From NCBI GenBank assembly GCA_051382295.1, contig JBBCAW010000078.1:13558-77557 (forward strand): DNA of 64,000 bases, written 5' to 3'. Source of the DNA: Bdellovibrionota bacterium FG-1. GTDB taxonomy: Bacteria > Bdellovibrionota > UBA1018. The notes under the pieces are model-generated. The model was not told the DNA's origin and made no database searches. It saw only the letters and a program-made list of their open reading frames with translations. Numbering within the stretch: position 1 is the stretch's first letter; every line of letters begins with the position of its first letter. This document shows positions 1 through 64,000 of this stretch, in pieces. A program made the translations under genes and the position numbers.

Positions 1-1058
1 CCATAGGTTAAATTGTCAGTGAAGATGACCTTCACTTCTTTGACACCCTTAGCCTTCAACTCCTCAATCTTAACTTCGCTCAACTCCTGATTACACTCGA
101 GAAGAACTTCACCTGTCTTCTCATCGACAATATCTTCAGAAGCCACTCGCCCAAATACAGCCTCGGTCGGCACTTCAAGACGCTTAATGCCAGCATCCTG
201 AATGCGCTTAATCACTGCCTTGGTGAATTTGCGATTCTTTTTGACGATCGCTTCACCCGTTTTTGGATCTGAGATGTCATCTTCGGCGCGCTGACCTGAC
301 AAAATATCAAGATCTACCGCTTTATAGAACTTACCGTCCTTATCGAAAATGACCTTCTCCATGCGATAGAAGAAGTTCAAAACCTCAAAATTGGACATCC
401 CCATGGCGCGCAAAATAATCGTCGCCGGAAGCTTTCGCTTCCGATCGATACGAGCATAAAGAACGTCTTTATGATCGAACTCGAAATCGAGCCAAGAACC
501 GCGATGCGGAATGACACGGGCCGAATACAAGATCTTACCGCTCGAATGACTCTTTCCAGAATCATGATCGAAAATAACACCGGGTGAGCGGTGCAATTGA
601 CTGACGATCACGCGCTCGGTTCCATTAATGATAAAAGAACCGGCTTCGGTCATGAGCGGAATTTCGCCCATGTAAACTTCCTGCTCTTTGATATCACGAA
701 TATTACGAGTACCAGCCTCCTCATCTACATCATAGACAACAAGGCGAACAGTAATCTTCAGAGGAGCCGCAAACGTCATTCCACGTTGACGGCATTCGCC
801 AACATCATACTTTGGTTTTTCGAGAGAGTAGCTCTCAAATTCCAAAGATGCTGTGCGATTGAAGTCTTCAATCGGAAAAACCGATTTAAAGACAGCTTGA
901 AGACCCATACTCTCGCGCTTTTGCGGCGAAACATCCGCCTGGAGAAATTTCTCGTAAGACTTGCGCTGAAGCTCAATCAGATTCGGAATCTCGACCGGGG
1001 AGGTGATTTTTGAGAAATCCTTCCGGATTCGGCGATTTTCCGAAAAAAGGGAGGCCAT
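1..1058 (-). CDS. rpoB: RNA polymerase beta subunit, N-terminal part (runs off left edge)
   Basis: Manual translation from ATG at 1058: [18 protein letters not shown]...[18 protein letters not shown]...[19 protein letters not shown] upstream; follows rplL. Confidence 0.97.
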
Positions 1059-1122
1059 GCGTGCTCCTTAAGGAGAGATATCCTAGAAATTAATAACTTT
1101 TTAATGACAACGTGGGCATGCC

Positions 1123-1177
1123 CGCGACCGCACCCTACCTACCCATATTTTCTACAGGAAGGCAAGGGCGCAGCGCA
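1123..1177 (-). promoter_or_regulatory. Long stem-loop in rpoB leader (rplL-rpoB intergenic)
   Basis: Minus strand CTGCGCCCT..CCTGTA-GAAAA-TATGGG..AGGGTGCGG pairs (with G-U); TTGACA lies just after the rplL stop. Confidence 0.5.
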
Positions 1178-1227
1178 GGATTTTCAAGTCACGGGCAACT
1201 AAATAAAATAAAGCAAATATGTCAAGA

Positions 1228-1611
1228 TTACTTGATCTCAACCTTGGCACCTTCAGCTTCGAGCTTCTTCTTAATTTCTTCAGCTTCAGCCTTAGCAATG
1301 CCTTCTTTAACGGCCTTAGGAGCGCCTTCAACGAGATCCTTGGCTTCTTTCAAGCCAAGACCGGTGATCGCGCGGACTTCCTTAATCACGTTGATCTTCT
1401 TTTCGCCAGCGGCAGCAAGAACAACCGTGAATTCGGTCTGAACTTCAGCAGCAGGACCAGCGGCAGCGGCCGAACTACCACCCATCATTACAGGAGCAGC
1501 GGCCGAAACGCCAAACTTGGTTTCCAGGTCCTTAACGAGCTGCGAAAGCTCGAGAACGGACATGTTTTCAATGAAGGAAACAACTTGTTCTTTAGTGACT
1601 GCGGTCGACAT
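1228..1611 (-). CDS. rplL: 50S ribosomal protein L7/L12
   Basis: [39 protein letters not shown] motifs; operon position. Confidence 0.98.
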
Positions 1612-1731
1612 GAATTACCTCTACTTTTACTTCTTAATTCCTGCTGCCGTCATGACACCAGGCTTTGTTTTAGAATCTGTTTCCGACAGCTTTCCTGACT
1701 GTCAGTTAAGCTCGATACCCAGTCGCGCGCA

Positions 1732-2271
1732 TCACGCTTGGGGACTCGCCTTCTTCTTTTCAATGGCCGAAAGTACCGTGACCAGACTACGCGGCACTGC
1801 GGCCAAGACACCAACGAAATTCCGAATGGGGCCATTCATCGCACTCAACAACATCCCCAACAGAACTTCCTTGCCCGGAAGCTTCGCGAGTTCTTCGACG
1901 CCAGACACGCCTACCCGCTTCGTCCCCATGAGGCTCTCCTTGAGCTTAAAGGCCTCATTATCCTGGGCAAACTTATGCATAATTTTTGCGGCAGCGGCAG
2001 GATCGCCGTAGGCAAAAGTAACGAGCGTCGGTCCGACGACGCCGTCCATCAAATTTTTAGCTTCTTCACCCATCGAGCCATCTTTAGTCAAAAGACGAGC
2101 GACGTTGTTTTTCAGCACCTTAACTTCAGCATGAGTTCCGCGCAACTGCCGACGAAGATCGTCCGCCTGAGTAGCGGTGATCCCCTTATAGTCAGCAAAG
2201 ATCGCAACCTTGGCCTTATTGAACTTTTCCTTAAGCACTGAAGCGAGTTCAGTTTTTTCTGTACGATTCAT
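1732..2271 (-). CDS. rplJ: 50S ribosomal protein L10
   Basis: ADYKGIT..LRRQLR, KVLKNN, LAKLPGKEVLLGMLL motifs; between rplA and rplL. Confidence 0.97.
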   Translation of the reverse strand: MNRTEKTELASVLKEKFNKAKVAIFADYKGITATQADDLRRQLRGTHAEVKVLKNNVARLLTKDGSMGEEAKNLMDGVVGPTLVTFAYGDPAAAAKIMHKFAQDNEAFKLKESLMGTKRVGVSGVEELAKLPGKEVLLGMLLSAMNGPIRNFVGVLAAVPRSLVTVLSAIEKKKASPQA

Positions 2272-2316
2272 GGCTATAACCTCTAAAATCTTTGGGTTTC
2301 CTAAAATCAGGGATGA

Positions 2317-3054
2317 TTAGACGCCCGTTGCACCCGACGTCGCATCGACAGGATCGAGCGAAATTCCAGGACTCATAGTCGCAGACAATGTGACCGACCT
2401 CATATAGGTGCCCTTGCTGGTAGGCGGCTTGGCCTTCATCAGAGTGCTCACCAAAGTATTGAAATTTTCTCTTAACTTTTGGGCGCCAAAAGACTTCTTA
2501 CCAAGAACGACATGCACGATCCCGGCTTTTTCGGTGCGATACTCCACCTTACCCAACTTTTGCTCTTTGACGGCCTTAGCCACATCAAAAGTCACCGTGC
2601 CCAACTTTGGATTCGGCATCAAACCACGGGGGCCAAGGATCTTACCCACCTTAGAAACTGCCACCATCATATCCGGGGTAGCAATCATCTTATCGAACTC
2701 AAGCCAACCACCCTGAATTTTTTCGATCAAGTCATCGGAGCCCACCACGTCCGCTCCAGCAACCTCAGCCTCTTTAGCTTTATCGCCCTTAGCCAAAACC
2801 GCAATACGAGCGACCTTACCTGTGCCGTGAGGCAACACTACCGCTCCACGAACCATCTGGTCCGAATGCTTTGGATCCACACCCAAGCCAAAGGCCACAT
2901 CAACGGTCTCGTCGAACTTAGCGAAGGCTACCTGCGGAAGCAGATCAAATGCTTCTGACACAGAATAAATCTTGGTCGCTTCGAATTTTTCAAGAGCGGC
3001 AAAATATTTCTTACCGTGTTTACCCATTCTTTTCACTTTAACTACTTCTGCCAT
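2317..3054 (-). CDS. rplA: 50S ribosomal protein L1
   Basis: [39 protein letters not shown]; start set to ATG 3054, 6 nt after GAGGA SD. Confidence 0.97.
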
Positions 3055-3066
3055 AATCATTCCTCG

Positions 3067-3100
3067 GTGGTTCAAACGCCAAAACAAGTCTGGCTCCCAC
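3067..3100 (-). promoter_or_regulatory. Putative L1-binding autoregulatory RNA site between rplK and rplA
   Basis: Minus strand GTGGGAG-CCAGAC-TT-GTTTTGG-CGTTTGAACCAC resembles the L1 leader (GGGAG...ACCAC around a hairpin) and abuts the rplA SD. Confidence 0.7.
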
Positions 3101-3133
3101 TTTTTAAGACTGACCCCTACGGGGCCCTAGAAA

Positions 3134-3559
3134 TCAATCAACAACCGTAATCCCAGCACTACGAGCAGTACCGGAAACCGTACGCATTGCAGCCTCAACA
3201 CTGCCCGCGTTCAAATCAGGCAACTTGATTTTAGCAATTTCTTCCACTTGCTTTTTTGTGACCTTGCCCACTTTAGTTTTATTAGGCTGGCCTGATCCCT
3301 TTTCAATCTGCGCTGCTTTAAACAGAAGAATAGATGCAGGAGGGGTCTTCGTAATAAACGTAAAAGAACGATCCGAATAGACGGTGATAATCACCGGAAT
3401 GATCGTACCCTTTTGGTCCTGCGTCTTGGCGTTAAAAGCCTTGCAGAACTCCATGATATTGACACCACGTTGACCGAGCGCCGGCCCCACAGGAGGAGCA
3501 GGATTCGCCTGTCCACCAGGGATTTGAAGCTTGATCTGACCAGTTACCTTCTTTGCCAT
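3134..3559 (-). CDS. rplK: 50S ribosomal protein L11
   Basis: [29 protein letters not shown]. Confidence 0.98.
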
Positions 3560-3633
3560 AAATACTCTTTCCTAAAATACGCTTTCCTAAACGGCGATTG
3601 GAATATGGAATCGCGACCTATTAGCACATATGC

Positions 3634-4191
3634 CTAAATCTTTTCAACCTGAATAAAATCTAATTCCACCGGAGTGGACCGGCCAAAAATACTCACAAGC
3701 ACTTTGACCTTACCTTTATCGGGATTAACGTCTTCAACCACTCCATTAAAGTTCGAAAAAGGCCCATCAATGACGCGGACACTCTCCCCCTCTTGGAAGG
3801 AAATCCGGGGGCGGGGCTTAACCTGACCCTCCGCAATCCGATTGGTCATTTTCTGAACATCACTCTCAGGCACCGGCATCGGACGAATCTTATCTCCCAC
3901 AAAACCGGTGATTTTTGGAGTGTTCTTGACAATATGCCAAGTCTCCTCGGTCAAATTCATTTTCACGAGAATATAACCTGGAAAGAAACGGCGTTTGGTC
4001 GTTTTCTTTTGGCCCTTAACTAGTTCAACCACATTTTCTTCAGGTACAATGATTTCGCCGAAAAAAGCTTCTTTCTTCGAGGCCTTAATACGTTCCTCGA
4101 GACCTAGTTTTGCCTTATTCTCAAAACCTGAATACGTGTGAATCACATACCAGGACATTTCATGAGCAGGTTGCATCAATAGCTCAGTCAC
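3634..4191 (-). CDS. nusG: Transcription elongation factor NusG
   Basis: WYVIHTYSGFE, FFPGYILV, KOW VIDGPF, IFGRSTPVELDF; start GTG 4191 or ATG 4176. Confidence 0.96.
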   Translation of the reverse strand: MTELLMQPAHEMSWYVIHTYSGFENKAKLGLEERIKASKKEAFFGEIIVPEENVVELVKGQKKTTKRRFFPGYILVKMNLTEETWHIVKNTPKITGFVGDKIRPMPVPESDVQKMTNRIAEGQVKPRPRISFQEGESVRVIDGPFSNFNGVVEDVNPDKGKVKVLVSIFGRSTPVELDFIQVEKI

Positions 4192-4202
4192 CCAAGACCC
4201 CC

Positions 4203-4577
4203 TTAAACGACCATCTTTAAAAGCGCAGTCCAAATATAATCCAAGAATCCCAAAAACATTCCGGAAAGAACCACCATAATGATGACCACAAACGTGGCAC
4301 TGGTTGTTTCCTTTTGCGTGGGCCAGGTCACACGAGCAAGCTCGGTCATAACTTCATTCATAAATTGATTGGCGCGCTGATGGCGATACATTGCCATAAA
4401 CAAAATCAAACCAGCCAAGACCGATAGCCCCCGAACAACGAGATCAAAATTGCGAATGCGCGCTTCGAGGTCAAAAGCTCCACCGAGATGCAGGCCCGCC
4501 GAAAAAACGACGTACCCCACCAGAACGGCAAGAGCCAGATAACTCGTATTTACCCACTTTTGATATTGAGATTCCAT
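4203..4577 (-). CDS. secE: Preprotein translocase subunit SecE (3-TM type)
   Basis: ELARVTWPTQKET motif; between tRNA-Trp and nusG; start ATG 4577. Confidence 0.93.
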   Translation of the reverse strand: MESQYQKWVNTSYLALAVLVGYVVFSAGLHLGGAFDLEARIRNFDLVVRGLSVLAGLILFMAMYRHQRANQFMNEVMTELARVTWPTQKETTSATFVVIIMVVLSGMFLGFLDYIWTALLKMVV

Positions 4578-4602
4578 AGTCTTCAGCCTTCGATCCGTAA
4601 AA

Positions 4603-4678
4603 TGGCAGGGCAGGAGGGATTCGAACCCACAACCCACGGATTTGGAATCCGTTGCTCTACCGTTGGAGCTACTGCCCT
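4603..4678 (-). tRNA. tRNA-Trp (CCA)
   Basis: AGGGCAG acceptor stem, anticodon arm ACGGA-TT-CCA-AA-TCCGT, TTCGAAT T-loop, 3' CCA encoded. Confidence 0.97.
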
Positions 4679-4684
4679 ACTAGA

Positions 4685-4834
4685 TTACTTACCTTCGCGA
4701 TGAGAGGTATGCTTACGACAGAATTTGCAGAATTTTTTGAATTCAAGCTTATCCGTAGTTTTCTGTTTATTCTTGGTCGTAGAATAATTTTTTCGCTTGC
4801 ACCCAGTACAGTCCAAACTAACGATTACGCGCAT
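4685..4834 (-). CDS. rpmG: 50S ribosomal protein L33, Zn-binding (C+) form; not in ORF track
   Basis: Manual translation [49 protein letters not shown]. Confidence 0.96.
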
Positions 4835-4887
4835 AACTACTTCCTAACAAAAAGCACACCGAAACGTGCTTGAATTGAATTCCAAAC

Positions 4888-4909
4888 GGGGGAGGGTCAG
4901 CCCTCCCCC
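4888..4909 (-). terminator. GC-rich hairpin downstream of tuf
   Basis: GGGGGAGGG-4nt-CCCTCCCCC; weak U tract, so may be a processing/stability stem. Confidence 0.5.
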
Positions 4910-4930
4910 CTCGGAACCTATGATCACTAA

Positions 4931-6121
4931 TTATTCGATAATTTCAGCAACGACACCTGCACCAACAGTGCGGCCGCCTTCGCGAATAGCAAAACGAAGC
5001 TCCTTTTCCATGGCGATTGGAGTAATCAATTCAACTTCCATCTGGATGTTGTCGCCAGGCATAACCATTTCCACGTTCGGAGGAAGAGTCACAACGCCGG
5101 TAACATCAGTCGTACGGAAGTAGAACTGAGGACGATAACCCTTGAAGAACGGAGTATGACGACCGCCTTCTTCCTTGGTGAGAATGTAAGCAGAGCCCTT
5201 GAATTTTTTGTGAGGAGTCACAGTGCCGGTATGAGCCAGCACCTGACCACGCTCAACTTCTTCCTTCTTGGTACCACGAAGGAGGGCGCCGATATTATCG
5301 CCAGCCTCACCCTGATCCAGAAGTTTGCGGAACATTTCAACACCCGTTACAACGGACTTGATGGTTGGGCGCAAACCGATGATTTCAACTTCTTCACCGA
5401 CCTTGATCACACCGCGCTCAACACGACCGGTGACCACAGTACCACGACCAGAGATCGAGAATACGTCTTCAACAGGCATGAGGAACGGCTTATCTTTTTC
5501 ACGTTTCGGTTGAGGAATGTAAGTGTCACAGGCCTCCATGAGCTTTAGAATGGCTGGCTCGCCCATTTCGCCCTGATCACCTTCGAGAGCCTTAGTGGCC
5601 GAACCCTTGATGATCGGAATCGAGTCACCAGGAAACTTATACGAGGTGAGCAACTCACGAACTTCCATTTCAACAAGCTCTAAAAGTTCCGCGTCGTCGA
5701 CCATGTCACATTTATTCATGAATACGACAACCGCTGGAACACCCACTTGGCGTGCCAAGAGGATATGTTCGCGAGTCTGAGGCATCGGACCGTCAGCAGC
5801 CGAGACCACGAGAATAGCACCGTCCATTTGGGCAGCGCCGGTGATCATGTTTTTCACATAGTCGGCGTGTCCTGGGCAGTCCACATGAGCATAGTGCCGA
5901 TTGGCAGTCTGATACTCAACATGGGTGGTGTTAATCGTAATACCGCGCGCTTTTTCTTCGGGCGCGTTATCGATTTGGTCATAAGCACGAGCCTGAGCCC
6001 AACCTTTCTTGGCGAGCGTCGTGGTGATGGCAGCGGTCAACGTCGTCTTACCATGGTCGACGTGACCAATGGTGCCGATGTTCACATGTGGTTTACTTCT
6101 ATCAAATTTCTCTTTCGACAT
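4931..6121 (-). CDS. tuf: Elongation factor Tu
   Basis: [34 protein letters not shown]. Confidence 0.99.
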
Positions 6122-6258
6122 ACCTAAACTAGGCCTCCGAGTGTTTGGTGAGGTTTGTTTTTTGCCTAGAGCAGCGCTCGCTTAGCCACCGGAACCTACA
6201 ACCGGCTTTTTTCGGCACAGGCCAGATAAACCCTACATTTATCCGGCTTGCAGAAAAC

Positions 6259-6333
<75 letters not shown>

Positions 6334-6377
6334 GAACCTAAAATTTTTCGATCCAGAAGAAGTGTCACAGCTTGTTA

Positions 6378-6454
6378 TGGAGCGGGAAAAGGGACTCGAA
6401 CCCTCAACCCTCGGCTTGGAAAGCCGATGCTCTAGCCAATTGAGCTATTCCCGC
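6378..6454 (-). tRNA. tRNA-Gly (TCC)
   Basis: GCGGGAA acceptor; anticodon arm TCGGC-TT-TCC-AA-GCCGA; CCA end. Confidence 0.96.
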
Positions 6455-6565
6455 CCAAACCAAACTCCGCGCAATCTTCACACTTCTGCCAGATTATGAC
6501 CCCTTTACCCTCAATAATTTGAAAAGTCTAAGAAGAATTCATTCTTTATTTAGACAAAGCAGCAA

Positions 6566-6651
6566 TGGTGGAGAGAGAAGGATTCGAACCTTCGAAGGCA
6601 TACGCCGCCAGATTTACAGTCTGGTCCCTTTGGCCACTTGGGTATCTCTCC
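6566..6651 (-). tRNA. tRNA-Tyr (GTA)
   Basis: Anticodon arm CCAGA-CT-GTA-AA-TCTGG; long variable arm; CCA end. Confidence 0.96.
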
Positions 6652-6778
6652 GATTTTATTACTACTTTTACCGATCTATCCCCTGAGCGAGCAAGTACTT
6701 ACCAGGGAAAAACCAATGAATCCGTTGGCACTTACTGCCAGAACTTCACAAGAAGTGCGAGCCTCTTTTTTGAAAAAA

Positions 6779-6854
6779 TGGAGCTGGAGAGGGGACTCGA
6801 ACCCATGACCTGCGGTTTACAAAACCGCTGCTCTACCAACTGAGCTACTCCAGC
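6779..6854 (-). tRNA. tRNA-Thr (TGT)
   Basis: Anticodon arm GCGGT-TT-TGT-AA-ACCGC; CCA end; classic Thr-Tyr-Gly-Thr-tuf order. Confidence 0.96.
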
Positions 6855-6983
6855 CCATAATCACTCAGTCGCTCGCACCGACGTAGGTTTAGAAAAATTC
6901 CATCGTTTCAGCAAAAAGTCAATACCGAAATACAAGCGACTTATACTTGACAGAGGAGGAGACAAGGTGGAAATTGCGGGCCT

Positions 6984-7622
6984 ATGAAAAAAACCATCCT
7001 TTTGATTTTATTGGCAGTTAGCTGTGCGATTGCTTCTGGATCAGCTCAAGCTCGAACCAAAAAATCTGCAGCTACAAAGACCCCTCACCCGGCCCCCACC
7101 GAAGAAACCGTGACCAGCCAAATGTCGGCACCTGAACATACCGATAGCGCCATGACTTTCGGCGCAGGTGTGAGCACGAATTCAGCAATCCCCAATGGAG
7201 GTGCCAGCCTGACCGGCATCATCAACCTGACGTCTCACGACTTGATTCAGGTTTTGTTGAGCGTTCCTGGCACAGTCGGCGCTTTTCAGTTCGGAATTGC
7301 CGGAATGCTCAAACACACCGTATTTGGAAATCAAACCACAGGCTTCCATGTCGGTGGCGGTTTAGGCTTAGGAACCACGGGTGATTTCGCCATGGCGGTC
7401 TCTGGCGTCGTGGGAGTTCACTTTGAGATCCCCAACACCAATATCTCTCTGCATTTTGACGGTGGCCCGAAACTGGGAATCTATAAGACCTCCATCCCAG
7501 CAGCAGCCGCTGCGGCTGCGGCCGCCGCCGCCGCAGGCCTCTCCACTAGCTCAACTGAGACGGATTTTTCGTTGGCACCTTTTTCAGGAGTCCTTGGAGC
7601 CAGCGCCATCTATATGTTCTAA
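6984..7622 (+). CDS. Exported protein, probable small outer-membrane beta-barrel with poly-Ala loop
   Basis: Signal peptide (..SAQA), Gly/aromatic alternating strands, C-terminal YMF. Confidence 0.65.
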   Translation: MKKTILLILLAVSCAIASGSAQARTKKSAATKTPHPAPTEETVTSQMSAPEHTDSAMTFGAGVSTNSAIPNGGASLTGIINLTSHDLIQVLLSVPGTVGAFQFGIAGMLKHTVFGNQTTGFHVGGGLGLGTTGDFAMAVSGVVGVHFEIPNTNISLHFDGGPKLGIYKTSIPAAAAAAAAAAAAGLSTSSTETDFSLAPFSGVLGASAIYMF

Positions 7623-7734
7623 GTCTGCTCTGATTTCATTCTACCTATTATTCATGAGGGCATTTCTTGGACTGAACTTCAACCAAGAGATGCCCTTTTC
7701 ATTTTCTCTAGAGTCGGTTTAATATAGAGAGAGA

Positions 7735-8712
7735 TTGAAACACTTAGAACGCCGCAAACCCGTACTCATCGTCCAACATGCACCCCATGAGCACCCCGCT
7801 GCCCTCAGACGCGCCCTAGAAAGCCAGGGGATCCAAACCCTGTGGATTCATCCCTACCAGGGCGAAGCCTATCCGGAACGAAAAGAAATTGCGGGAATCA
7901 TTTCGCTCGGCGGTCCGATGGGAGCCAACGACGAGCACCACCATCCTTGGATTGACACTGAAATAACACTCATGCGCGAGTGCACAAGAGCCAGCATGCC
8001 GGTCGTCGGCATCTGTCTGGGTGGCCAGATGCTCGCCCGCGCATTAGGGGGCGCCGTTGAACAAAACCACATTCATGAGGTTGGGTGGTTTCCGATTGAG
8101 GTAACCTCTGATGGTCGCAAAGACCCAATTATTGGAGCGGCGGGAATCCGACCTACGGTCTACCACTGGCACGGAGACACCTTTCACCTCCCCCCCAACG
8201 CCGTCCTCTTGGCGAGTTCGCGCGCCTGCCCCAGACAAGCCTTTCGGATCGGCGATCATGCGTATGGTTTTCAGTTTCACCCCGAGGCCGATCACCAGCT
8301 CGTCAATGAGTGGATGGATCTCGAAGGCGTCGAGGAAGAGATCCTCGCGGTTCAAAAGGATCACGGAGTCCGAACTGTTCAAGATTCGCAGACTCAACGA
8401 AAAAAAGCCCTCAAATATGAACGAGCCAGCCTGAAAATCACCACCGGTATTGGAGCTCTATTTCGAAAAAGAGGATGTCGTCAGCACCAAACCACTACTC
8501 CAAATGCACAATTTTCCAAATGGGTGACCCTGCAAACGCGGCTACAAATTGAGTTTGAAGGCCCCGATCGCAAATCGGTCCGCATGGAAGGCCGAATCGT
8601 CACTTTGCTTTCTATGCCAGCTGGAGACTTTGTGATCTTCAAGGATCAAAACAGACTTTTGTGGCCCATCCGTCAAACGGATTTAACCCAAGTCACTGCC
8701 CTCGTCGATTAG
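7735..8712 (+). CDS. Type 1 glutamine amidotransferase-like protein with C-terminal extension
   Basis: GGPMGA, GICLGGQ (catalytic Cys), WHGDTF, QFHPE. Confidence 0.88.
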   Translation: MKHLERRKPVLIVQHAPHEHPAALRRALESQGIQTLWIHPYQGEAYPERKEIAGIISLGGPMGANDEHHHPWIDTEITLMRECTRASMPVVGICLGGQMLARALGGAVEQNHIHEVGWFPIEVTSDGRKDPIIGAAGIRPTVYHWHGDTFHLPPNAVLLASSRACPRQAFRIGDHAYGFQFHPEADHQLVNEWMDLEGVEEEILAVQKDHGVRTVQDSQTQRKKALKYERASLKITTGIGALFRKRGCRQHQTTTPNAQFSKWVTLQTRLQIEFEGPDRKSVRMEGRIVTLLSMPAGDFVIFKDQNRLLWPIRQTDLTQVTALVD

Positions 8713-9518
8713 GGACTGAGCGCAGAAATAAGTATCCCGGTAGCCACCGAAACATTCAGAGAAGTGACCTGCCCCTGCGCTGGAATTTTGCAAGTCACAT
8801 CACAGGACTCTTCGGTCAGCCTCCGCATGCCCTTTTCTTCATTTCCAACGACCAACAACCAAGGCCGATCTCGCTCAACGGTCCGAAAACTTTGCTTCGC
8901 ATGCTCCGAGGTCCCCAAAATCCACAGTCCAGAATCCTTGGCCACTTCAAAAGCTCGCTGTAAATTCGTCTGAAGAGTAAAGGGAACATACTCGACCCCG
9001 CCCGAAGCAACATCGTAAACCGCTGACGAAAGAGGCGCCGACCGCTCCTGAGTCAACAGAATGCCCTGCACGCCGAAAAATGAGGCCGCTCGAAAAATCG
9101 CGCCCACATTGTGGGGATCAGTCAAACTATCCAGCGCCAGCCAAAGTCCTTTACCCTCGGCCCGCTCGCGCGCGCCACGAAAAAGCTCTTCGGCGGATAC
9201 GCCTTGTCGCTCTTGAAGGGTGGCCTCGGCCACTCCCGTTCGCCCGCCAGCCTCACGCTCTCCGGTTTCAGTGCGTCGCTCTCCCCGAGACGGGCGCGAC
9301 GAACTCACTGCGCCCCCGGAAATAACCTTAACACCCTTGGCGCGCGCCACCTGAATGACTTTAAGCCAGGCGTCACGCCCGACCGCGACCTCGACACCAC
9401 TTCCGCCTTTTTGTTCACGCTCAGTCAAGCTCGCCGGCACCGTAATTTGAGTCACATCATGCGGACGAGTTTCGAGCGCGGCTAAAACACTATGCGGATT
9501 TCGAACTTGTAATGCCAC
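8709..9518 (-). CDS. rlmB: 23S rRNA Gm2251 methyltransferase (TrmH/SpoU family)
   Basis: LDSLTDPHNVGAIFR, VGNEEKGMR, SLNVSVA. Confidence 0.85.
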   Translation of the reverse strand: MALQVRNPHSVLAALETRPHDVTQITVPASLTEREQKGGSGVEVAVGRDAWLKVIQVARAKGVKVISGGAVSSSRPSRGERRTETGEREAGGRTGVAEATLQERQGVSAEELFRGARERAEGKGLWLALDSLTDPHNVGAIFRAASFFGVQGILLTQERSAPLSSAVYDVASGGVEYVPFTLQTNLQRAFEVAKDSGLWILGTSEHAKQSFRTVERDRPWLLVVGNEEKGMRRLTEESCDVTCKIPAQGQVTSLNVSVATGILISALSP

Positions 9519-10218
9519 TGAGCACTTCCTCTACTACTTTGCGCGGATCAGCCGCCTCAATCACTGGTCGGCCCATCACAATCGCACTGGCACCCGCCGC
9601 GCGCGCTTGAGAAGGCGTCATCACACGCGCCTGATCATGAGCCGAAAATCCTTCAGGTCGGATACCCGGAACCACAGTGTAAAGACTTGGAAACACCTTG
9701 CGAATCGCGGCAACTTCGAAAGCGGAGCAAACCACGCCATCAACGCCCCACGCTGGCGCATGTTCAATCAAGCCATCCACAGATTGACTCACCTCGACAG
9801 CATGCCCCGTAATCGCCTTAGTTACTTCAGCCCATCTCACATCATCAAACGAGGTCAGAACGCTCACTCCCAAGATTTTCGGCCTGAGCTCTGGAATTCC
9901 TTCCAGCTCCTTTACAGCCGCTTTAACCATCAAGCTCCCACCCGCCAAATGAAGCGAAAACATCTCTACCTGTAATAACGCCGCCTGTTGGACCGCTTTG
10001 GCAACCGTATTGGGAATATCGTGGAACTTGAGATCCAAAAAAACCCGATTTCCGCAATGCACTAATGCGCGAACGAGGTCAGGCCCCCCCGTCATAAAAA
10101 GCTCAAAACCCACCTTGTAAATCACGGGCAACCCCTTGAGGGTCTCCACCCATTCCCAAGCACGATCGGGTCGTGAAAAATCCAAGGCAACAATCAGATC
10201 TGTGTGTTGGTCTGGCAT
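9490..10218 (-). CDS. pyrF: Orotidine-5'-phosphate decarboxylase
   Basis: LIVALD, FLDLKFHDIPNTV, VPGIRP, DQARVMTP. Confidence 0.96.
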   Translation of the reverse strand: MPDQHTDLIVALDFSRPDRAWEWVETLKGLPVIYKVGFELFMTGGPDLVRALVHCGNRVFLDLKFHDIPNTVAKAVQQAALLQVEMFSLHLAGGSLMVKAAVKELEGIPELRPKILGVSVLTSFDDVRWAEVTKAITGHAVEVSQSVDGLIEHAPAWGVDGVVCSAFEVAAIRKVFPSLYTVVPGIRPEGFSAHDQARVMTPSQARAAGASAIVMGRPVIEAADPRKVVEEVLSGITSSKSA

Positions 10219-11688
10219 TCAATAACTCCTAGCAAAAATCGCGCGAACGGCATTCCCTCCGCCGCAAACCATACATTTGCCCGGCTCATCAAACGGCTTA
10301 AACTGGGGATCCATCGGCAAGCAGCGGATCGTCGCCTTGGTTTCTTCTTTGACCTTTGCCTCGCATTCTTTGCCCTGGCACCAGCCGGTGACAAAAAATC
10401 CGCCCGGTTCTTCAATTTTCTTCTGAAATTCCGCGTAAGTTTCCACCCGAAAAGTGTTCGCATCGCGAAATTGCCGGGCCTTTTCGAGCAATTCTTTTTG
10501 CATCGCGGTCAACATCACAATCACGCGGGCAGGCGCGTCGGCGAGAGGCACAAACTCTTTGACGCCTATATCACGACGCGTGATCACGACTTGACCCTTA
10601 TCTAAATCGCGAGGTCCGAGTTCAATGCGCACGGGCGTACCGAGAAGCTCGTGCTCAAAAAATTTCCAGCCCGCTTGCTTGGTTTCGTCCTTATCCACCA
10701 ACACACCCACTTCATAAGGCATGGCGTGCTTTGGACCTTCATCGCGAATCATCGCAGCAAGGTGATCCGCCGCTTCTAACACTCGAGGCGTTTGATCCGC
10801 CTTGGCCATGATCGGCACAATCACAACGTGAGTCGCAGCTAAACGCGGCGGAAGAACCAAACCCTTATCATCTGAATGGGTCATGATCATCCCACCAATC
10901 AAACGAGTGGACACGCCCCAACTGGTCTGATGCACGGTTTTTTGCTTTCCGTCTTTATCCAAAAACTTGGTTTCAAAGGCTTCGGCAAAATGGGTCGACA
11001 AATTGTGGCTGGTGCCAGCCTGAAGCGCTTTTTTGTCCTGCATCATCGCTTCGATGCAATAGGTCCGAAGCGCGCCTGCGAATTTCTCGCTCTCCGATTT
11101 CAGCCCCGGAAGCACGGGAATCGCCAAAATTTCTTCGGCAAAATCGGTATAAACCTTCAACATGAGGCGAGCCTCGTCTTCGGCTTCCTCCGCCGTTGCG
11201 TGACAAGTATGGCCTTCTTGCCACAAAAACTCGGTGGTTCGCAAAAATAGGCGAGTCCGCATTTCCCAACGGACCACATTGGCCCATTGATTAATGAGCA
11301 TGGGCAGATCGCGATAGCTCTGAATCCACTTAGCGAACATCGCATTAATAATGGTCTCGGAGGTGGGCCGCACGACGAGTCTTTCGTCGAGTTCCTTGCC
11401 ACCCGCATAAGTCACGACCGCGCATTGAGGCGCAAAACCTTCGACGTGCTCGGCTTCTTTTTTGAGAAAACTCTCCGGAATAAAGAGCGGAAAATAAGCG
11501 TTTCGTACCCCGGTTTTTTTGATGCGAGCGTCCAAATTCTTCTGAATTTGCTCCCAAATAGAGTACCCATTGGGCCGAATCACCATGCAACCCTTGACCG
11601 GGCTATAGTCAGCCAGCCGTGCTTGCAGCACAATATCTTGATACCATTGAGAAAAGTCCTGAGATCGCGGTGTGATTTTTTCAGCCAT
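10219..11688 (-). CDS. proS: Proline--tRNA ligase (archaeal/eukaryotic-like type, no INS editing domain)
   Basis: [41 protein letters not shown]-terminal ARSY; ATG 11688 supported by promoter. Confidence 0.96.
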
Positions 11689-11695
11689 GAGCTGG

Positions 11696-11724
11696 AACAT
11701 AGTCGCTTGGACGTGGGCCGTCAA
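11696..11724 (-). promoter_or_regulatory. sigma70-like promoter of proS (leaderless mRNA)
   Basis: TTGACG-17 nt-TATGTT, 7 nt before ATG 11688, no SD. Confidence 0.6.
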
Positions 11725-11787
11725 AGAAAACTCGCTCAGGCCTCCGCGTCTCCGTTCTGAGCGGCAACTAACTTGAGTGGGCGACGC

Positions 11788-11966
11788 CCGGAGCTGCCTG
11801 GGCGCGGCAGTAAATCAAGTCAAGACGGGAGTCAGTAGCTCCAACTGCCGTGTGGCGGCAGAAAACCCGGTTGAAGTAGGGGTGAGCGCCTCCAACTGCC
11901 GCATAGAGGCAGTAAACTCGACTGAGTCCCGAGTGAGTCCTCTCAACTGCCGGACAAAGGCAGTAG
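11788..11966. repeat. Degenerate tandem repeat, 4 units of 51 bp, each with a CTGCC-N7-GGCAG hairpin
   Basis: CTGCC starts at 11794, 11845, 11896, 11947 (exact 51-bp period). Confidence 0.85.
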
Positions 11967-12028
11967 CTGAGGCAAACATCACTGCTGCACCCACACCTCA
12001 GCCCACCGGCCTCATCGAGAGAACAAAA

Positions 12029-12448
12029 TCAACGCTTCCGAACCGCCAAGGTCAAGCGACTCACGCAAACTAGTTGGTCATCCTGATGAATTTTAATTTC
12101 CCACACCTGAGTGCTGCGCCCGAGATGAAGGGGCGAGGCCTTGCCGGTCACAAAACCGTCACGGCAAGAGTGAAGGTGATTGGCGTTGATCTCAAGCCCC
12201 ACACAGGCGCTTTCCTGAGAATCCACGACCATGTTTGCAGCCATGCTCGCAACGGTTTCCGCGAGGACGCACGAAGCGCCCCCGTGCAAGAGCCCGGCGG
12301 GTTGCTTAGTTCGATGATCAACGGGCATCGTGCCGACCAAAAAATCGTCGCCGATTTCGGTAAACTCAATGCCGATGAATTCCATCATCGTACCGGCGCT
12401 TCTTTTGCGAAGATCTTCGAGGGTGTAAGACTTAAACCAAATTGCCAT
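12029..12448 (-). CDS. Hotdog-fold thioesterase (MenI/YdiI/PaaI family)
   Basis: QPAGLLHGGASCVLAET, GLEINANH, HLGRSTQVW. Confidence 0.92.
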   Translation of the reverse strand: MAIWFKSYTLEDLRKRSAGTMMEFIGIEFTEIGDDFLVGTMPVDHRTKQPAGLLHGGASCVLAETVASMAANMVVDSQESACVGLEINANHLHSCRDGFVTGKASPLHLGRSTQVWEIKIHQDDQLVCVSRLTLAVRKR

Positions 12449-13769
12449 GGGGAGCCTCTTTCAAAAAATTCTCAATATCGATTCCTCGAGCAAATTCACA
12501 ATGAAAAGGAGTGGACGTGACGACCTGAAGTTTTGATTTTGGAAAAATCTTGGGAAACCACAAAAAATCCAAGGGGCCCGCTTTACCTCTTTTGACCTCG
12601 ATTAAGCGACGGTCCTCGGTCACAAAATCCAACTCATGCTCGGAGGATTGCCAATAGTACATCAGTTCCGGGGTTTCCGCGCCACTCACTGCTGCCTTAC
12701 GCCACAGTTCTTGCGCCACCAACCACTCCAGCCACTTCGCTTGTTCGGTCTCTGGCAGCCGCTTCCAATCTTCGACCGAACGAATCCGATCGGTACTGAA
12801 GGCAAGCGCTGCGAGAGAATTGATCCAGTGAAATTTTTTAGCCTTCTTGGGAATGGGGTGAAAATGTCCTGCTTCAACCGGTATCCCCTGGCTCAAGCAA
12901 AGTGTATCTTGCAAAAGGTCAAGATAACCCTGGAGAACGGTGGCATTCGCGACTCCGGCCTCTCGTGCGAGAGTGACCAAGGGAACGGGGTTTCCGCCGC
13001 CCTGAATGAGCCTCCGGGCGATCCAGGTCAAGAGAGTTCGACTTCGTCCGGCGGCCGCGCATTCGCCTAGAATCCAATCCCGCGTGAGTTCTAAAACATA
13101 CTCGGGTAAAAAACCATGTGAGATAAATTCATTCGCCGCCAAGGGTGACCCCCCGGTCAAAAGATAAACAATCCACGAATCGGCTCCGAAATATTTGCGA
13201 CATTTAGACTCAAATTCAGCATAAGATATTGGCGTAAAAACGTAGTTGGTCCGATTCAGCCGGCCCTTTCGCCCGGGGAGTCGCTCTTTGCCTCGTCTCA
13301 GATCAGTCGCCTTAGATCCCGTCGTGACAATCAGGATCTTGCGGCTCAGTCCCTCATCATAAACGCGCTTGATGGCTCGCTCCCAATTTTCTACCGCCGT
13401 GATCTCATCAATAAAAAGGCGCTTGATTGGTTGATCGGGCGAAAACGCCCGAATGCACTCAACCAGTTTTTCATACAAACGCTGCCAGTCGATGATTTCA
13501 TCCCCATTCAATAAAAGCACAGATCCTGGTCCCCAGCGCCGCCAAGACTCCCATGCTTGTTGCTCTAACCAAGTGCTTTTACCAAACTGGCGGGCCCCTC
13601 GCACCAGAATGAGCCCCGGAGTTTCGGGTAATTGATCGAGCCCAAAATGCACATCGAAAGAAATAGCCTGGTTTTTTAGCTCCTCGATATTTGGAAATAA
13701 CCCTGTTATTTCATACGAATGAGGCATCTCATTCTGAAGAAGGAGGGTATTTTTTGTCTGAACGTCCAT
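12432..13769 (-). CDS. AAA+ ATPase (AAA_14-like) with C-terminal DUF4143/PD-(D/E)XK-like domain
   Basis: GARQFGKS, FIDEI, TTGS, LPGR, GG, ELDF...IEVK. Confidence 0.85.
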   Translation of the reverse strand: MDVQTKNTLLLQNEMPHSYEITGLFPNIEELKNQAISFDVHFGLDQLPETPGLILVRGARQFGKSTWLEQQAWESWRRWGPGSVLLLNGDEIIDWQRLYEKLVECIRAFSPDQPIKRLFIDEITAVENWERAIKRVYDEGLSRKILIVTTGSKATDLRRGKERLPGRKGRLNRTNYVFTPISYAEFESKCRKYFGADSWIVYLLTGGSPLAANEFISHGFLPEYVLELTRDWILGECAAAGRSRTLLTWIARRLIQGGGNPVPLVTLAREAGVANATVLQGYLDLLQDTLCLSQGIPVEAGHFHPIPKKAKKFHWINSLAALAFSTDRIRSVEDWKRLPETEQAKWLEWLVAQELWRKAAVSGAETPELMYYWQSSEHELDFVTEDRRLIEVKRGKAGPLDFLWFPKIFPKSKLQVVTSTPFHCEFARGIDIENFLKEAPHGNLV

Positions 13770-13778
13770 ACCGTATAG

Positions 13779-13807
13779 ATTCTATACGCTGTGAACGTCT
13801 AGATCAA
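13779..13807 (-). promoter_or_regulatory. sigma70-like promoter of ATPase 12432-13769
   Basis: TTGATC-17-TAGAAT, 9 nt before ATG; overlapped by palindrome CGTATAGA-T-TCTATACG. Confidence 0.55.
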
Positions 13808-13810
13808 GAG

Positions 13811-14212
13811 CTATTGAATTTGCACGAGTTTTAACGGCGAGCATCGGGCGATCGCCGAAAAATCTTGATCCGATGTGAGCAATTCCAAATCGTGATCCAC
13901 AGCGGTTTTGGCAATCATCCAATCTCCGAGCCGTGGAAGATTCGCGCCGCTTCGAGCGCAGTTTCGATAGATCATAATCCAGTCGTCGAAACCCTCATTT
14001 TTGAAATCAAAGAAGGCCATCTGCCCAAAAGATTTTGCCAACTTTTTTCGATCGAGGTCCGAAGTAATTCCCCGTAGTACCTCAAAATAAATCACATGAC
14101 TCACGCAGACTTCTTCGACGAGTTTATCGGCAAGCTTTTCTAAAAACCGAGTGCACTGGTTTTCCCTTTTTTTGAGCAGATCGATCCAAACACAGCTATC
14201 CACCAGAATCAT
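13811..14212 (-). CDS. vapC: VapC/PIN-domain ribonuclease toxin
   Basis: MILVDSCVWID, EVLRG, D-x-MIA, LLTSDQDF. Confidence 0.9.
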   Translation of the reverse strand: MILVDSCVWIDLLKKRENQCTRFLEKLADKLVEEVCVSHVIYFEVLRGITSDLDRKKLAKSFGQMAFFDFKNEGFDDWIMIYRNCARSGANLPRLGDWMIAKTAVDHDLELLTSDQDFSAIARCSPLKLVQIQ

Positions 14213-14221
14213 CTTCTTACC

Positions 14222-14434
14222 TTACCGTGACTCTTTGTAGTCATAGTCAGGATTAAATTCGACTTGGCTTTGAATGATTTCTTTCAACGCCTGGGAACTA
14301 GTCACCAAGCGCATCAGAGCAAAATCAATCACGTCCTTCGTGGTAAAAAGACCGGCAGCCGCCCCCACAATCTTCTTCGCTTTTTTGAGCTTTTCCATAT
14401 CGAGTTCGACATTCGTCCGCTTCATTTTTTTCAT
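14222..14434 (-). CDS. vapB: VapB-family antitoxin
   Basis: MKRTNVELD..., TTKDVIDFAL; directly upstream of vapC; GGAGG SD. Confidence 0.85.
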   Translation of the reverse strand: MKKMKRTNVELDMEKLKKAKKIVGAAAGLFTTKDVIDFALMRLVTSSQALKEIIQSQVEFNPDYDYKESR

Positions 14435-14448
14435 GAGCTATACCTCCT

Positions 14449-14484
14449 ATACACAAATATAGTCATTTATGTGTATGAAGTCAA
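14449..14484 (-). promoter_or_regulatory. vapBC promoter with inverted-repeat operator
   Basis: TTGACT-17-TATATT; ATACACA(14449)...TGTGTAT(14476) overlaps it. Confidence 0.65.
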
Positions 14485-14504
14485 GACCCATAGGGCCCTA
14501 AATA

Positions 14505-14522
14505 TGTTTACACATGTAAACA
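14505..14522. promoter_or_regulatory. Perfect palindrome TGTTTACA-CA-TGTAAACA (candidate operator)
   Basis: 8-2-8 inverted repeat ~95 bp upstream of the TIGR02147-containing operon. Confidence 0.55.
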
Positions 14523-14615
14523 CTCCGCCCTACTTTTTCATTGAATTTTAGCGGCAACCGACCGAACCTAAGATCATCCAAGCAGTAATAAACGCGGTTC
14601 AAAAAAGGAGATCTT

Positions 14616-15209
14616 ATGAAATTCAAAATTCCACTCTTTGCTCTCACGTGCTTTGCCCTAACTTCAGTAGCAGCCCAAGCTGCCGTCGTGGATCAGTTCG
14701 AGTGCCAGATTGATTTTAAAGCCGTGCCTCCAGCATCGGATGTTCATGGACAAGTCACCATGAGTTTAGCGCGAATAACAATGAATCCCGATGATAATTA
14801 TTTTAAACCTCCTGTTGACACCGAGATGACATCGGCTAATGGGGGATTTTCTTTATCAAATGGGGACCACAAAATTAAAATCGGTGGTGATCTTTCTTAT
14901 CTACATGCTTACCGTAAATTTCCTGATGGAACGATCCATGCGGCCCAGGTACGCCCTTGTTTGGGCATCAATATTGGCATCGCCGGAGGAATGCCATCGG
15001 CAATAGCCTGCTCTAGCGGAATCTCAGATGGACAAAACCCCTGGGACCCGCTCACCGACCCAACATGGACCCACGTCGCGGTCCGCGATGGTGTGCCTGA
15101 TTTTGCCCCTGGCCCACTCAAATCACACACCCAGGTCAAAAACTATGAAACCGGCGAAGTCTTCGGCGAAGCTGACATGAGCTGTATCTTCAAGGGCACC
15201 CTGCACTAA
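14616..15209 (+). CDS. Secreted hypothetical protein
   Basis: AGGAG SD, signal peptide ending AQA, four Cys in the mature region. Confidence 0.75.
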   Translation: MKFKIPLFALTCFALTSVAAQAAVVDQFECQIDFKAVPPASDVHGQVTMSLARITMNPDDNYFKPPVDTEMTSANGGFSLSNGDHKIKIGGDLSYLHAYRKFPDGTIHAAQVRPCLGINIGIAGGMPSAIACSSGISDGQNPWDPLTDPTWTHVAVRDGVPDFAPGPLKSHTQVKNYETGEVFGEADMSCIFKGTLH

Positions 15210-16036
15210 TGGAACGCCCGGTGATCTTTGACTATCGAGCAGTCCCTGCTTTTGTGCAGGCGATGCTGGAGTGGCGCAAGGCTCAGGATCCGAAATTTTC
15301 GATCCGCCGCAGTCTCAAGGGCGCCATTCCCTGCTCTCCAGGACTGATCACTCTGGTCGCGCAGGGTAAACGCAACCTCACACGAGAACGGGTCGAAGCT
15401 TTTGCCAAGATCTTGGAACTCAACCGCGAAGAAACGACTTACTTGGATCGTTGGGTGGCTCTGCAACGCAAACCGCACATGCCTACGGCAAGCGAAACAG
15501 AGCCATCCCAAAAGTCTTCGCCGGTGGTGCCCCGCCGACCTGCGGCTCAAAATCATCTGCTCACGAATTGGCTCAATGTATACGTCAAAGACCTTTGCGA
15601 ACTCCGAGGATTTGAACCCGACCCCATCACCCTCTCGCGAATGCTGGGTGGGATTGCGACTCCCCGCCAGATTCAGCGGTCCTTGGATTTTCTCGTCAAA
15701 AATGGATATTTTAGACGCACGCTCAAAGGTCAACTCGTCAAGAATGAGCGCATGACCGTCACCACGGACGATATTCCGGACGCCAAAATTAAGGCATTTC
15801 ACAAAAATGCCCTCAAACTCGCCACTCGCGCGGTGGATCTCTATCCCGTCGAACGCCGGCGGGCCAATGCTTTAGTGATAGCGCTCAATCAAAGCAGTGT
15901 TGAAGAATTGAAGACTTTGCTGAAGGATTTTTACGAACGACTCCTGGTGTTTCTCGAAGAACACCCGGATGATGATGAACAACTCTATCAAGTATTGCTC
16001 AACTTGACTCCGATCGGAGGGGCCTGTGAAAATTAA
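15209..16036 (+). CDS. TIGR02147/DUF4423-like putative DNA-binding protein
   Basis: IFDYR..F, KFSIR, V-xx-GKRNLT N-terminal HTH; IKAFHK, PVERR, LYQV-x-LNL C-terminus. Confidence 0.8.
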   Translation: MERPVIFDYRAVPAFVQAMLEWRKAQDPKFSIRRSLKGAIPCSPGLITLVAQGKRNLTRERVEAFAKILELNREETTYLDRWVALQRKPHMPTASETEPSQKSSPVVPRRPAAQNHLLTNWLNVYVKDLCELRGFEPDPITLSRMLGGIATPRQIQRSLDFLVKNGYFRRTLKGQLVKNERMTVTTDDIPDAKIKAFHKNALKLATRAVDLYPVERRRANALVIALNQSSVEELKTLLKDFYERLLVFLEEHPDDDEQLYQVLLNLTPIGGACEN

Positions 16037-17075
16037 CTCAGTCGCCGGATTGGCTTTATTTCTTTTCATTTCTCTTACCTCTTTGGCCCAAGCCGGTGGA
16101 GGCTCCGCGATTGGCAACGGTGACGATGTGATGAGCCACTATCTCGAAGGAACACGAGACGCCATTCGCCAAACGCTGATTCGCCTGACCATCCCCGAAA
16201 ATCAGGGCCCAATTTGCGCGTCTCAGAGTTCGCTCAATGATGCCCAAAAAGCGGAGTGCAAAGCGTTTATTTTAGAAACTCTTCGCCCCATGCTCGTCCT
16301 CAACTCGAGTTCCCATCCAGTACCCTTCTTGCTAAGAACTGAACCCCTCCTCGTGGTCGGACCCGATGGAAAAGAGCGCCAAGTCGATGCACGCACCGAC
16401 CTTGGGCCGGAGGGCGCGATCGAATTTGATTTCAATCGCACCCAATTCTATTCGCCGCTCCAGATTTTCACGTTAATGGCCCACGAATTCGGCCATAAAG
16501 TTCAGTTTCACGGTCGTTACACCGAGGACAATCCCCCGACCGAGGCCTTCCCCAATGGTCGAGCCCTGATCGACAGCGCAGCCTATGCCTTGGCCGCAGC
16601 GGCGCAGGATTTTCGGATTCTGGGTTCTTACTTTCTTTTGAATGATCGGTGTTATTGCATTATCGATTACGGCGGAGGCGCGCAGCCCCTCGGGATTGAA
16701 GGTTATAGCCCGCGTTTTTTTGCTTCGCCCAAAAGCTTTGATGCTTTCGAAACGTCCATCGGTCGACGTCCCACGGACCTCAATGTTTTTGTCGACGAGT
16801 ACGGCCGCTCGCGCCTCCACCTGAGAATAATCCTCACCGAACAAAACGGCTGCCGCAAGGATATCAGCTCGGGCCGCTCCACACGAATTGAGTTGGTCCG
16901 CGCATTTTTACCGCAACCTAATGGGGACGTGCCTCCAGAAGAAGTGTTGAACTCCGAGGATCAGCCCGGAAAAAATCCATTGTGCGAAGACTCCCCCGCT
17001 CCGCTGGAATTGCGCTATGGACGGCTTCATTTTAGCTGCCTGTATACCGGGTCGTTTGGGCAGGCGGCGGAGTAA
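16026..17075 (+). CDS. Secreted protein with HEXXH zinc-metallopeptidase-like motif
   Basis: Signal peptide then GGGSAIGNG; LMAHEFGH. Confidence 0.7.
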   Translation: MKINSVAGLALFLFISLTSLAQAGGGSAIGNGDDVMSHYLEGTRDAIRQTLIRLTIPENQGPICASQSSLNDAQKAECKAFILETLRPMLVLNSSSHPVPFLLRTEPLLVVGPDGKERQVDARTDLGPEGAIEFDFNRTQFYSPLQIFTLMAHEFGHKVQFHGRYTEDNPPTEAFPNGRALIDSAAYALAAAAQDFRILGSYFLLNDRCYCIIDYGGGAQPLGIEGYSPRFFASPKSFDAFETSIGRRPTDLNVFVDEYGRSRLHLRIILTEQNGCRKDISSGRSTRIELVRAFLPQPNGDVPPEEVLNSEDQPGKNPLCEDSPAPLELRYGRLHFSCLYTGSFGQAAE

Positions 17076-17080
17076 CCCCC

Positions 17081-18253
17081 CTAGCCACGCGGCCATTCCT
17101 TAAGAAAATTCTGCTGCGTCCAGACCGTTTTTTCGGGGACAACGAGATTCAAATACGCCTTCGAAAGATTCACTGCGGCTGAAGACCATTTCACTTCGAT
17201 CGCCCATTGCTGAGCGAGAACAAAATCCACTTCGCCGGCCTTCCCGCTCCAATACCCCAAGCGGCTATATCTACGAGCTAACGCTTCATGAGCAACCAAC
17301 TCGGCCATAGCGGCATCATGGTTTTCCTCCTGCTTTTTGCCGGCAAGCTCAAGGGAAATTCGATAGAGCAAAGGATCCGTGAAATAAAATTTTCGATCCT
17401 TCCGAAATCGAAAGGCCCCTGTATCCAAATCTAGGGCGTGAAGCTGTCGCACGGCAAAGCAAGATTCAAGTACGGCAATATATTCTTGCACCGTATTGTG
17501 AGATCCAATTCGGGTTTTTTTGGCTAGAGTTTGAAAACTGAGAGGGGTTTGTAGACACAACGCAAGCTGAGCTAGAAGTTCCTTAAGATAGCTTTCTTGT
17601 TTTCCCAGTTTAACCATATCCCCCACTAACCAACGCAGATAAGTATCCATGGCCTGCGAAGGCTTGTGGCCTTGGGGACCCGCTTCGGCAACGGCGGATG
17701 GAAATCCACCCACACGAAAATACGCACGAAGTTCTTCCAACCGATTTTCAGATAACCAGCCGGCCTGACGACGGGCCTGCTCAAACTCCTCGAAATCCAT
17801 CGGAAGCAGGTGAGATTCACCGCCCCCATCAAACCGGCCCGGCATTCGGTCCGCTCCTCGCCGCAAATCCTCGGCATGAGATCCCGTCACCATAAGGATA
17901 TGAGTATGGCCCGAATCAACTTCGTGTTTGACCGCTCGGTCCCATTCCTCGACAAAATTTACCTCGTCTAAAAGAACGATCCTTCGATCCCTCACCGACT
18001 TAAGAATCTCAGCAAGCTCCTTGTAGGAGGCTACGTTCTCACAGCTGAGATAAAAGCATTTTTCTTGATTTGCATAATGGGACAGCACTGCCTTGAGCCA
18101 AGAACTCTTTCCAATTTGCCGGGGTCCTCGAATGATATACAGCCCCGCCTTTTCGGGAATCCAAGGGATGGGTCGTTGAAAGGGCATCGAAGCAACCCTT
18201 TTGAGATGGCGGTCTGCCTTTTCCCAACCTTGGTTTTCCCAAAAATATTCCAT
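17081..18253 (-). CDS. AAA+ ATPase (AAA_14-like)/DUF4143 protein
   Basis: GPRQIGKS, LLDEV, VTGS, MPGR, GGFP, KFYFTD, EVDF..IEVK. Confidence 0.88.
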   Translation of the reverse strand: MEYFWENQGWEKADRHLKRVASMPFQRPIPWIPEKAGLYIIRGPRQIGKSSWLKAVLSHYANQEKCFYLSCENVASYKELAEILKSVRDRRIVLLDEVNFVEEWDRAVKHEVDSGHTHILMVTGSHAEDLRRGADRMPGRFDGGGESHLLPMDFEEFEQARRQAGWLSENRLEELRAYFRVGGFPSAVAEAGPQGHKPSQAMDTYLRWLVGDMVKLGKQESYLKELLAQLALCLQTPLSFQTLAKKTRIGSHNTVQEYIAVLESCFAVRQLHALDLDTGAFRFRKDRKFYFTDPLLYRISLELAGKKQEENHDAAMAELVAHEALARRYSRLGYWSGKAGEVDFVLAQQWAIEVKWSSAAVNLSKAYLNLVVPEKTVWTQQNFLKEWPRG

Positions 18254-18271
18254 AGTTATAACTATATCACA

Positions 18272-18325
18272 TTTTTGGTCAATAGTAATATCATTTTTGG
18301 TCAGTTCTAAATTCGTTTTTGGTCA
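18272..18325. repeat. Three direct repeats TTTTTGGTCA at 22-bp period (operator array)
   Basis: Copies at 18272, 18294, 18316 upstream of ATPase 17081-18253. Confidence 0.8.
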
Positions 18326-18473
18326 ATCAAATCACCCATCCCCTCGAATCGCAACAAAATGATGCGATTCGGACCCTGTCTTGATGCGATTTGGAGGCAA
18401 CGTCCTATTTTTTCCTGAAAACAGGAAAACTACCCGGGGTAATTTTCCGGAAAACGTGATAAATTAGGACTTG

Positions 18474-19832
18474 ATGGATTTATTTAGACGAAATCTCCTC
18501 AATCAGCTGATTCATTGGAAGAATAAGACCACTCGACTTCCTCTCATCCTCTGGGGCGCTCGCCAGGTCGGCAAAAGCACCAGTGTCGAAGCTTTTGGCG
18601 CGGAGCACTTTCCGAAAAGTCATATTTTCAATTTCCAAAAAAATGCTTCTCTAAAAACGGCCTTTCAAGGCGATCTTCAACCCTCCGAGATATTGAACGC
18701 GCTCCGAATCTCCCAAAAAACGGAGATCGGTCCTCATGATCTCCTCTTTTTTGACGAGATCCAGGAATGTCCGGAGGCCTTAACGTCTTTGAAGTATTTT
18801 TCAGAACTTCTTCCCCGACAACCTGTTATCGCGGCGGGGAGTCACCTCGGTTTGGTCAAAAATGAAGCCGCCTTTCCCGTCGGGAAGGTAGAATTTCTTT
18901 CGCTTCACCCGATGACCTATTTTGAGTTTCTCGACAATCTTGAACCGGAAACTTTCGACGTCATTTCCAAACAACCCTTCGACTCTCCAACTCCGATACC
19001 GGAATTTTTTCATCAACGCGCCCTGCACTGGCTGCGTCTTTACCTGTGCGTGGGGGGCATGCCAGAGGCGGTCGCCGCTTTTGCAAGGTTGCGCGACCCC
19101 GAAGCCCAAGGGGTGCTGCGAGCACGTGAGGTCCAAAGACGTTTGGTGCAAGGGTATTATGGCGATTTCTCGAAACACTCGGGCACGGTCAATGCCAACC
19201 ACATTGTGAGGGTCTTTGATGCGGCCGCAATTCAGCTAGGGCGAATGCAAGATGCCTCGGTAAAGAAATTTCAATTTTCAGATGTAATTCCTAAGAGGAA
19301 GGGATTCGAAAGCATTGATGGTCCTTTGACTTGGCTTGAGAAATCTCGCCTAATCATCAAGACTTATATGGCGAATCGCTTCGAACAACCGATTAAGGCC
19401 TTTACCCAAACGAATTATTTTAAGGCTTACCTCTTTGACACCGGAATCCTGAACTGCATGCTCGATGTCCCAATCGAAAACCTTTTTTCGGAATCCTTAG
19501 GGACCTATAAAGGTTACCTTGCCGAAAACTTTGTGGCCCAAGAGTTATTTGCGACCCTCGACCGCCCTCTCATGGGATGGACTGAAGGAGAAAGCGAAGT
19601 GGAGTTCGTGGTTTCACGGGGAGCGGATCTTTGTCCGATCGAGGTCAAGGCCTCCAGTCGCACGCGAAGAGCAAAGAGTCTCGATTCTCTCATCAGAAAG
19701 TACCACCCACCCATGAGCATTAAGGCCACGGGTCAAAATCGCAGCTTTGCGGCTCAGCGAAAAATCCTGACGCTTCCGATGTATTTGGTGGCAAGTATCT
19801 GTTTTTCAAGTGACACGAAAATCAATCATTAG
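18474..19832 (+). CDS. AAA+ ATPase (AAA_14)/DUF4143 protein
   Basis: GARQVGKS, FFDEIQ, FPVGKV, GGMPE, DTGIL, EVEF..PIEVK. Confidence 0.9.
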   Translation: MDLFRRNLLNQLIHWKNKTTRLPLILWGARQVGKSTSVEAFGAEHFPKSHIFNFQKNASLKTAFQGDLQPSEILNALRISQKTEIGPHDLLFFDEIQECPEALTSLKYFSELLPRQPVIAAGSHLGLVKNEAAFPVGKVEFLSLHPMTYFEFLDNLEPETFDVISKQPFDSPTPIPEFFHQRALHWLRLYLCVGGMPEAVAAFARLRDPEAQGVLRAREVQRRLVQGYYGDFSKHSGTVNANHIVRVFDAAAIQLGRMQDASVKKFQFSDVIPKRKGFESIDGPLTWLEKSRLIIKTYMANRFEQPIKAFTQTNYFKAYLFDTGILNCMLDVPIENLFSESLGTYKGYLAENFVAQELFATLDRPLMGWTEGESEVEFVVSRGADLCPIEVKASSRTRRAKSLDSLIRKYHPPMSIKATGQNRSFAAQRKILTLPMYLVASICFSSDTKINH

Positions 19833-19876
19833 CTTGCTTTGTCCCATCGGGGCGCTGTTGTAAAGCGTCACCGACC

Positions 19877-21310
19877 TCACCCCACCAAATCCTGAAATGA
19901 AATCATCCGATCAAAAAAACCGGACTCCATCACCGCGTCCGACACCTCTCCCAGATGAATCAACCCATGTTTGACCGAAAAGCCCTTTGGCCGGACAAGA
20001 CGACGAGTCTTCTCCTTGGCCTCGTCGATCACTTCAGTAGAGATCTTAGACCCCGATTTGATTTCACACAGATACAAAAGGCCCTTACGGCATTGAATCA
20101 GTAAGTCGATCTGAACGCCGGGTTTGGTCTTAGTTTTAGTCTGAAAATAGGGGCCCAATTGCACGATGTCGTCCGAAGGCAACTCCAGGCGATCAAGAAC
20201 CGGATTCAAATGATTCAAAATAAGATTCTCAAACTGGTACCCAAAAGCCGCAGGCCAAGGAAGAAACGACAATGAGTCGGTTGGCCGTAATGGACTTTTT
20301 TCTAGGCGGCTTTTTCGAGGAGCAATATATTTCAGGTAGAATCGGGCATAATTGTCCGAAATTCGAAGCCGGCTGAGCCGAGATTCCTTGCCCGAAAGAT
20401 TCCAAGTTCGGTCTCTCGCTAAAAATCCACCCGTCACCAAATCATCCAGATATTCAGTCAAATCTCCGTTCAATGGAAGCCCCAAAGAGTGCGCTACTTC
20501 AACGGGTTGACGGGGGCCATCTACCAATTCGTTGAAAATCGACGAATAGATCGGATAGCGCTTACCGAAGACATCCGAAAATATCACCTCGAAATCACGA
20601 AACAAGAGCCCGGCGGGGTTAAAGCAAAGTCTCTTCAAATTGCTTTCGACCGAGTCACGGGGCGCAATTTCTTCGAGATACTTTGGAACCCCCCCGGTTA
20701 CCGACAGAAATTTGGCCAGCTCGGTGTACGGCAGCGGTGCGCTCGGATGCCTAAAAAACTCCATAGACTCCGCTATAGACAGCTCCTTCAACAATAGGGC
20801 GGCAGAAAGACGGCCGACAAACCCCGTGTGATCGAGGATATTTTTTTGAATCCAGCTCGACACTGACCCACAGAGTACTACCATGAGGTGATTTTGCTCA
20901 GAAAGGACTTCGTCCCAAGCGATCTTAAGCTTGCCTGCAAAGTCAGGGTCTTTGGCGCCCATCCAAGAAATCTCATCCAGGAGAATCAGACATCTTTTTC
21001 CACTCGGCAAGCGAGCGAGCTGCCCAAAGGCCTGGGACCAGTCCTCAAATTCGAGGTTCTTAACTTTCAGATAACCGGCCAGCGTGTGGGAAAAATGATC
21101 TAATTGGTCGCGATTGGTAATTCCCGGTCGCGGCGCAAGACCCTGAAACTCATAGAGCAAAACCCCTTGTTTGTGCGCGAAGTGCTTAATAAGGGTGCTT
21201 TTTCCAATTCGCCGGCGCCCTTGCAGAGTCAATAAAGTCGCCTTTTTTTGGCTCCAGCTCTCTTTCAAGACCGCCATTTCAGCCGCTCTTCCAAAAAAAT
21301 GCGAACCCAT
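19877..21310 (-). CDS. ATPase_2 ('archaeal ATPase')-type protein with wHTH and PD-(D/E)XK-like C-terminus
   Basis: FFGR, GRRRIGKS, LLDEISW, CGS, GGVPKYL, QIDL..CEIK. Confidence 0.85.
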   Translation of the reverse strand: MGSHFFGRAAEMAVLKESWSQKKATLLTLQGRRRIGKSTLIKHFAHKQGVLLYEFQGLAPRPGITNRDQLDHFSHTLAGYLKVKNLEFEDWSQAFGQLARLPSGKRCLILLDEISWMGAKDPDFAGKLKIAWDEVLSEQNHLMVVLCGSVSSWIQKNILDHTGFVGRLSAALLLKELSIAESMEFFRHPSAPLPYTELAKFLSVTGGVPKYLEEIAPRDSVESNLKRLCFNPAGLLFRDFEVIFSDVFGKRYPIYSSIFNELVDGPRQPVEVAHSLGLPLNGDLTEYLDDLVTGGFLARDRTWNLSGKESRLSRLRISDNYARFYLKYIAPRKSRLEKSPLRPTDSLSFLPWPAAFGYQFENLILNHLNPVLDRLELPSDDIVQLGPYFQTKTKTKPGVQIDLLIQCRKGLLYLCEIKSGSKISTEVIDEAKEKTRRLVRPKGFSVKHGLIHLGEVSDAVMESGFFDRMISFQDLVG

Positions 21311-21322
21311 GAAGCCTCCCTA

Positions 21323-21418
21323 AATTCCTCTGTAAAATCAAAAAACCCACTTTACAGAGGAATTATAGCACACCCAAAGCTCCTCTGCTAAATGATATTT
21401 CTCATTTTACAGAGGAGC
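21323..21418. promoter_or_regulatory. Two inverted repeats (CCTCTGTAAA..TTTACAGAGG type) flanking an extended -10
   Basis: IR1 21323-21364 (14-bp arms), IR2 21379-21418; minus-strand TGcTATAAT at 21362-21370. Confidence 0.7.
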
Positions 21419-21578
21419 CCACCCTCCCCTTTCCCCGGTTCCGACGCTCCCACGTGTCAGCCACCATCAGGGCTTTTTGTTGAGGGTAAGGGGATCCGCG
21501 CGCGCAGGAGGCGCGTCTTTTGCGCGGAGGCCAGGAAGGCCGCCCCCGACAACCCTCAACAAAAAGCCCTGATGGTGG

Positions 21579-22994
21579 CTACTCCTTGGTTTCGATTCCG
21601 AACGACTTAATCTTGCGATGCAAATGGCTGCGCTCGACACCCAAAATTTGGGCGCATTTTGAAATATTAAAGTTATTTTCACGCAAAGTTTTGAGAATAA
21701 ATTCCTTCTCAAACTCATGCCGGGCGTCACGAAGGTTTTTGCTCTGCACCGCCGCAGCGGCGGCGGCGGATTCAGAAGGCCCACTCAGCGCCTCATCCTC
21801 CCACTTTAAGCTCAAGACCTCATCTTTGAGGTGAGCCAACAAATGAGCGGCCGTAATGGGTGACCCTTCCTCGGCCTCGGTGGTCAAAATAATCACGCGC
21901 TCAATGAGATTTTTAAGTTCCCGTACATTGCCCGGCCAAGAATAAGCCTGAAGCACCTTAAAACCTTCCTCGGTGAGCACCCGGGGCGAACGACCGTGGG
22001 AAGTCGCAAATTCCTTGAGAAAATACTGCGCCAAAACCGGAATATCGTCTTTGCGATCCCGAAGAGCCGGAATGTGGAAGGGCACAACGTTCAGACGATA
22101 AAACAAGTCTTCGCGAAACGTCCCTTTGGCAATCTCAGCCTTGAGGTCCTTGTTGGTCGCCGCGACGATCCGAACATCCACTTGGATCGTCTGCGCCCCC
22201 CCGACCCGCTCAAATTTTTGCTCCTGAAGAATCCTAAGGATCTTGGCCTGTGTTTTAAGGGACATATCGGCAATTTCATCTAAAAACAGCGTCCCGCCAT
22301 GGGCTAAATCAAATTTACCGCGCCGAAGAGAGGTCGCGCCGGTAAAAGCACCGCGCTCATGTCCAAAAAGCTCGCTTTCAATCAGTTCTTCGGGAATAGC
22401 GGCACAATTAATTTCAACAAAAGGTTTATTAAAGCGAGCACTTAAAGCATGAATCGACTGAGCGACCAACTCCTTGCCCGTCCCATTTTCGCCCGTAATC
22501 AAAACAGAGCCAGTCGTGGGCGCCACTCGCTTGATGAGATCTTGGATTTGCCTCATCGGGGCGCTATCCCCCACCAAAACTCGCCCTCGTTGAACCTGTT
22601 TGCGCAAAGCCTGGTTCTCGCGCGCCAGATCCTGCACTCCCGCCACATTTTGTAAAAGGACCAAAAGACGCTCCAAATTGAGCGGTTTTTCGATAAAATC
22701 AAAAGCTCCCAATTTAGTGGCCCGGACAGCAGTCTCGATATTGCCGTGACCCGACATCATGATGACAATCTGATCGGCCCACTCCGCCTTAATTTTCTTG
22801 AGCGTCTCAAGCCCATCCATGTCGGGCATCCAGATATCAAGAATCACCACGTCGGGCCTGGAACTCTTCAATGTTTCCAAGCCTTCTCGTCCCGAAGCGG
22901 CCAAGGAAACGCGATAGCCCTCGTCTTTGAGTGCGCCGGCCAACGATTGGCGGATCGAGTCTTCATCATCAATAATCAAAACTGTGCGAGACAT
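21579..22994 (-). CDS. ntrX: sigma54-dependent response regulator (NtrX/NtrC family)
   Basis: REC (LDIWMPDMDG), GENGTGKE, GAFTGA, WPGNVRELKN, Fis-type HTH. Confidence 0.85.
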   Translation of the reverse strand: MSRTVLIIDDEDSIRQSLAGALKDEGYRVSLAASGREGLETLKSSRPDVVILDIWMPDMDGLETLKKIKAEWADQIVIMMSGHGNIETAVRATKLGAFDFIEKPLNLERLLVLLQNVAGVQDLARENQALRKQVQRGRVLVGDSAPMRQIQDLIKRVAPTTGSVLITGENGTGKELVAQSIHALSARFNKPFVEINCAAIPEELIESELFGHERGAFTGATSLRRGKFDLAHGGTLFLDEIADMSLKTQAKILRILQEQKFERVGGAQTIQVDVRIVAATNKDLKAEIAKGTFREDLFYRLNVVPFHIPALRDRKDDIPVLAQYFLKEFATSHGRSPRVLTEEGFKVLQAYSWPGNVRELKNLIERVIILTTEAEEGSPITAAHLLAHLKDEVLSLKWEDEALSGPSESAAAAAAVQSKNLRDARHEFEKEFILKTLRENNFNISKCAQILGVERSHLHRKIKSFGIETKE

Positions 22995-23005
22995 AGTCAA
23001 CACCT

Positions 23006-25372
23006 TTAGCTGGGTTCACTCTTTAAGGGAATGCCTTTTCGGGTACGACGACGCTCTTCGCCCATCCGAGTCGAGGTCGGAAGTTCGATAATAAATTTGG
23101 TTCCCTCATCCGGAGCGGAGTGAACCCGAATAAAACCGTCATGATCATTGATGATCCTCTTAACAATGGCTAGACCCAGACCGGTTCCTTCTTTTTTAGT
23201 GGAAAAATAGGGCTCAAAAACGCGCCCCTTCACGTCATCGGTCATGCCTGGGCCATTGTCGCCCACTTCAATAACGGCAATCTGCAAGAGATCATGATAA
23301 TGAGTCGCGACTTGAATTCGTCGGGATTTGCCTGCCGGCATCGTCGTCAACGCGGCGATGGCGTTATCCAGAAGATTGATCACCACCCGTTTGAGCTGAT
23401 CCCGGTCAAATTCAAAAATCGGCAATTTTGGCTCTAAAGCAACTTTGAAATCAATATTCTGATGCCCTTGCTGAAAAAGTTTAATCACTTCGGTCATGGC
23501 CGCGTTGAGGTCATGGGGAACAGGATTGGCCTCCGGAAAACGGGCAAAATTTGAGAACTCGTTCACCATCTCCTTGAGTTCATCGGTATGCTTTATAATG
23601 GTATCCGTACACTCCCTCAGCAGTTCCAAGCTTTCAGCAGTGCGCAAATTACCCGACCCCAACCTCCGCTGAAGCCTCTGCGCTGAAAGTTTGATCGGTG
23701 TCAGGGGGTTCTTAATTTCATGGGCGATGCGGCGGGCGACCTCGCGCCAAGCCATTTCACGCTGCCCCTTGATCAAGTGGGTCATGTCGTCGATCACGAC
23801 AACCACACCCCAGTCCGTTTCGCTCTCTTGAAGCGGCGTCGCCACGGCTGCGAGTGCCCGAACCGTCTCTGAAGTGCCTCTAAAATTCCACTGAAAGCTT
23901 TCAACTCCCGGAGCGGGGCTGGTGGCCGTACCACTAAAGGCCCGATCGATGATTTCATAAAGAACCGCAGCTTCTCCCTTAAGAATCTCCACATATTTAT
24001 GTCCAATTGCATCGGCCGGCGCAATCTCAAGAAGCCGCGAAGCCGCAAAATTGAAAGTGGTGATAATCCCACTGCTATCAATCGAAATCACCCCTGTACT
24101 GATGTTGGCCAGAACAGCCTCGAGCTGCCGACGGCGCTTTTCGAGATCCGCGCCGGCTTGAATCAAACGCGCACGGTTATCCCTGAGATCCATGGTCATT
24201 TTATTGAAGGATTGGACCAAAGTCGCGATTTCATCATGTCCATACGCCGGAATCGTCACATCCAAATTGCCGGCACCGACCGCCTGCGCCCCAAAGACAA
24301 GCCGTTCCACTGGCCCCGTCAATTCGCGGGCCATATAAAGCCCCATCCAGATCGCCACAAAGATAATCACCAACGTAATCATGATCAAAATAACCAGATA
24401 CGTCGTTTTCATGGGAGATTTAAGAGGATTGATATCCTTATTATACTCGTCGACCGCTCCCGCGATTTCCTCGACCTTATTGACCAAGCCGACGGGGATA
24501 TAACTACTCACCACCACAATCCCCACCACCGGGTTATTGCCTCCGCCTCCCGCATGAACCGGTACCAGAGCACGGATCAGGTCGCCGGTCCCCACATGCT
24601 CCATCACCGGAAAATGTGTGCCCGAAAAAGCCTTATCCAACAAATCCAACGATAACCGAGGAAACGAGGCGGTAAACTCATGAGTCAAAGGGCGCTGAGC
24701 CAAAACCCGTTCTCCCAACGGGTCAGGGTAAAATTCAACCGCATCTAATGCGAGCAGCTCCCGCTGCCCACGTAAAAACTCATCGATCCACGAAGGCGTG
24801 GCATGAGCCAAGGACCGTTCGTCACTGTTTTCAGGAAAAGTCATCCTACGCCCGATGCTCGAGGCTAAAAGTTCTGAAAAGTGCATCGCGGCATGATCGG
24901 TACTGAGGTAATAAATTCGGGTGATTTCAAGCGATGTCTGGAGAGTGTTTTGAATCTTGACCGAAAACCAACGATCAAAGCTCGAATTAATGTACATTGC
25001 CGAAATCACGAATAAAACCAAGGTCGGCGTGATCGAAAACGCCACAAAAGCCAAAACGAGTTTAGATTTAAGACGCGCGCCAAGAATCCGGCGTCGCCGC
25101 TCGATAAACAATTTACCGAGATTGCGCAACACTAGCCAAACCAACGCAATCAGGATGATGATGTTGAAATTGAGAAGGCCGAAAAAAAAGATCGAAGTCA
25201 GAAAAGGCAGGGTGCTCGATACTTTAGTGAGCTTAAATTCGGCTATCGTCAGCGCAACAAAGAGCGCCGCAAGTAGAACAATCGCCACCCATTCGCGTTT
25301 GCGTTTGCGCCGCTCCCGCGAATCCAGGGGAGGAGGAGCAAGGGGCGTCATCAACTGACCGGACTCAGTCAT
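23006..25372 (-). CDS. ntrY: NtrY-like sensor histidine kinase (TM, HAMP, PAS, HisKA, HATPase)
   Basis: AWREVARRIAHEIKNPLTPIKLSAQRL, DNGPG, GTGLGL. Confidence 0.85.
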   Translation of the reverse strand: MTESGQLMTPLAPPPLDSRERRKRKREWVAIVLLAALFVALTIAEFKLTKVSSTLPFLTSIFFFGLLNFNIIILIALVWLVLRNLGKLFIERRRRILGARLKSKLVLAFVAFSITPTLVLFVISAMYINSSFDRWFSVKIQNTLQTSLEITRIYYLSTDHAAMHFSELLASSIGRRMTFPENSDERSLAHATPSWIDEFLRGQRELLALDAVEFYPDPLGERVLAQRPLTHEFTASFPRLSLDLLDKAFSGTHFPVMEHVGTGDLIRALVPVHAGGGGNNPVVGIVVVSSYIPVGLVNKVEEIAGAVDEYNKDINPLKSPMKTTYLVILIMITLVIIFVAIWMGLYMARELTGPVERLVFGAQAVGAGNLDVTIPAYGHDEIATLVQSFNKMTMDLRDNRARLIQAGADLEKRRRQLEAVLANISTGVISIDSSGIITTFNFAASRLLEIAPADAIGHKYVEILKGEAAVLYEIIDRAFSGTATSPAPGVESFQWNFRGTSETVRALAAVATPLQESETDWGVVVVIDDMTHLIKGQREMAWREVARRIAHEIKNPLTPIKLSAQRLQRRLGSGNLRTAESLELLRECTDTIIKHTDELKEMVNEFSNFARFPEANPVPHDLNAAMTEVIKLFQQGHQNIDFKVALEPKLPIFEFDRDQLKRVVINLLDNAIAALTTMPAGKSRRIQVATHYHDLLQIAVIEVGDNGPGMTDDVKGRVFEPYFSTKKEGTGLGLAIVKRIINDHDGFIRVHSAPDEGTKFIIELPTSTRMGEERRRTRKGIPLKSEPS

Positions 25373-25420
25373 TACTAAAGCCTAACCTATCGGTTTGGAT
25401 TTCAATACAGCTTTCTCGTG

Positions 25421-26077
25421 TCAGGGGAGCCAAGCCTGACGGGCTAAAGCCTTAATGACATCCGCGGCGCCGCTGCGAAGCGAACTCTGGATAAAGCCGC
25501 TCAATAGCCCCGTCAGAGGAAGGTCCACTCGATTAGCGAGATAATACCTCATGTAGACGCCCCCACTCGAAAGCGGTTCGACGTAAAAGGATCCCTCCAT
25601 TCGGTTAAAAGCCGGGGAGTCACGATGGGGCCATCCTGCCTGTTTAGGCGTCAATTGCCATTCAACTCCCGCTGAACCTGGACCCCCGAGATTACGGTGA
25701 ACGCGTACTTCCATATATTGCGACGAATGCAAACTCAGATAGCTCATGGATGAAAAGACATAAAATAGGTCCGGCGAAGTTCGTTCAACAAGAACGGACT
25801 CACTGAGGTGGGGCATTCCGAATTGGACAAAATGGTCATAATCCAAACCTGCAGCAAAAACCTTGGCGGGGTCCACATCCATCACGGCCGAAGCATCCGC
25901 CGAAAAGAGGTCACCGACCCGATTCGAAACAGTTTGAGTCACATGCCGTTGCGCAAGATCCAAAAGCGCATTCTGAACGGAAGGGTTGATTCCAAAACGA
26001 GAATCATAGGCCTGAGCGACGTCTAAAACTTGAACAAGCTGGAAAACAAAGAGAAAAATGACTATTTTTTTGCCCAT
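25421..26077 (-). CDS. Exported hypothetical protein, possibly START/SRPBCC-like
   Basis: Signal peptide ending AQA; DYDHF..MP and GSFYVEP patterns. Confidence 0.55.
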   Translation of the reverse strand: MGKKIVIFLFVFQLVQVLDVAQAYDSRFGINPSVQNALLDLAQRHVTQTVSNRVGDLFSADASAVMDVDPAKVFAAGLDYDHFVQFGMPHLSESVLVERTSPDLFYVFSSMSYLSLHSSQYMEVRVHRNLGGPGSAGVEWQLTPKQAGWPHRDSPAFNRMEGSFYVEPLSSGGVYMRYYLANRVDLPLTGLLSGFIQSSLRSGAADVIKALARQAWLP

Positions 26078-26121
26078 GGCAAGGCGTTTACCATGCTGCG
26101 TTAGTTCTGAAAACCCAAAAA

Positions 26122-27039
26122 TCAGACGAGCGAATAGACTTCAATTTTATCGGGCCCCGCAGCCTTAGCCGAACGAAGGGCCTCGGACGCCGAGTGGGTC
26201 AAATCACTCATTTTAGCCTCTTGCTGATCTGCCGTAATGCCAGCTACGCCAATACAAGTCGTCAAGGGAGTGCTCGTCTTATCATTCTTATACGGTTGAG
26301 CCTGAAGAGCATCGCGAACCCTTTCAGCGACAAATTCGGCCCCTGCTAAGTCAGTCTCCATTAAGAGGATAAAAAACTCATCCGCCCCGATGCGCGCCAC
26401 CAAATCGATACTTCGAATACAGGCTTTGAGGCGTTTGGCCACCTCCTGCAGAACATTGGAACCGAACTGAAACCCGAAATCCTGATTGATCTTTGAAAAA
26501 TCGTCCAAATTAAGAATCAGAGATGAAATCGGCTTCCTAAAACGACGCGACCTCAAGATTTCTTCTTCCCCTCGTCGATAGAGTGTCCGAAAGCTCAAAA
26601 GCCCCGTGAGCTCGTCGGTGGAGGTCAACTCATCGATGCGATCATTGGCCCGACGAAGCTGGTCTTGCAGCTCCTTGAAGCGCAATAGGGCGCGCACCCG
26701 CAAAATCAGATCGTGATCTTGAAAAGGACGTCCCAGATGATCATCGGTACCGGTCTGGACACCTTCCACAACCCTTTTGAGTTGGGCACTATCGACGATG
26801 AGCAAAATCGAAGAATAATGGCCCTCAGATACCGAGCGGATCTTAGAAATCCATTCGACCGCCCCCCCCGTAAAAATCCGGTCATCCAATAAAATCAAGT
26901 GAGGCTTCCAGGCCCGCAGACGGTGAAGCGCACTCTCCGAATCAGTTGCACTTTGCACGCTGATGCTCTCATTCGAAAGGATTTTTGTGGTGTGTTCAAT
27001 GATCTCGCGGTCAGGCCCAACCACCAAAACTCGTTTCAT
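26122..27039 (-). CDS. Receiver + GGDEF-domain protein (GADEF variant)
   Basis: TDELTGL, LDDFSKIN, RSID I-site, RIGADEF. Confidence 0.88.
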   Translation of the reverse strand: MKRVLVVGPDREIIEHTTKILSNESISVQSATDSESALHRLRAWKPHLILLDDRIFTGGAVEWISKIRSVSEGHYSSILLIVDSAQLKRVVEGVQTGTDDHLGRPFQDHDLILRVRALLRFKELQDQLRRANDRIDELTSTDELTGLLSFRTLYRRGEEEILRSRRFRKPISSLILNLDDFSKINQDFGFQFGSNVLQEVAKRLKACIRSIDLVARIGADEFFILLMETDLAGAEFVAERVRDALQAQPYKNDKTSTPLTTCIGVAGITADQQEAKMSDLTHSASEALRSAKAAGPDKIEVYSLV

Positions 27040-28202
27040 TTGTCCTCGCTTCCTGCAGATCCGGGCAACCAGACCGTCAATTGAGTGCCTTTTCCCACCT
27101 CAGTCGCAATGCTCACCTGTCCACCATGAGCTTCGACTATTTCTCGTGAAATAGAAAGTCCCAGTCCGCTTCCTCGATCTCCTTTAGTCGTAAAAGCAAA
27201 GTCAAAAACCCGCGCCAAGCTCTCGGGTGCAATTCCAACGCCGGTGTCCGCGATAATCACCTCAACTCCGGAGACAGTCCTTAAAGCAGGCCTCACGGTA
27301 ATCGTTAAAACGCCTCCTTTGACCATGGCCTGGATGGCATTGAGCAATAAATTCAAAAACACCTGAGAAAGACTGGCGGCATCAAACCGAAGAGGGGAGA
27401 CGGAGACGTATTTTTTTTCGATTGTGACCGAATACTTCAAAAACTCGTGACGAAGGAGAAGTAAGGCCTCATCCAACGTCTGGACCACCGAGCCGAGTTG
27501 AAAAACGGGAGTATTTCTTGAAAAAGACTGAAGATTCCGTACCAACATCCCCGCTTTTTCAGCCGCAGCCATGGCAACACCCAAGTGATCGTGGATCTTG
27601 GCAACGTCCCTTTCAAGCAGCGCAAGGTCGGTTTTGCCGATAATTCTTAATAAAAGATTGCCAAATTCATGTCCGATGCCGCGCGAAACCTGCCCGACGG
27701 CGGCTAATCGCTCAGATCGGACTAACCGATCCGTTTTTTGATCGCTTTGGCATTTTTGATTCCAAATGGCGGCGATTTGTCGGACCTTCTGCGCCAAAAA
27801 GTCTCCTCGAGAAGGAATCGGCAAAAAATCCCATTGAACCCTAAGCGCCGAACCCAAAATTTTGTCTATTCCATCGACCGACCATGTCGAATCCGAAGTG
27901 AGAAGGACAAAAAAGATATCAGGATACGCGGAGTGCATCACTTGAACAAATTTGAGACTCTGTTTTTGATTTTCAGGTCGAATGACATAAAAAACGCCAA
28001 TTACAGGCCTCTTCTGTTCGAATTCATTGCGAATCAAAACCCGGGCATTGCCTTCTGAATGACTCAAAAGAAGGTTAAGACCTAACTCATGAGTCGCCGC
28101 TGACAGGGTTTCGACATCCTTCCGCAGAAAAGTCCGGTCATCTTCGACGATGAGGACAATCAGAAAGCCCGTTTTGTTTTGAATTGGATCTATTTTAAGC
28201 AT
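27036..28202 (-). CDS. Cytoplasmic histidine kinase with N-terminal receiver-like domain
   Basis: LIVEDD; GIGHEFGNLL H-box; NAIQA, DTGVG, GSGLGL. Confidence 0.85.
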   Translation of the reverse strand: MLKIDPIQNKTGFLIVLIVEDDRTFLRKDVETLSAATHELGLNLLLSHSEGNARVLIRNEFEQKRPVIGVFYVIRPENQKQSLKFVQVMHSAYPDIFFVLLTSDSTWSVDGIDKILGSALRVQWDFLPIPSRGDFLAQKVRQIAAIWNQKCQSDQKTDRLVRSERLAAVGQVSRGIGHEFGNLLLRIIGKTDLALLERDVAKIHDHLGVAMAAAEKAGMLVRNLQSFSRNTPVFQLGSVVQTLDEALLLLRHEFLKYSVTIEKKYVSVSPLRFDAASLSQVFLNLLLNAIQAMVKGGVLTITVRPALRTVSGVEVIIADTGVGIAPESLARVFDFAFTTKGDRGSGLGLSISREIVEAHGGQVSIATEVGKGTQLTVWLPGSAGSEDK

Positions 28203-28353
28203 GTGATTGGTTCAAGTAGATCAAAGTGAGAAGAGAACAACAAAAAAAAATTGAAAAATTGTTTTCTGTTCTTGATCTGTCACGCTTTCAAGGTAACATC
28301 AGATCTATAAGCGTCGGATTTGGTTCGACGTGATTAACGGAGGAAATAATAAA

Positions 28354-28431
28354 ATGGCAACCAAGAAAAAGGCCACCAAGAAGAAAGCTACTAAAAAGAA
28401 AGCAACCAAGAAAAAGACCGCGAAGAAGTAA
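28354..28431 (+). CDS. 25-aa lysine-rich histone-H1-like mini-protein M(ATKKK)4TAKK; not in ORF track
   Basis: GGAGG SD at 28339; TTGATC-16-TAACAT promoter at 28272-28299; synonymous codon variation among repeats; own terminator. Confidence 0.85.
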   Translation: MATKKKATKKKATKKKATKKKTAKK

Positions 28432-28453
28432 TCGGTCCTTGGTAGTAGTTTCC

Positions 28454-28487
28454 AAAAGCCCTGAGCTTCGGCTCGGGGCTTTTTTTT
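28454..28487 (+). terminator. Rho-independent terminator, probably bidirectional
   Basis: AAAAGCCCTGAGC-TTCG-GCTCGGGGC-T8. Confidence 0.9.
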
Positions 28488-28498
28488 GTTTTTACCGG

Positions 28499-29326
28499 CT
28501 ATTTTAGGTCTTTTTCGACAGTTTTCTCTAAATGATCAAGCACCCATTTGAAGACCTCTAGGTAGCTTGGCCCCCCTCGTAAGGGAATCGGACCGGTCTC
28601 CGAATAGTGATCTCCGGGCAAGGCGCCTAAGAATTTTCCCCACTCCGCCGACTGAAGACTCACCATTCCATCGTTTTCAGGAAAACCAGCTTTTGCGATG
28701 ATCTCATGGGCAACCCATAGCCAAGGAACCAGTGAATGGGTAAAAATTGACCCCGGAATGTAAAATCCGGCGCTAAAATACCTCACTCGAGGATCATTCT
28801 GGACCTCCGGGTTAAAAATCCGGTCCATATAATCCGTCGTTAGCTCATGGGCAGCACGCAAATCGCCTTCAAACCATTTTGAAAGGACCGCATTTCCGCC
28901 AGCGAGGTGCTTCACCACAAAATCCGCCAATGGACTCCCGTGATGAGGCGTGGCCAAAGTGGTGATTGAGGCAATTCGATCGCCCAAGCCGTACCGATGC
29001 ACGACCAAACGGCAATCTAGACCGCCCATACTATGTCCGATCAGATGCATGGACCCCTGGGGGACCAATCGATGGATTTCATCGCGCAAAATTGCAGCAC
29101 GTTCTTCAATCGTGCCGTTAGAAGGGGTCTCGGCGATCAAAAATTCATGGCCACGATCCCGAAAAAGCTGTTTCAAAGCAAAAAGCGCCTCATAGGGAAG
29201 GCTCGAAACCCCTAACCCATGGGCAAAAACGACGGGGAGGGGTCCTCTCTGTGGAGTCGAGGCCAACGCAGTGGCCGAATTCACGGCTAACCCAACAAAT
29301 ACCAAAAAAAGACCGCATGTTCTCAT
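28499..29326 (-). CDS. Secreted alpha/beta-hydrolase (triacylglycerol lipase-like)
   Basis: HGL oxyanion, GHSMGGLD, TPHHGS, NDGMV, DH. Confidence 0.88.
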   Translation of the reverse strand: MRTCGLFLVFVGLAVNSATALASTPQRGPLPVVFAHGLGVSSLPYEALFALKQLFRDRGHEFLIAETPSNGTIEERAAILRDEIHRLVPQGSMHLIGHSMGGLDCRLVVHRYGLGDRIASITTLATPHHGSPLADFVVKHLAGGNAVLSKWFEGDLRAAHELTTDYMDRIFNPEVQNDPRVRYFSAGFYIPGSIFTHSLVPWLWVAHEIIAKAGFPENDGMVSLQSAEWGKFLGALPGDHYSETGPIPLRGGPSYLEVFKWVLDHLEKTVEKDLK

Positions 29327-30393
29327 CTCTTCTCCTCAAGTCGAGCTGCAACAATAGCCTGGGCCACTCTCACCGGAAAGGAGGGACCGCCAAAAATCCA
29401 ACCTGAATAAATTTGCACGAGATCAGCGCCGGATTGCAAACGAAGCACCGCTTCCTCGGGGGTCATCACTCCCCCCACGGAAACGATCGGAAGGCGCGTG
29501 AACTGCCTGGCCTCGATCAAACATTTTCGTGATAAATCAGTGAGCGGTGCGCCACTCCAACCTCCGGTCATATTCTGATATTCACCGGCCAGCGTATTGG
29601 TGAGAACCCAACCATTCACACCCCATCCTTCAGCGGTCTGAATCAAATCCTTGAGTTCTGAGCCTTGTAGCTCGGGGGCAAGCTTCAAAAGAAGCGGAGG
29701 CCGATGATTCCAGCTCGAAATCTGATCATTGACCTGACCCACGATGGGTTGAAGTGCTTGCACTGTTTGGAGAGACCTCAGACCAGGGGTATTAGGAGAA
29801 CTCACATTGATCACGACATAGTCGGCGATATTCCGAAAAGGCTCAATCGCGCGCACATAATCCAAAGCAGCAGCATCATTAGGGGTGTCTTTATTCTTTC
29901 CAATGTTGACCCCCACTCGAAACCCCTGGGGAAGTTTTGATTTCGCACTCGCTACCTGCTCGGCGACGAAGGATGCGCCTAATCCATTGAATCCCATCCG
30001 ATTAAAGATAGCTTTCCGCTCGGGATCACGAAAAAGGCGAGGGCGATCATTTCCGGGCTGAGGCCGGGGCGTGACCGTTCCAATTTCAGCAAAACCGAAA
30101 CCGAGTTCCGGCAACCCAGTCAAAATTTCGGCATCTTTGTCAAATCCTGCTGCCAAACCCAGACGGGATTTGAAAGTCATACCCCAGACTTGATCCATGC
30201 TTGAATCCTGCTTTTGGGGCGACTTTTCGGCAATAGTCACCCGGCCCCCCCGAATCCCCCGACTCATCAACCTGAGCGGAAAACCTCCCAAACGGATAGA
30301 AGCCCGGATAAATGAGAGGGTGAGGCGATGAATACCTTCCGCATCAAAGCAAAAAAGAATGCGCTTGAGAACGGACCAGATCCAAACCTGCAT
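29323..30393 (-). CDS. pyrD: Quinone-dependent dihydroorotate dehydrogenase
   Basis: GLAAGFDKD, NRMGFN, NVSSPNTPGLR, SVGG. Confidence 0.94.
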   Translation of the reverse strand: MQVWIWSVLKRILFCFDAEGIHRLTLSFIRASIRLGGFPLRLMSRGIRGGRVTIAEKSPQKQDSSMDQVWGMTFKSRLGLAAGFDKDAEILTGLPELGFGFAEIGTVTPRPQPGNDRPRLFRDPERKAIFNRMGFNGLGASFVAEQVASAKSKLPQGFRVGVNIGKNKDTPNDAAALDYVRAIEPFRNIADYVVINVSSPNTPGLRSLQTVQALQPIVGQVNDQISSWNHRPPLLLKLAPELQGSELKDLIQTAEGWGVNGWVLTNTLAGEYQNMTGGWSGAPLTDLSRKCLIEARQFTRLPIVSVGGVMTPEEAVLRLQSGADLVQIYSGWIFGGPSFPVRVAQAIVAARLEEKR

Positions 30394-31677
30394 TTACTGT
30401 CCTCGTCGGGTGAGGCACTGCATAAAAAAGCCGTCGGTGGGCCCCGGCCCGAAAAAACCGCCTGGCCCCGCCTCGAATTCAGGGTGAGCACGCAAGAAAC
30501 GATCCACGACCTCGCGAGTCTCCGCTAGCCGGAAGGTACAAACTCCAAAAACTAACCGTCCAGAACCGGCCACCAGCTGCGAATATTCTGAAAGTAATCT
30601 CAATTGGATTTCCGGCATCCTTTCCAACACGCTTGGATCTTGCCGCCATTTAATATCAGGATTGCGTCGCAATACGCCCCAGCCCGTGCACGGCGCATCG
30701 ACGAGGACCACATGGGCCCGACGTTTAAAGCGTCCAATCGCTTCACTTTCTTGTCCTTCACGAACCTGTACGGTTTGAATGTTGGTCACGCCGGCTCGTG
30801 TGGCTCGTCGACGAAGCGCCTGCAGTTTTGGCGCAGAAGTGTCATACGCATAGATACGCCCTTTTCCCCCAAGCGCATCCGCAATCGCCAAACTTTTGCC
30901 ACCCGCTCCTGCGCACGCATCGACCACGTTCCAAGCAGGAACCTCTTGAGGAATCTGCGGCACCTTCAGCGGCATCGTCACGGGTCCTGGGCTCTCGCTT
31001 AAGAGAGGACCAAAAATTTCCGGCCAAAGCGCAAAAAGGGCCATCAATTGGGAGCCTTCGTCCTGAATTTCAAACATCCCCTTGTGAAAAAGGTCGCTTC
31101 CTAAAATTGCGGCATACCCTGAAAGCCGAACGCCGAATGGCGCGAACTCTGAAACCTGGGCCCTCACCGGCAATTGACTTCCTCCAGCAAGCCCCTTAAG
31201 CAGTGCGGCAGCTCCGAGCCGTTTAGAGGCCCGAAGACTCAGGGGAGGCTCCTGTCCCAAGACGTTCACCAACTTGAGCGCAGTCGCATGACCCCATGCA
31301 CTTTCCCACTCCTGAATCATCCTGGGCGGAAAGTCAGCCGGCTGCGGCTCGGGCATTTCAAGTCGCTGGCTCATCCCATGATAAAGACGCTCGCCGAGTA
31401 ACTGCGCCGAACGCCAATGAGCTAACCCTTGAGGGTCTAACGACCAAGGTTCTCCGGGTACCATCCCGACCCCCAAAACTTCGGCTTGCGAAACCGGACG
31501 GAGAAGAATGGGCGGCATCATTTGCGCAACCGTGGTCTTGGTGTTTCTTGGAAGCTTAGAAAGCGCCGAATCCAAATGTACGTGCGAACTAAACAGACTC
31601 TGCCAAACTTCATTAAATTTTTTTAAAACCGTAGCCGAAGAAGCCGACTCGGTGTCTGCATGGTGGCCTTTTTTCAT
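30394..31677 (-). CDS. RsmB/NOP-family RNA m5C methyltransferase
   Basis: QDEGSQ, DACAGAGGK, VDAPCTGWG..RRNPD. Confidence 0.88.
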   Translation of the reverse strand: MKKGHHADTESASSATVLKKFNEVWQSLFSSHVHLDSALSKLPRNTKTTVAQMMPPILLRPVSQAEVLGVGMVPGEPWSLDPQGLAHWRSAQLLGERLYHGMSQRLEMPEPQPADFPPRMIQEWESAWGHATALKLVNVLGQEPPLSLRASKRLGAAALLKGLAGGSQLPVRAQVSEFAPFGVRLSGYAAILGSDLFHKGMFEIQDEGSQLMALFALWPEIFGPLLSESPGPVTMPLKVPQIPQEVPAWNVVDACAGAGGKSLAIADALGGKGRIYAYDTSAPKLQALRRRATRAGVTNIQTVQVREGQESEAIGRFKRRAHVVLVDAPCTGWGVLRRNPDIKWRQDPSVLERMPEIQLRLLSEYSQLVAGSGRLVFGVCTFRLAETREVVDRFLRAHPEFEAGPGGFFGPGPTDGFFMQCLTRRGQ

Positions 31678-31770
31678 GAAGAGCCTTCTATCGCATTGCG
31701 GCGGGAAAATCTTTACCTATTCCAGCCGAATAGAGATAAATTTGAAAAATAAAAATAGGAGAGCTTCAAA

Positions 31771-32919
31771 ATGATCGACTTCACACTCACTGATGAACAA
31801 AAACAACTTCAAGAACTTGCCCGAAAATTTACCAAAGAAGAAATCATTCCGAAAGCGGCAGAATTGGATAAGAGCGGCAAATATCCGTTCGAAATTGCAA
31901 AAAAAGCCTGGGAACTTGGAATCATGAATACCCACATCCCCACTGAATACGGTGGGATGGGCATGGGGGTTCTCGAAGGCTGTATCATTACAGAAGAACT
32001 TTCTTACGGGTGCACGGGCATTGCCACAGCCATGGAAGCCAATACCCTGGCGGCGGCTCCGCTCATCGTCGCGGGAAGTGAGGAACAAAAGAAAGAATTC
32101 TTGAACAAACGCCTCGTCGATGAGGGAAAATTTGCTGCCTATTGTGTCACTGAACCTGGCGCCGGTTCGGACGTCACTGGCATCAGAACCCTAGCAAAAA
32201 AGGTCGGCGCGGATTATGTCATTAATGGCGCAAAAATGTGGATCACCAATGCCTCGGTTGCCGACTGGTACTTTGTACTCGCCTATACGGACCCCACGGC
32301 CAAACATAAGGGGATGAGCGGATTCATTATTCCTGCTAATACTCCCGGAATCACCGTAGGCAAAAAGGAGTGCAATCTCGGGCAACACGCTTCGGACACC
32401 CGGGGAATCACTTTTGATGAAGTGAAAATTCCGGAAAAATGGCGTGTTGGGAAGGAAGGCGATGGCTTTAAGATCGCTATGGGCGCCTTTGATCACACTC
32501 GCCCGGCCGTCGCCTCCGGCGCTGTGGGACTCGCTCGCCGGGCCATGGACGAAGCTGTTGAATATGCTAAAACCCGTAAAGCCTTTGGGCAGCCGATCGC
32601 AGGATTCCAAGCCATTAGCTTTATGATCGCCGATATGGCGATGGAAATCGAAGCCGCCCGCGGCCTGGTCTATAAAGCAGCCTGGATGATCGACAACGGA
32701 CAGCGCAATACCAAGTTTGCCGCCTACGCCAAGGCCTTTGCCGCTGACGTCGTCAATAAAACAACCACTAACGCCGTCCAAGTCTTCGGCGGCTATGGGT
32801 ACTCTGAAGAGTATCCCGTAGAAAAGCTCATGCGCGATGCCAAGATCTATCAGATCTACGAAGGCACCTCGCAAATTCAACGACTGATCATCGCCAAAGA
32901 AATATTTGAGCGAGGTTAA
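31771..32919 (+). CDS. Acyl-CoA dehydrogenase (MCAD-like)
   Basis: [37 protein letters not shown]. Confidence 0.94.
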
Positions 32920-32928
32920 GTAGTTTGA

Positions 32929-32958
32929 GGCGCGCATCCCAGCGGTGCGCGCCCTTTT
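32929..32958 (+). terminator. Hairpin terminator between convergent genes
   Basis: GGCGCGCATC-5nt-GGTGCGCGCC-CTTTT. Confidence 0.6.
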
Positions 32959-32965
32959 AACGCAC

Positions 32966-33451
32966 TCATTCTATAGAAAAAAGCTCGATTTCAAAAATGA
33001 CATTAGCCCCGGGCGGAACCTTGTTTTGCCCTTTTTTTCCATAAGCAAGCGCAGCCGGAACCGTGACCCGACGCTTCTCCCCGATCTTCATGCCTTTGAG
33101 CGCCTGATCCCATCCCAAAATCACCGACCCCACCCCCAATTTGAACCTAAAGGGACGCCCCCGATCATAGGATGAATCCACCTTCTGTCCTGAATCTAAA
33201 AACGCCGTGTATTGAACCGTCAAAAAATTGAGGTTCTTGGCTCCCTCCCCGGAGCCTTCCTGTAAAATATCCGAATGAAGTCCTAACTTTTTACCCACCG
33301 TACGGAGGGATTTAACCGGAGCAGGCCCCGCGCTCACTGAAATCAGCCCCATTCGTTGAATTTGGCGCCAAATCAAATAAAAAACGCCGCCCGATAGAAC
33401 CCCATAAACAATCCAAATCAAAACCGTGGCCATTAAAAGAGATCCTATCAC
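32966..33451 (-). CDS. FKBP-type peptidyl-prolyl isomerase with N-terminal TM segment
   Basis: DSSYDRGRPF, VILGWDQ, LAYG, PPGANVIFEIEL. Confidence 0.88.
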   Translation of the reverse strand: MIGSLLMATVLIWIVYGVLSGGVFYLIWRQIQRMGLISVSAGPAPVKSLRTVGKKLGLHSDILQEGSGEGAKNLNFLTVQYTAFLDSGQKVDSSYDRGRPFRFKLGVGSVILGWDQALKGMKIGEKRRVTVPAALAYGKKGQNKVPPGANVIFEIELFSIE

Positions 33452-33475
33452 GAACTCAGACGCCCTGAAACTCCG

Positions 33476-34537
33476 TCAACCATCGCCCTTTTTAAGCGAT
33501 TCAAAAATTCGCAAGTAACTGGAATGACGCACCAGCCAACCGGCGGCACATCCTGCCTCGCCCGAATGCAAACAGCCCACCCCCTCGCAAATGAGCCCGT
33601 GAAACTCCGGAAAAAATCCGGCCAACCGGGCAGGCTCGATCTCCGCTAAGGCAAATTCGCGCACGCCGGGAGTATCAATCCATTGAGATTCCTTGGGCCC
33701 ATCCAATAATATGGCGCTACTCGTGGTATGACGGCCCTTTCCAGTGGAATCGCTGATCTGACCGACCCTGCCGACCTCGGATCCTAAAAGCAAATTCAGA
33801 AGCGACGTTTTTCCGGCTCCCGAACGGCCGCAAAACACCACGGTCTTTCCCGAAATACAGTGCCTAAAATCTTCGACTCCTACTCCCGTGCGAACACTCA
33901 GTTCAGTCACCTTCCAGCCAAGCTGACGATAAATTTCCCAGGGGATACTGCCCCCATCCTGCCAGAGATCAATTTTAGTCACGCAGATCATCACTTCGAT
34001 TCCCGCAAGCTGCGCGCCCACCAAAAACCGATCCACCAACCCGGGCGAAAACTCGGGTGCACACAGGGATGCCACAATCACGACTAAGTCGACGTTGGCA
34101 GCAAGCACATGCTGAACTTTGCCCGCATCCTCGCCTTGACGCCCCGGTGCTCTCCGCATCAACCGGTTGCGTCGCTCACAAACCCCTTCGACGACCCCGC
34201 TATCGGGACTGGATCTTGAAACCAAAACACGGTCCCCAACCGCTACTGGCGTCCGCTCTCGTGATTCAAGTCCCGCTTGCCCGACCACCTGAGCCCGTCG
34301 ATAACTACAAAGGAACGACAACGAAGCCGCAGGAAAACCGGAATCAGGACAATCGAGGTTGATGCGGCATTGTTTTGGAAAAACTTCCGCGACGGTGGCA
34401 TTGGCGTCCTTGCTCTCCAGATAAGTCGCTTTAGAAACATTGGCCTTTTTGTTTCGCATACCACTGCGTGAACCTGACGAAACACCTTCGTCGTCCATCC
34501 AATCGTCTGAATCACCCCGAAACCTGGGAGGTGTCAA
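33476..34537 (-). CDS. rsgA: Ribosome small subunit-dependent GTPase A
   Basis: AVGDRV, TKID, GRSGAGKTS, GRHTT, DTPG, C-terminal Zn motif. Confidence 0.92.
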   Translation of the reverse strand: MTPPRFRGDSDDWMDDEGVSSGSRSGMRNKKANVSKATYLESKDANATVAEVFPKQCRINLDCPDSGFPAASLSFLCSYRRAQVVGQAGLESRERTPVAVGDRVLVSRSSPDSGVVEGVCERRNRLMRRAPGRQGEDAGKVQHVLAANVDLVVIVASLCAPEFSPGLVDRFLVGAQLAGIEVMICVTKIDLWQDGGSIPWEIYRQLGWKVTELSVRTGVGVEDFRHCISGKTVVFCGRSGAGKTSLLNLLLGSEVGRVGQISDSTGKGRHTTSSAILLDGPKESQWIDTPGVREFALAEIEPARLAGFFPEFHGLICEGVGCLHSGEAGCAAGWLVRHSSYLRIFESLKKGDG

Positions 34538-34633
34538 TTTCGTCCGCTCCTTATATCCAAAAAATCACCCAAAAACACTCTAGCACGGCTCTCAAAGTAA
34601 GCATATAGTTCCTAACCTGAAGGAGACTCCATC

Positions 34634-35890
34634 ATGCACCACGACGTCGATCTTGCCCATCTGACTCAAAAAACCTCCTTTCCGAAGGAGCAAATCAAGG
34701 TATTGCTCCTCGAAAACATCCACCCTCTGGCCAAGGATATTTTGTCATCTGAAGGCTTTCAAATCGAAACCCTGCCGGGCGCCTTAAGCGAGGACCAACT
34801 CAAGGAACGGATCCGCGACGTACATGTCCTAGGGATTCGAAGCAAAACCTACGTCAGCGCGGCGGTGTTAGCCGAAGCTAAGAAGCTTTTAACGGTCGGG
34901 GCCTTTTGCATCGGCACCAATCAAATCGAACTCGAAGCCGCCAAAGCACGAGGAATTCCAGTTTTCAATGCGCCCTTCGGAAACACCCGTAGCGTTGCCG
35001 AAATGATCATCGCGGAAGTTATCATGCTTTCGCGTCAGCTCGCCCATCGGTCCATGGAAATGCATGGCAACGTTTGGAAAAAAATCTCAAAAGATTGCCA
35101 TGAAGTTCGCGGCAAGACGATCGGCATTATCGGCTACGGACACATTGGGTCGCAAGTTTCGACACTTTCCGAAGCCCTCGGCATGCGAGTGCTCTTTTTT
35201 GACATCCTCTCTAAATTGCCTCTTGGCAATGCCAAACCCGCTAACTCGCTTGCGAACCTGTTACGCGAAAGTGATTTTGTAACGCTTCATGTCCCGGAGA
35301 CGCCTCAGACCAAAGGCATGATCTCGGTCGATCAAATTCAACTTATGAAAAAGGGTGCCTGTCTTTTGAATGCCAGCCGCGGCACCGTGGTGGATATCCC
35401 CGCACTCGCTTCCGCACTCAAAAACGCCCATTTGAGCGGCGCTGCAATCGACGTTTTTCCCAAAGAACCCGAAAACAATATCAATGACTACGTCACGGAG
35501 CTCCAAGGACTCTCGAATGTCATCCTCACGCCCCATATTGGAGGCGCCACCGAAGAAGCCCAAGCCAATATTGGCGAAGAGGTTCCGACCACCCTCGTTC
35601 GTTACGTCAACACCGGTGCCACCTCGGGGGCCGTCAATTTTCCGCAGGTCGACCTCGCCCCCAGTCACCAAACGCACCGCATTCTCAATGTGCACCGAAA
35701 CGTCCCAGGGGTGTTGACGGCCGTCAACCGGATTGTCTCAGACCTCGGTGCCAATATCAGCGCTCAATCGTTGGCCACAGACGGGGACATCGGCTACCTG
35801 GTCATCGATACCGACCAACAGCTTTCGCTCGATATCAAAAATGCGATCGAAGGGCTCAATACCTCGATTAAAACGAGAATTTTGTATTAG
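34634..35890 (+). CDS. serA: D-3-phosphoglycerate dehydrogenase with ACT domain
   Basis: GIRSKT, FCIGTNQ, NTRSVAE, GYGHIG, TPHIGG, HRNVPG. Confidence 0.95.
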   Translation: MHHDVDLAHLTQKTSFPKEQIKVLLLENIHPLAKDILSSEGFQIETLPGALSEDQLKERIRDVHVLGIRSKTYVSAAVLAEAKKLLTVGAFCIGTNQIELEAAKARGIPVFNAPFGNTRSVAEMIIAEVIMLSRQLAHRSMEMHGNVWKKISKDCHEVRGKTIGIIGYGHIGSQVSTLSEALGMRVLFFDILSKLPLGNAKPANSLANLLRESDFVTLHVPETPQTKGMISVDQIQLMKKGACLLNASRGTVVDIPALASALKNAHLSGAAIDVFPKEPENNINDYVTELQGLSNVILTPHIGGATEEAQANIGEEVPTTLVRYVNTGATSGAVNFPQVDLAPSHQTHRILNVHRNVPGVLTAVNRIVSDLGANISAQSLATDGDIGYLVIDTDQQLSLDIKNAIEGLNTSIKTRILY

Positions 35891-35907
35891 TTCCCCTTGA
35901 ATCCTGT

Positions 35908-37311
35908 TCAATCCAAAATTTTGCCTGGATTGAGCAGCCCAAGGGGGTCGAATATTTTTTTCATCGCGCGGAACAACTCCAACTCAACCGGCGTGCGCGA
36001 ATACGCAAGCGCTCCTTTTTTTAGGAGTCCGATTCCATGCTCCGCGGAGACGCTGCCCCGGTGCTTTTGCACCAGCGCAAAAAGATCTCGATCGGCCGCT
36101 TTTGTATGCTGAACGAATGCCTCGCGACTCATCCCTTCGGGCTGAAGAGCATTGACGTGGAGATTACCATCCCCAATATGCCCGAAAAAATAGACGTCGA
36201 TCCCGGCATACTGATCCCGAAAAAGGTCTCCCATGGCCGCGACAAAAAACTCCAGTTCCGAAATCGGAAGAGCGATGTCATTTTTGTGCAAAAAGGCCTT
36301 ACGCGCCAGGCTCTCCGCGACCCCTTCGCGCAACATCCAAAGTTCGCGGGCCTCGCGAGGAGACTGCGCTAAGGTGCCATCCAAAACCAGCCCCTTCTCA
36401 AAAAGCGAGGAAAGCCAGCCGTCCAGGACGGCTTGAGCATCTGCGGAGGAGGGCCGTTCCACTTCCATCAGCACGTACGCTCCGTACTGTTCACCGAAAG
36501 GAGACTTCAAATTCAAATTTACGGTAACAGCCTCAAGACAGGGGTGGGTGAGACATTCAAAAGCCATGAGGGTAAAGGGCGCGCGACGGGCTTCTAACAA
36601 AAGCTGGAAAACAGCCTTCATGTCCTGCACCGCAAAAAAGAACACATCCAACTTTTCAGGAAGACGTATCAATTTAAGCGTCGCCTCGGTGATGATTCCC
36701 AAAGTCCCTTCCGTCCCGATAAAAAGCTGACGCAAATCAATACCGGTATTGTTTTTTTCCAGAGCACCATTGAGCTCAAGCACTTCACCGTTCATCAACA
36801 CAACCTGAAGGCCAAGCACCCAGTTGCGGGTCATCCCGTAATGGATAACCCTCACTCCACCGGCGTTAGTCGAGATATTTCCCCCCACCTGACTCGACCC
36901 CTTCGAGGCAAAATCAATTGGCCAGGTCAAGCCATGAGGCTCACAGTGTTTGTGAACCGCCTCGGTCACCGCGCCAGCCTGCACCCGAAGGGTATGCGCC
37001 AAACAGTCCACCGGCCCCAGATGATTCATGCGCACAAAACTCAGCACGATCTCACCGTGAGCGGCAACCGCACCGCCCGCCAGCCCTGTACGGCCCCCCG
37101 AAGGGACGAGAGCCACCCGATGCTCAGTGCAAAGCTTGGCAAATCGAGAAACCTCATCCGTGGTCCTCGGAAAGACCACCGCCGAAGGTCGAGGTCGGTA
37201 GACCTTAGTCCAGTCTCGACCATAGGTTTCGAGAGCCTGGGGGTCGCGAGTCAAAAAATCCACTGGAAACCGGGATTGAATTTCTGCAAAAAAGGGGGTT
37301 AAGTCGCACAT
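35908..37311 (-). CDS. FAD-binding oxidoreductase, D-2-hydroxyglutarate dehydrogenase-like
   Basis: PSGGRTGL, GGNISTNAGG, KNNTG-x-DL, FGHIGDGNLH, SAEHGIG. Confidence 0.85.
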   Translation of the reverse strand: MCDLTPFFAEIQSRFPVDFLTRDPQALETYGRDWTKVYRPRPSAVVFPRTTDEVSRFAKLCTEHRVALVPSGGRTGLAGGAVAAHGEIVLSFVRMNHLGPVDCLAHTLRVQAGAVTEAVHKHCEPHGLTWPIDFASKGSSQVGGNISTNAGGVRVIHYGMTRNWVLGLQVVLMNGEVLELNGALEKNNTGIDLRQLFIGTEGTLGIITEATLKLIRLPEKLDVFFFAVQDMKAVFQLLLEARRAPFTLMAFECLTHPCLEAVTVNLNLKSPFGEQYGAYVLMEVERPSSADAQAVLDGWLSSLFEKGLVLDGTLAQSPREARELWMLREGVAESLARKAFLHKNDIALPISELEFFVAAMGDLFRDQYAGIDVYFFGHIGDGNLHVNALQPEGMSREAFVQHTKAADRDLFALVQKHRGSVSAEHGIGLLKKGALAYSRTPVELELFRAMKKIFDPLGLLNPGKILD

Positions 37312-37367
37312 AAAACCTACTTTATCTGAAATAAGCGCTCTGAACTGCTCCGATGTGAGACAAAATT

Positions 37368-37634
37368 TTAGCCTATTTTTTTTCTTTCCTTGATGAGCTG
37401 ATCAAGTCGCTCGGTGATCCAGATCTTAATAAGGGACTGGCGGGAAACTCCGAGACGATTGGATTCCCGGTCCAGCTCGGCCACGGTCCAAGCGGGAAAA
37501 TCTACGTTAACCCGGAAAACGGCGGTGTTCAGGTCGGCATACTCCATAATGCTCTCACCAGCATCAAACCGTTGATCCATCTCTTCAGCGGTGATTGGCT
37601 TTGGCTCGTGCTTCGTAGGCTTTTTTTTCTTCAT
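37368..37634 (-). CDS. brnA: BrnA/CopG-family antitoxin
   Basis: D-x-RFDAGE, RVNVDFPAW, GVSRQSLIK-x-W. Confidence 0.85.
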   Translation of the reverse strand: MKKKKPTKHEPKPITAEEMDQRFDAGESIMEYADLNTAVFRVNVDFPAWTVAELDRESNRLGVSRQSLIKIWITERLDQLIKERKKIG

Positions 37635-37863
37635 CGCGCGACCTCCTTACAGAAATAATTCTAATTCTTTCGTCTCGATACGTGATGATCGCCGTCCAAA
37701 ATATTCCATCTATCTGACCCACGATCGCGTATCGGCATTCAGTTGTGGTCTTGAGCTCAAACTCAAAAAATGAACCGAACCAAAGGACCTGCGCCTCAAC
37801 AAAATCTATCCCGTGTTTTTCTTTGTTGCCTTGGCTTTTCGTTAGATCAAACTCGAAGCGCAT
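37585..37863 (-). CDS. brnT: BrnT-family ribonuclease toxin
   Basis: FEFD..K..N..KHGIDF, RIRIISVR. Confidence 0.9.
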   Translation of the reverse strand: MRFEFDLTKSQGNKEKHGIDFVEAQVLWFGSFFEFELKTTTECRYAIVGQIDGIFWTAIITYRDERIRIISVRRSRDEEKKAYEARAKANHR

Positions 37864-38027
37864 ACCTGAATTTATACTATTTTTATACTATCATGTAAAC
37901 GGTAGGGGGTAGGCTTAGGCGGTTTTTCTTGACTCGAGCGAGTTTATGCACCGTGTCTTTTTTAGTTGACAAAATCAGTATTCTGAATTATTTACTGCAT
38001 CCGTATTTAAAATTTAAGGAGACCCCC

Positions 38028-38336
38028 ATGTTGCGTCTAACTGCCCTTCTGATTATCCTCGGTTCCCTTGCAGGATTTTCTCTGCCAGCACAGGCCAGCG
38101 AAATGCCAAAATGCGCAGCCCTCGCAGCCCGATCTGTCCAACAAGCCTTTCCGGCCCTTCGCGACACTCATCGAATCGATTGTGCATCCAAATCGACCCG
38201 CGACGATGGCGCGTCTCTCAGTTGTGAAAAAGGCGATCAAGTCAAAGTCTGTAAAATCACGACCTCGGATGACCTCCAATTCACTGTCGTGCTAGACGGC
38301 GATTGCGAAAGCACCCTAGTCACTTTTCAAGAGTAG
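38028..38336 (+). CDS. Small secreted Cys-containing hypothetical protein
   Basis: AAGGAG SD before ATG 38028; signal peptide ending AQA. Confidence 0.65.
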   Translation: MLRLTALLIILGSLAGFSLPAQASEMPKCAALAARSVQQAFPALRDTHRIDCASKSTRDDGASLSCEKGDQVKVCKITTSDDLQFTVVLDGDCESTLVTFQE

Positions 38337-38379
38337 TGATTTGCAGTTAGTGCTAGAATCCTAACGACCGGGGGCTAGC

Positions 38380-41300
38380 ATGACTCTTTCTGACCTTTCT
38401 ATCAAAAAACCCGTCTTTGCCTGGATGCTCATGGCAGGACTTTTGGTTTTCGGCGCGATTTCTTACAGTTTTATGGGGATCAGCCAACTCCCCGACGTCG
38501 ATTTTCCGGTCGTGACCATTCAAATCACCTGGCCGGGAGCTTCCCCCGACGTGATGGAAAACGCGGTCGCCGACATCATTGAAAATGCAGTGATGAGCGT
38601 GGATGGCATTCAGCTGGTACAATCCACCTCCCAACAAGCGATGACTCAGATCACGATTCAGTTTAGCCTCGCACAAGACATCAACGTTGCGCTTCAGCAA
38701 GTCCAAACCAAGATTTCCCAGGCCCAAAAAAATCTCCCACAAACCATTGATCCCCCGGTCATCACTAAAACCAATCCCAACGATCAGCCGATCATGTGGA
38801 CCGCGGCCTATAGCGAAAACGGCACCTTGCGTGACCTCGCGCTCTTTGTACGCGACCATCTTCGTGACACGATCACCACGGTCAATGGAGTCGGTGATGT
38901 ACTCATGGGCGGCTTTGTCGATCCTCAAATGCGCATTTGGCTGCATCCAGACGAGATGCGCAAACGCGAGATCACCGCCCACGACATTATCGACGCGATC
39001 AACAACGAACACCAGCTCGCGCCCACGGGTTACCAAGATCGCGGCAACACGGAGACCTATATCCGCGTCCATTCTGAATTCAAGAACGCCCAAGAGTGCA
39101 ACGATTTAATTATTCCGGCTCGTTTGGGCTCGCCGATTTGGACTAAATTGCGGATTGGCGATGTCGCCACTTGCGCGGAAGACACGGATGAAATTCGACG
39201 AATCTCGCGCTATGCCGGTATTCAGCCGACCATTGGACTTGGCATCATCAAACAACACGGCACGAATGCCGTGGCAATCGGGGACGCGGTCAAAAAGAAG
39301 ATCACGCAACTGGAAGACGTCCTCCCCAAGGGAATGAAGATGGGGATCGTGACGGACACGACGGTCTTCATTAAAGACGCGATCAAAGAGCTTTTGTCCA
39401 CCCTAGGCATGGCGGTTTTACTGACTGCGATGGTTTGTTATCTTTTTCTAGGAAGCTGGAGTTCGGCTTTTAACGTCATTTTGGCGATTCCCGTGTCTCT
39501 CATTGGCTCTTTTATCGTGCTCAATGCTTTAGGGTTCACGATCAATACGTTCACTTTGATGGGCCTGTCTCTTTCGATCGGAATCGTCGTTGATGACGCG
39601 ATTATGGTGCTTGAAAACATCACCCGCCACAATGAGCTCGGAAAAACCCGCGTCCATGCGGCGCTTGTCGGTGCTCGCGAAATCACGGGAGCCGCCACGG
39701 CGTCCTCGCTTGCCATTCTTGCCATTTTTGTCCCCGTGGTTTTTATGAAGGGCATCATTGGCAAATTTTTTTACCAATTCGGCGTGACCCTTTCCGTTGC
39801 GGTTATGCTTTCACTGCTCGAAGCACTCACGCTCGCCCCGATGCGTTGTTCGCAGTTTTTGGTGATTGGTAAAGGCAATTTTGTGACTCAAAAAGTATCC
39901 CACGCGATGGATTGGCTGGCACGCCTCTACCGCAAAGCGCTGGTGTTTTGCTTAAACTGGCGCTGGACGGTGCTCCTCATCGCCACCACGGTTTTCGTTG
40001 GCTCACTCTTTTCGACGGGCGCACTCCGCAAAGAATTTATCCCGCCCCAGGATCAAAGTCGGTTTTTAGTGACGCTCTATACAAAAATGGGCTCATCCAT
40101 TCAATTTACGGATGGCATCTTTCGCGAGGCCGAAAAAATCTATAAAGCCCGTCCGGAAGTTCAAACCTACTATGTCGCCGTGGGTGGTTTTGGTGGGGGG
40201 CTTGTTAATCAGGGAATTAGCTTTATCACGCTCAAGGCTCCGGAAAATCGCCCGATCGTAGCACCTTTCAAAAAAGCCCCGACTCAGCAAGAATTTATGG
40301 CCTTCCTACGTGGCGAACTCGTCAAAATCCCCGGTGTCCAGCGCGCGACCATTCTGGACCTTTCGCTGACTGGCTTTAGTGCTCAGCGCGGTTATCCAAT
40401 TGAGTTCGTCCTCCAAGGACCTGACTGGAACAAGCTTGTCGAGTTGTCACTCGCCATGCGCAAAAAGCTGGCGGCCTCGGGCCAAATGGCCGATGTGGAC
40501 AGCGACTACAACCCCAATATGCCTGAAACCGAGGTCATACCCGACCGAGCCAAGGCCGCGGTCCGTGGCATTCCGGTGACCACCATTGCGAGCACGATCG
40601 CGGCAATGGTGGGGGGCATGAAGCTTCTGCCCAATAAGTACACGGACCAGTCTGGGCATCGAGACGACATCCAAATCAAGCTGGCACCGGGTGAAAATCA
40701 GGGTCCCGCGGACATTAGTAAACTCTGGGTACGCAACGTCCATGGCGAAATCCTGCCGCTCAAAGAAGTGATTACTATTGAGCCAGGGAGTACGCTTTTG
40801 ACGATCACCCGCTATAACCGAGAACGGGGCATCAGCGTCTACGGGAATTTCAAACCCGGGAAATCACAGGCGGATGTCATCAACTACGTTAAAAAACTCG
40901 CAAAAGAAACGCTGCCCGAGGGCTATCACATCACGCTTGCAGGCAGCTCGCAGGCATTCAATGAGTCCTTCAATAGTTTGATGCTCGCGCTGATTCTCGG
41001 AATCTTTGTGGCGTACATGGTTTTGGCGAGCCAATTTAACAGCTTTTTGCATCCGGCGATTATTTTGCTGGCGCTCCCCTTCAGTCTAACCGGCGCGCTT
41101 TGGGCTATGCGCATCACTGACATCTCATTGAATATTTACAGCGTGATTGGGATTTTGCTACTCATGGGGATCGTCAAAAAGAATTCGATCCTCCTCGTTG
41201 AATTTACGAACCACAAACGTCTCGAAGGTTTCTCGGTTCGTGATGCCTTGATCGAAGCCTGTCCTGTCCGTTTACGTCCGATCTTGATGACCTCCATCGC

Positions 41301-41523
41301 TACGATCGCGGGTGCCATTCCTCAAGCCCTTTCCTTTGGCTCTGGAAGCGAAGTGATTCGACCTATGGCGATATCCGTCATCGGCGGCGTTTTGGTTTCG
41401 ACCTTTTTGACGCTCTTTGTGGTGCCATGCGCCTATAGCCTCGCTAGCCGCCTTGAAAGTGGAAAGCACAAAAAGGAACTCCATGAAGCAATGGTCCTTT
41501 TGGGAGAGAAGCCCGCACATTAG
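38380..41523 (+). CDS. RND efflux transporter permease (AcrB/AcrD/AcrF family)
   Basis: PDVDFP, GIVVDDAIMVLEN, GIVKKNSILLVEF, RLRPILMTS. Confidence 0.95.
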   Translation: MTLSDLSIKKPVFAWMLMAGLLVFGAISYSFMGISQLPDVDFPVVTIQITWPGASPDVMENAVADIIENAVMSVDGIQLVQSTSQQAMTQITIQFSLAQDINVALQQVQTKISQAQKNLPQTIDPPVITKTNPNDQPIMWTAAYSENGTLRDLALFVRDHLRDTITTVNGVGDVLMGGFVDPQMRIWLHPDEMRKREITAHDIIDAINNEHQLAPTGYQDRGNTETYIRVHSEFKNAQECNDLIIPARLGSPIWTKLRIGDVATCAEDTDEIRRISRYAGIQPTIGLGIIKQHGTNAVAIGDAVKKKITQLEDVLPKGMKMGIVTDTTVFIKDAIKELLSTLGMAVLLTAMVCYLFLGSWSSAFNVILAIPVSLIGSFIVLNALGFTINTFTLMGLSLSIGIVVDDAIMVLENITRHNELGKTRVHAALVGAREITGAATASSLAILAIFVPVVFMKGIIGKFFYQFGVTLSVAVMLSLLEALTLAPMRCSQFLVIGKGNFVTQKVSHAMDWLARLYRKALVFCLNWRWTVLLIATTVFVGSLFSTGALRKEFIPPQDQSRFLVTLYTKMGSSIQFTDGIFREAEKIYKARPEVQTYYVAVGGFGGGLVNQGISFITLKAPENRPIVAPFKKAPTQQEFMAFLRGELVKIPGVQRATILDLSLTGFSAQRGYPIEFVLQGPDWNKLVELSLAMRKKLAASGQMADVDSDYNPNMPETEVIPDRAKAAVRGIPVTTIASTIAAMVGGMKLLPNKYTDQSGHRDDIQIKLAPGENQGPADISKLWVRNVHGEILPLKEVITIEPGSTLLTITRYNRERGISVYGNFKPGKSQADVINYVKKLAKETLPEGYHITLAGSSQAFNESFNSLMLALILGIFVAYMVLASQFNSFLHPAIILLALPFSLTGALWAMRITDISLNIYSVIGILLLMGIVKKNSILLVEFTNHKRLEGFSVRDALIEACPVRLRPILMTSIATIAGAIPQALSFGSGSEVIRPMAISVIGGVLVSTFLTLFVVPCAYSLASRLESGKHKKELHEAMVLLGEKPAH

Positions 41524-41582
41524 CATTGCCGGTCAACGGTCATTACGTTATTAGTCAGAGGTCATTTATCTTTTAAAAATGT

Positions 41583-41658
41583 GGGGCTGTAGCTCAGTTG
41601 GTAGAGCGTCGCGTTCGCAATGCGAAGGTCGTCGGTTCGATCCCGATCAGCTCCACCA
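41583..41658 (+). tRNA. tRNA-Ala (CGC)
   Basis: GGGGCTG/CAGCTCC acceptor with G3:U70; anticodon arm TCGCG-TT-CGC-AA-TGCGA; CCA end. Confidence 0.96.
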
Positions 41659-41699
41659 ACGCAACTATTCGTAATTAAAGAAGAATTTTAATTATCACC

Positions 41700-41734
41700 A
41701 AGCGCTACTGGGGCTGCCCCGGGGCGCTTTTTTT
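41700..41734 (+). terminator. Terminator after tRNA-Ala
   Basis: AGCGC..CTGGGG-CTG-CCCCGG..GCGC followed by a T run. Confidence 0.7.
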
Positions 41735-41854
41735 GTTTGCGTAGCATTAGCGTAGCACGTCGAGAATATGCATGAGCGCATCGCGGCCATGAGCATTCCC
41801 CTTCAATTTTTCCGTTAACAACATTGCAAATGCGCTCGTGCCGCAAACACTTCC

Positions 41855-42247
41855 CTAGTGAATCCGGCGCACCAAAGCTTCCAATAATGCGCAATGCTCG
41901 TCACGAATGCGATCAAAAATTTGCGCAGCAAAATCCTCTTTGTAGGTATGGGAAGTCAGGTTTCGATCCACCTTCATTTTGAGCCATCCATCCTGCTCGA
42001 GTTCACCAATCAACTTCATCTGAAATCCGGCTTGAATCGCCTGCAGAGGGGTGGCTACCTCCAACCCCTCCTCTTCCGCTATTTTTTTGAGCGTTTTCCA
42101 CGCGAGCTCATAGCTAAACTCAAAAGCCTGAATGACGCCTGCTCGGTCCCGATCGGTCATTACTGGCGTGGTCAAAAACTCCCGAAGTTTCATTACCGCC
42201 CGAGACAAATTATCGATCGCCTGTTTTTCACGTAGGGTGTTTTTCAT
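41855..42247 (-). CDS. HEPN toxin (HI0074-like nucleotidyltransferase substrate-binding family)
   Basis: GVIQAFEFSYELAWK, DRNLTSHTY (RX4H). Confidence 0.9.
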   Translation of the reverse strand: MKNTLREKQAIDNLSRAVMKLREFLTTPVMTDRDRAGVIQAFEFSYELAWKTLKKIAEEEGLEVATPLQAIQAGFQMKLIGELEQDGWLKMKVDRNLTSHTYKEDFAAQIFDRIRDEHCALLEALVRRIH

Positions 42248-42581
42248 AAATCACAAGCCCTTCTACTTGAATATTCTGTTTAAGCTTTGAGTCAGCCTGA
42301 GCGAGATCGATTAAATCGTAACGATGCAAACTCGGAGGATCCTGATCCATCCACGCCAAAAACTGCGCCCACCCTTGAGTGGCCGCTGCAGGAAAATCGA
42401 AAGCCAAATCGAAATCAGACCGACTTTTTGCATCACCCCGTGCTCGGGACCCAAATAAAAAAATTTGGCGGGGCGCAAAACATTTGACGGCCTCCGCCAC
42501 CAAAACAACCAATGGCTTGGGCAAAAGCGCCAACCGCTGATCAATCGATACGGTTTTCAATGCATGAGCTGTCCAAGTCAT
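42228..42581 (-). CDS. Minimal nucleotidyltransferase (MNT) antitoxin
   Basis: LFGSRARGD...SDFDL, DLID; overlaps HEPN start. Confidence 0.9.
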   Translation of the reverse strand: MTWTAHALKTVSIDQRLALLPKPLVVLVAEAVKCFAPRQIFLFGSRARGDAKSRSDFDLAFDFPAAATQGWAQFLAWMDQDPPSLHRYDLIDLAQADSKLKQNIQVEGLVIYEKHPT

Positions 42582-42749
42582 GTCTCATTTTACCAATAAT
42601 CGTAACAAATGGAAATGATGGATAAAACGCTCCCTGAGTTACCCTCCATCGGAATATTTATGCATCAAGACGGAACCTGTAATCATGACAAGTAGTTAAG
42701 CCTAAGAAATCACGGCATAATACGACCAGCCCTTAATTTACCAAAACAC

Positions 42750-42776
42750 TCAAGTTTTATTATAGAATAACGATAG
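42750..42776 (+). promoter_or_regulatory. sigma28/FliA-like promoter, copy 1
   Basis: TCAAGTTT-N11-AACGATAG vs consensus TAAAGTTT-N11-GCCGATAA. Confidence 0.6.
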
Positions 42777-42793
42777 GAGGACTACGAGGGTCT

Positions 42794-45259
42794 ATGTCCG
42801 TATCCCGGTATATCCCATTACTCGCCTACTGCCTATTCGCCGCAGGGCTGATGTCATGCGATGATTCGGGCGTCACCACGACCGTGACGATCGAACCCAC
42901 GCCTATCGTACCGACTCCCGTCGTATCCAGTGATATCAGCTTCGCGGGCGCGACGGGGGCGATCAACCTGGACGGCACCCAGATCACGATTTCCTGGAAC
43001 GCGGCCACGGGCACTTTTGTTCGTTATCGCGTCTACGAAGTGCAAGCCGATGGAAGTCTCAGTACCATCGCCTCGCTGCCTTCTTCCATCACCTCGTACA
43101 CCGCCACCGGCCTGACCGTCGGAACCCTCCATAGCTACATCGTTCGTACCGTGGATGCCGCCAACGCCACCGACGGCAATACCGTGGTCGTGAGCGCGAT
43201 GACTTATGCCGGAATCAGCTCCACCAGCGGGATTGGGCAGACTTCCGCGACGCTGAAGTTTGCGGCCTGTAATATAGCCGATAGCGTGAACATCTATTGC
43301 TCGCTCCGGGGGGGCGCCTACGCGCTGACCGCAACGGTGGCGGCCACGCAAACCTCCGCGTCCCTCACCGGACTTCAAAGCGGTGCAAGTTATACCTGCA
43401 AAGCATTGGCAGTCAGCCAGCTTGGCTTCGAAGACGGCAACACGGCCACCAAGACTTTTCAAACGGTGCCCACTCACACCGCCAACTACAAAGGACCGAT
43501 CCTCGTCCAAGCTTTCGGGGAGGCCGGGGATGCTTCATGGACGCCCTACACAGGCCAACCCAAAGCTCGACAAGTCAGGATTACGTGGAAACCATTTACC
43601 GGCGCCAACGCCTCCACGCTCTACAAGCTCGTCCGCGTAGCAAAAGATGGCGTCATCGATACCACGGTGACCAACGCTTGTACTGCGGCCACAAACAGCT
43701 CATGCGTGGTGCAATGCCCTGCGAGCGCGATCACAGGTACCGTGATCAGTGACGACTCGGCTAATCTCATCGGCACGGCCCCCAAAACCTGTACGGACAA
43801 CAACGTCGCGGCATCACCCACTCAGTACGATTACTACATCGCACAGGTAATAAACGGATGGACCGAAGAGTCGCCCACCGCCGCCAATGGGGGCGATAGC
43901 GCTTACCGAATCACGGTACCGATCCCGCCGCATGATATGGTGCTCGTGCATCGAGATTCGGCCAATTATGAAATGTGCAATCTCATGGGCAAATCCGACA
44001 TGGATCCAACCCATCACCAACGCTGCGCCTATACCGGGCTCGGCGCGGTTCCGACTAACTCCAATCCGGGCAATCCGGCGCTCAATCTGGATCCAGGCTA
44101 TTATGATTTTGGTTACAATTTTTTTGTGGATCGTTGGGTGGCGGGGTGTAATTGGAGTCCGAGTGCGGCGACTACGAACGGCACCGGTAAATGCGGCGCG
44201 GGCCGCACCAACGGCGATTGCTTTGGCAATGTAAACCCCGACGCGAGCCTCGGCGTGGACGGCAACGTCTACTATGACTGGAGCGGTGGTTACTGCTGGG
44301 TGAACGTCGCGCAGACGTGGAGGCAGATGAATGAAACATCACTGACGAGTTCGCAACGCTTGCAAGCCTACACGAACACCCCCAGTACAACCGTTAAAAA
44401 GCCGCCCTTAGTCTACTTTGATCAAAACCGCGGGGCCGATATCTGCGCCGCCGTGACCGACCCAGATTATGGCGCTAAAAGACTTTTGAGACGCCGCGAG
44501 CAGATCGTCGCGTCGGCGTGGCCTTCAATTACGGGCGAACCGCACGCCGTGAATGATAGCGAAATCAATTATCTCGAAGGCGGCATGAATCACCCCATCA
44601 CCCACGCTTGCAACTCGAACATTCATTACGGCGTCAGCGCGGTCGGCAAGACGTTCAATGATTCGGGATATGAACTCGCCCGAAGCGCGGCATCCGGACC
44701 GGAGTCGTTTGTGATCGGGAGCACGAGTACCGCCAACTGTATTTCGCGTTTTGGCGCCCAAGATATGGCCGGAAACGTGCTGCAGTGGATCAGCGACCAG
44801 CTCGGTACTTGTGCTGCGGCCACGCACTCCTGCGCAGGTGCCACGAGCCTTTTGGATAGTGGCAACACCGATTTGAGCGGCTTTATGTTTGATGGGTTGG
44901 GTGGCGGCACGGGCAATCACGGCCCAGGTGGGGGTGCGGCCGCCGTAACGGCCTGGCAACTCTCTCTGGGTACGTTCAGTTCTACTTATTTTTCCGTGCC
45001 GCTCGGGCTCCCTCTCGTTGGCAATGATAGCGGTAATGCTGTGACGACCAGTAACTTTGGCTCAGTCGGCGCCAAATTTCATAGCAACTACATTTCGCTC
45101 AACACGGATGTCGCCACTGGTGTCCCTGCCCGAGGGGCGTATGTCGGGGGCCATTGGAGTTATGGTTCGTATAATGGCCGTTTCACGTTAATGGTAGGCA
45201 ATATCCCGACAACTGCTGACTCTGGAATCGGCATCCGTTGTGGGCTTCCGGCGGAGTAG
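42794..45259 (+). CDS. Lipoprotein paralog 1: Thr/Pro linker, 2x FN3, FGE-sulfatase/C-type-lectin-fold C-terminal domain
   Basis: Lipobox LMSC; FN3 W..Y..L..Y patterns; FFVDRW, KRLL..RE, FGAQDMAGNV-x-QW, GGHW, IGIRC. Confidence 0.85.
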   Translation: MSVSRYIPLLAYCLFAAGLMSCDDSGVTTTVTIEPTPIVPTPVVSSDISFAGATGAINLDGTQITISWNAATGTFVRYRVYEVQADGSLSTIASLPSSITSYTATGLTVGTLHSYIVRTVDAANATDGNTVVVSAMTYAGISSTSGIGQTSATLKFAACNIADSVNIYCSLRGGAYALTATVAATQTSASLTGLQSGASYTCKALAVSQLGFEDGNTATKTFQTVPTHTANYKGPILVQAFGEAGDASWTPYTGQPKARQVRITWKPFTGANASTLYKLVRVAKDGVIDTTVTNACTAATNSSCVVQCPASAITGTVISDDSANLIGTAPKTCTDNNVAASPTQYDYYIAQVINGWTEESPTAANGGDSAYRITVPIPPHDMVLVHRDSANYEMCNLMGKSDMDPTHHQRCAYTGLGAVPTNSNPGNPALNLDPGYYDFGYNFFVDRWVAGCNWSPSAATTNGTGKCGAGRTNGDCFGNVNPDASLGVDGNVYYDWSGGYCWVNVAQTWRQMNETSLTSSQRLQAYTNTPSTTVKKPPLVYFDQNRGADICAAVTDPDYGAKRLLRRREQIVASAWPSITGEPHAVNDSEINYLEGGMNHPITHACNSNIHYGVSAVGKTFNDSGYELARSAASGPESFVIGSTSTANCISRFGAQDMAGNVLQWISDQLGTCAAATHSCAGATSLLDSGNTDLSGFMFDGLGGGTGNHGPGGGAAAVTAWQLSLGTFSSTYFSVPLGLPLVGNDSGNAVTTSNFGSVGAKFHSNYISLNTDVATGVPARGAYVGGHWSYGSYNGRFTLMVGNIPTTADSGIGIRCGLPAE

Positions 45260-45293
45260 GTGGGCGCTCTGTGGTCACGGCTTTGCCGCGCAG

Positions 45294-45623
45294 TTAAGCG
45301 GCGTACTTCTTTCGCTTCTCGGCCAGGAGCTTGGATGCCTTTTTGCTCACACGCGCAACCTCTTTTTTGAAAGTCCCTGCGGCGCCCTCGGGAAAGAGGA
45401 TGAAAGCCGGGTCAATGCCCAGGGCAGCGCCAATGAGGCTTGCCCGACGGGTGCCAATCTCCACCTTGTCATTTTCGATCAAACTCAGGTTCGACTCTGC
45501 AATTTCGGTCATTTCACCCAGTTCTTTGAGCGTAATTTTCCAGTTTCGCCGGTGAGCCCGGATCACCGAGCCGGAAGTGGAGGGGGCCTTAACTTGACTA
45601 ATGACTTCCAATAAATTTTTCAT
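45294..45623 (-). CDS. XRE-family HTH antitoxin (HigA-like)
   Basis: ITLKELGEMTEIAESNLSLIENDK HTH; downstream of toxin. Confidence 0.8.
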   Translation of the reverse strand: MKNLLEVISQVKAPSTSGSVIRAHRRNWKITLKELGEMTEIAESNLSLIENDKVEIGTRRASLIGAALGIDPAFILFPEGAAGTFKKEVARVSKKASKLLAEKRKKYAA

Positions 45624-45625
45624 AA

Positions 45626-45928
45626 TTACTTCTCCTTTTTCTGATAATCGTGGTCTGCGGTGATCCTGACTACCATGACCGTGATGATCTGATCTTCCAC
45701 TTTGTAGATGATCCTACCTTTGTAGCTGAAGCCCGACGAACGATGTTCCGACCACTCACCAAAGAGCGGATGATCAGCCCACTTGTGGGGCTGCTCTTGC
45801 AACTTTTCAGGCCCATACTTCACGACGGTTTTTGCCCAAGTCTGGATGGTTTCAAGATCATCGGCCGAGAGGCTTTTAGTTTTAAATATTTCCGCAGCCT
45901 CATCAGTGATAATCACTTTCCATGCCAT
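45626..45928 (-). CDS. RelE/YafQ/HigB-superfamily toxin
   Basis: W-x-V, DHPL-x-GEW..HRS, RIIY, V-x-V-x-I..HDY. Confidence 0.8.
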   Translation of the reverse strand: MAWKVIITDEAAEIFKTKSLSADDLETIQTWAKTVVKYGPEKLQEQPHKWADHPLFGEWSEHRSSGFSYKGRIIYKVEDQIITVMVVRITADHDYQKKEK

Positions 45929-46103
45929 ATTATCGTTTATAATAACTTATTAAAAAGAGTAAGTCTAGTTCCATTCTTGATCAGGGCCTGAGCTAGGGCT
46001 TTGGGAAGCGCATTGGAACGGCACCTGAAACCGGGGGATACCACCCATCGTCGTCCGCCTAAGTGCATGAAATTATTAAGTTACCTATATTTAACCAAAA
46101 CAC

Positions 46104-46130
46104 TCAAGTTTTATTATACAATAACGATAG
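46104..46130 (+). promoter_or_regulatory. sigma28/FliA-like promoter, copy 2
   Basis: TCAAGTTT-N11-AACGATAG. Confidence 0.6.
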
Positions 46131-46147
46131 GAGAACTAAGAGGCCCT

Positions 46148-48607
46148 ATGTCGGAATCTCGGTCTATTCCATTACTCGCCTACTGCCTATTCGCCATAGG
46201 GCTGGCGTCTTGCGTGACCCCCGACGAAGCAGGACTGACGCCCACTGCCACCCCCTCAGCCGAGCCTACGCCTGCCGCCTCGAACGTGATGAGTTTTGCG
46301 GGCGCGACCCAAGCCGTTAACTTGGACGGTACGCGAATCCAAATTTCCTGGAATGCGGCTGCGGGAGATTTTGCGCACTACCTCGTGTACGAACTGCAAG
46401 ACGACGGCACCCTCAAGCTCTTGGTGACGCTGCCGCCGGCCCTCACCACGTACCCGGTCATCGGCCTGACCGCCGGGACGCTGCATAACTACATCGTTCG
46501 CGCCGTAGATGCCTCGAACGTCACCGATGCAAATCACGTCGTCGTGAGCGCAATCACCTACGCCGGAATCAGCTCAACGAGCGGCGTCGGCCAGACTTCC
46601 GCGACGCTAAATTTTCCAGCCGGCGGGAGCGCCGCGCAGCTCAACCTCTATTGCTCCGAACGCGGGGCCGATCCAGCACTCCTCGCCACAGTCGGACCAA
46701 GCGCCACGAGCGCCACGCTCACGGGCCTGAAGCCAGGGACCACTTACGTTTGTAAAGCCCTGGCCCAAAGCTTATTTGGCATCGAGGATTCTAATACCGT
46801 CACCAAGACCTTTCAAACGATACCCACTCATATCACCCATTACAAAGGACCAATCCTCGTGCAGGCGTTCGGGGCGGCCGGAGATGCTTCGTGGACGCCC
46901 TACACGGGCCAACCCAAAAACAGACAAGTCAGAATTACCTGGAAGCCGTTTGCGGGCGCCAGCGGCTCCACGCTTTACAAACTCGTCCGCGTGGCAAAAG
47001 ACGGCATCATCGATACTCTGGTCACAAATGCCTGTACCGCAGGCACCAGTAGCTCATGCGTGGTGCAATGCCCTGCGAGCGCAACCACGGGCACCGTGAT
47101 CAGTGACGACTCGGCTAACCTCGTCGGTCAAGCGGCAAAAACCTGCACGGATAATAACGTCGCGGCCTCGCCGACCCAATACGATTACTACGTCACCCAG
47201 GTGATCAGTGGCTGGGTCGAAGAATCGCCGGCCCCCTCAAACGGCGGCGATAGTGCTTACCGCATCACTGTACCCATCCCTCCGCATGACATGGTGCTCG
47301 TGCATCGGGATTCAGCCAATTATGAAATGTGTAGTCTCATGGGCAAGACCGATATGGACCCCACCCATCACCAACGCTGCGCCTATACTGGGCTCGGTGC
47401 GGTTCCAACTAACTCTCATCCGGGTAATCCGGCGCTTAATCTGGAGCCAGGGTATTATGACTTTGGTTACAATCTCTTTATAGACCGTTGGGCGGCGGCG
47501 TGTAATTGGAGCCCGAGTGCGGCGACGGCGGGCAGCACTGGCAAATGCGGAGCCGGGCGCACCAACGGCGACTGCTTTGGCAATGCCTACCCCCCCGACG
47601 CGAGCATCGGCGTGGATGGCAACGTCTACTACGACTGGAACTACGGTATGTGCTGGGTGAACGTCGCGCAGACGTGGATCGACACGACTGGCACAACACC
47701 TACTGCCTCGCAGCGAATGCAAGCCTACACGAACACCCCCAGTACGACCGTCAAAAAGCCCCCCTTTGTGTATGTCACGCAATCCGGGGCGGCTGATACT
47801 TGTGGTGCGGTGATCGACCCGGATTATGGCGCGAAGCGGCTCTTAAGACGTCGTGAGCAAGTCGCCGCGGCCGCTTGGCCCGCACTCGTTGGGGAACCTC
47901 GCGCCATGACAGATAGCGCGATCACTACGCTCTTAAGCGGCTTTGATCACCCCAACGCCCATGTTTGTAACTCGAACACTCATAACGGCGTAAGCGCGGT
48001 CGGCAAGACTTTCAATGATTCAGGATATGAACTCGTCCGAAGCGCGGCATCCGGCCCAGACTCGTTTATGATCGGGAGTACGGGGACGGCCAACTGCGTG
48101 TCTCGTTTTGGCGCGCAAGACCTAGGCGGCAATGATTGGATGTGGATCAGCGACCAGCTCGGAAGTTGCAGTGCCGCTACGCACTCCTGCTCAGGGATCA
48201 CGAGCCCTTTCGATAGCGGCAATACGGATTGGAACGGGTTTCAGTTTGACGGGTTAGGCGGTGCTACGGGCAATCACGGTCCCGGTGGCGGTGCGGTCAA
48301 CATAACGGGGTGGTTTCTCAATATCATTTCGTTCAATGCTACCTATCTTTCCTTGCCACTTGGGCTCCCTCTCGTGGGCAATGATGGCGGCAACGCTACC
48401 ACGATCAGCACCCTCGGCGCAGCCGGCGCCAAACTTCAGTACGACAATTTTGCGCTCTATACGGATAACGGCAATGCCACCCGAGGGGCATATGTCGGAG
48501 GTCCTGTTAATTGGGGTGCCGCTGGACGTTTCATGCTCTACTTGTACCAGCCACCGTCGAACTATGGCTCTACGATCGGTTTCCGCTGTGCGCTTCCGGC
48601 GGAGTGA
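46148..48607 (+). CDS. Lipoprotein paralog 2 (FN3 + FGE-sulfatase/CLec fold)
   Basis: Start ATG 46148 by homology to the other paralogs; lipobox LASC; ends IGFRCALPAE. Confidence 0.85.
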   Translation: MSESRSIPLLAYCLFAIGLASCVTPDEAGLTPTATPSAEPTPAASNVMSFAGATQAVNLDGTRIQISWNAAAGDFAHYLVYELQDDGTLKLLVTLPPALTTYPVIGLTAGTLHNYIVRAVDASNVTDANHVVVSAITYAGISSTSGVGQTSATLNFPAGGSAAQLNLYCSERGADPALLATVGPSATSATLTGLKPGTTYVCKALAQSLFGIEDSNTVTKTFQTIPTHITHYKGPILVQAFGAAGDASWTPYTGQPKNRQVRITWKPFAGASGSTLYKLVRVAKDGIIDTLVTNACTAGTSSSCVVQCPASATTGTVISDDSANLVGQAAKTCTDNNVAASPTQYDYYVTQVISGWVEESPAPSNGGDSAYRITVPIPPHDMVLVHRDSANYEMCSLMGKTDMDPTHHQRCAYTGLGAVPTNSHPGNPALNLEPGYYDFGYNLFIDRWAAACNWSPSAATAGSTGKCGAGRTNGDCFGNAYPPDASIGVDGNVYYDWNYGMCWVNVAQTWIDTTGTTPTASQRMQAYTNTPSTTVKKPPFVYVTQSGAADTCGAVIDPDYGAKRLLRRREQVAAAAWPALVGEPRAMTDSAITTLLSGFDHPNAHVCNSNTHNGVSAVGKTFNDSGYELVRSAASGPDSFMIGSTGTANCVSRFGAQDLGGNDWMWISDQLGSCSAATHSCSGITSPFDSGNTDWNGFQFDGLGGATGNHGPGGGAVNITGWFLNIISFNATYLSLPLGLPLVGNDGGNATTISTLGAAGAKLQYDNFALYTDNGNATRGAYVGGPVNWGAAGRFMLYLYQPPSNYGSTIGFRCALPAE

Positions 48608-50112
48608 GTGGTCTCCTGAATCACTCTCTCCAGCTGGGTAATCTCCTCGTCCTTGAGCATGTGAAAGAACTTCGCGCGCTTCGCCGCGCTCAGGCGCCCG
48701 CCATTATGGAGGCAAAATTTGATGAACTGGTCGATCTTCTGGTCCGGCATATCGATTATTCCCTGGATTCCATTTTTAATCCGGTCGTAACTTACCAGGA
48801 GGTTAAGTTCCGTGGGTAGCTCGGTTTCAATGGTTTCCTCCAGGACCTGAAACATTGTTTCGCAGATCTTCGTCATGTCAATGGATCTGTAGTGCCTTGC
48901 TGTTTCGTTTCTCACTTCCATGGTGCCATCGGCATCCAGGGTGTAATCGATCAATGGCATGAGAGCGGTTGAAAAAGCTTCGAGGATTTCGTCGTACCTT
49001 CGGATATTCCTTAGAAGTGTCGCCGAGACCGGAAAGATCACCCCCTCTGGCGTGAACCGGCTAGCCGCCAGGATGTGGTGAATCAGAAAGCGGTGAATGC
49101 GGCCATTGCCGTCATCGAAGGGATGGATAAAAACGAAGCCAAAGGCGATGGCTGTGGCATGAACCACGGGATAAACTCCGGACCTGAACATTCGCGCGTG
49201 GGATTGCAGCAGGCCGTCCATGAGGGGGCGCACGTCTTGTGGTTTTGGCGGGACGTAATGAACCAGTTCGCGGTCCAAGCTGATGCTTTCCCCGATGTAG
49301 TTTTGGGTGGTCCGATAATCCGGATTGATAAAGCGCGCGTCAACGATCTGGTTTTGAAGCCAGACGAGCTGTTCGCGCGTGAGAAAATCTTTTCTACCCG
49401 CCGCTTTAAGTGTCGCGACGAAGCGGGAGACGCGCGCCTCGTCAGGCTGGTCGCGCTCGATCTCGTAGGAGGACTTCGTTTCCTTCGTATAGAGATAATG
49501 AACAGCGCGGCTGATCACGTCTTCCGGATACTCGCGGATGATGTTGACGGTTCGTTGGTCGAGTTTTTTGTCCTCGAACTGCGCGAGCAGCGGAGTGCGC
49601 CTGACGAAGGGACAAAACGTTCGATCGCCTAAAAGGTTGTCGTTGATCCGGTGTCTGCGGCTTTGGACTCGCACCCCGGTGTAATAGCGGATGGGGTCCA
49701 GAAGGTCGACGTAGTTTCCCATGTCGAGATCGGGAATTCCGTTGAGCCGATTGCCGGTCAGCAGTTCATACAAATACCAGAGCTGACGTGCTCGGGTGCC
49801 AGTTCGTTTTTTGAGGACATATTCGACGATTGAGGCAGGGTCGATTTTCTCGAAGACCGCTCCCAAGATCTCCAGATTCACTCCTTCGTACCTCAGGGCA
49901 AAGCTGACCTGCGAAACCAGGTCGGTGCCTGGATCGTAGCTCTTGGGGTACTGCTCCTCGATCAAGCCATTGGCCTGCTGGAAGGTCTTCCTTCCCCCGC
50001 GCTCGGCGATGGTGCTTGTTTGGAAATGGGGGATGACTTTCAGATCGAACTGCCTCACGAGCGCCTGGTAACCGACCTGCTTCCATTCATTTGTTGACAA
50101 AGAGTTCTCCAA
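48562..50112 (-). CDS. Fic-family protein
   Basis: HPFDDGNGRIHR Fic motif; ETKSSYEIE; 3' end overlaps paralog 2 by 46 bp; start uncertain. Confidence 0.9.
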   Translation of the reverse strand: MENSLSTNEWKQVGYQALVRQFDLKVIPHFQTSTIAERGGRKTFQQANGLIEEQYPKSYDPGTDLVSQVSFALRYEGVNLEILGAVFEKIDPASIVEYVLKKRTGTRARQLWYLYELLTGNRLNGIPDLDMGNYVDLLDPIRYYTGVRVQSRRHRINDNLLGDRTFCPFVRRTPLLAQFEDKKLDQRTVNIIREYPEDVISRAVHYLYTKETKSSYEIERDQPDEARVSRFVATLKAAGRKDFLTREQLVWLQNQIVDARFINPDYRTTQNYIGESISLDRELVHYVPPKPQDVRPLMDGLLQSHARMFRSGVYPVVHATAIAFGFVFIHPFDDGNGRIHRFLIHHILAASRFTPEGVIFPVSATLLRNIRRYDEILEAFSTALMPLIDYTLDADGTMEVRNETARHYRSIDMTKICETMFQVLEETIETELPTELNLLVSYDRIKNGIQGIIDMPDQKIDQFIKFCLHNGGRLSAAKRAKFFHMLKDEEITQLERVIQETTHSAGSAQRKPIVEP

Positions 50113-50400
50113 AAATCGTTATGAGTCTTTAAAAAGCATTATCGGATTGGATAGCCTATAAAAGTAATTATGATACCTTAAATTTTTATTATATTATGCT
50201 AAATTTTATGAAAAGCATTATCACTCACGTAGCGGGGGTTCTTGGGGTTAGCTAATACTTTGTTGTTAAATTTTCCCAACTAGTTGAAGTTATGTGTCTT
50301 TTTATTTTCCCACGGCGGTATGATGGCGGTCTCTGCCGGGACGGCATGAAAAGCAACATTCCTGAGGCGCATTTCCCAGTTAGTGCTTTATGTGTCTTAA

Positions 50401-51048
50401 AATCGAAGTGTTGCATTACACACAACAAACAAGTCTCAGCAAGCCCCCAGGGCACTAGCCTATCAACAGTGGCAGCCGCAGGAACAGATCTTTCTCGCAG
50501 CGGTCATCCTCCACGACTCTCTTCGCCGCGCTTCATCGCTTACCCAATTCGTGGCAGAATTCGTGCGCATTCATTCCCAGTCGACAGCGCTCAAGCTTTC
50601 GCCCGAAAAGATTCTTGGTCGGGTTTCACGCGCTGTCGCTCATTTTCAGCGTCGTAATCTTGTAACGATTCAACGCGCCGGCAACGAAGTGAGCATTAAC
50701 TTTTCTGCGCCCGAGGTTCTTTGGGCGAGCCTTTGCCGTGATTCCCAACCACTTGTCACGCGCACTCACCCGGTCTTTTTCGATACGAAGGATCTCGACC
50801 TGTATCCGGCAAGCGCTCTATCCGCGCTAAGCCACTATTCTGATCTCTTGCCACCAAAAGTTCCAACATTTGCGATGAGCCGCGCAGAATGGGCGGCCTG
50901 GACGAAGAGGCCGGTTCAAGGCGGTCAAGCCGCGCCCACCGCTAACGTCGAGGTCTGGAAAACAAACCCGAGGTATCTCGAATTAAAAGGAACCGTGAAT
51001 CCGCTTCTGCTCGCCGTGAACTGTAGGCGCGGCCACCACCAGAGATAA
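50401..51048 (+). pseudogene. 5'-truncated wHTH/AbiEi-like (MarR-type) regulator fragment
   Basis: Frame open from 50401 behind stops, with no start codon before the internal GTG at 50551; SALSHYS..P...FA and EVWK-x-NP..L...V-x-PL motifs. Confidence 0.5.
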
Positions 51049-51172
51049 GGTGGTCGCCGATCTACGGAAATTCATTATTTTAACAGAGGAACGCCGGTGA
51101 TGACCGTCATCAAATTGGAAATGGAATTACAAGATCAGCCCCAGATAATGTCTAAGTTATTTTGGACAGTTC

Positions 51173-51336
51173 CTAAGCTACTGCGAACTGCATCTTCTTG
51201 AGATTAGCCGCCGGTACTCTATTCTTTACACCAAGGATTTCAACACCGACGACCTGACCTCTTCCGACTCCATGATCTTTGAATCGTCTAGACGTAAATA
51301 TAAAGCATCGGCTTTTTCGTCAAAATGAACTTTCAT
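51173..51336 (-). pseudogene. DUF2283-family gene with internal frameshifting deletion
   Basis: MKVHFDEKADALYLRLDDSKIMESEEV in one frame, QVVGVEILGVKNRVPAANLKKMQFAVA* in another; central segment missing. Confidence 0.75.
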
Positions 51337-51342
51337 AATTTA

Positions 51343-51741
51343 TCACCTGCCAGAAGCTGTTTTACGCCTAGGTATCGTTGCTGCCATTAAACTCTCACGA
51401 ACCACACGCGCCACATCGGAAAGAGCCATACGAGAAACCAGTTGATCAGTGGCAAACTGATGCAAAACACTGCTCATCAAGGTTTGGTAACCGACTCCCT
51501 GCTTTTCGGCCAAAATGCGGATAGCCTCCACGTCCGCCCCATTCAGTCGAATATTGGTGCGAACCTCCTTAGTTCTTTTTATTGTCTGATCGCAGGCGGC
51601 GGCCTCCAATTGGGACCGAACCAAAACTTCTTCGCGCGAAGTTGCTTGACGCCATTCTCCACGTTCAATGCTATCGAACAACGCCTGTTCATCATCATCC
51701 ATCGGTATTGTGCCTTTGAGGGGTTTAATTCTGGATCTCAT
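51343..51741 (-). CDS. CopG/BrnA-like RHH antitoxin
   Basis: SIERGEW, RTNIRL...D...I...A...G-x-GYQTLM-x-SVLH. Confidence 0.8.
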   Translation of the reverse strand: MRSRIKPLKGTIPMDDDEQALFDSIERGEWRQATSREEVLVRSQLEAAACDQTIKRTKEVRTNIRLNGADVEAIRILAEKQGVGYQTLMSSVLHQFATDQLVSRMALSDVARVVRESLMAATIPRRKTASGR

Positions 51742-51743
51742 AT

Positions 51744-51995
51744 TTACTCCTTCTCGATTTCATATGCCGTACGAAAAAAAATCAGTTTTGCAGTTACCAC
51801 AGCGGCCACGCCCCACATTTTTTTATCGACTCCCACAACGATAATCATATGGTTCTTGTGGATTTTTTGATGTCCATTGTAGTGAAACGCACCACAAAAA
51901 CCTCCTGCAAGATAGGCATCCAAAATGTCTTCAAATGAAACACCCCGCTTTGCTTTTAACTTCTGATTTTTTTCTGGCTTCCATCCGTACCGCAT
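51744..51995 (-). CDS. BrnT-like toxin
   Basis: W-x-PEKN-x-KLK-x-KRGVSFEDI, FRTAY; TTGACA-16-TATTCT promoter 6 nt before ATG 51995. Confidence 0.75.
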   Translation of the reverse strand: MRYGWKPEKNQKLKAKRGVSFEDILDAYLAGGFCGAFHYNGHQKIHKNHMIIVVGVDKKMWGVAAVVTAKLIFFRTAYEIEKE

Positions 51996-52168
51996 GATCA
52001 AAGAATAATATCTGTGTGCCTAATGTCAACATTATACTGAGGGCCGGGTGCTGCCATTAAACTCTCACGAACCACACGCGCCACATCGCAGCAAGCCCCA
52101 GTCAGAACAAACAAAACCAATAATTACATAGCGATACCTATCCACCCACCAAGCATTAACCAAAACGC

Positions 52169-52195
52169 TCAAGTTTTATTATACAATAACGATAG
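52169..52195 (+). promoter_or_regulatory. sigma28/FliA-like promoter, copy 3
   Basis: TCAAGTTT-N11-AACGATAG. Confidence 0.6.
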
Positions 52196-52212
52196 GAGGA
52201 CTACGAGGGTCT

Positions 52213-54678
52213 ATGTCCGAATTTCGGTATTCCCATATCCCTATCCGCCGTATTACAGCACTTGTTTGCTGCCTATTCGCCGCAGGGCTCACGTCCTGCG
52301 ATGATTCGGGCGTCACCACGACCGTGACGACCGAACCTACGCCCACGGTACCCACGCCTGTCGTATCCAGCAATATCGGCTTCGCCGGCGCGACCCAAGC
52401 GATCAACTTGGACGGTACACGAATCAAGATTTCATGGGACGCGGGCACGGGGACTTTTACTTATTACCGTGTGTACGAAGTGCAGGCCGATGACAGCCTC
52501 GTGGCCATCACCACGTTACCCACCGCCGCGACGAATTTCATTCACGCCGGCCTGACGGCCGGCACCGCGCATAGCTATGTGGTCCGCACCGTTGATGACG
52601 CCAACGCCACCGACGGCAATACCGTGATTGTGAGCGCGATGACTTACGCCGGGATCACCTCCACGAGTGGGGTCGGACAGACTTCCGCGACGCTCAACTT
52701 TCCGGCCGGCAAAAGCGCCACGCAGATCAACCTCTATTGCTCCGAACGCGGGGCCGATCCAGCGCTGCTCGCGACGACGACATCGACTGCCACCAGCGCG
52801 ACGATCACGGGCCTGAAACCCGCGACCACTTACGTTTGTAAAGCTCTTGCCCAAAGCGTATTTGGCATCGAAGACGCCAATACCGTCACCAAAACTTTTC
52901 AGACGGTGCCGACTCACACCGCCAACTACAAAGGACCGATTCTCGTCCAAGCCTTCGGGGAGGCCGGAGATTCTTCATGGACGCCTTTTACGGGCCAACC
53001 CAAAGCTCGGCAAGTCAGGATTACCTGGAAGCCCTTTACTGGCGCCAACGCCTCCACGCTCTATAAGCTGGTCCGCGTGATCAAAGATGGCACGATCGAT
53101 ACTCTAGTCACCAACGCCTGCACGGCGGCCACCAGCAGTTCATGCGTGGTGCAATGCCCCGCGAGCGCGGTTACTGGAACGGTAATCAGTGACGACTCGC
53201 CCAACCTCGTTGGCACGGCCCCCAAAACCTGTACGGACAATAACGTCGCGGCATCGCCGACCAAGTACGACTACTACATCACCCAAGTGGTCAGTGGCTG
53301 GGTCGAAGAATCTCCCAATTCCGCCAACGGCGGCGATAGCGTCTACCGAATCATGGTTCCCATCCCGCCCCACGACATGGTGCTCGTGCATCGAGATTCA
53401 GCCAATTATGAAATGTGCAATCTGCTGAACAAGACCGACATGGACCCCCTCAATCACCAGCGCTGCGCCTATACGGGACTGGGCGCGATTCCGTATAACT
53501 CCAATCCGGGCAATCCGACGCTCAATCTGGATCCGAGTCATTATGATTTTGGTTACAATCTCTTTGTGGATCGTTGGGCGGCCGCGTGCAATTGGAGTCC
53601 GAGTGCGGCGACCGCGGGTGGCACCGGCAAATGCGGCGGGAGTCGCACGAACGGCGATTGCTTTGGCAGTGGAAATCCCGACGCGAGCATTGGCGTGGAT
53701 GGCAACGTTTACTATGACGTTGTCAATGGTTACTGCCATGTCAACATCGCGCAAACTTGGTCCAACACGGTCTCCGCAGTTCCCGCCTCACAACGATTGC
53801 AATCCTACACGATCACGCCCAGTACCACCGTTAAGAAACCGCCCCTAGTTTGGCTCAATTCAAGCCTCTCAGTCGCTACTTGCGCGGCGGTGACCGACCC
53901 GGACTATGGAGCCAAGAGACTCCTGCGACGCCGCGAACAGCTCGCCGCGTCCGCGTGGCCTTCGATTACGGGCGAACCGCGCGCCATGAGCGATAGCGCG
54001 ATCGGCACGCTCGAAAGCGGCCTGGATCACCCCAACACACATGCTTGCAACTCGAACAATCATAACGGCGTCAGCGCGGTCGGCAAGACGTTCAATGATT
54101 CGGGATATGAACTCGCCCGAAGCGCGGCGGGCGCACAACAGGAGTCGTTTGTGATTGGGAGCACGGGCACCGGTAATTGTATTTCGCGCTTTGGGGCCCA
54201 AGATATGGTCGGCAACGTCATGCAATGGCTCAGCGACCAACTCAGTAACTGCATTGGTACCCCCACGTTTACCTGCGCAGGCATTACGAGTACGCTCGAT
54301 ACCGGCAACACCGATTTTAGCGGTTTTCTGTTTGATGGAGCAGGCGGCGTTACGGGTAACCACGGTCCCGGTGGCGTCTATGTAACAGATTACGGTTTGG
54401 GGGGTCTTGTGTTCAATGCCAATTATTATTCTTTGCCGCTGGGGCTCCCTCTCGTCGGCAATGATGGCGGCAACGCCCCCACTCTCAACAGCGTCGCCAC
54501 GAAATTGCAGAGCGACTACTTTGCTCTCGATATCGCTACCGCCGCCGCCCGAGGAGCAGCGGCTGGAGGTTATTGGGGTTGGGGCGGTTTGAATGGACGG
54601 TTTGCGTTGCTGTTACAATATATACCGGCGCAAGGTGCTCCGAGTATCGGCTTCCGTTGTGGACTTCCGGCGGAGTAG
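52213..54678 (+). CDS. Lipoprotein paralog 3 (FN3 + FGE-sulfatase/CLec fold)
   Basis: Lipobox LTSC; FGAQDMVGNVMQW, GGYW, IGFRCGLPAE. Confidence 0.85.
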   Translation: MSEFRYSHIPIRRITALVCCLFAAGLTSCDDSGVTTTVTTEPTPTVPTPVVSSNIGFAGATQAINLDGTRIKISWDAGTGTFTYYRVYEVQADDSLVAITTLPTAATNFIHAGLTAGTAHSYVVRTVDDANATDGNTVIVSAMTYAGITSTSGVGQTSATLNFPAGKSATQINLYCSERGADPALLATTTSTATSATITGLKPATTYVCKALAQSVFGIEDANTVTKTFQTVPTHTANYKGPILVQAFGEAGDSSWTPFTGQPKARQVRITWKPFTGANASTLYKLVRVIKDGTIDTLVTNACTAATSSSCVVQCPASAVTGTVISDDSPNLVGTAPKTCTDNNVAASPTKYDYYITQVVSGWVEESPNSANGGDSVYRIMVPIPPHDMVLVHRDSANYEMCNLLNKTDMDPLNHQRCAYTGLGAIPYNSNPGNPTLNLDPSHYDFGYNLFVDRWAAACNWSPSAATAGGTGKCGGSRTNGDCFGSGNPDASIGVDGNVYYDVVNGYCHVNIAQTWSNTVSAVPASQRLQSYTITPSTTVKKPPLVWLNSSLSVATCAAVTDPDYGAKRLLRRREQLAASAWPSITGEPRAMSDSAIGTLESGLDHPNTHACNSNNHNGVSAVGKTFNDSGYELARSAAGAQQESFVIGSTGTGNCISRFGAQDMVGNVMQWLSDQLSNCIGTPTFTCAGITSTLDTGNTDFSGFLFDGAGGVTGNHGPGGVYVTDYGLGGLVFNANYYSLPLGLPLVGNDGGNAPTLNSVATKLQSDYFALDIATAAARGAAAGGYWGWGGLNGRFALLLQYIPAQGAPSIGFRCGLPAE

Positions 54679-54814
54679 GGCATTCGCGATGGAAAACATG
54701 ACTTAAACAACCCCCTCTATTAACCATAAATGGCTAATAGTACCCCCTACTTTAGACCAGAAATAAAGACTTTCCGTTATTTTTCAATAAGTTACCAATA
54801 TTTAACCAAAATAC

Positions 54815-54841
54815 TCAAGTTTTACTGTACAATAACGATAG
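54815..54841 (+). promoter_or_regulatory. sigma28/FliA-like promoter, copy 4
   Basis: TCAAGTTT-N11-AACGATAG. Confidence 0.6.
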
Positions 54842-54856
54842 GAGGAATGAGGACCT

Positions 54857-57328
54857 ATGTCGGAATTCCGTTATGCCCCATTACTCGCCACCTTGCTGTT
54901 GGCCTCAGGTCTAGCGGCTACGCTAGCGTCCTGCGTGGCCCCCGAGGAAGCCGGGCTGACGCCCACGGTGACACCGACAGACACGCCCACACCTGTTGCA
55001 TCGAGCGATATCGGCTTTGCGGGCGCGACCGAGGCGGTCAACTTGGACGGTACGCGGATCCAGATTTCCTGGAGCGCGGGCACGGGGACTTTTACTTATT
55101 ACCGCGTCTACGAAACACAGTCTGATGACAGTCTCGCGCCCGTGATCAGACTCCCCAAAACCGCAACGAATTTCATTCACGCCGGCCTGACAGCGGGCAC
55201 CTCACATAGCTATGTAGTCCGCACCGTCGACGACGCCAACGCCACCGATGGCAATAACGTGGTCGTAAGCGCGATGACTTACGGCGGCCTCAGCTCCACG
55301 AGTGGGGTCGGTCAGACTTCGGCAACGCTCAATTTTCCGGCTGGCAAGAGCGCCGCACGGGTCAAGCTCTATTGCTCGGAACGCGGGGCGGCTCCAGCCC
55401 TGATGGCAACGGTCACCTCGACTGCGACCAGCGCGACGCTGACGGGTCTGAAACCCGGGACTACCTACGTGTGTAAGGCTCTGGCCCAAAGCCTGCTGGG
55501 CTTCGAAGACGCTAATACCGTCACCAAAACTTTTCAGACCGTGCCAACCCATACTGCCAAATACAAAGGACCGATCCTCGTACAAGCCTTCGGAGCGGCG
55601 GGTGATGCTTCGTGGATCGCCCCGTCAGGCCAGCCCAGTGCTCGACAAGTCACGATCACTTGGAAGCCGTTTGCGGGCGCTAACGCCACGACGCTCTACA
55701 AGTTAGTCCGCGTGGCAAAAGATGGCGTCATCGATACAACCGTCACCAACACCTGTACCGCAGGCACAAACAGTTCATGCGTGGTTCAATGTCCCGCGAG
55801 CGCGACCACCGGAAATATCGTGAGTTACGACTCGTCTAACCTCGTCGGTTCGGCACCCAAAACCTGCACCGATAAAGCCGTCGCGGCTTCGCCAGCCAAG
55901 TACGATTACTACATCACTGAGGTTGTTAACGATTGGATCGAGGAGTCGCCCAATGTCACCAACGGCGGTGATAGCGCTTACCGGATCACCGTGCCCATTC
56001 CTCCTCATGACATGGTTTTAGTGCATCGGGACGCGGTCAATTACGAAATCTGCAATCTCATGGGCAAATACGACATGGACCCCCTCAATCACCAGCGGTG
56101 CGCCTACACGGGGCTGGGCGCGGTTCCGACCAACTCCAATCCAGGCAATCCAGGGCTCAATCTCGATCCGAGCCATTATGATTTTGGCTACAATCTCTTT
56201 GTGGATCGTTGGGCGGCCGCGTGCAATTGGAGTCCGAGTGCCGCGACTGCGGGCAACACCGGAAAATGCGGCGCCGGGCGCACCAACGGCGATTGCTTTG
56301 GCACTGGAACTCCGTCTGCAAGCATCGGCGTGGACGGCAACGTCTTCTATCAATGGGATCAGGGTTACTGCTATGTAAACGTCGCACAAACTTGGATCGG
56401 CGTAGGTAGCCCTGGCCCGACCGGTCCGCAACGATTACAATCCTACACGAACACCCCCAGTACGGCTTTCAAGAAACCACCGATGACCTCCATTGGTCAA
56501 AAGATCTCAGCGGACACTTGTGCTGCGGCGGCGGACCCGGATTATGGACCCAAGAGACTCCTGCGACGCCGCGAGCAGATCGCGGCCTCCGCGTGGCCGT
56601 ATATCACGGGTGAGCCGCGCGCCATGACGGATAACGCAATTCAGGTGCTTGAAATCGGTACCGATCATCCCAATACCCATGCTTGCAACTCGAACCAGCG
56701 CAACGGCGTCAGCGTCACGGGGACATTCAATGATTCAGGATATGAACTCGCTCGAAGCACGGCGGCCGGACCGGACGCGTTTGTCATCGGGAGCGCGGGC
56801 ACGAGCAACTGCGTGTCTCGTTATGGCGTACAAGACATGGTCGGCAACGTTGGGTTTTGGCTCAGCGACCAACTCGATACTTGCACTCCGGCCGCGCACA
56901 CCTGCTCCGGTGCCACCAGCACGGTGGATAGCGGCAACACCGATTTAAACGGCTTTCAGTTTGATGGGCTAGGCGGCGCTACGGGCAACCACGGTCCGGG
57001 CGGAGGCGCCGCAAATATCACAGGGTGGTATCTCGCTACCAATACCTTTAGTACCAATTACTTTTCATTGCCGCTGGGGATGTCCCTCGTCGGCAATGAC
57101 AATGGCAACGCTCTCTTGACCACCACCTTTGGTACAAGCGGTGCCAAAATGCATGGCGACTATGTTTTGCTCTACACCGATAACTACGCGGGGGGGCCCC
57201 GAGGGGCCTGGGCCGGGGGCTATTGGTGGAACGGCGACCTCAATGGGCGCTATATGTTCTGGATGAACGGTATGGCGGCCGGCGCAGGCTGGCAGATCGG
57301 TTTTCGCTGCGCAGTGCCGGCGGAGTGA
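54857..57328 (+). CDS. Lipoprotein paralog 4 (FN3 + FGE-sulfatase/CLec fold)
   Basis: Lipobox LASC; YGVQDMVGNVGFW, GGYW, IGFRCAVPAE. Confidence 0.85.
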   Translation: MSEFRYAPLLATLLLASGLAATLASCVAPEEAGLTPTVTPTDTPTPVASSDIGFAGATEAVNLDGTRIQISWSAGTGTFTYYRVYETQSDDSLAPVIRLPKTATNFIHAGLTAGTSHSYVVRTVDDANATDGNNVVVSAMTYGGLSSTSGVGQTSATLNFPAGKSAARVKLYCSERGAAPALMATVTSTATSATLTGLKPGTTYVCKALAQSLLGFEDANTVTKTFQTVPTHTAKYKGPILVQAFGAAGDASWIAPSGQPSARQVTITWKPFAGANATTLYKLVRVAKDGVIDTTVTNTCTAGTNSSCVVQCPASATTGNIVSYDSSNLVGSAPKTCTDKAVAASPAKYDYYITEVVNDWIEESPNVTNGGDSAYRITVPIPPHDMVLVHRDAVNYEICNLMGKYDMDPLNHQRCAYTGLGAVPTNSNPGNPGLNLDPSHYDFGYNLFVDRWAAACNWSPSAATAGNTGKCGAGRTNGDCFGTGTPSASIGVDGNVFYQWDQGYCYVNVAQTWIGVGSPGPTGPQRLQSYTNTPSTAFKKPPMTSIGQKISADTCAAAADPDYGPKRLLRRREQIAASAWPYITGEPRAMTDNAIQVLEIGTDHPNTHACNSNQRNGVSVTGTFNDSGYELARSTAAGPDAFVIGSAGTSNCVSRYGVQDMVGNVGFWLSDQLDTCTPAAHTCSGATSTVDSGNTDLNGFQFDGLGGATGNHGPGGGAANITGWYLATNTFSTNYFSLPLGMSLVGNDNGNALLTTTFGTSGAKMHGDYVLLYTDNYAGGPRGAWAGGYWWNGDLNGRYMFWMNGMAAGAGWQIGFRCAVPAE

Positions 57329-57448
57329 GCTTAACGGTGCCTACTGCGGCTCAAAAACCGGTGAGCCATTTAGGGTTTATGCTCCTATTCGCGGAGCCAT
57401 ATGTTGGCGAATGACAAATGATCGCGAGATTGGTATTTTCTCGCGGAT

Positions 57449-58549
57449 ATGGCTTATAGCGTAAAGAGACGGAATTTGCAGCCGAAGCTCAAGACCAAAA
57501 AACGTAGCAAGACAAACAGCAAGGCGCTCGCTACTCGCGAAGATCGGCTTTTTCACGACGTCCGGCAGTTGATCCAATCGACTCGCGAAAAAGTCGCTCA
57601 AACCGTCAACTCCGGCCAAGTTTTATTGTATTGGAGTATCGGAAGCCGGATTCGGCGTGAGGTTTTGCAGGGCAAACGCGCGGAATACGGAAAAGCAATT
57701 GTCTCCGCGCTGGGTAGACAATTGAGTGCTGAGTTTGGGGCCGGGTTTACGACGTCCAGCTTGTTTCAGATGGTCCGGTTTAACGAGACATTTCCCAAAA
57801 GGGAGATAGTGTACGCACTGTGTACACAATTGGGTTGGTCGCATTTTCGACAAATCGCCTATCTCAAAACTCCGTTACAGCGCGACTTTTACGCGGAAAT
57901 GTGTCGAATCGAGCAATGGAGCACACGTGCGCTACAGAAGAAAATCCAGGGAATGCTTTTTGAGCGCACGGCCCTTTCCAAAAAGCCCGCAAAACTCGCA
58001 AAACAGGAAATCAAGGCATTGCGCCACGACGACAAGCTCACCCCGGATCTTGTTTTTCGTGATCCGTATCTGCTCGACTTTCTAGGACTCAAAGACACGT
58101 ATGCGGAAAAGGACCTGGAATCAGCGATTCTTCGGCAGATGGAAAGTTTTCTCACCGAACTTGGCAGTGACTTCGCCTTTCTCGGACGTCAAAAACGGAT
58201 CACTATTGGGAACGAAGACTATTATCTCGATCTATTATTTTATCATCGAAGGCTAAAACGGCTTGTCGCCATCGAGTTGAAACTTGGGTCGTTTCAGGCT
58301 GCCGATAAGGGCCAGATGGAACTTTACCTGCGCTGGCTAGATAAACATGAACGACAGTCCGGAGAAAAATCGCCGATTGGTCTGATCTTATGCGCGGGCA
58401 AGTCGGACGAACACGTGGAGCTGCTACAAATCGAAAAGAGTGGCATCAAGGTTGCCACTTACTTGACCAAACTTCCGCCGCGAGCGCAGCTTGAGAAAAA
58501 ACTGCATGACGCGATTACTTTGGCGCGTGGACGTTTCAATCGAAAATAG
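57449..58549 (+). CDS. yhcG: YhcG/DUF1016 PD-(D/E)XK nuclease-family protein
   Basis: LYWSIG, YGK, LGWSHF, RDPYLLDFL, DLLFYHR..VAIELK, GQMELYL, PIGLILC. Confidence 0.92.
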   Translation: MAYSVKRRNLQPKLKTKKRSKTNSKALATREDRLFHDVRQLIQSTREKVAQTVNSGQVLLYWSIGSRIRREVLQGKRAEYGKAIVSALGRQLSAEFGAGFTTSSLFQMVRFNETFPKREIVYALCTQLGWSHFRQIAYLKTPLQRDFYAEMCRIEQWSTRALQKKIQGMLFERTALSKKPAKLAKQEIKALRHDDKLTPDLVFRDPYLLDFLGLKDTYAEKDLESAILRQMESFLTELGSDFAFLGRQKRITIGNEDYYLDLLFYHRRLKRLVAIELKLGSFQAADKGQMELYLRWLDKHERQSGEKSPIGLILCAGKSDEHVELLQIEKSGIKVATYLTKLPPRAQLEKKLHDAITLARGRFNRK

Positions 58550-58673
58550 CACCACGGGACAGGCCAATGTCAGTTTTTGAAGAAGGCGTCTAGATTTACC
58601 TGGTCATCGATAAGCCCCGTATAGTGGGCCAGTATTACGATGACTGAAGTTCCTTTTTTCACGATACCGCGCG

Positions 58674-58710
58674 GGTATCGACATCCGTTGTGGGCGCGGT
58701 CCAGGCGGAG
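58674..58710 (+). pseudogene. Relic of the 3' end of a lipoprotein paralog
   Basis: ggtatcgacatccgttgtgggc matches paralog 1 45224-45245 at 20/22, followed by ccaggcggag. Confidence 0.6.
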
Positions 58711-58730
58711 AGAACTCAACGATGTCCACC

Positions 58731-59258
58731 TTACCGCTCCACAAGGCTCTGAATAATCGTAGTCATGGGCAGCCAGAGCTTCATGGGCGAGTCCCTGAAG
58801 GAAATAAAACCATGCTTTTCGTAGAAGCTCTTGGCCTTTTCGTCCTTGGCGTCCACCACAACCCCGGCGATCCCCATCGCCTCAGCGGCCTGGACGGCCT
58901 TTTGGCAGGCATGCCCCAGGAGAAGAGCCCCGAGTCCTCTTCCTTGGATGGATTGATCAATCGCAAGTCGTCCCAGTCGACACACCGGAATGGGGTATTT
59001 GGGAAGCCGTTTGGTTTCCTTGTCCGATAATTCTTCAAATCGGATGCTGCCCGCAGCGAGGGTATAGAAGCCTAAGATACGTTTGGGCTCGGCCTTTGTC
59101 ACGGCCACAAAGGTTTGCCCAAGGTGCCTGACCGCCTGCTGCCGGGCTTGGGTCTTGAGAAAGGTGTTGAGCGGTTCAATGCCACAATCAAACCCGGCTC
59201 TGTCGTGGTTTGCTCCCAATTTTTGAATTTCAAGCTCCGGAAGCCCCGTTTTTGTCAC
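58731..59258 (-). CDS. GNAT acetyltransferase toxin (AtaT/TacT family)
   Basis: HDRAGFDCG..LN-x-FL, GFYTL, LGRLAID..QGRGLG, VDAK..A..FY..HGF. Confidence 0.92.
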   Translation of the reverse strand: MTKTGLPELEIQKLGANHDRAGFDCGIEPLNTFLKTQARQQAVRHLGQTFVAVTKAEPKRILGFYTLAAGSIRFEELSDKETKRLPKYPIPVCRLGRLAIDQSIQGRGLGALLLGHACQKAVQAAEAMGIAGVVVDAKDEKAKSFYEKHGFISFRDSPMKLWLPMTTIIQSLVER

Positions 59259-59548
59259 TAGAGCCCCGCTTTTTTTACGTGTTGCATGGCCTTTTTAAGG
59301 GCGAGTGTCGCTTTAGGCGGGTTTTCCAGGTTTGCCAGAAAGAGATCTCGGTCGCGATTGGAAAGTGTGAGGTTTTCTTCGTCGGCCAAGTCCCTTTTGG
59401 CGGCCCTGAACGCGACTCTGACCATGTAAGAGCTGGTGCTCATGCCATTGAGCTCCGCTGCTTTTTCAATGGTTTCCTTTTGATTCTGGTCGAGACGTAA
59501 ATCCACCCGGTCCGTTTTCTTCATTTTCTGTGCATTAGGTTGAGCCAT
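59258..59548 (-). CDS. DUF1778 RHH antitoxin (AtaR/TacA family)
   Basis: RVDLRL..QKE-x-IEKAA, LS-x-RD...F...LENPP; GAGGTG SD before ATG 59548. Confidence 0.9.
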   Translation of the reverse strand: MAQPNAQKMKKTDRVDLRLDQNQKETIEKAAELNGMSTSSYMVRVAFRAAKRDLADEENLTLSNRDRDLFLANLENPPKATLALKKAMQHVKKAGL

Positions 59549-59979
59549 AAAACACCTCATTCTGAGTATAGACATATTGTACGGAATATGTACACACAAT
59601 AATTGATTCCTAAAAACCCTTTAATTACGTATGCCACCTTACCGCTCCACGAGAATGTTAAACATTTTTCGTGAGGACCAGCGATGCCGCGCTTGAGCAT
59701 CTTCGCACCTTCTAGATTTCGCCAGCGGGCAGTGGGATCGTTTGATCCGGGGACTGGGGCGTCTGGAAACCGGGATGGGCACCACGCTCAACAGTGAAAT
59801 GACGTTCATACAGGGCGCTTTCGGGCTTTTTGGGGTTAATCCCTTAGTCTCTGGTCGAACGAGAATAGATGGTCTCGTTGGATTGTAATTCTGGCGAAGT
59901 CGGTGTGACTCCGATGGACACCTTCGCTCTCAATACAGACCTTGCAATCGGCACCGTCCGGGGGTGGCAACTTCTCTTC

Positions 59980-60132
59980 TCAGACAGCAAAGATCATTTC
60001 TTGCTTGAACTCGCCGTCACAGCCAAAGCAAAGACGATTGTAACCGGCGACAGCGGCATTGTTGGCCTCATCAAATACGGCGAGATTACCTTTCAAACGC
60101 CGGAAGAGTTTTGTGAGGAGATGCGACTGTAA
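59980..60132 (+). pseudogene. C-terminal fragment of a PIN-domain toxin
   Basis: DSKDHFLLELAVTAKAKTIVTGD...TPEEF; N-terminal PIN motif absent; left boundary approximate. Confidence 0.6.
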
Positions 60133-60260
60133 CCCCCTACTTTAGACCAGAAATAAGGACTGTCCCACCCACCTCGTTTTTCATTTTGTGGGTTTTTGTT
60201 GCGGTCATCGAACGCATGAAGCTTGGGGATGAGGTAGTTGTATTTCACGCTTTGACATAC

Positions 60261-60293
60261 ATCGGTTTTAGCTGTGGGCTGGCAGCGGAGTAG
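60261..60293 (+). pseudogene. Relic of the 3' end of a lipoprotein paralog
   Basis: atcggttttagctgtgggctggcagcggagtag = IGFSCGLAAE*, cf. IGFRCGLPAE*. Confidence 0.7.
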
Positions 60294-60369
60294 AATTTAA
60301 CTTTTTCCGCAGATCACCTGGCAGAAGCCGTTTTACGGCGAATATGAGTGGGTGGGAAGGATTGGATGG

Positions 60370-60705
60370 TTAGCTGGCGCGATCCTTCAAAAGCCCCATG
60401 CGGGCAAGCTTCTTCACCTCATCAACCTCAAGAAGTTCGTCGTTGACGTACATGTGAATCACCGAAGCGATGAGGGTTTGGTATCCCATTCCGCGCTTCT
60501 GGGCTGCACGTTTGATGGCGGTCAAGTCCTGCGGCTCGATCCGGATATTGGTCCGCGCGTCTTTACGACGCTCGTCACTCCCAACCCTTGCTGCCTCCAC
60601 GAATATTTTGCCGGCGGTCGCTGAATTCTTCTTCCATTCGCCACGCGCAATGCTGGCTTCGATTTCCTTTTCCTCTGGGGTCAGATCAAATTTATTTTTT
60701 GCCAT
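60370..60705 (-). CDS. CopG/BrnA-like antitoxin (paralog of 51343-51741)
   Basis: SIARGEW, RTNIRI, GMGYQTLIASVIH; AGGAGG SD. Confidence 0.82.
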   Translation of the reverse strand: MAKNKFDLTPEEKEIEASIARGEWKKNSATAGKIFVEAARVGSDERRKDARTNIRIEPQDLTAIKRAAQKRGMGYQTLIASVIHMYVNDELLEVDEVKKLARMGLLKDRAS

Positions 60706-60714
60706 AAGCTCCTC

Positions 60715-60954
60715 CTAGTATGCCGTTCGCATTAAAATGACCGTTTTTGAAACCGTTACCGGTACCCGCCACTCGTCTCCATCCACTTCCACTACGAGGA
60801 CAATCTGGCCCGCATGAATTCCCTTGGTGCCCTTGTAACTGTACCAGTCACGAAGGCCGCCATCCCGAATGGCATCTTCAATCTCTTCAAATGAAATGCC
60901 CCGCTCTTCTTTGAGCCATTCATTTTTTTCGGGCTTCCATGTCAATCGTTTCAC
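60715..60954 (-). CDS. BrnT-like toxin (paralog of 51744-51995)
   Basis: WKPEKNEWLKEERGISFEEI, MRTAY; GTG start 6 nt after TTGCAA-17-TACAAT. Confidence 0.75.
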   Translation of the reverse strand: MKRLTWKPEKNEWLKEERGISFEEIEDAIRDGGLRDWYSYKGTKGIHAGQIVLVVEVDGDEWRVPVTVSKTVILMRTAY

Positions 60955-61207
60955 GTTTTTATTGTAACCCTTTTGTGTACCTATTGCAAGTCTGTATACT
61001 TGCCAAATGTCTCGTATATTCGATCTAATGGTGATTGCAACGGATAACAATATGTGCCTTTTGTTATCACATTGCATTACAATTTATGTCAAACCGGAAC
61101 TTTTAACTACCTGGCTGGACGCTCCCAAGATTGTGGTGAGTACATCAAAAAGAAGTAGCGACCAAAACTCGTGAAACAGTATCTTAATAACTCGTAACTC
61201 GCTCCGC

Positions 61208-61376
61208 CATCGTTATCGGACGATAAACAGCGCCAGTCATAATATAATATCGTTATTTGACGATATTATAATGAAAACGCTCACATTTATCTTCATCTAA
61301 CGATATTTTTAAACTATTATCGCTATAGGGCGATATTTTACGACAAAACAGACTACTGTATTGCCCAATGGCGATA
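61208..61376. promoter_or_regulatory. Five HipB-type operators TATCG-N8-CGATA
   Basis: Copies at 61208, 61248, 61288, 61318, 61359 (three carry one mismatch). Confidence 0.8.
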
Positions 61377-61394
61377 TTTAATGAGGAGACGACA

Positions 61395-61610
61395 ATGACG
61401 CTTGGTGAACAGCTCAAACACATACGCAAGACCTACGGCCTTACACAAAAAAAACTCGCCGACCAAAGTGGGGTGAGCTTCTCTTTCATCAATAGTGTGG
61501 AAACCGGTAGCAGTTCCATGCGGCTTGAGACTCTCAATAAAGTTCTCGCTCTGGTGGGCTGTGAAATAGCGATTGTCGACAAAAAAACCAAGAAAGTGAT
61601 TGGAGCATAG
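61395..61610 (+). CDS. hipB: HipB-like XRE antitoxin
   Basis: LTQKKLADQSGVSFSFINSVETG HTH; GAGGAG SD. Confidence 0.85.
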   Translation: MTLGEQLKHIRKTYGLTQKKLADQSGVSFSFINSVETGSSSMRLETLNKVLALVGCEIAIVDKKTKKVIGA

Positions 61611-61614
61611 TCTG

Positions 61615-62955
61615 ATGACAGACGAAAAAATAAAAGCCAACAAAGCTGAAGTACGCCTCAGAGGTGAGCGGGCAGGAATCCTGATCAGACAATCCGACAA
61701 AATGTATTTGTTTAAATATGATGATCAATATCTAACGAAAAAAGACCCCATTGCGATTGCCATAAGTTTTCCCATAAATGTGAGCGAGTACCTATCGCCT
61801 CAATTGCACCCATTTTTTGACAATTTAATTATGGAAGGCTGGTTGCTCAATCAGACTGAAAAACAATTCCATGTAGACAAAAAAAACCGATGGGGCCTGC
61901 TTATGTTGGCAGGAGCCAACCCGGTAGGCGCCGTTAGCGTCCATGCGCTAGATACGGCTGGACATCCAATGAGCGATAGTACTGACATTGAAGAAGAGGG
62001 AACTCAGTTATTCCCGGTTAAGACTGCGGCGAATCCTGGCATTTGTTCCTTTTGTCTCAGGACCGTAAAAGAACCAGAAGAATTTCATCTCGCCTGTTAC
62101 AGAAAACTATGGGGAACAGCAAAAGCGCTTTTTGTTAAACTAGACGAGTTGCAACCCCTTCAAAGTTTTTCTAAAACTGTAAATGACGGCAGTATTTCGG
62201 GTGCTCAAAGAAAAGGGCTTTTTGCGCTAAACAAAAATGAACTCCGCGTAAACTCCGCCGACTCTCTTTATATCCTTAAACCAGACGGCGACTATCCTGA
62301 ACTTCCTGCCAACGAGCACTTAACAATGACGGCGGCAAAACATTTAGGCTTCGACGTTCCCCCAACAGGGCTTATTAGCATTGAGGGTGTCGGACTAGTA
62401 TTCGTGATTAGGCGATTTGACCGCATAGCGCCGAATTACCGGCTGCTGCTCGAGGATATGGCCCAAATCTACGAAGAAGCGAGTGACGACAAATATTCCC
62501 TGAGCCTCGAAAAGGTGGGACAGGCGATTTTGGAGCATACTCAAGCTGGCCCCTTGAACCTCAACGACTATTTTCGGCGAATACTCTTCTGTTTTTTGAC
62601 CGCCAACGGAGACATGCACCTGAAAAACTGGTCTTTGCTTGAAATGAACAAAAATCCGGGCGTCTTCCGCCTAAGTCCTGCCTACGACTGGTTAAATACA
62701 CGAATCGCGTTACCGCGAGAAAAGGATGAGCTGGCCATCCCAATGGCCGGAAAGAAAAGAAACATGCAAAAATCCTACTTCAAACGGTTTGCCATTAATG
62801 AGTTGGGGTTAAAAGAACACTACGTTGAAAAGGTCTTTGCTGAAATTCCAACCTGGACACGGACGCTCGAAGAATTAATTCCACACTCCTTCTTGAGCGA
62901 GAATATGAAAAAAGCATACCTCTCCGTTCTTCAGCAAAGGACTACAGCATTGTAA
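61615..62955 (+). CDS. hipA: HipA-family Ser/Thr kinase toxin with N-terminal HipA_N domain
   Basis: F-x-YD..Y, PFFDNL..EG, SISGAQRK, YILKP, NEH, RFDR, NGDMHLKNWS, LSPAYD. Confidence 0.92.
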   Translation: MTDEKIKANKAEVRLRGERAGILIRQSDKMYLFKYDDQYLTKKDPIAIAISFPINVSEYLSPQLHPFFDNLIMEGWLLNQTEKQFHVDKKNRWGLLMLAGANPVGAVSVHALDTAGHPMSDSTDIEEEGTQLFPVKTAANPGICSFCLRTVKEPEEFHLACYRKLWGTAKALFVKLDELQPLQSFSKTVNDGSISGAQRKGLFALNKNELRVNSADSLYILKPDGDYPELPANEHLTMTAAKHLGFDVPPTGLISIEGVGLVFVIRRFDRIAPNYRLLLEDMAQIYEEASDDKYSLSLEKVGQAILEHTQAGPLNLNDYFRRILFCFLTANGDMHLKNWSLLEMNKNPGVFRLSPAYDWLNTRIALPREKDELAIPMAGKKRNMQKSYFKRFAINELGLKEHYVEKVFAEIPTWTRTLEELIPHSFLSENMKKAYLSVLQQRTTAL

Positions 62956-62987
62956 TTTCGAAGCCGCCTTGACAATAATTCCATCCA

Positions 62988-63060
62988 CCGTCGCGGCTTC
63001 GCCGGCCAAGTACGATTACGGGGGGGGGCCCCGAGGGGCATTTGCCGGGGGCTATTGGTG
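62988..63060 (+). pseudogene. Collapsed relic of a lipoprotein paralog (two distant segments fused)
   Basis: 62988-63019 matches 55878-55909 (31/32); 63017-63060 matches 57185-57228; joined at a shared TAC. Confidence 0.8.
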
Positions 63061-63123
63061 AAACACAATACGTATGCGGAAAAGGGGGGTTCAAAATACG
63101 ATGACGTATCGTATAATGGGGGA

Positions 63124-63345
63124 ATGAAAGTTACCGCTCTCTTACCTGACGAGCTTATTAGTGAAGTGAAGGTCCTTTCGCATGGCAAGACCATCACTGA
63201 GGCATTGATCATTGCTTTGAGCGAATGGACCTCGACAAAAACGCTCCAAGCCCTGAATCAGAAGGTCCGGCGCACTCCTCTTCGCTTTAAAGAAGGCGTC
63301 GGCGCGGCTAAGATCAGGCGACTCAACCGAAGAAGACAGAAATAA
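63124..63345 (+). CDS. VapB/DUF2191-like antitoxin
   Basis: MKVTALLPDELI-x-EV...G-x-TITEA...AL-x-EW; TATAAT 6 nt upstream inside palindrome ATACGAT..ATCGTAT. Confidence 0.8.
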   Translation: MKVTALLPDELISEVKVLSHGKTITEALIIALSEWTSTKTLQALNQKVRRTPLRFKEGVGAAKIRRLNRRRQK

Positions 63346-63503
63346 TGATCGCCGACACCTCGATATGGATCGAGTTTCTCAAGGGCGTCGGGCTGATCGA
63401 CTTGGCGATCCTTTCGGCCGCGAGAAAAAACAAACTCAAGGTTTGGACATTGGATAAAAATTTGAAAAAGATCCTGTCTTCCAATGAGTGTTTCGAGCCT
63501 TGA
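63345..63503 (+). pseudogene. VapC/PIN toxin with large in-frame internal deletion (52 aa)
   Basis: MIADTSIWIEFLKG fused directly to VGLIDLAIL...VWTLDK; central catalytic Glu region missing. Confidence 0.8.
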
Positions 63504-63516
63504 GCGAGTGGGCCTG

Positions 63517-63615
63517 CCGTCAACTCCGGCCAAGTTTTATTGTATTGGAGTATCGGAAGCCGGATTCGGCGTGAGGTTTTGCAGGGCAAACGCGCGGAAT
63601 ACGGAAAAGCAATTG
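63517..63615 (+). repeat. 99-bp copy of an internal yhcG segment
   Basis: Identical by eye to 57603-57701. Confidence 0.9.
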
Positions 63616-63867
63616 GGCATCTTTCAAAAGATCGCGCCGCATATGATGCATTAAACTTTAAACAACTTAGTAATTTCAAGTATTTAGTATCTATTTCATT
63701 TTTCAATTCTTACGTAACGCCGCCACCTATGTAATAAGAGCCTTTTTGTTACGATGCCGCAGTATATATGTATTACGCTTTAGCTGTGATATAGATCTAT
63801 ATTGACACACATGTGGTATATATGTATATCATTATACTGAGCTTAACAAAGGACTACCGCAGAAAAC

Positions 63868-64000
63868 ATGAACAGTAAAAGGTGCTTCAAATGCTTGCAG
63901 CCGATTGCTGGTGCACAGTCTCGCTACGGCTTGCATGAAGCTTGTTTCCTGACTTGGTTTAAGCTGAAGCAGCCCGCCGAATTTGTCAGTTTAGTGAGGC
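63868..64000 (+). CDS. Probable second HipA-family protein, N-terminus (runs off right edge)
   Basis: MNSKRCFKCLQP...GLHEACFLTWF mirrors the CxxC..HxxC segment of HipA 61615-62955. Confidence 0.55.
   Translation, partial: MNSKRCFKCLQPIAGAQSRYGLHEACFLTWFKLKQPAEFVSLVR

Follow-up and report, generated by a model that had tools for sequence, protein, structure and literature searches.

Four tandem genes in the window analyzed here (the whole 64-kb stretch of DNA from Bdellovibrionota bacterium FG-1, a host assignment that the data support) encode paralogs of a lipoprotein family that is a DGR-target family of Bdellovibrionota, a point missed by the initial annotation, and these four copies are DGR-orphaned. 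The best explanation, held with reasonable confidence, is that they are tandem duplicates of a gene for such a target, with an FN3 stalk and a predicted C-type lectin head. No DGR rewrites them any longer under this reading, and they likely form a fixed repertoire of binders within a decayed integrative island with toxin-antitoxin (TA) cargo.

The lipoprotein array and its predicted fold

The ORF list and pairwise comparisons within the 64-kb window gave four co-oriented ORFs of 819 to 823 aa that share 69 to 73% protein identity, in agreement with the four paralogs of ~820 aa recognized initially.

42794..45259, + strand: paralog A (821 aa), lipoprotein with FN3 domains and an FGE-type CLec domain
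46148..48607, + strand: paralog B (819 aa)
52213..54678, + strand: paralog C (821 aa)
54857..57328, + strand: paralog D (823 aa), the copy used for structure prediction
42734..42793, 46088-46147, 52153-52212, and 54799-54856, + strand: sequence repeat, upstream block common to the four copies (family D16, about 60 to 64 nt)

The last ~135 nt of paralog A are the counterpart of the DGR variable region in relatives; paralogs C and D are separated by only 178 nt, with no TA genes. The lipobox, Thr/Pro linker, and two FN3 domains described earlier all hold: lipobox-type Cys residues can be read from the sequence (LMSC, LASC, LTSC, and LASC in paralogs A to D, respectively), the linker is visible, and each of the four proteins has two above-cutoff matches to Pfam fn3. 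In paralogs A and C, the lipid-bearing Cys is directly followed by Asp-Asp, a signal for inner-membrane retention of lipoproteins in E. coli, so surface display is not certain. The common upstream block and 3' end were also correctly noted. The 3' end, CCGGCGGAGTRR, is the coding end of the family (..PAE-stop) and is also found in the templates of relatives, and the upstream block likely comprises a promoter and an AGGAGG ribosome site; a promoter scan did not detect this block. An assembly collapse can be ruled out because the copies are only 74 to 76% identical in DNA and the longest of their exact common tracts (25 to 64 nt) is 64 nt.

The AF2 model of paralog D (pLDDT 90.2) has as its best match in a fold search the DGR variable protein TaqVP (PDB 5vf4; Z 21.3, rmsd 3.3, 275 aligned), followed by Mtd (1yu0; Z 13.6) and TvpA (2y3c; Z 13.2); Foldseek and sequence searches against the PDB returned FN3 matches only. 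The fold search supports the proposed identity of the predicted head as a display scaffold of the C-type lectin type, FGE subtype. The FGE-sulfatase motifs stood as a fold and not as a sequence match, since the Pfam FGE-sulfatase model gave only subthreshold matches (E 0.013-0.07 in three paralogs, none in B). The same fold is shared with CalU17, PorKN, EgtB, CarF, and PvdO (Z 12 to 14), and the domain could conceivably be an enzyme or a structural envelope lipoprotein of the FGE, PvdO, or GldK/PorK type and not a binder. This appears extremely improbable: TaqVP scores 7 Z units above those matches, and the segment of the FGE catalytic triad (Ser-Cys-Cys, positioned according to excerpts of PMC6328139) is variable, has no Cys in any of the four copies, contains no conserved catalytic residue, and is the very segment mutated by DGRs in homologs.

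DGR linkage of the family and the orphaned copies

Of 56 related loci, 8 have the gene next to an RT and a template repeat, with Avd confirmed in most of the 8 (bAvd above the cutoff in L033, L048, L074, L117, and L120); Avd (PF22296) was found in 9 of 60 relatives. In seven template/variable pairs, 94 to 100% of the mismatches are at adenine (12/12 in L033, 14/14 in L048, 12/12 in L074, 17/17 in L117, 16/16 in L120, 16/17 in L130, and 22/23 in L135). In one genome, a single DGR-mutated gene comes with a tandem library of six templates, and in two further MAG records the variable region coincides exactly with gaps of N. A literature search found no paper on DGR targets of Bdellovibrionota.

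Copy number in relatives ranges from 1 to 8, with 2 to 8 copies in 14 of the 56 loci, and no RT was found in the fetched flanks of these 14. Where the downstream sequence reaches 4.5 kb or more, an RT is present in 7 of 24 single-copy versus 0 of 8 multicopy loci. Strict mutual exclusion of arrays and DGRs was rejected, given the small number and the relatedness of these loci and the homogenized L136 pair. Some "single" loci (L053, L067, L079, and L086) contain a partial second copy.

In the FG-1 genome, Avd (PF22296) was not found, genome-wide self-comparison, tblastn, nhmmer, and profile searches revealed no template repeat in the draft assembly, and the stop codons of the four copies are not followed by a conserved hairpin. 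This assembly is in 158 contigs, with 97.7% completeness and 5% contamination, and a template could be missing from it. The variable regions of the four copies are separated by indels and are not homogenized: their silent divergence (pS) is 0.51-0.68 versus 0.44-0.56 in the core, and the control values, variable versus core, are 0.04 versus 0.72 for the L136 pair and 0.10 versus 0.77 for L048/L117. Because neither Avd nor a template was found and the variable regions are not homogenized, the four copies are DGR-orphaned paralogs; they likely act as a static repertoire of binders.

An IS interrupts the only DGR-type RT of the genome (contigs C141/C89), which is a member of a different DGR clade and has neither Avd nor a template next to it. 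This RT was rejected as the lost DGR of this family: its identity to the family-linked RTs is ~31%, and its homologs (53-62%) serve short targets of another type. A second RT piece (contig C122) lies in an unrelated context. The presence of a DGR-type RT, the homogenization of the L136 pair with no RT in its fetched flank, and the precedents for remote and tandem targets in excerpts of PMC4891356 and PMC5758913 would fit copies that are remote targets of an active DGR, either absent from the assembly or acting in trans. Given the indels among all four unhomogenized variable regions and the broken, isolated, and distantly related RT with its different type of target, that reading is very unlikely.

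In a quick tree, the four copies group together in a single clade (SH-aLRT 100), multicopy arrays have several separate origins, and the branch joining the array to the DGR-linked genes has a support of 81. Changes at adenine sites relative to the templates of relatives number 69/110 versus 185/427 (63% versus 43%), and those in the core control 830/1585 versus 1964/4328 (52% versus 45%). Given that branch support and these indecisive counts, direct descent from an ancestor with a DGR is only a possibility.

Variation among the copies is concentrated at the predicted binding site, with a dN of 0.68 in the variable region versus 0.10 in the core, and the predicted ligand sites likely differ among the four copies. 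Variable-region dN/dS is 0.57, i.e., below 1, and therefore compatible with relaxed constraint. This value, and an island full of 30- to 330-nt duplicated patches and broken genes, would agree with neutral amplification in a recombination-prone region, with redundant copies whose ends drift for lack of constraint at the site. Such a scenario is improbable in view of the four ORFs that remain intact at a dS of about 0.8, with a core dN/dS of 0.13-0.26, the upstream block kept by each copy, and the repeated origin of arrays in the tree. Informative sites are clustered among the copies (90 runs versus 112 expected, p 0.0002), but this clustering is absent at third positions alone (58 versus 63, p 0.14), so gene conversion between copies is only suggestive.

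The probable integrative island and its toxin-antitoxin cargo

The array lies in an island with the following further features:

41583..41658, + strand: tRNA-Ala(CGC), left border of the island
41696..41757, - strand: relic, 3' end of a tyrosine-integrase gene (89% over 62 nt to the contig C83 gene behind tRNA-Arg)
41855..42581, - strand: MNT-HEPN pair (Polbeta + NTase_sub_bind/HI0074)
45294..45928, - strand: RelE/YafQ-like toxin (below cutoff) and XRE antitoxin, A-B interval
48562..50112, - strand: Fic-domain protein, 516 aa, single gene with no partner gene identified
50462..51119, strand not assigned: gene relic in common with contig C62 (89-93%)
51343..52001, - strand: BrnT-like toxin and BrnA/CopG-like antitoxin, B-C interval (below cutoff)
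57449..58549, + strand: YhcG (DUF1016/PDDEXK) protein, single gene, not a pair
58731..59548, - strand: GNAT toxin and TacA (DUF1778) antitoxin
59869..60132, + strand: PIN-domain fragment
60132..60294, + strand: relic 1, copy of the pre-D spacer (60132-60165, 94%), then 3' end of a lost paralog (60260-60294)
60370..60954, - strand: second BrnT-like/BrnA-like pair (BrnT-like match below the curated cutoff)
61368..62955, + strand: HipB-like HTH protein and HipA kinase
62988..63064, + strand: relic 2, two D-like paralog pieces (97% to 55878-55909, 90% to 57185-57232)
63124..63503, + strand: VapB-like gene and VapC pseudogene (lacking 72 codons relative to the contig C107 copy)
63730..64000, + strand: second HipA-like module, start only (final 125 nt match contig C107 exactly)

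The tRNA border and the 62-nt integrase-end relic point to a tRNA-integrated island, which probably continues on contig C107; no right-hand att repeat was found on that contig. The synteny comparison at tRNA-Ala(CGC) envisaged earlier yielded five relatives that carry the family and have this tRNA in other contexts, and no close relative. A 40-nt partial copy of the BrnA/CopG-like antitoxin gene is present at 52049-52088. The initial view that the locus is not an integron is borne out: no integron integrase exceeded the cutoff in the genome (best TIGR02249 score, 80.5 bits versus a cutoff of 265), and a simple scan found no attC-like sites, with low power because shuffled sequences also gave none. 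No convincing dif-like sites were detected.

The two pieces of relic 2 are joined at a short microhomology across a ~1.3-kb deletion. Both apparent deletion relics are evidence of gain and loss of copies and, with the 1 to 8 copies in relatives, bear out the expected changes in copy number. The TA and defense cargo is likewise present, except that Fic and YhcG are single genes, VapC is truncated, and the RelE-like and BrnT-like toxins fall below curated cutoffs.

The earlier proposal that addictive TA modules were selected as spacers against the recombining-out of paralogs, or of DGR variable/template repeats, can draw on TA pairs in two of the three inter-copy intervals, a PIN-Phd pair inside the independent 8-copy array L123 (one of its seven intervals), TA genes between the variable region and template in L135 (by Pfam) and L130 (by eye), the exact 25- to 64-nt tracts common to the copies, and the precedent of the Vibrio superintegron in excerpts of PMC12548467. 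It is nevertheless weakly supported and rather unlikely. Four of the six TA pairs lie outside the array and two between copies, the C-D interval has none, two paralog relics within the TA cluster show that copies were lost there, and the cargo itself includes a broken VapC and a broken PIN gene. TA-type Pfam matches occur near only 5 of 45 related loci, some adjoining single-copy genes, and among the 14 multicopy loci scanned by Pfam they lie between copies only in L123. A tblastn search with the TA proteins of the window found no homolog in L033-L116 and only a YhcG in L117. TA modules likely accumulate as cargo inside the decayed integrative island, and the two inter-copy pairs may incidentally penalize collapse of A-B and B-C.

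Proposed history and relation to known systems

Under the preferred explanation of orphaned tandem duplicates, an ancestor would have had a target-DUF-avd-RT-template cassette, or acquired the gene from such a cassette. Recombination would then have duplicated the gene together with its own promoter block, the copies would have diverged fastest at the predicted binding site through ordinary mutation, and later copies would have been deleted at microhomologies while TA genes were retained.

In excerpts of Wu et al. 2018 (PMC5758913), the category "b" targets, like TaqVP, TvpA, and Mtd, have the same FGE-type CLec fold. TaqVP-type variable proteins also resemble the family in the ~45-codon C-terminal variable region, the invariant last residues, and the adenine-specific template pairs, here found in homologs of the array genes. 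In contrast to them, the family consists of Bdellovibrionota lipoproteins whose large, Cys-rich head is accompanied by two to three FN3-like domains, and the four copies are outside template control. Several lipoprotein targets per genome, also in strains lacking the core DGR, are described in the available parts of the reports on Treponema denticola TvpA paralogs (PMC4891356) and Legionella LdtA (PMC5758913). The extra Treponema targets described there (PMC4891356) are scattered, most of them still following a single template, whereas the array copies stand in tandem with TA genes interspersed, have a likely promoter each, and have diverged at silent sites. The Vibrio superintegron and TA-rich chromosomal islets, as presented in excerpts of PMC12548467, similarly combine many TA modules with variable genes at one locus; unlike the superintegron, the array has no IntI or attC, and its repeats are whole paralogous genes.

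Excerpts of PMC10769870 describe the MAT fibers of Bdellovibrio bacteriovorus as trimeric adhesins with paralogous prey-recognition tips, diversified by tip swapping, of which Bd2740 has a C-type lectin fold; these fibers partly explain the broad prey range of Bdellovibrio-type predators. The likeness to the array is one of description, with no homology claimed (a paralogous repertoire in the same phylum), and the array family differs in being a lipoprotein and a DGR target. Surface structures on other cells or on phages are the most likely ligands, and the boldest proposal for a putative role is prey recognition. Doubtful is the broader idea of a new Bdellovibrionota prey-receptor family that toggles between a DGR-hypermutated single gene and a static paralog array after DGR loss, and in which TA modules guard the intervals between repeats in either state.

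The family offers a natural case of the fate of DGR targets after loss of the DGR. It is also a concrete candidate for prey recognition: DGRs hypermutate its predicted binding site in certain lineages, and other lineages carry it as multiple paralogs. This candidate can be tested now because HCB185ZH and HCB209, both Bdellovibrio sp. with complete genomes, contain back-to-back copies of the gene.

The four lipoprotein paralogs and their predicted fold

The features that the initial annotation ascribed to the four paralogous lipoprotein genes (A, B, C, and D, at positions 42794, 46148, 52213, and 54857 of the window) were all found: the four ORFs, lipobox-type cysteines, Thr/Pro linkers, a common upstream block of ∼64 nt, and a common 3′ end. 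The paralogs are 69 to 73% identical at the protein level and 74 to 76% identical in DNA sequence, and their longest common exact tract is 64 nt, so they do not represent a collapsed or duplicated assembly repeat. Two fn3 domains score above the Pfam cut-off in every paralog, whereas the FGE-sulfatase domain, also proposed, matched only below it. Paralogs A and C carry Asp at position +2, after the lipobox-type Cys; in the E. coli sorting rule, lipoproteins with Asp-Asp behind this Cys stay in the inner membrane. Four more distant family members are encoded on other contigs of the host draft assembly (C72:3-1316, C41:92926-94179, and C116:4733-13878), two of them truncated by contig ends and two long (1360 and 1694 aa) and arranged in tandem.

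In a comparison with 48,161 representative chains, the AlphaFold2 model of paralog D, built on a 69-sequence alignment (pLDDT, 90.2; pTM, 0.86), best matched TaqVP, a variable protein of a diversity-generating retroelement (DGR) (Z, 21.3; rmsd, 3.3; 275 aligned residues; model residues 248 to 822), followed by CalU17 (Z, 14.1), PorKN (13.7), Mtd (13.6), and TvpA (13.2). Model residues 52 to 383 align to three-FN3 fragments, which suggests a third FN3-like domain in the paralogs. According to PMC6328139, the variable region of TaqVP, which is also its putative binding site, comprises the final 40 residues. It is the C-terminal segment matching this region that diverges most among the paralogs (dN, 0.68; dN/dS, 0.57; versus 0.10 and 0.13 in the core).

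Retroelements in relatives and in the host genome

Named homologs come nearly all from Bdellovibrionota, and some match was detected in 16 of 60 sampled relatives, many being limited to the FN3 parts. Removal of 13 duplicate loci and of weak or incomplete matches left 56 loci with full-length members, of which 8 have a DGR-type reverse transcriptase (RT) adjoining the family gene and 14 carry 2 to 8 copies; none combines an RT with multiple copies within the fetched flank. The DGR loci have the gene order target, unknown ORF, avd (accessory protein), RT, template, with bAvd above the cut-off in L033, L048, L074, L117, and L120 and homologs found by tblastn in L051, L130, and L135. Mismatches between template and variable region fall at adenines in 12/12 (L033), 14/14 (L048), 12/12 (L074), 17/17 (L117), 16/16 (L120), 16/17 (L130), and 22/23 (L135) cases; in L051 and L062, N gaps cover the variable region exactly. 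These layouts and adenine-located mismatches identify it as a genuine DGR target family. The conserved 3′ end of the paralogs accordingly stands as a feature but is read anew, as the invariant end in common with the DGR templates of relatives.

At L074:13926-15750, six ∼335-bp units behind the DGR RT each contain a template-like copy of the target end plus common downstream sequence. Unit 1 differs from the variable region at A in 12/12 mismatches, unit 5 provides a second template rich in adenine, and the others look mutagenised or broken; together, the units form a tandem template library. Two template-like units each are present in L034 and L120, L034 (G020:C50, in a relative's genome) being a DGR with a different target (394 aa) and two template copies.

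In the 4.44-Mb host draft (97.7% complete), no Avd was found, and neither tblastn, nhmmer, nor profile searches detected a template for the paralogs. Among 6,428 self-alignments, there were no convincing adenine-specific repeat pairs (9 passed the filter, 0 at a family gene). The single DGR-type RT of this genome was rejected as belonging to the paralogs: it is IS-interrupted, it shares ∼31% identity with the RTs linked to the family, and its nearest homologs act on different targets. It lies at C141:104-1141 and near C89:33500-33770, behind tRNA-Val, and the interrupting IS is multi-copy. Homologs of this RT, from five family genomes and one order relative, belong to DGRs whose targets are short and, as judged by eye, of a CLec2/DUF1566-like type.

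A template shared between copies would reset the silent sites of their variable regions. Silent divergence (pS) in the variable region versus the core is 0.04 versus 0.72 in the control L136 pair and 0.10 versus 0.77 in L048/L117, compared with 0.51 to 0.68 versus 0.44 to 0.56 in the six pairs among paralogs A to D. The figures for a possible fossil adenine bias, measured against templates of relatives, are 63% versus 43%, with 52% versus 45% in the core control. In a quick ML tree, the four paralogs form one clade (support, 100), with the DGR-linked L117 as the nearest row by path. As the joining branch has a support of 81 and the DGR label needs 3 to 5 changes on the tree, we only infer that the direct ancestor of the paralogs lost its DGR. 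DGR targets in strains without a core DGR (PMC4891356) and up to eight tandem targets (PMC5758913) have been described.

Bdellovibrio and Oligoflexia terms are absent from the PMC8144416 main text and the supplements searched, and these taxa are also absent from the PMC5758913 supplement. Open-literature searches (DGR with Bdellovibrio or Bdellovibrionota; Bdellovibrio lipoprotein FGE-sulfatase) found no published description of the lipoprotein family, one DGR paper having the term Bdellovibrio in a reference only; catalogues may list such DGRs under accessions or older taxon names. Other cited literature covers Bdellovibrio MAT fibres (PMC10769870) and the Vibrio superintegron with TA-rich islets (PMC12548467; see also PMC11661182).

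Toxin-antitoxin cargo and loss of copies

tRNA-Ala(CGC) marks the left border of the island, and behind it lies a 62-nt remnant of the end of an integrase gene, resembling the one on host contig C83. No IntI above the cut-off was found in the genome, and a simple scan of low power detected no attC, in agreement with the earlier view that this is not a classical integron. The toxin-antitoxin (TA) cargo proposed for the island holds for six pairs (MNT-HEPN, RelE-like/XRE, two BrnT-like/BrnA-like, GNAT-TacA, and HipBA), although the RelE and BrnT matches are below the cut-off, Fic and YhcG are single genes, and VapC lacks 72 codons; a PIN fragment is also present. The window ends with the contig, and its final 125 nt are identical to C107, on which the island probably continues. 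The end of that contig (C107:9500-13021, compared with window positions 62842-64000) carries a 96 to 99% identical alternative HipA-VapBC-HipA2 version with an intact VapC and no paralog relic, either a second haplotype or a duplicate. A second cargo-rich patch of the window (12432-21310) is a cluster in which four AAA-ATPase/DUF4143-like genes and one PIN gene were recognised by eye.

The suggested contraction of the array is borne out by two relics of lost paralog copies:

60132-60294, copy of the spacer preceding paralog D joined to a paralog 3′ end
62988-63064, two pieces 97% and 90% like paralog D, joined over a ∼1.3-kb gap

Both sit among TA genes, so these did not prevent copy loss. The proposal that TA modules act as spacers constraining the array thus fits the two of six pairs located between paralogs but not these relics, the TA-free gap between C and D, or the relatives, where TA genes separate copies only in L123. 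A scan of 135 small ORFs (55 to 230 aa, within 3.5 kb) at 45 related loci gave TA-type Pfam matches at five (L058, L072, L123, L135, and L136), with one more pair recognised by eye in L130, and TA genes also follow single family genes that are linked to a DGR. Most simply, the TA modules are read as cargo of an insertion-prone site; as a side effect, they could possibly stabilise repeat-bounded intervals.

TA pairs lie between the variable region and the template at L130:12156-12737 and L135:11805-13347. L123:406-19297 is an independent array of at least 8 back-to-back copies whose stop codons are followed by a recurring hairpin; one interval holds a PIN-Phd pair and an AAA-ATPase fragment, and no RT was found in the fetched stretch.

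A proposed shift from hypermutation to duplication

The analysis establishes for the paralogs a fold match, a family link to DGRs, absent template control, and both duplication and deletion. Every copy would be an autonomous promoter-gene unit, its product exported, lipid-anchored, and displaying, on a stalk of FN3 domains, a binding surface distinct from those of the other copies, with duplication replacing hypermutation as the source of diversity. The locus is best read as a set of DGR-target lipoproteins, from a phylum rich in predators, that have been orphaned and have multiplied within a TA-rich island. A bolder and rather doubtful reading is that the family serves prey recognition and may draw on a two-mode repertoire, either DGR hypermutation or a static paralog array.
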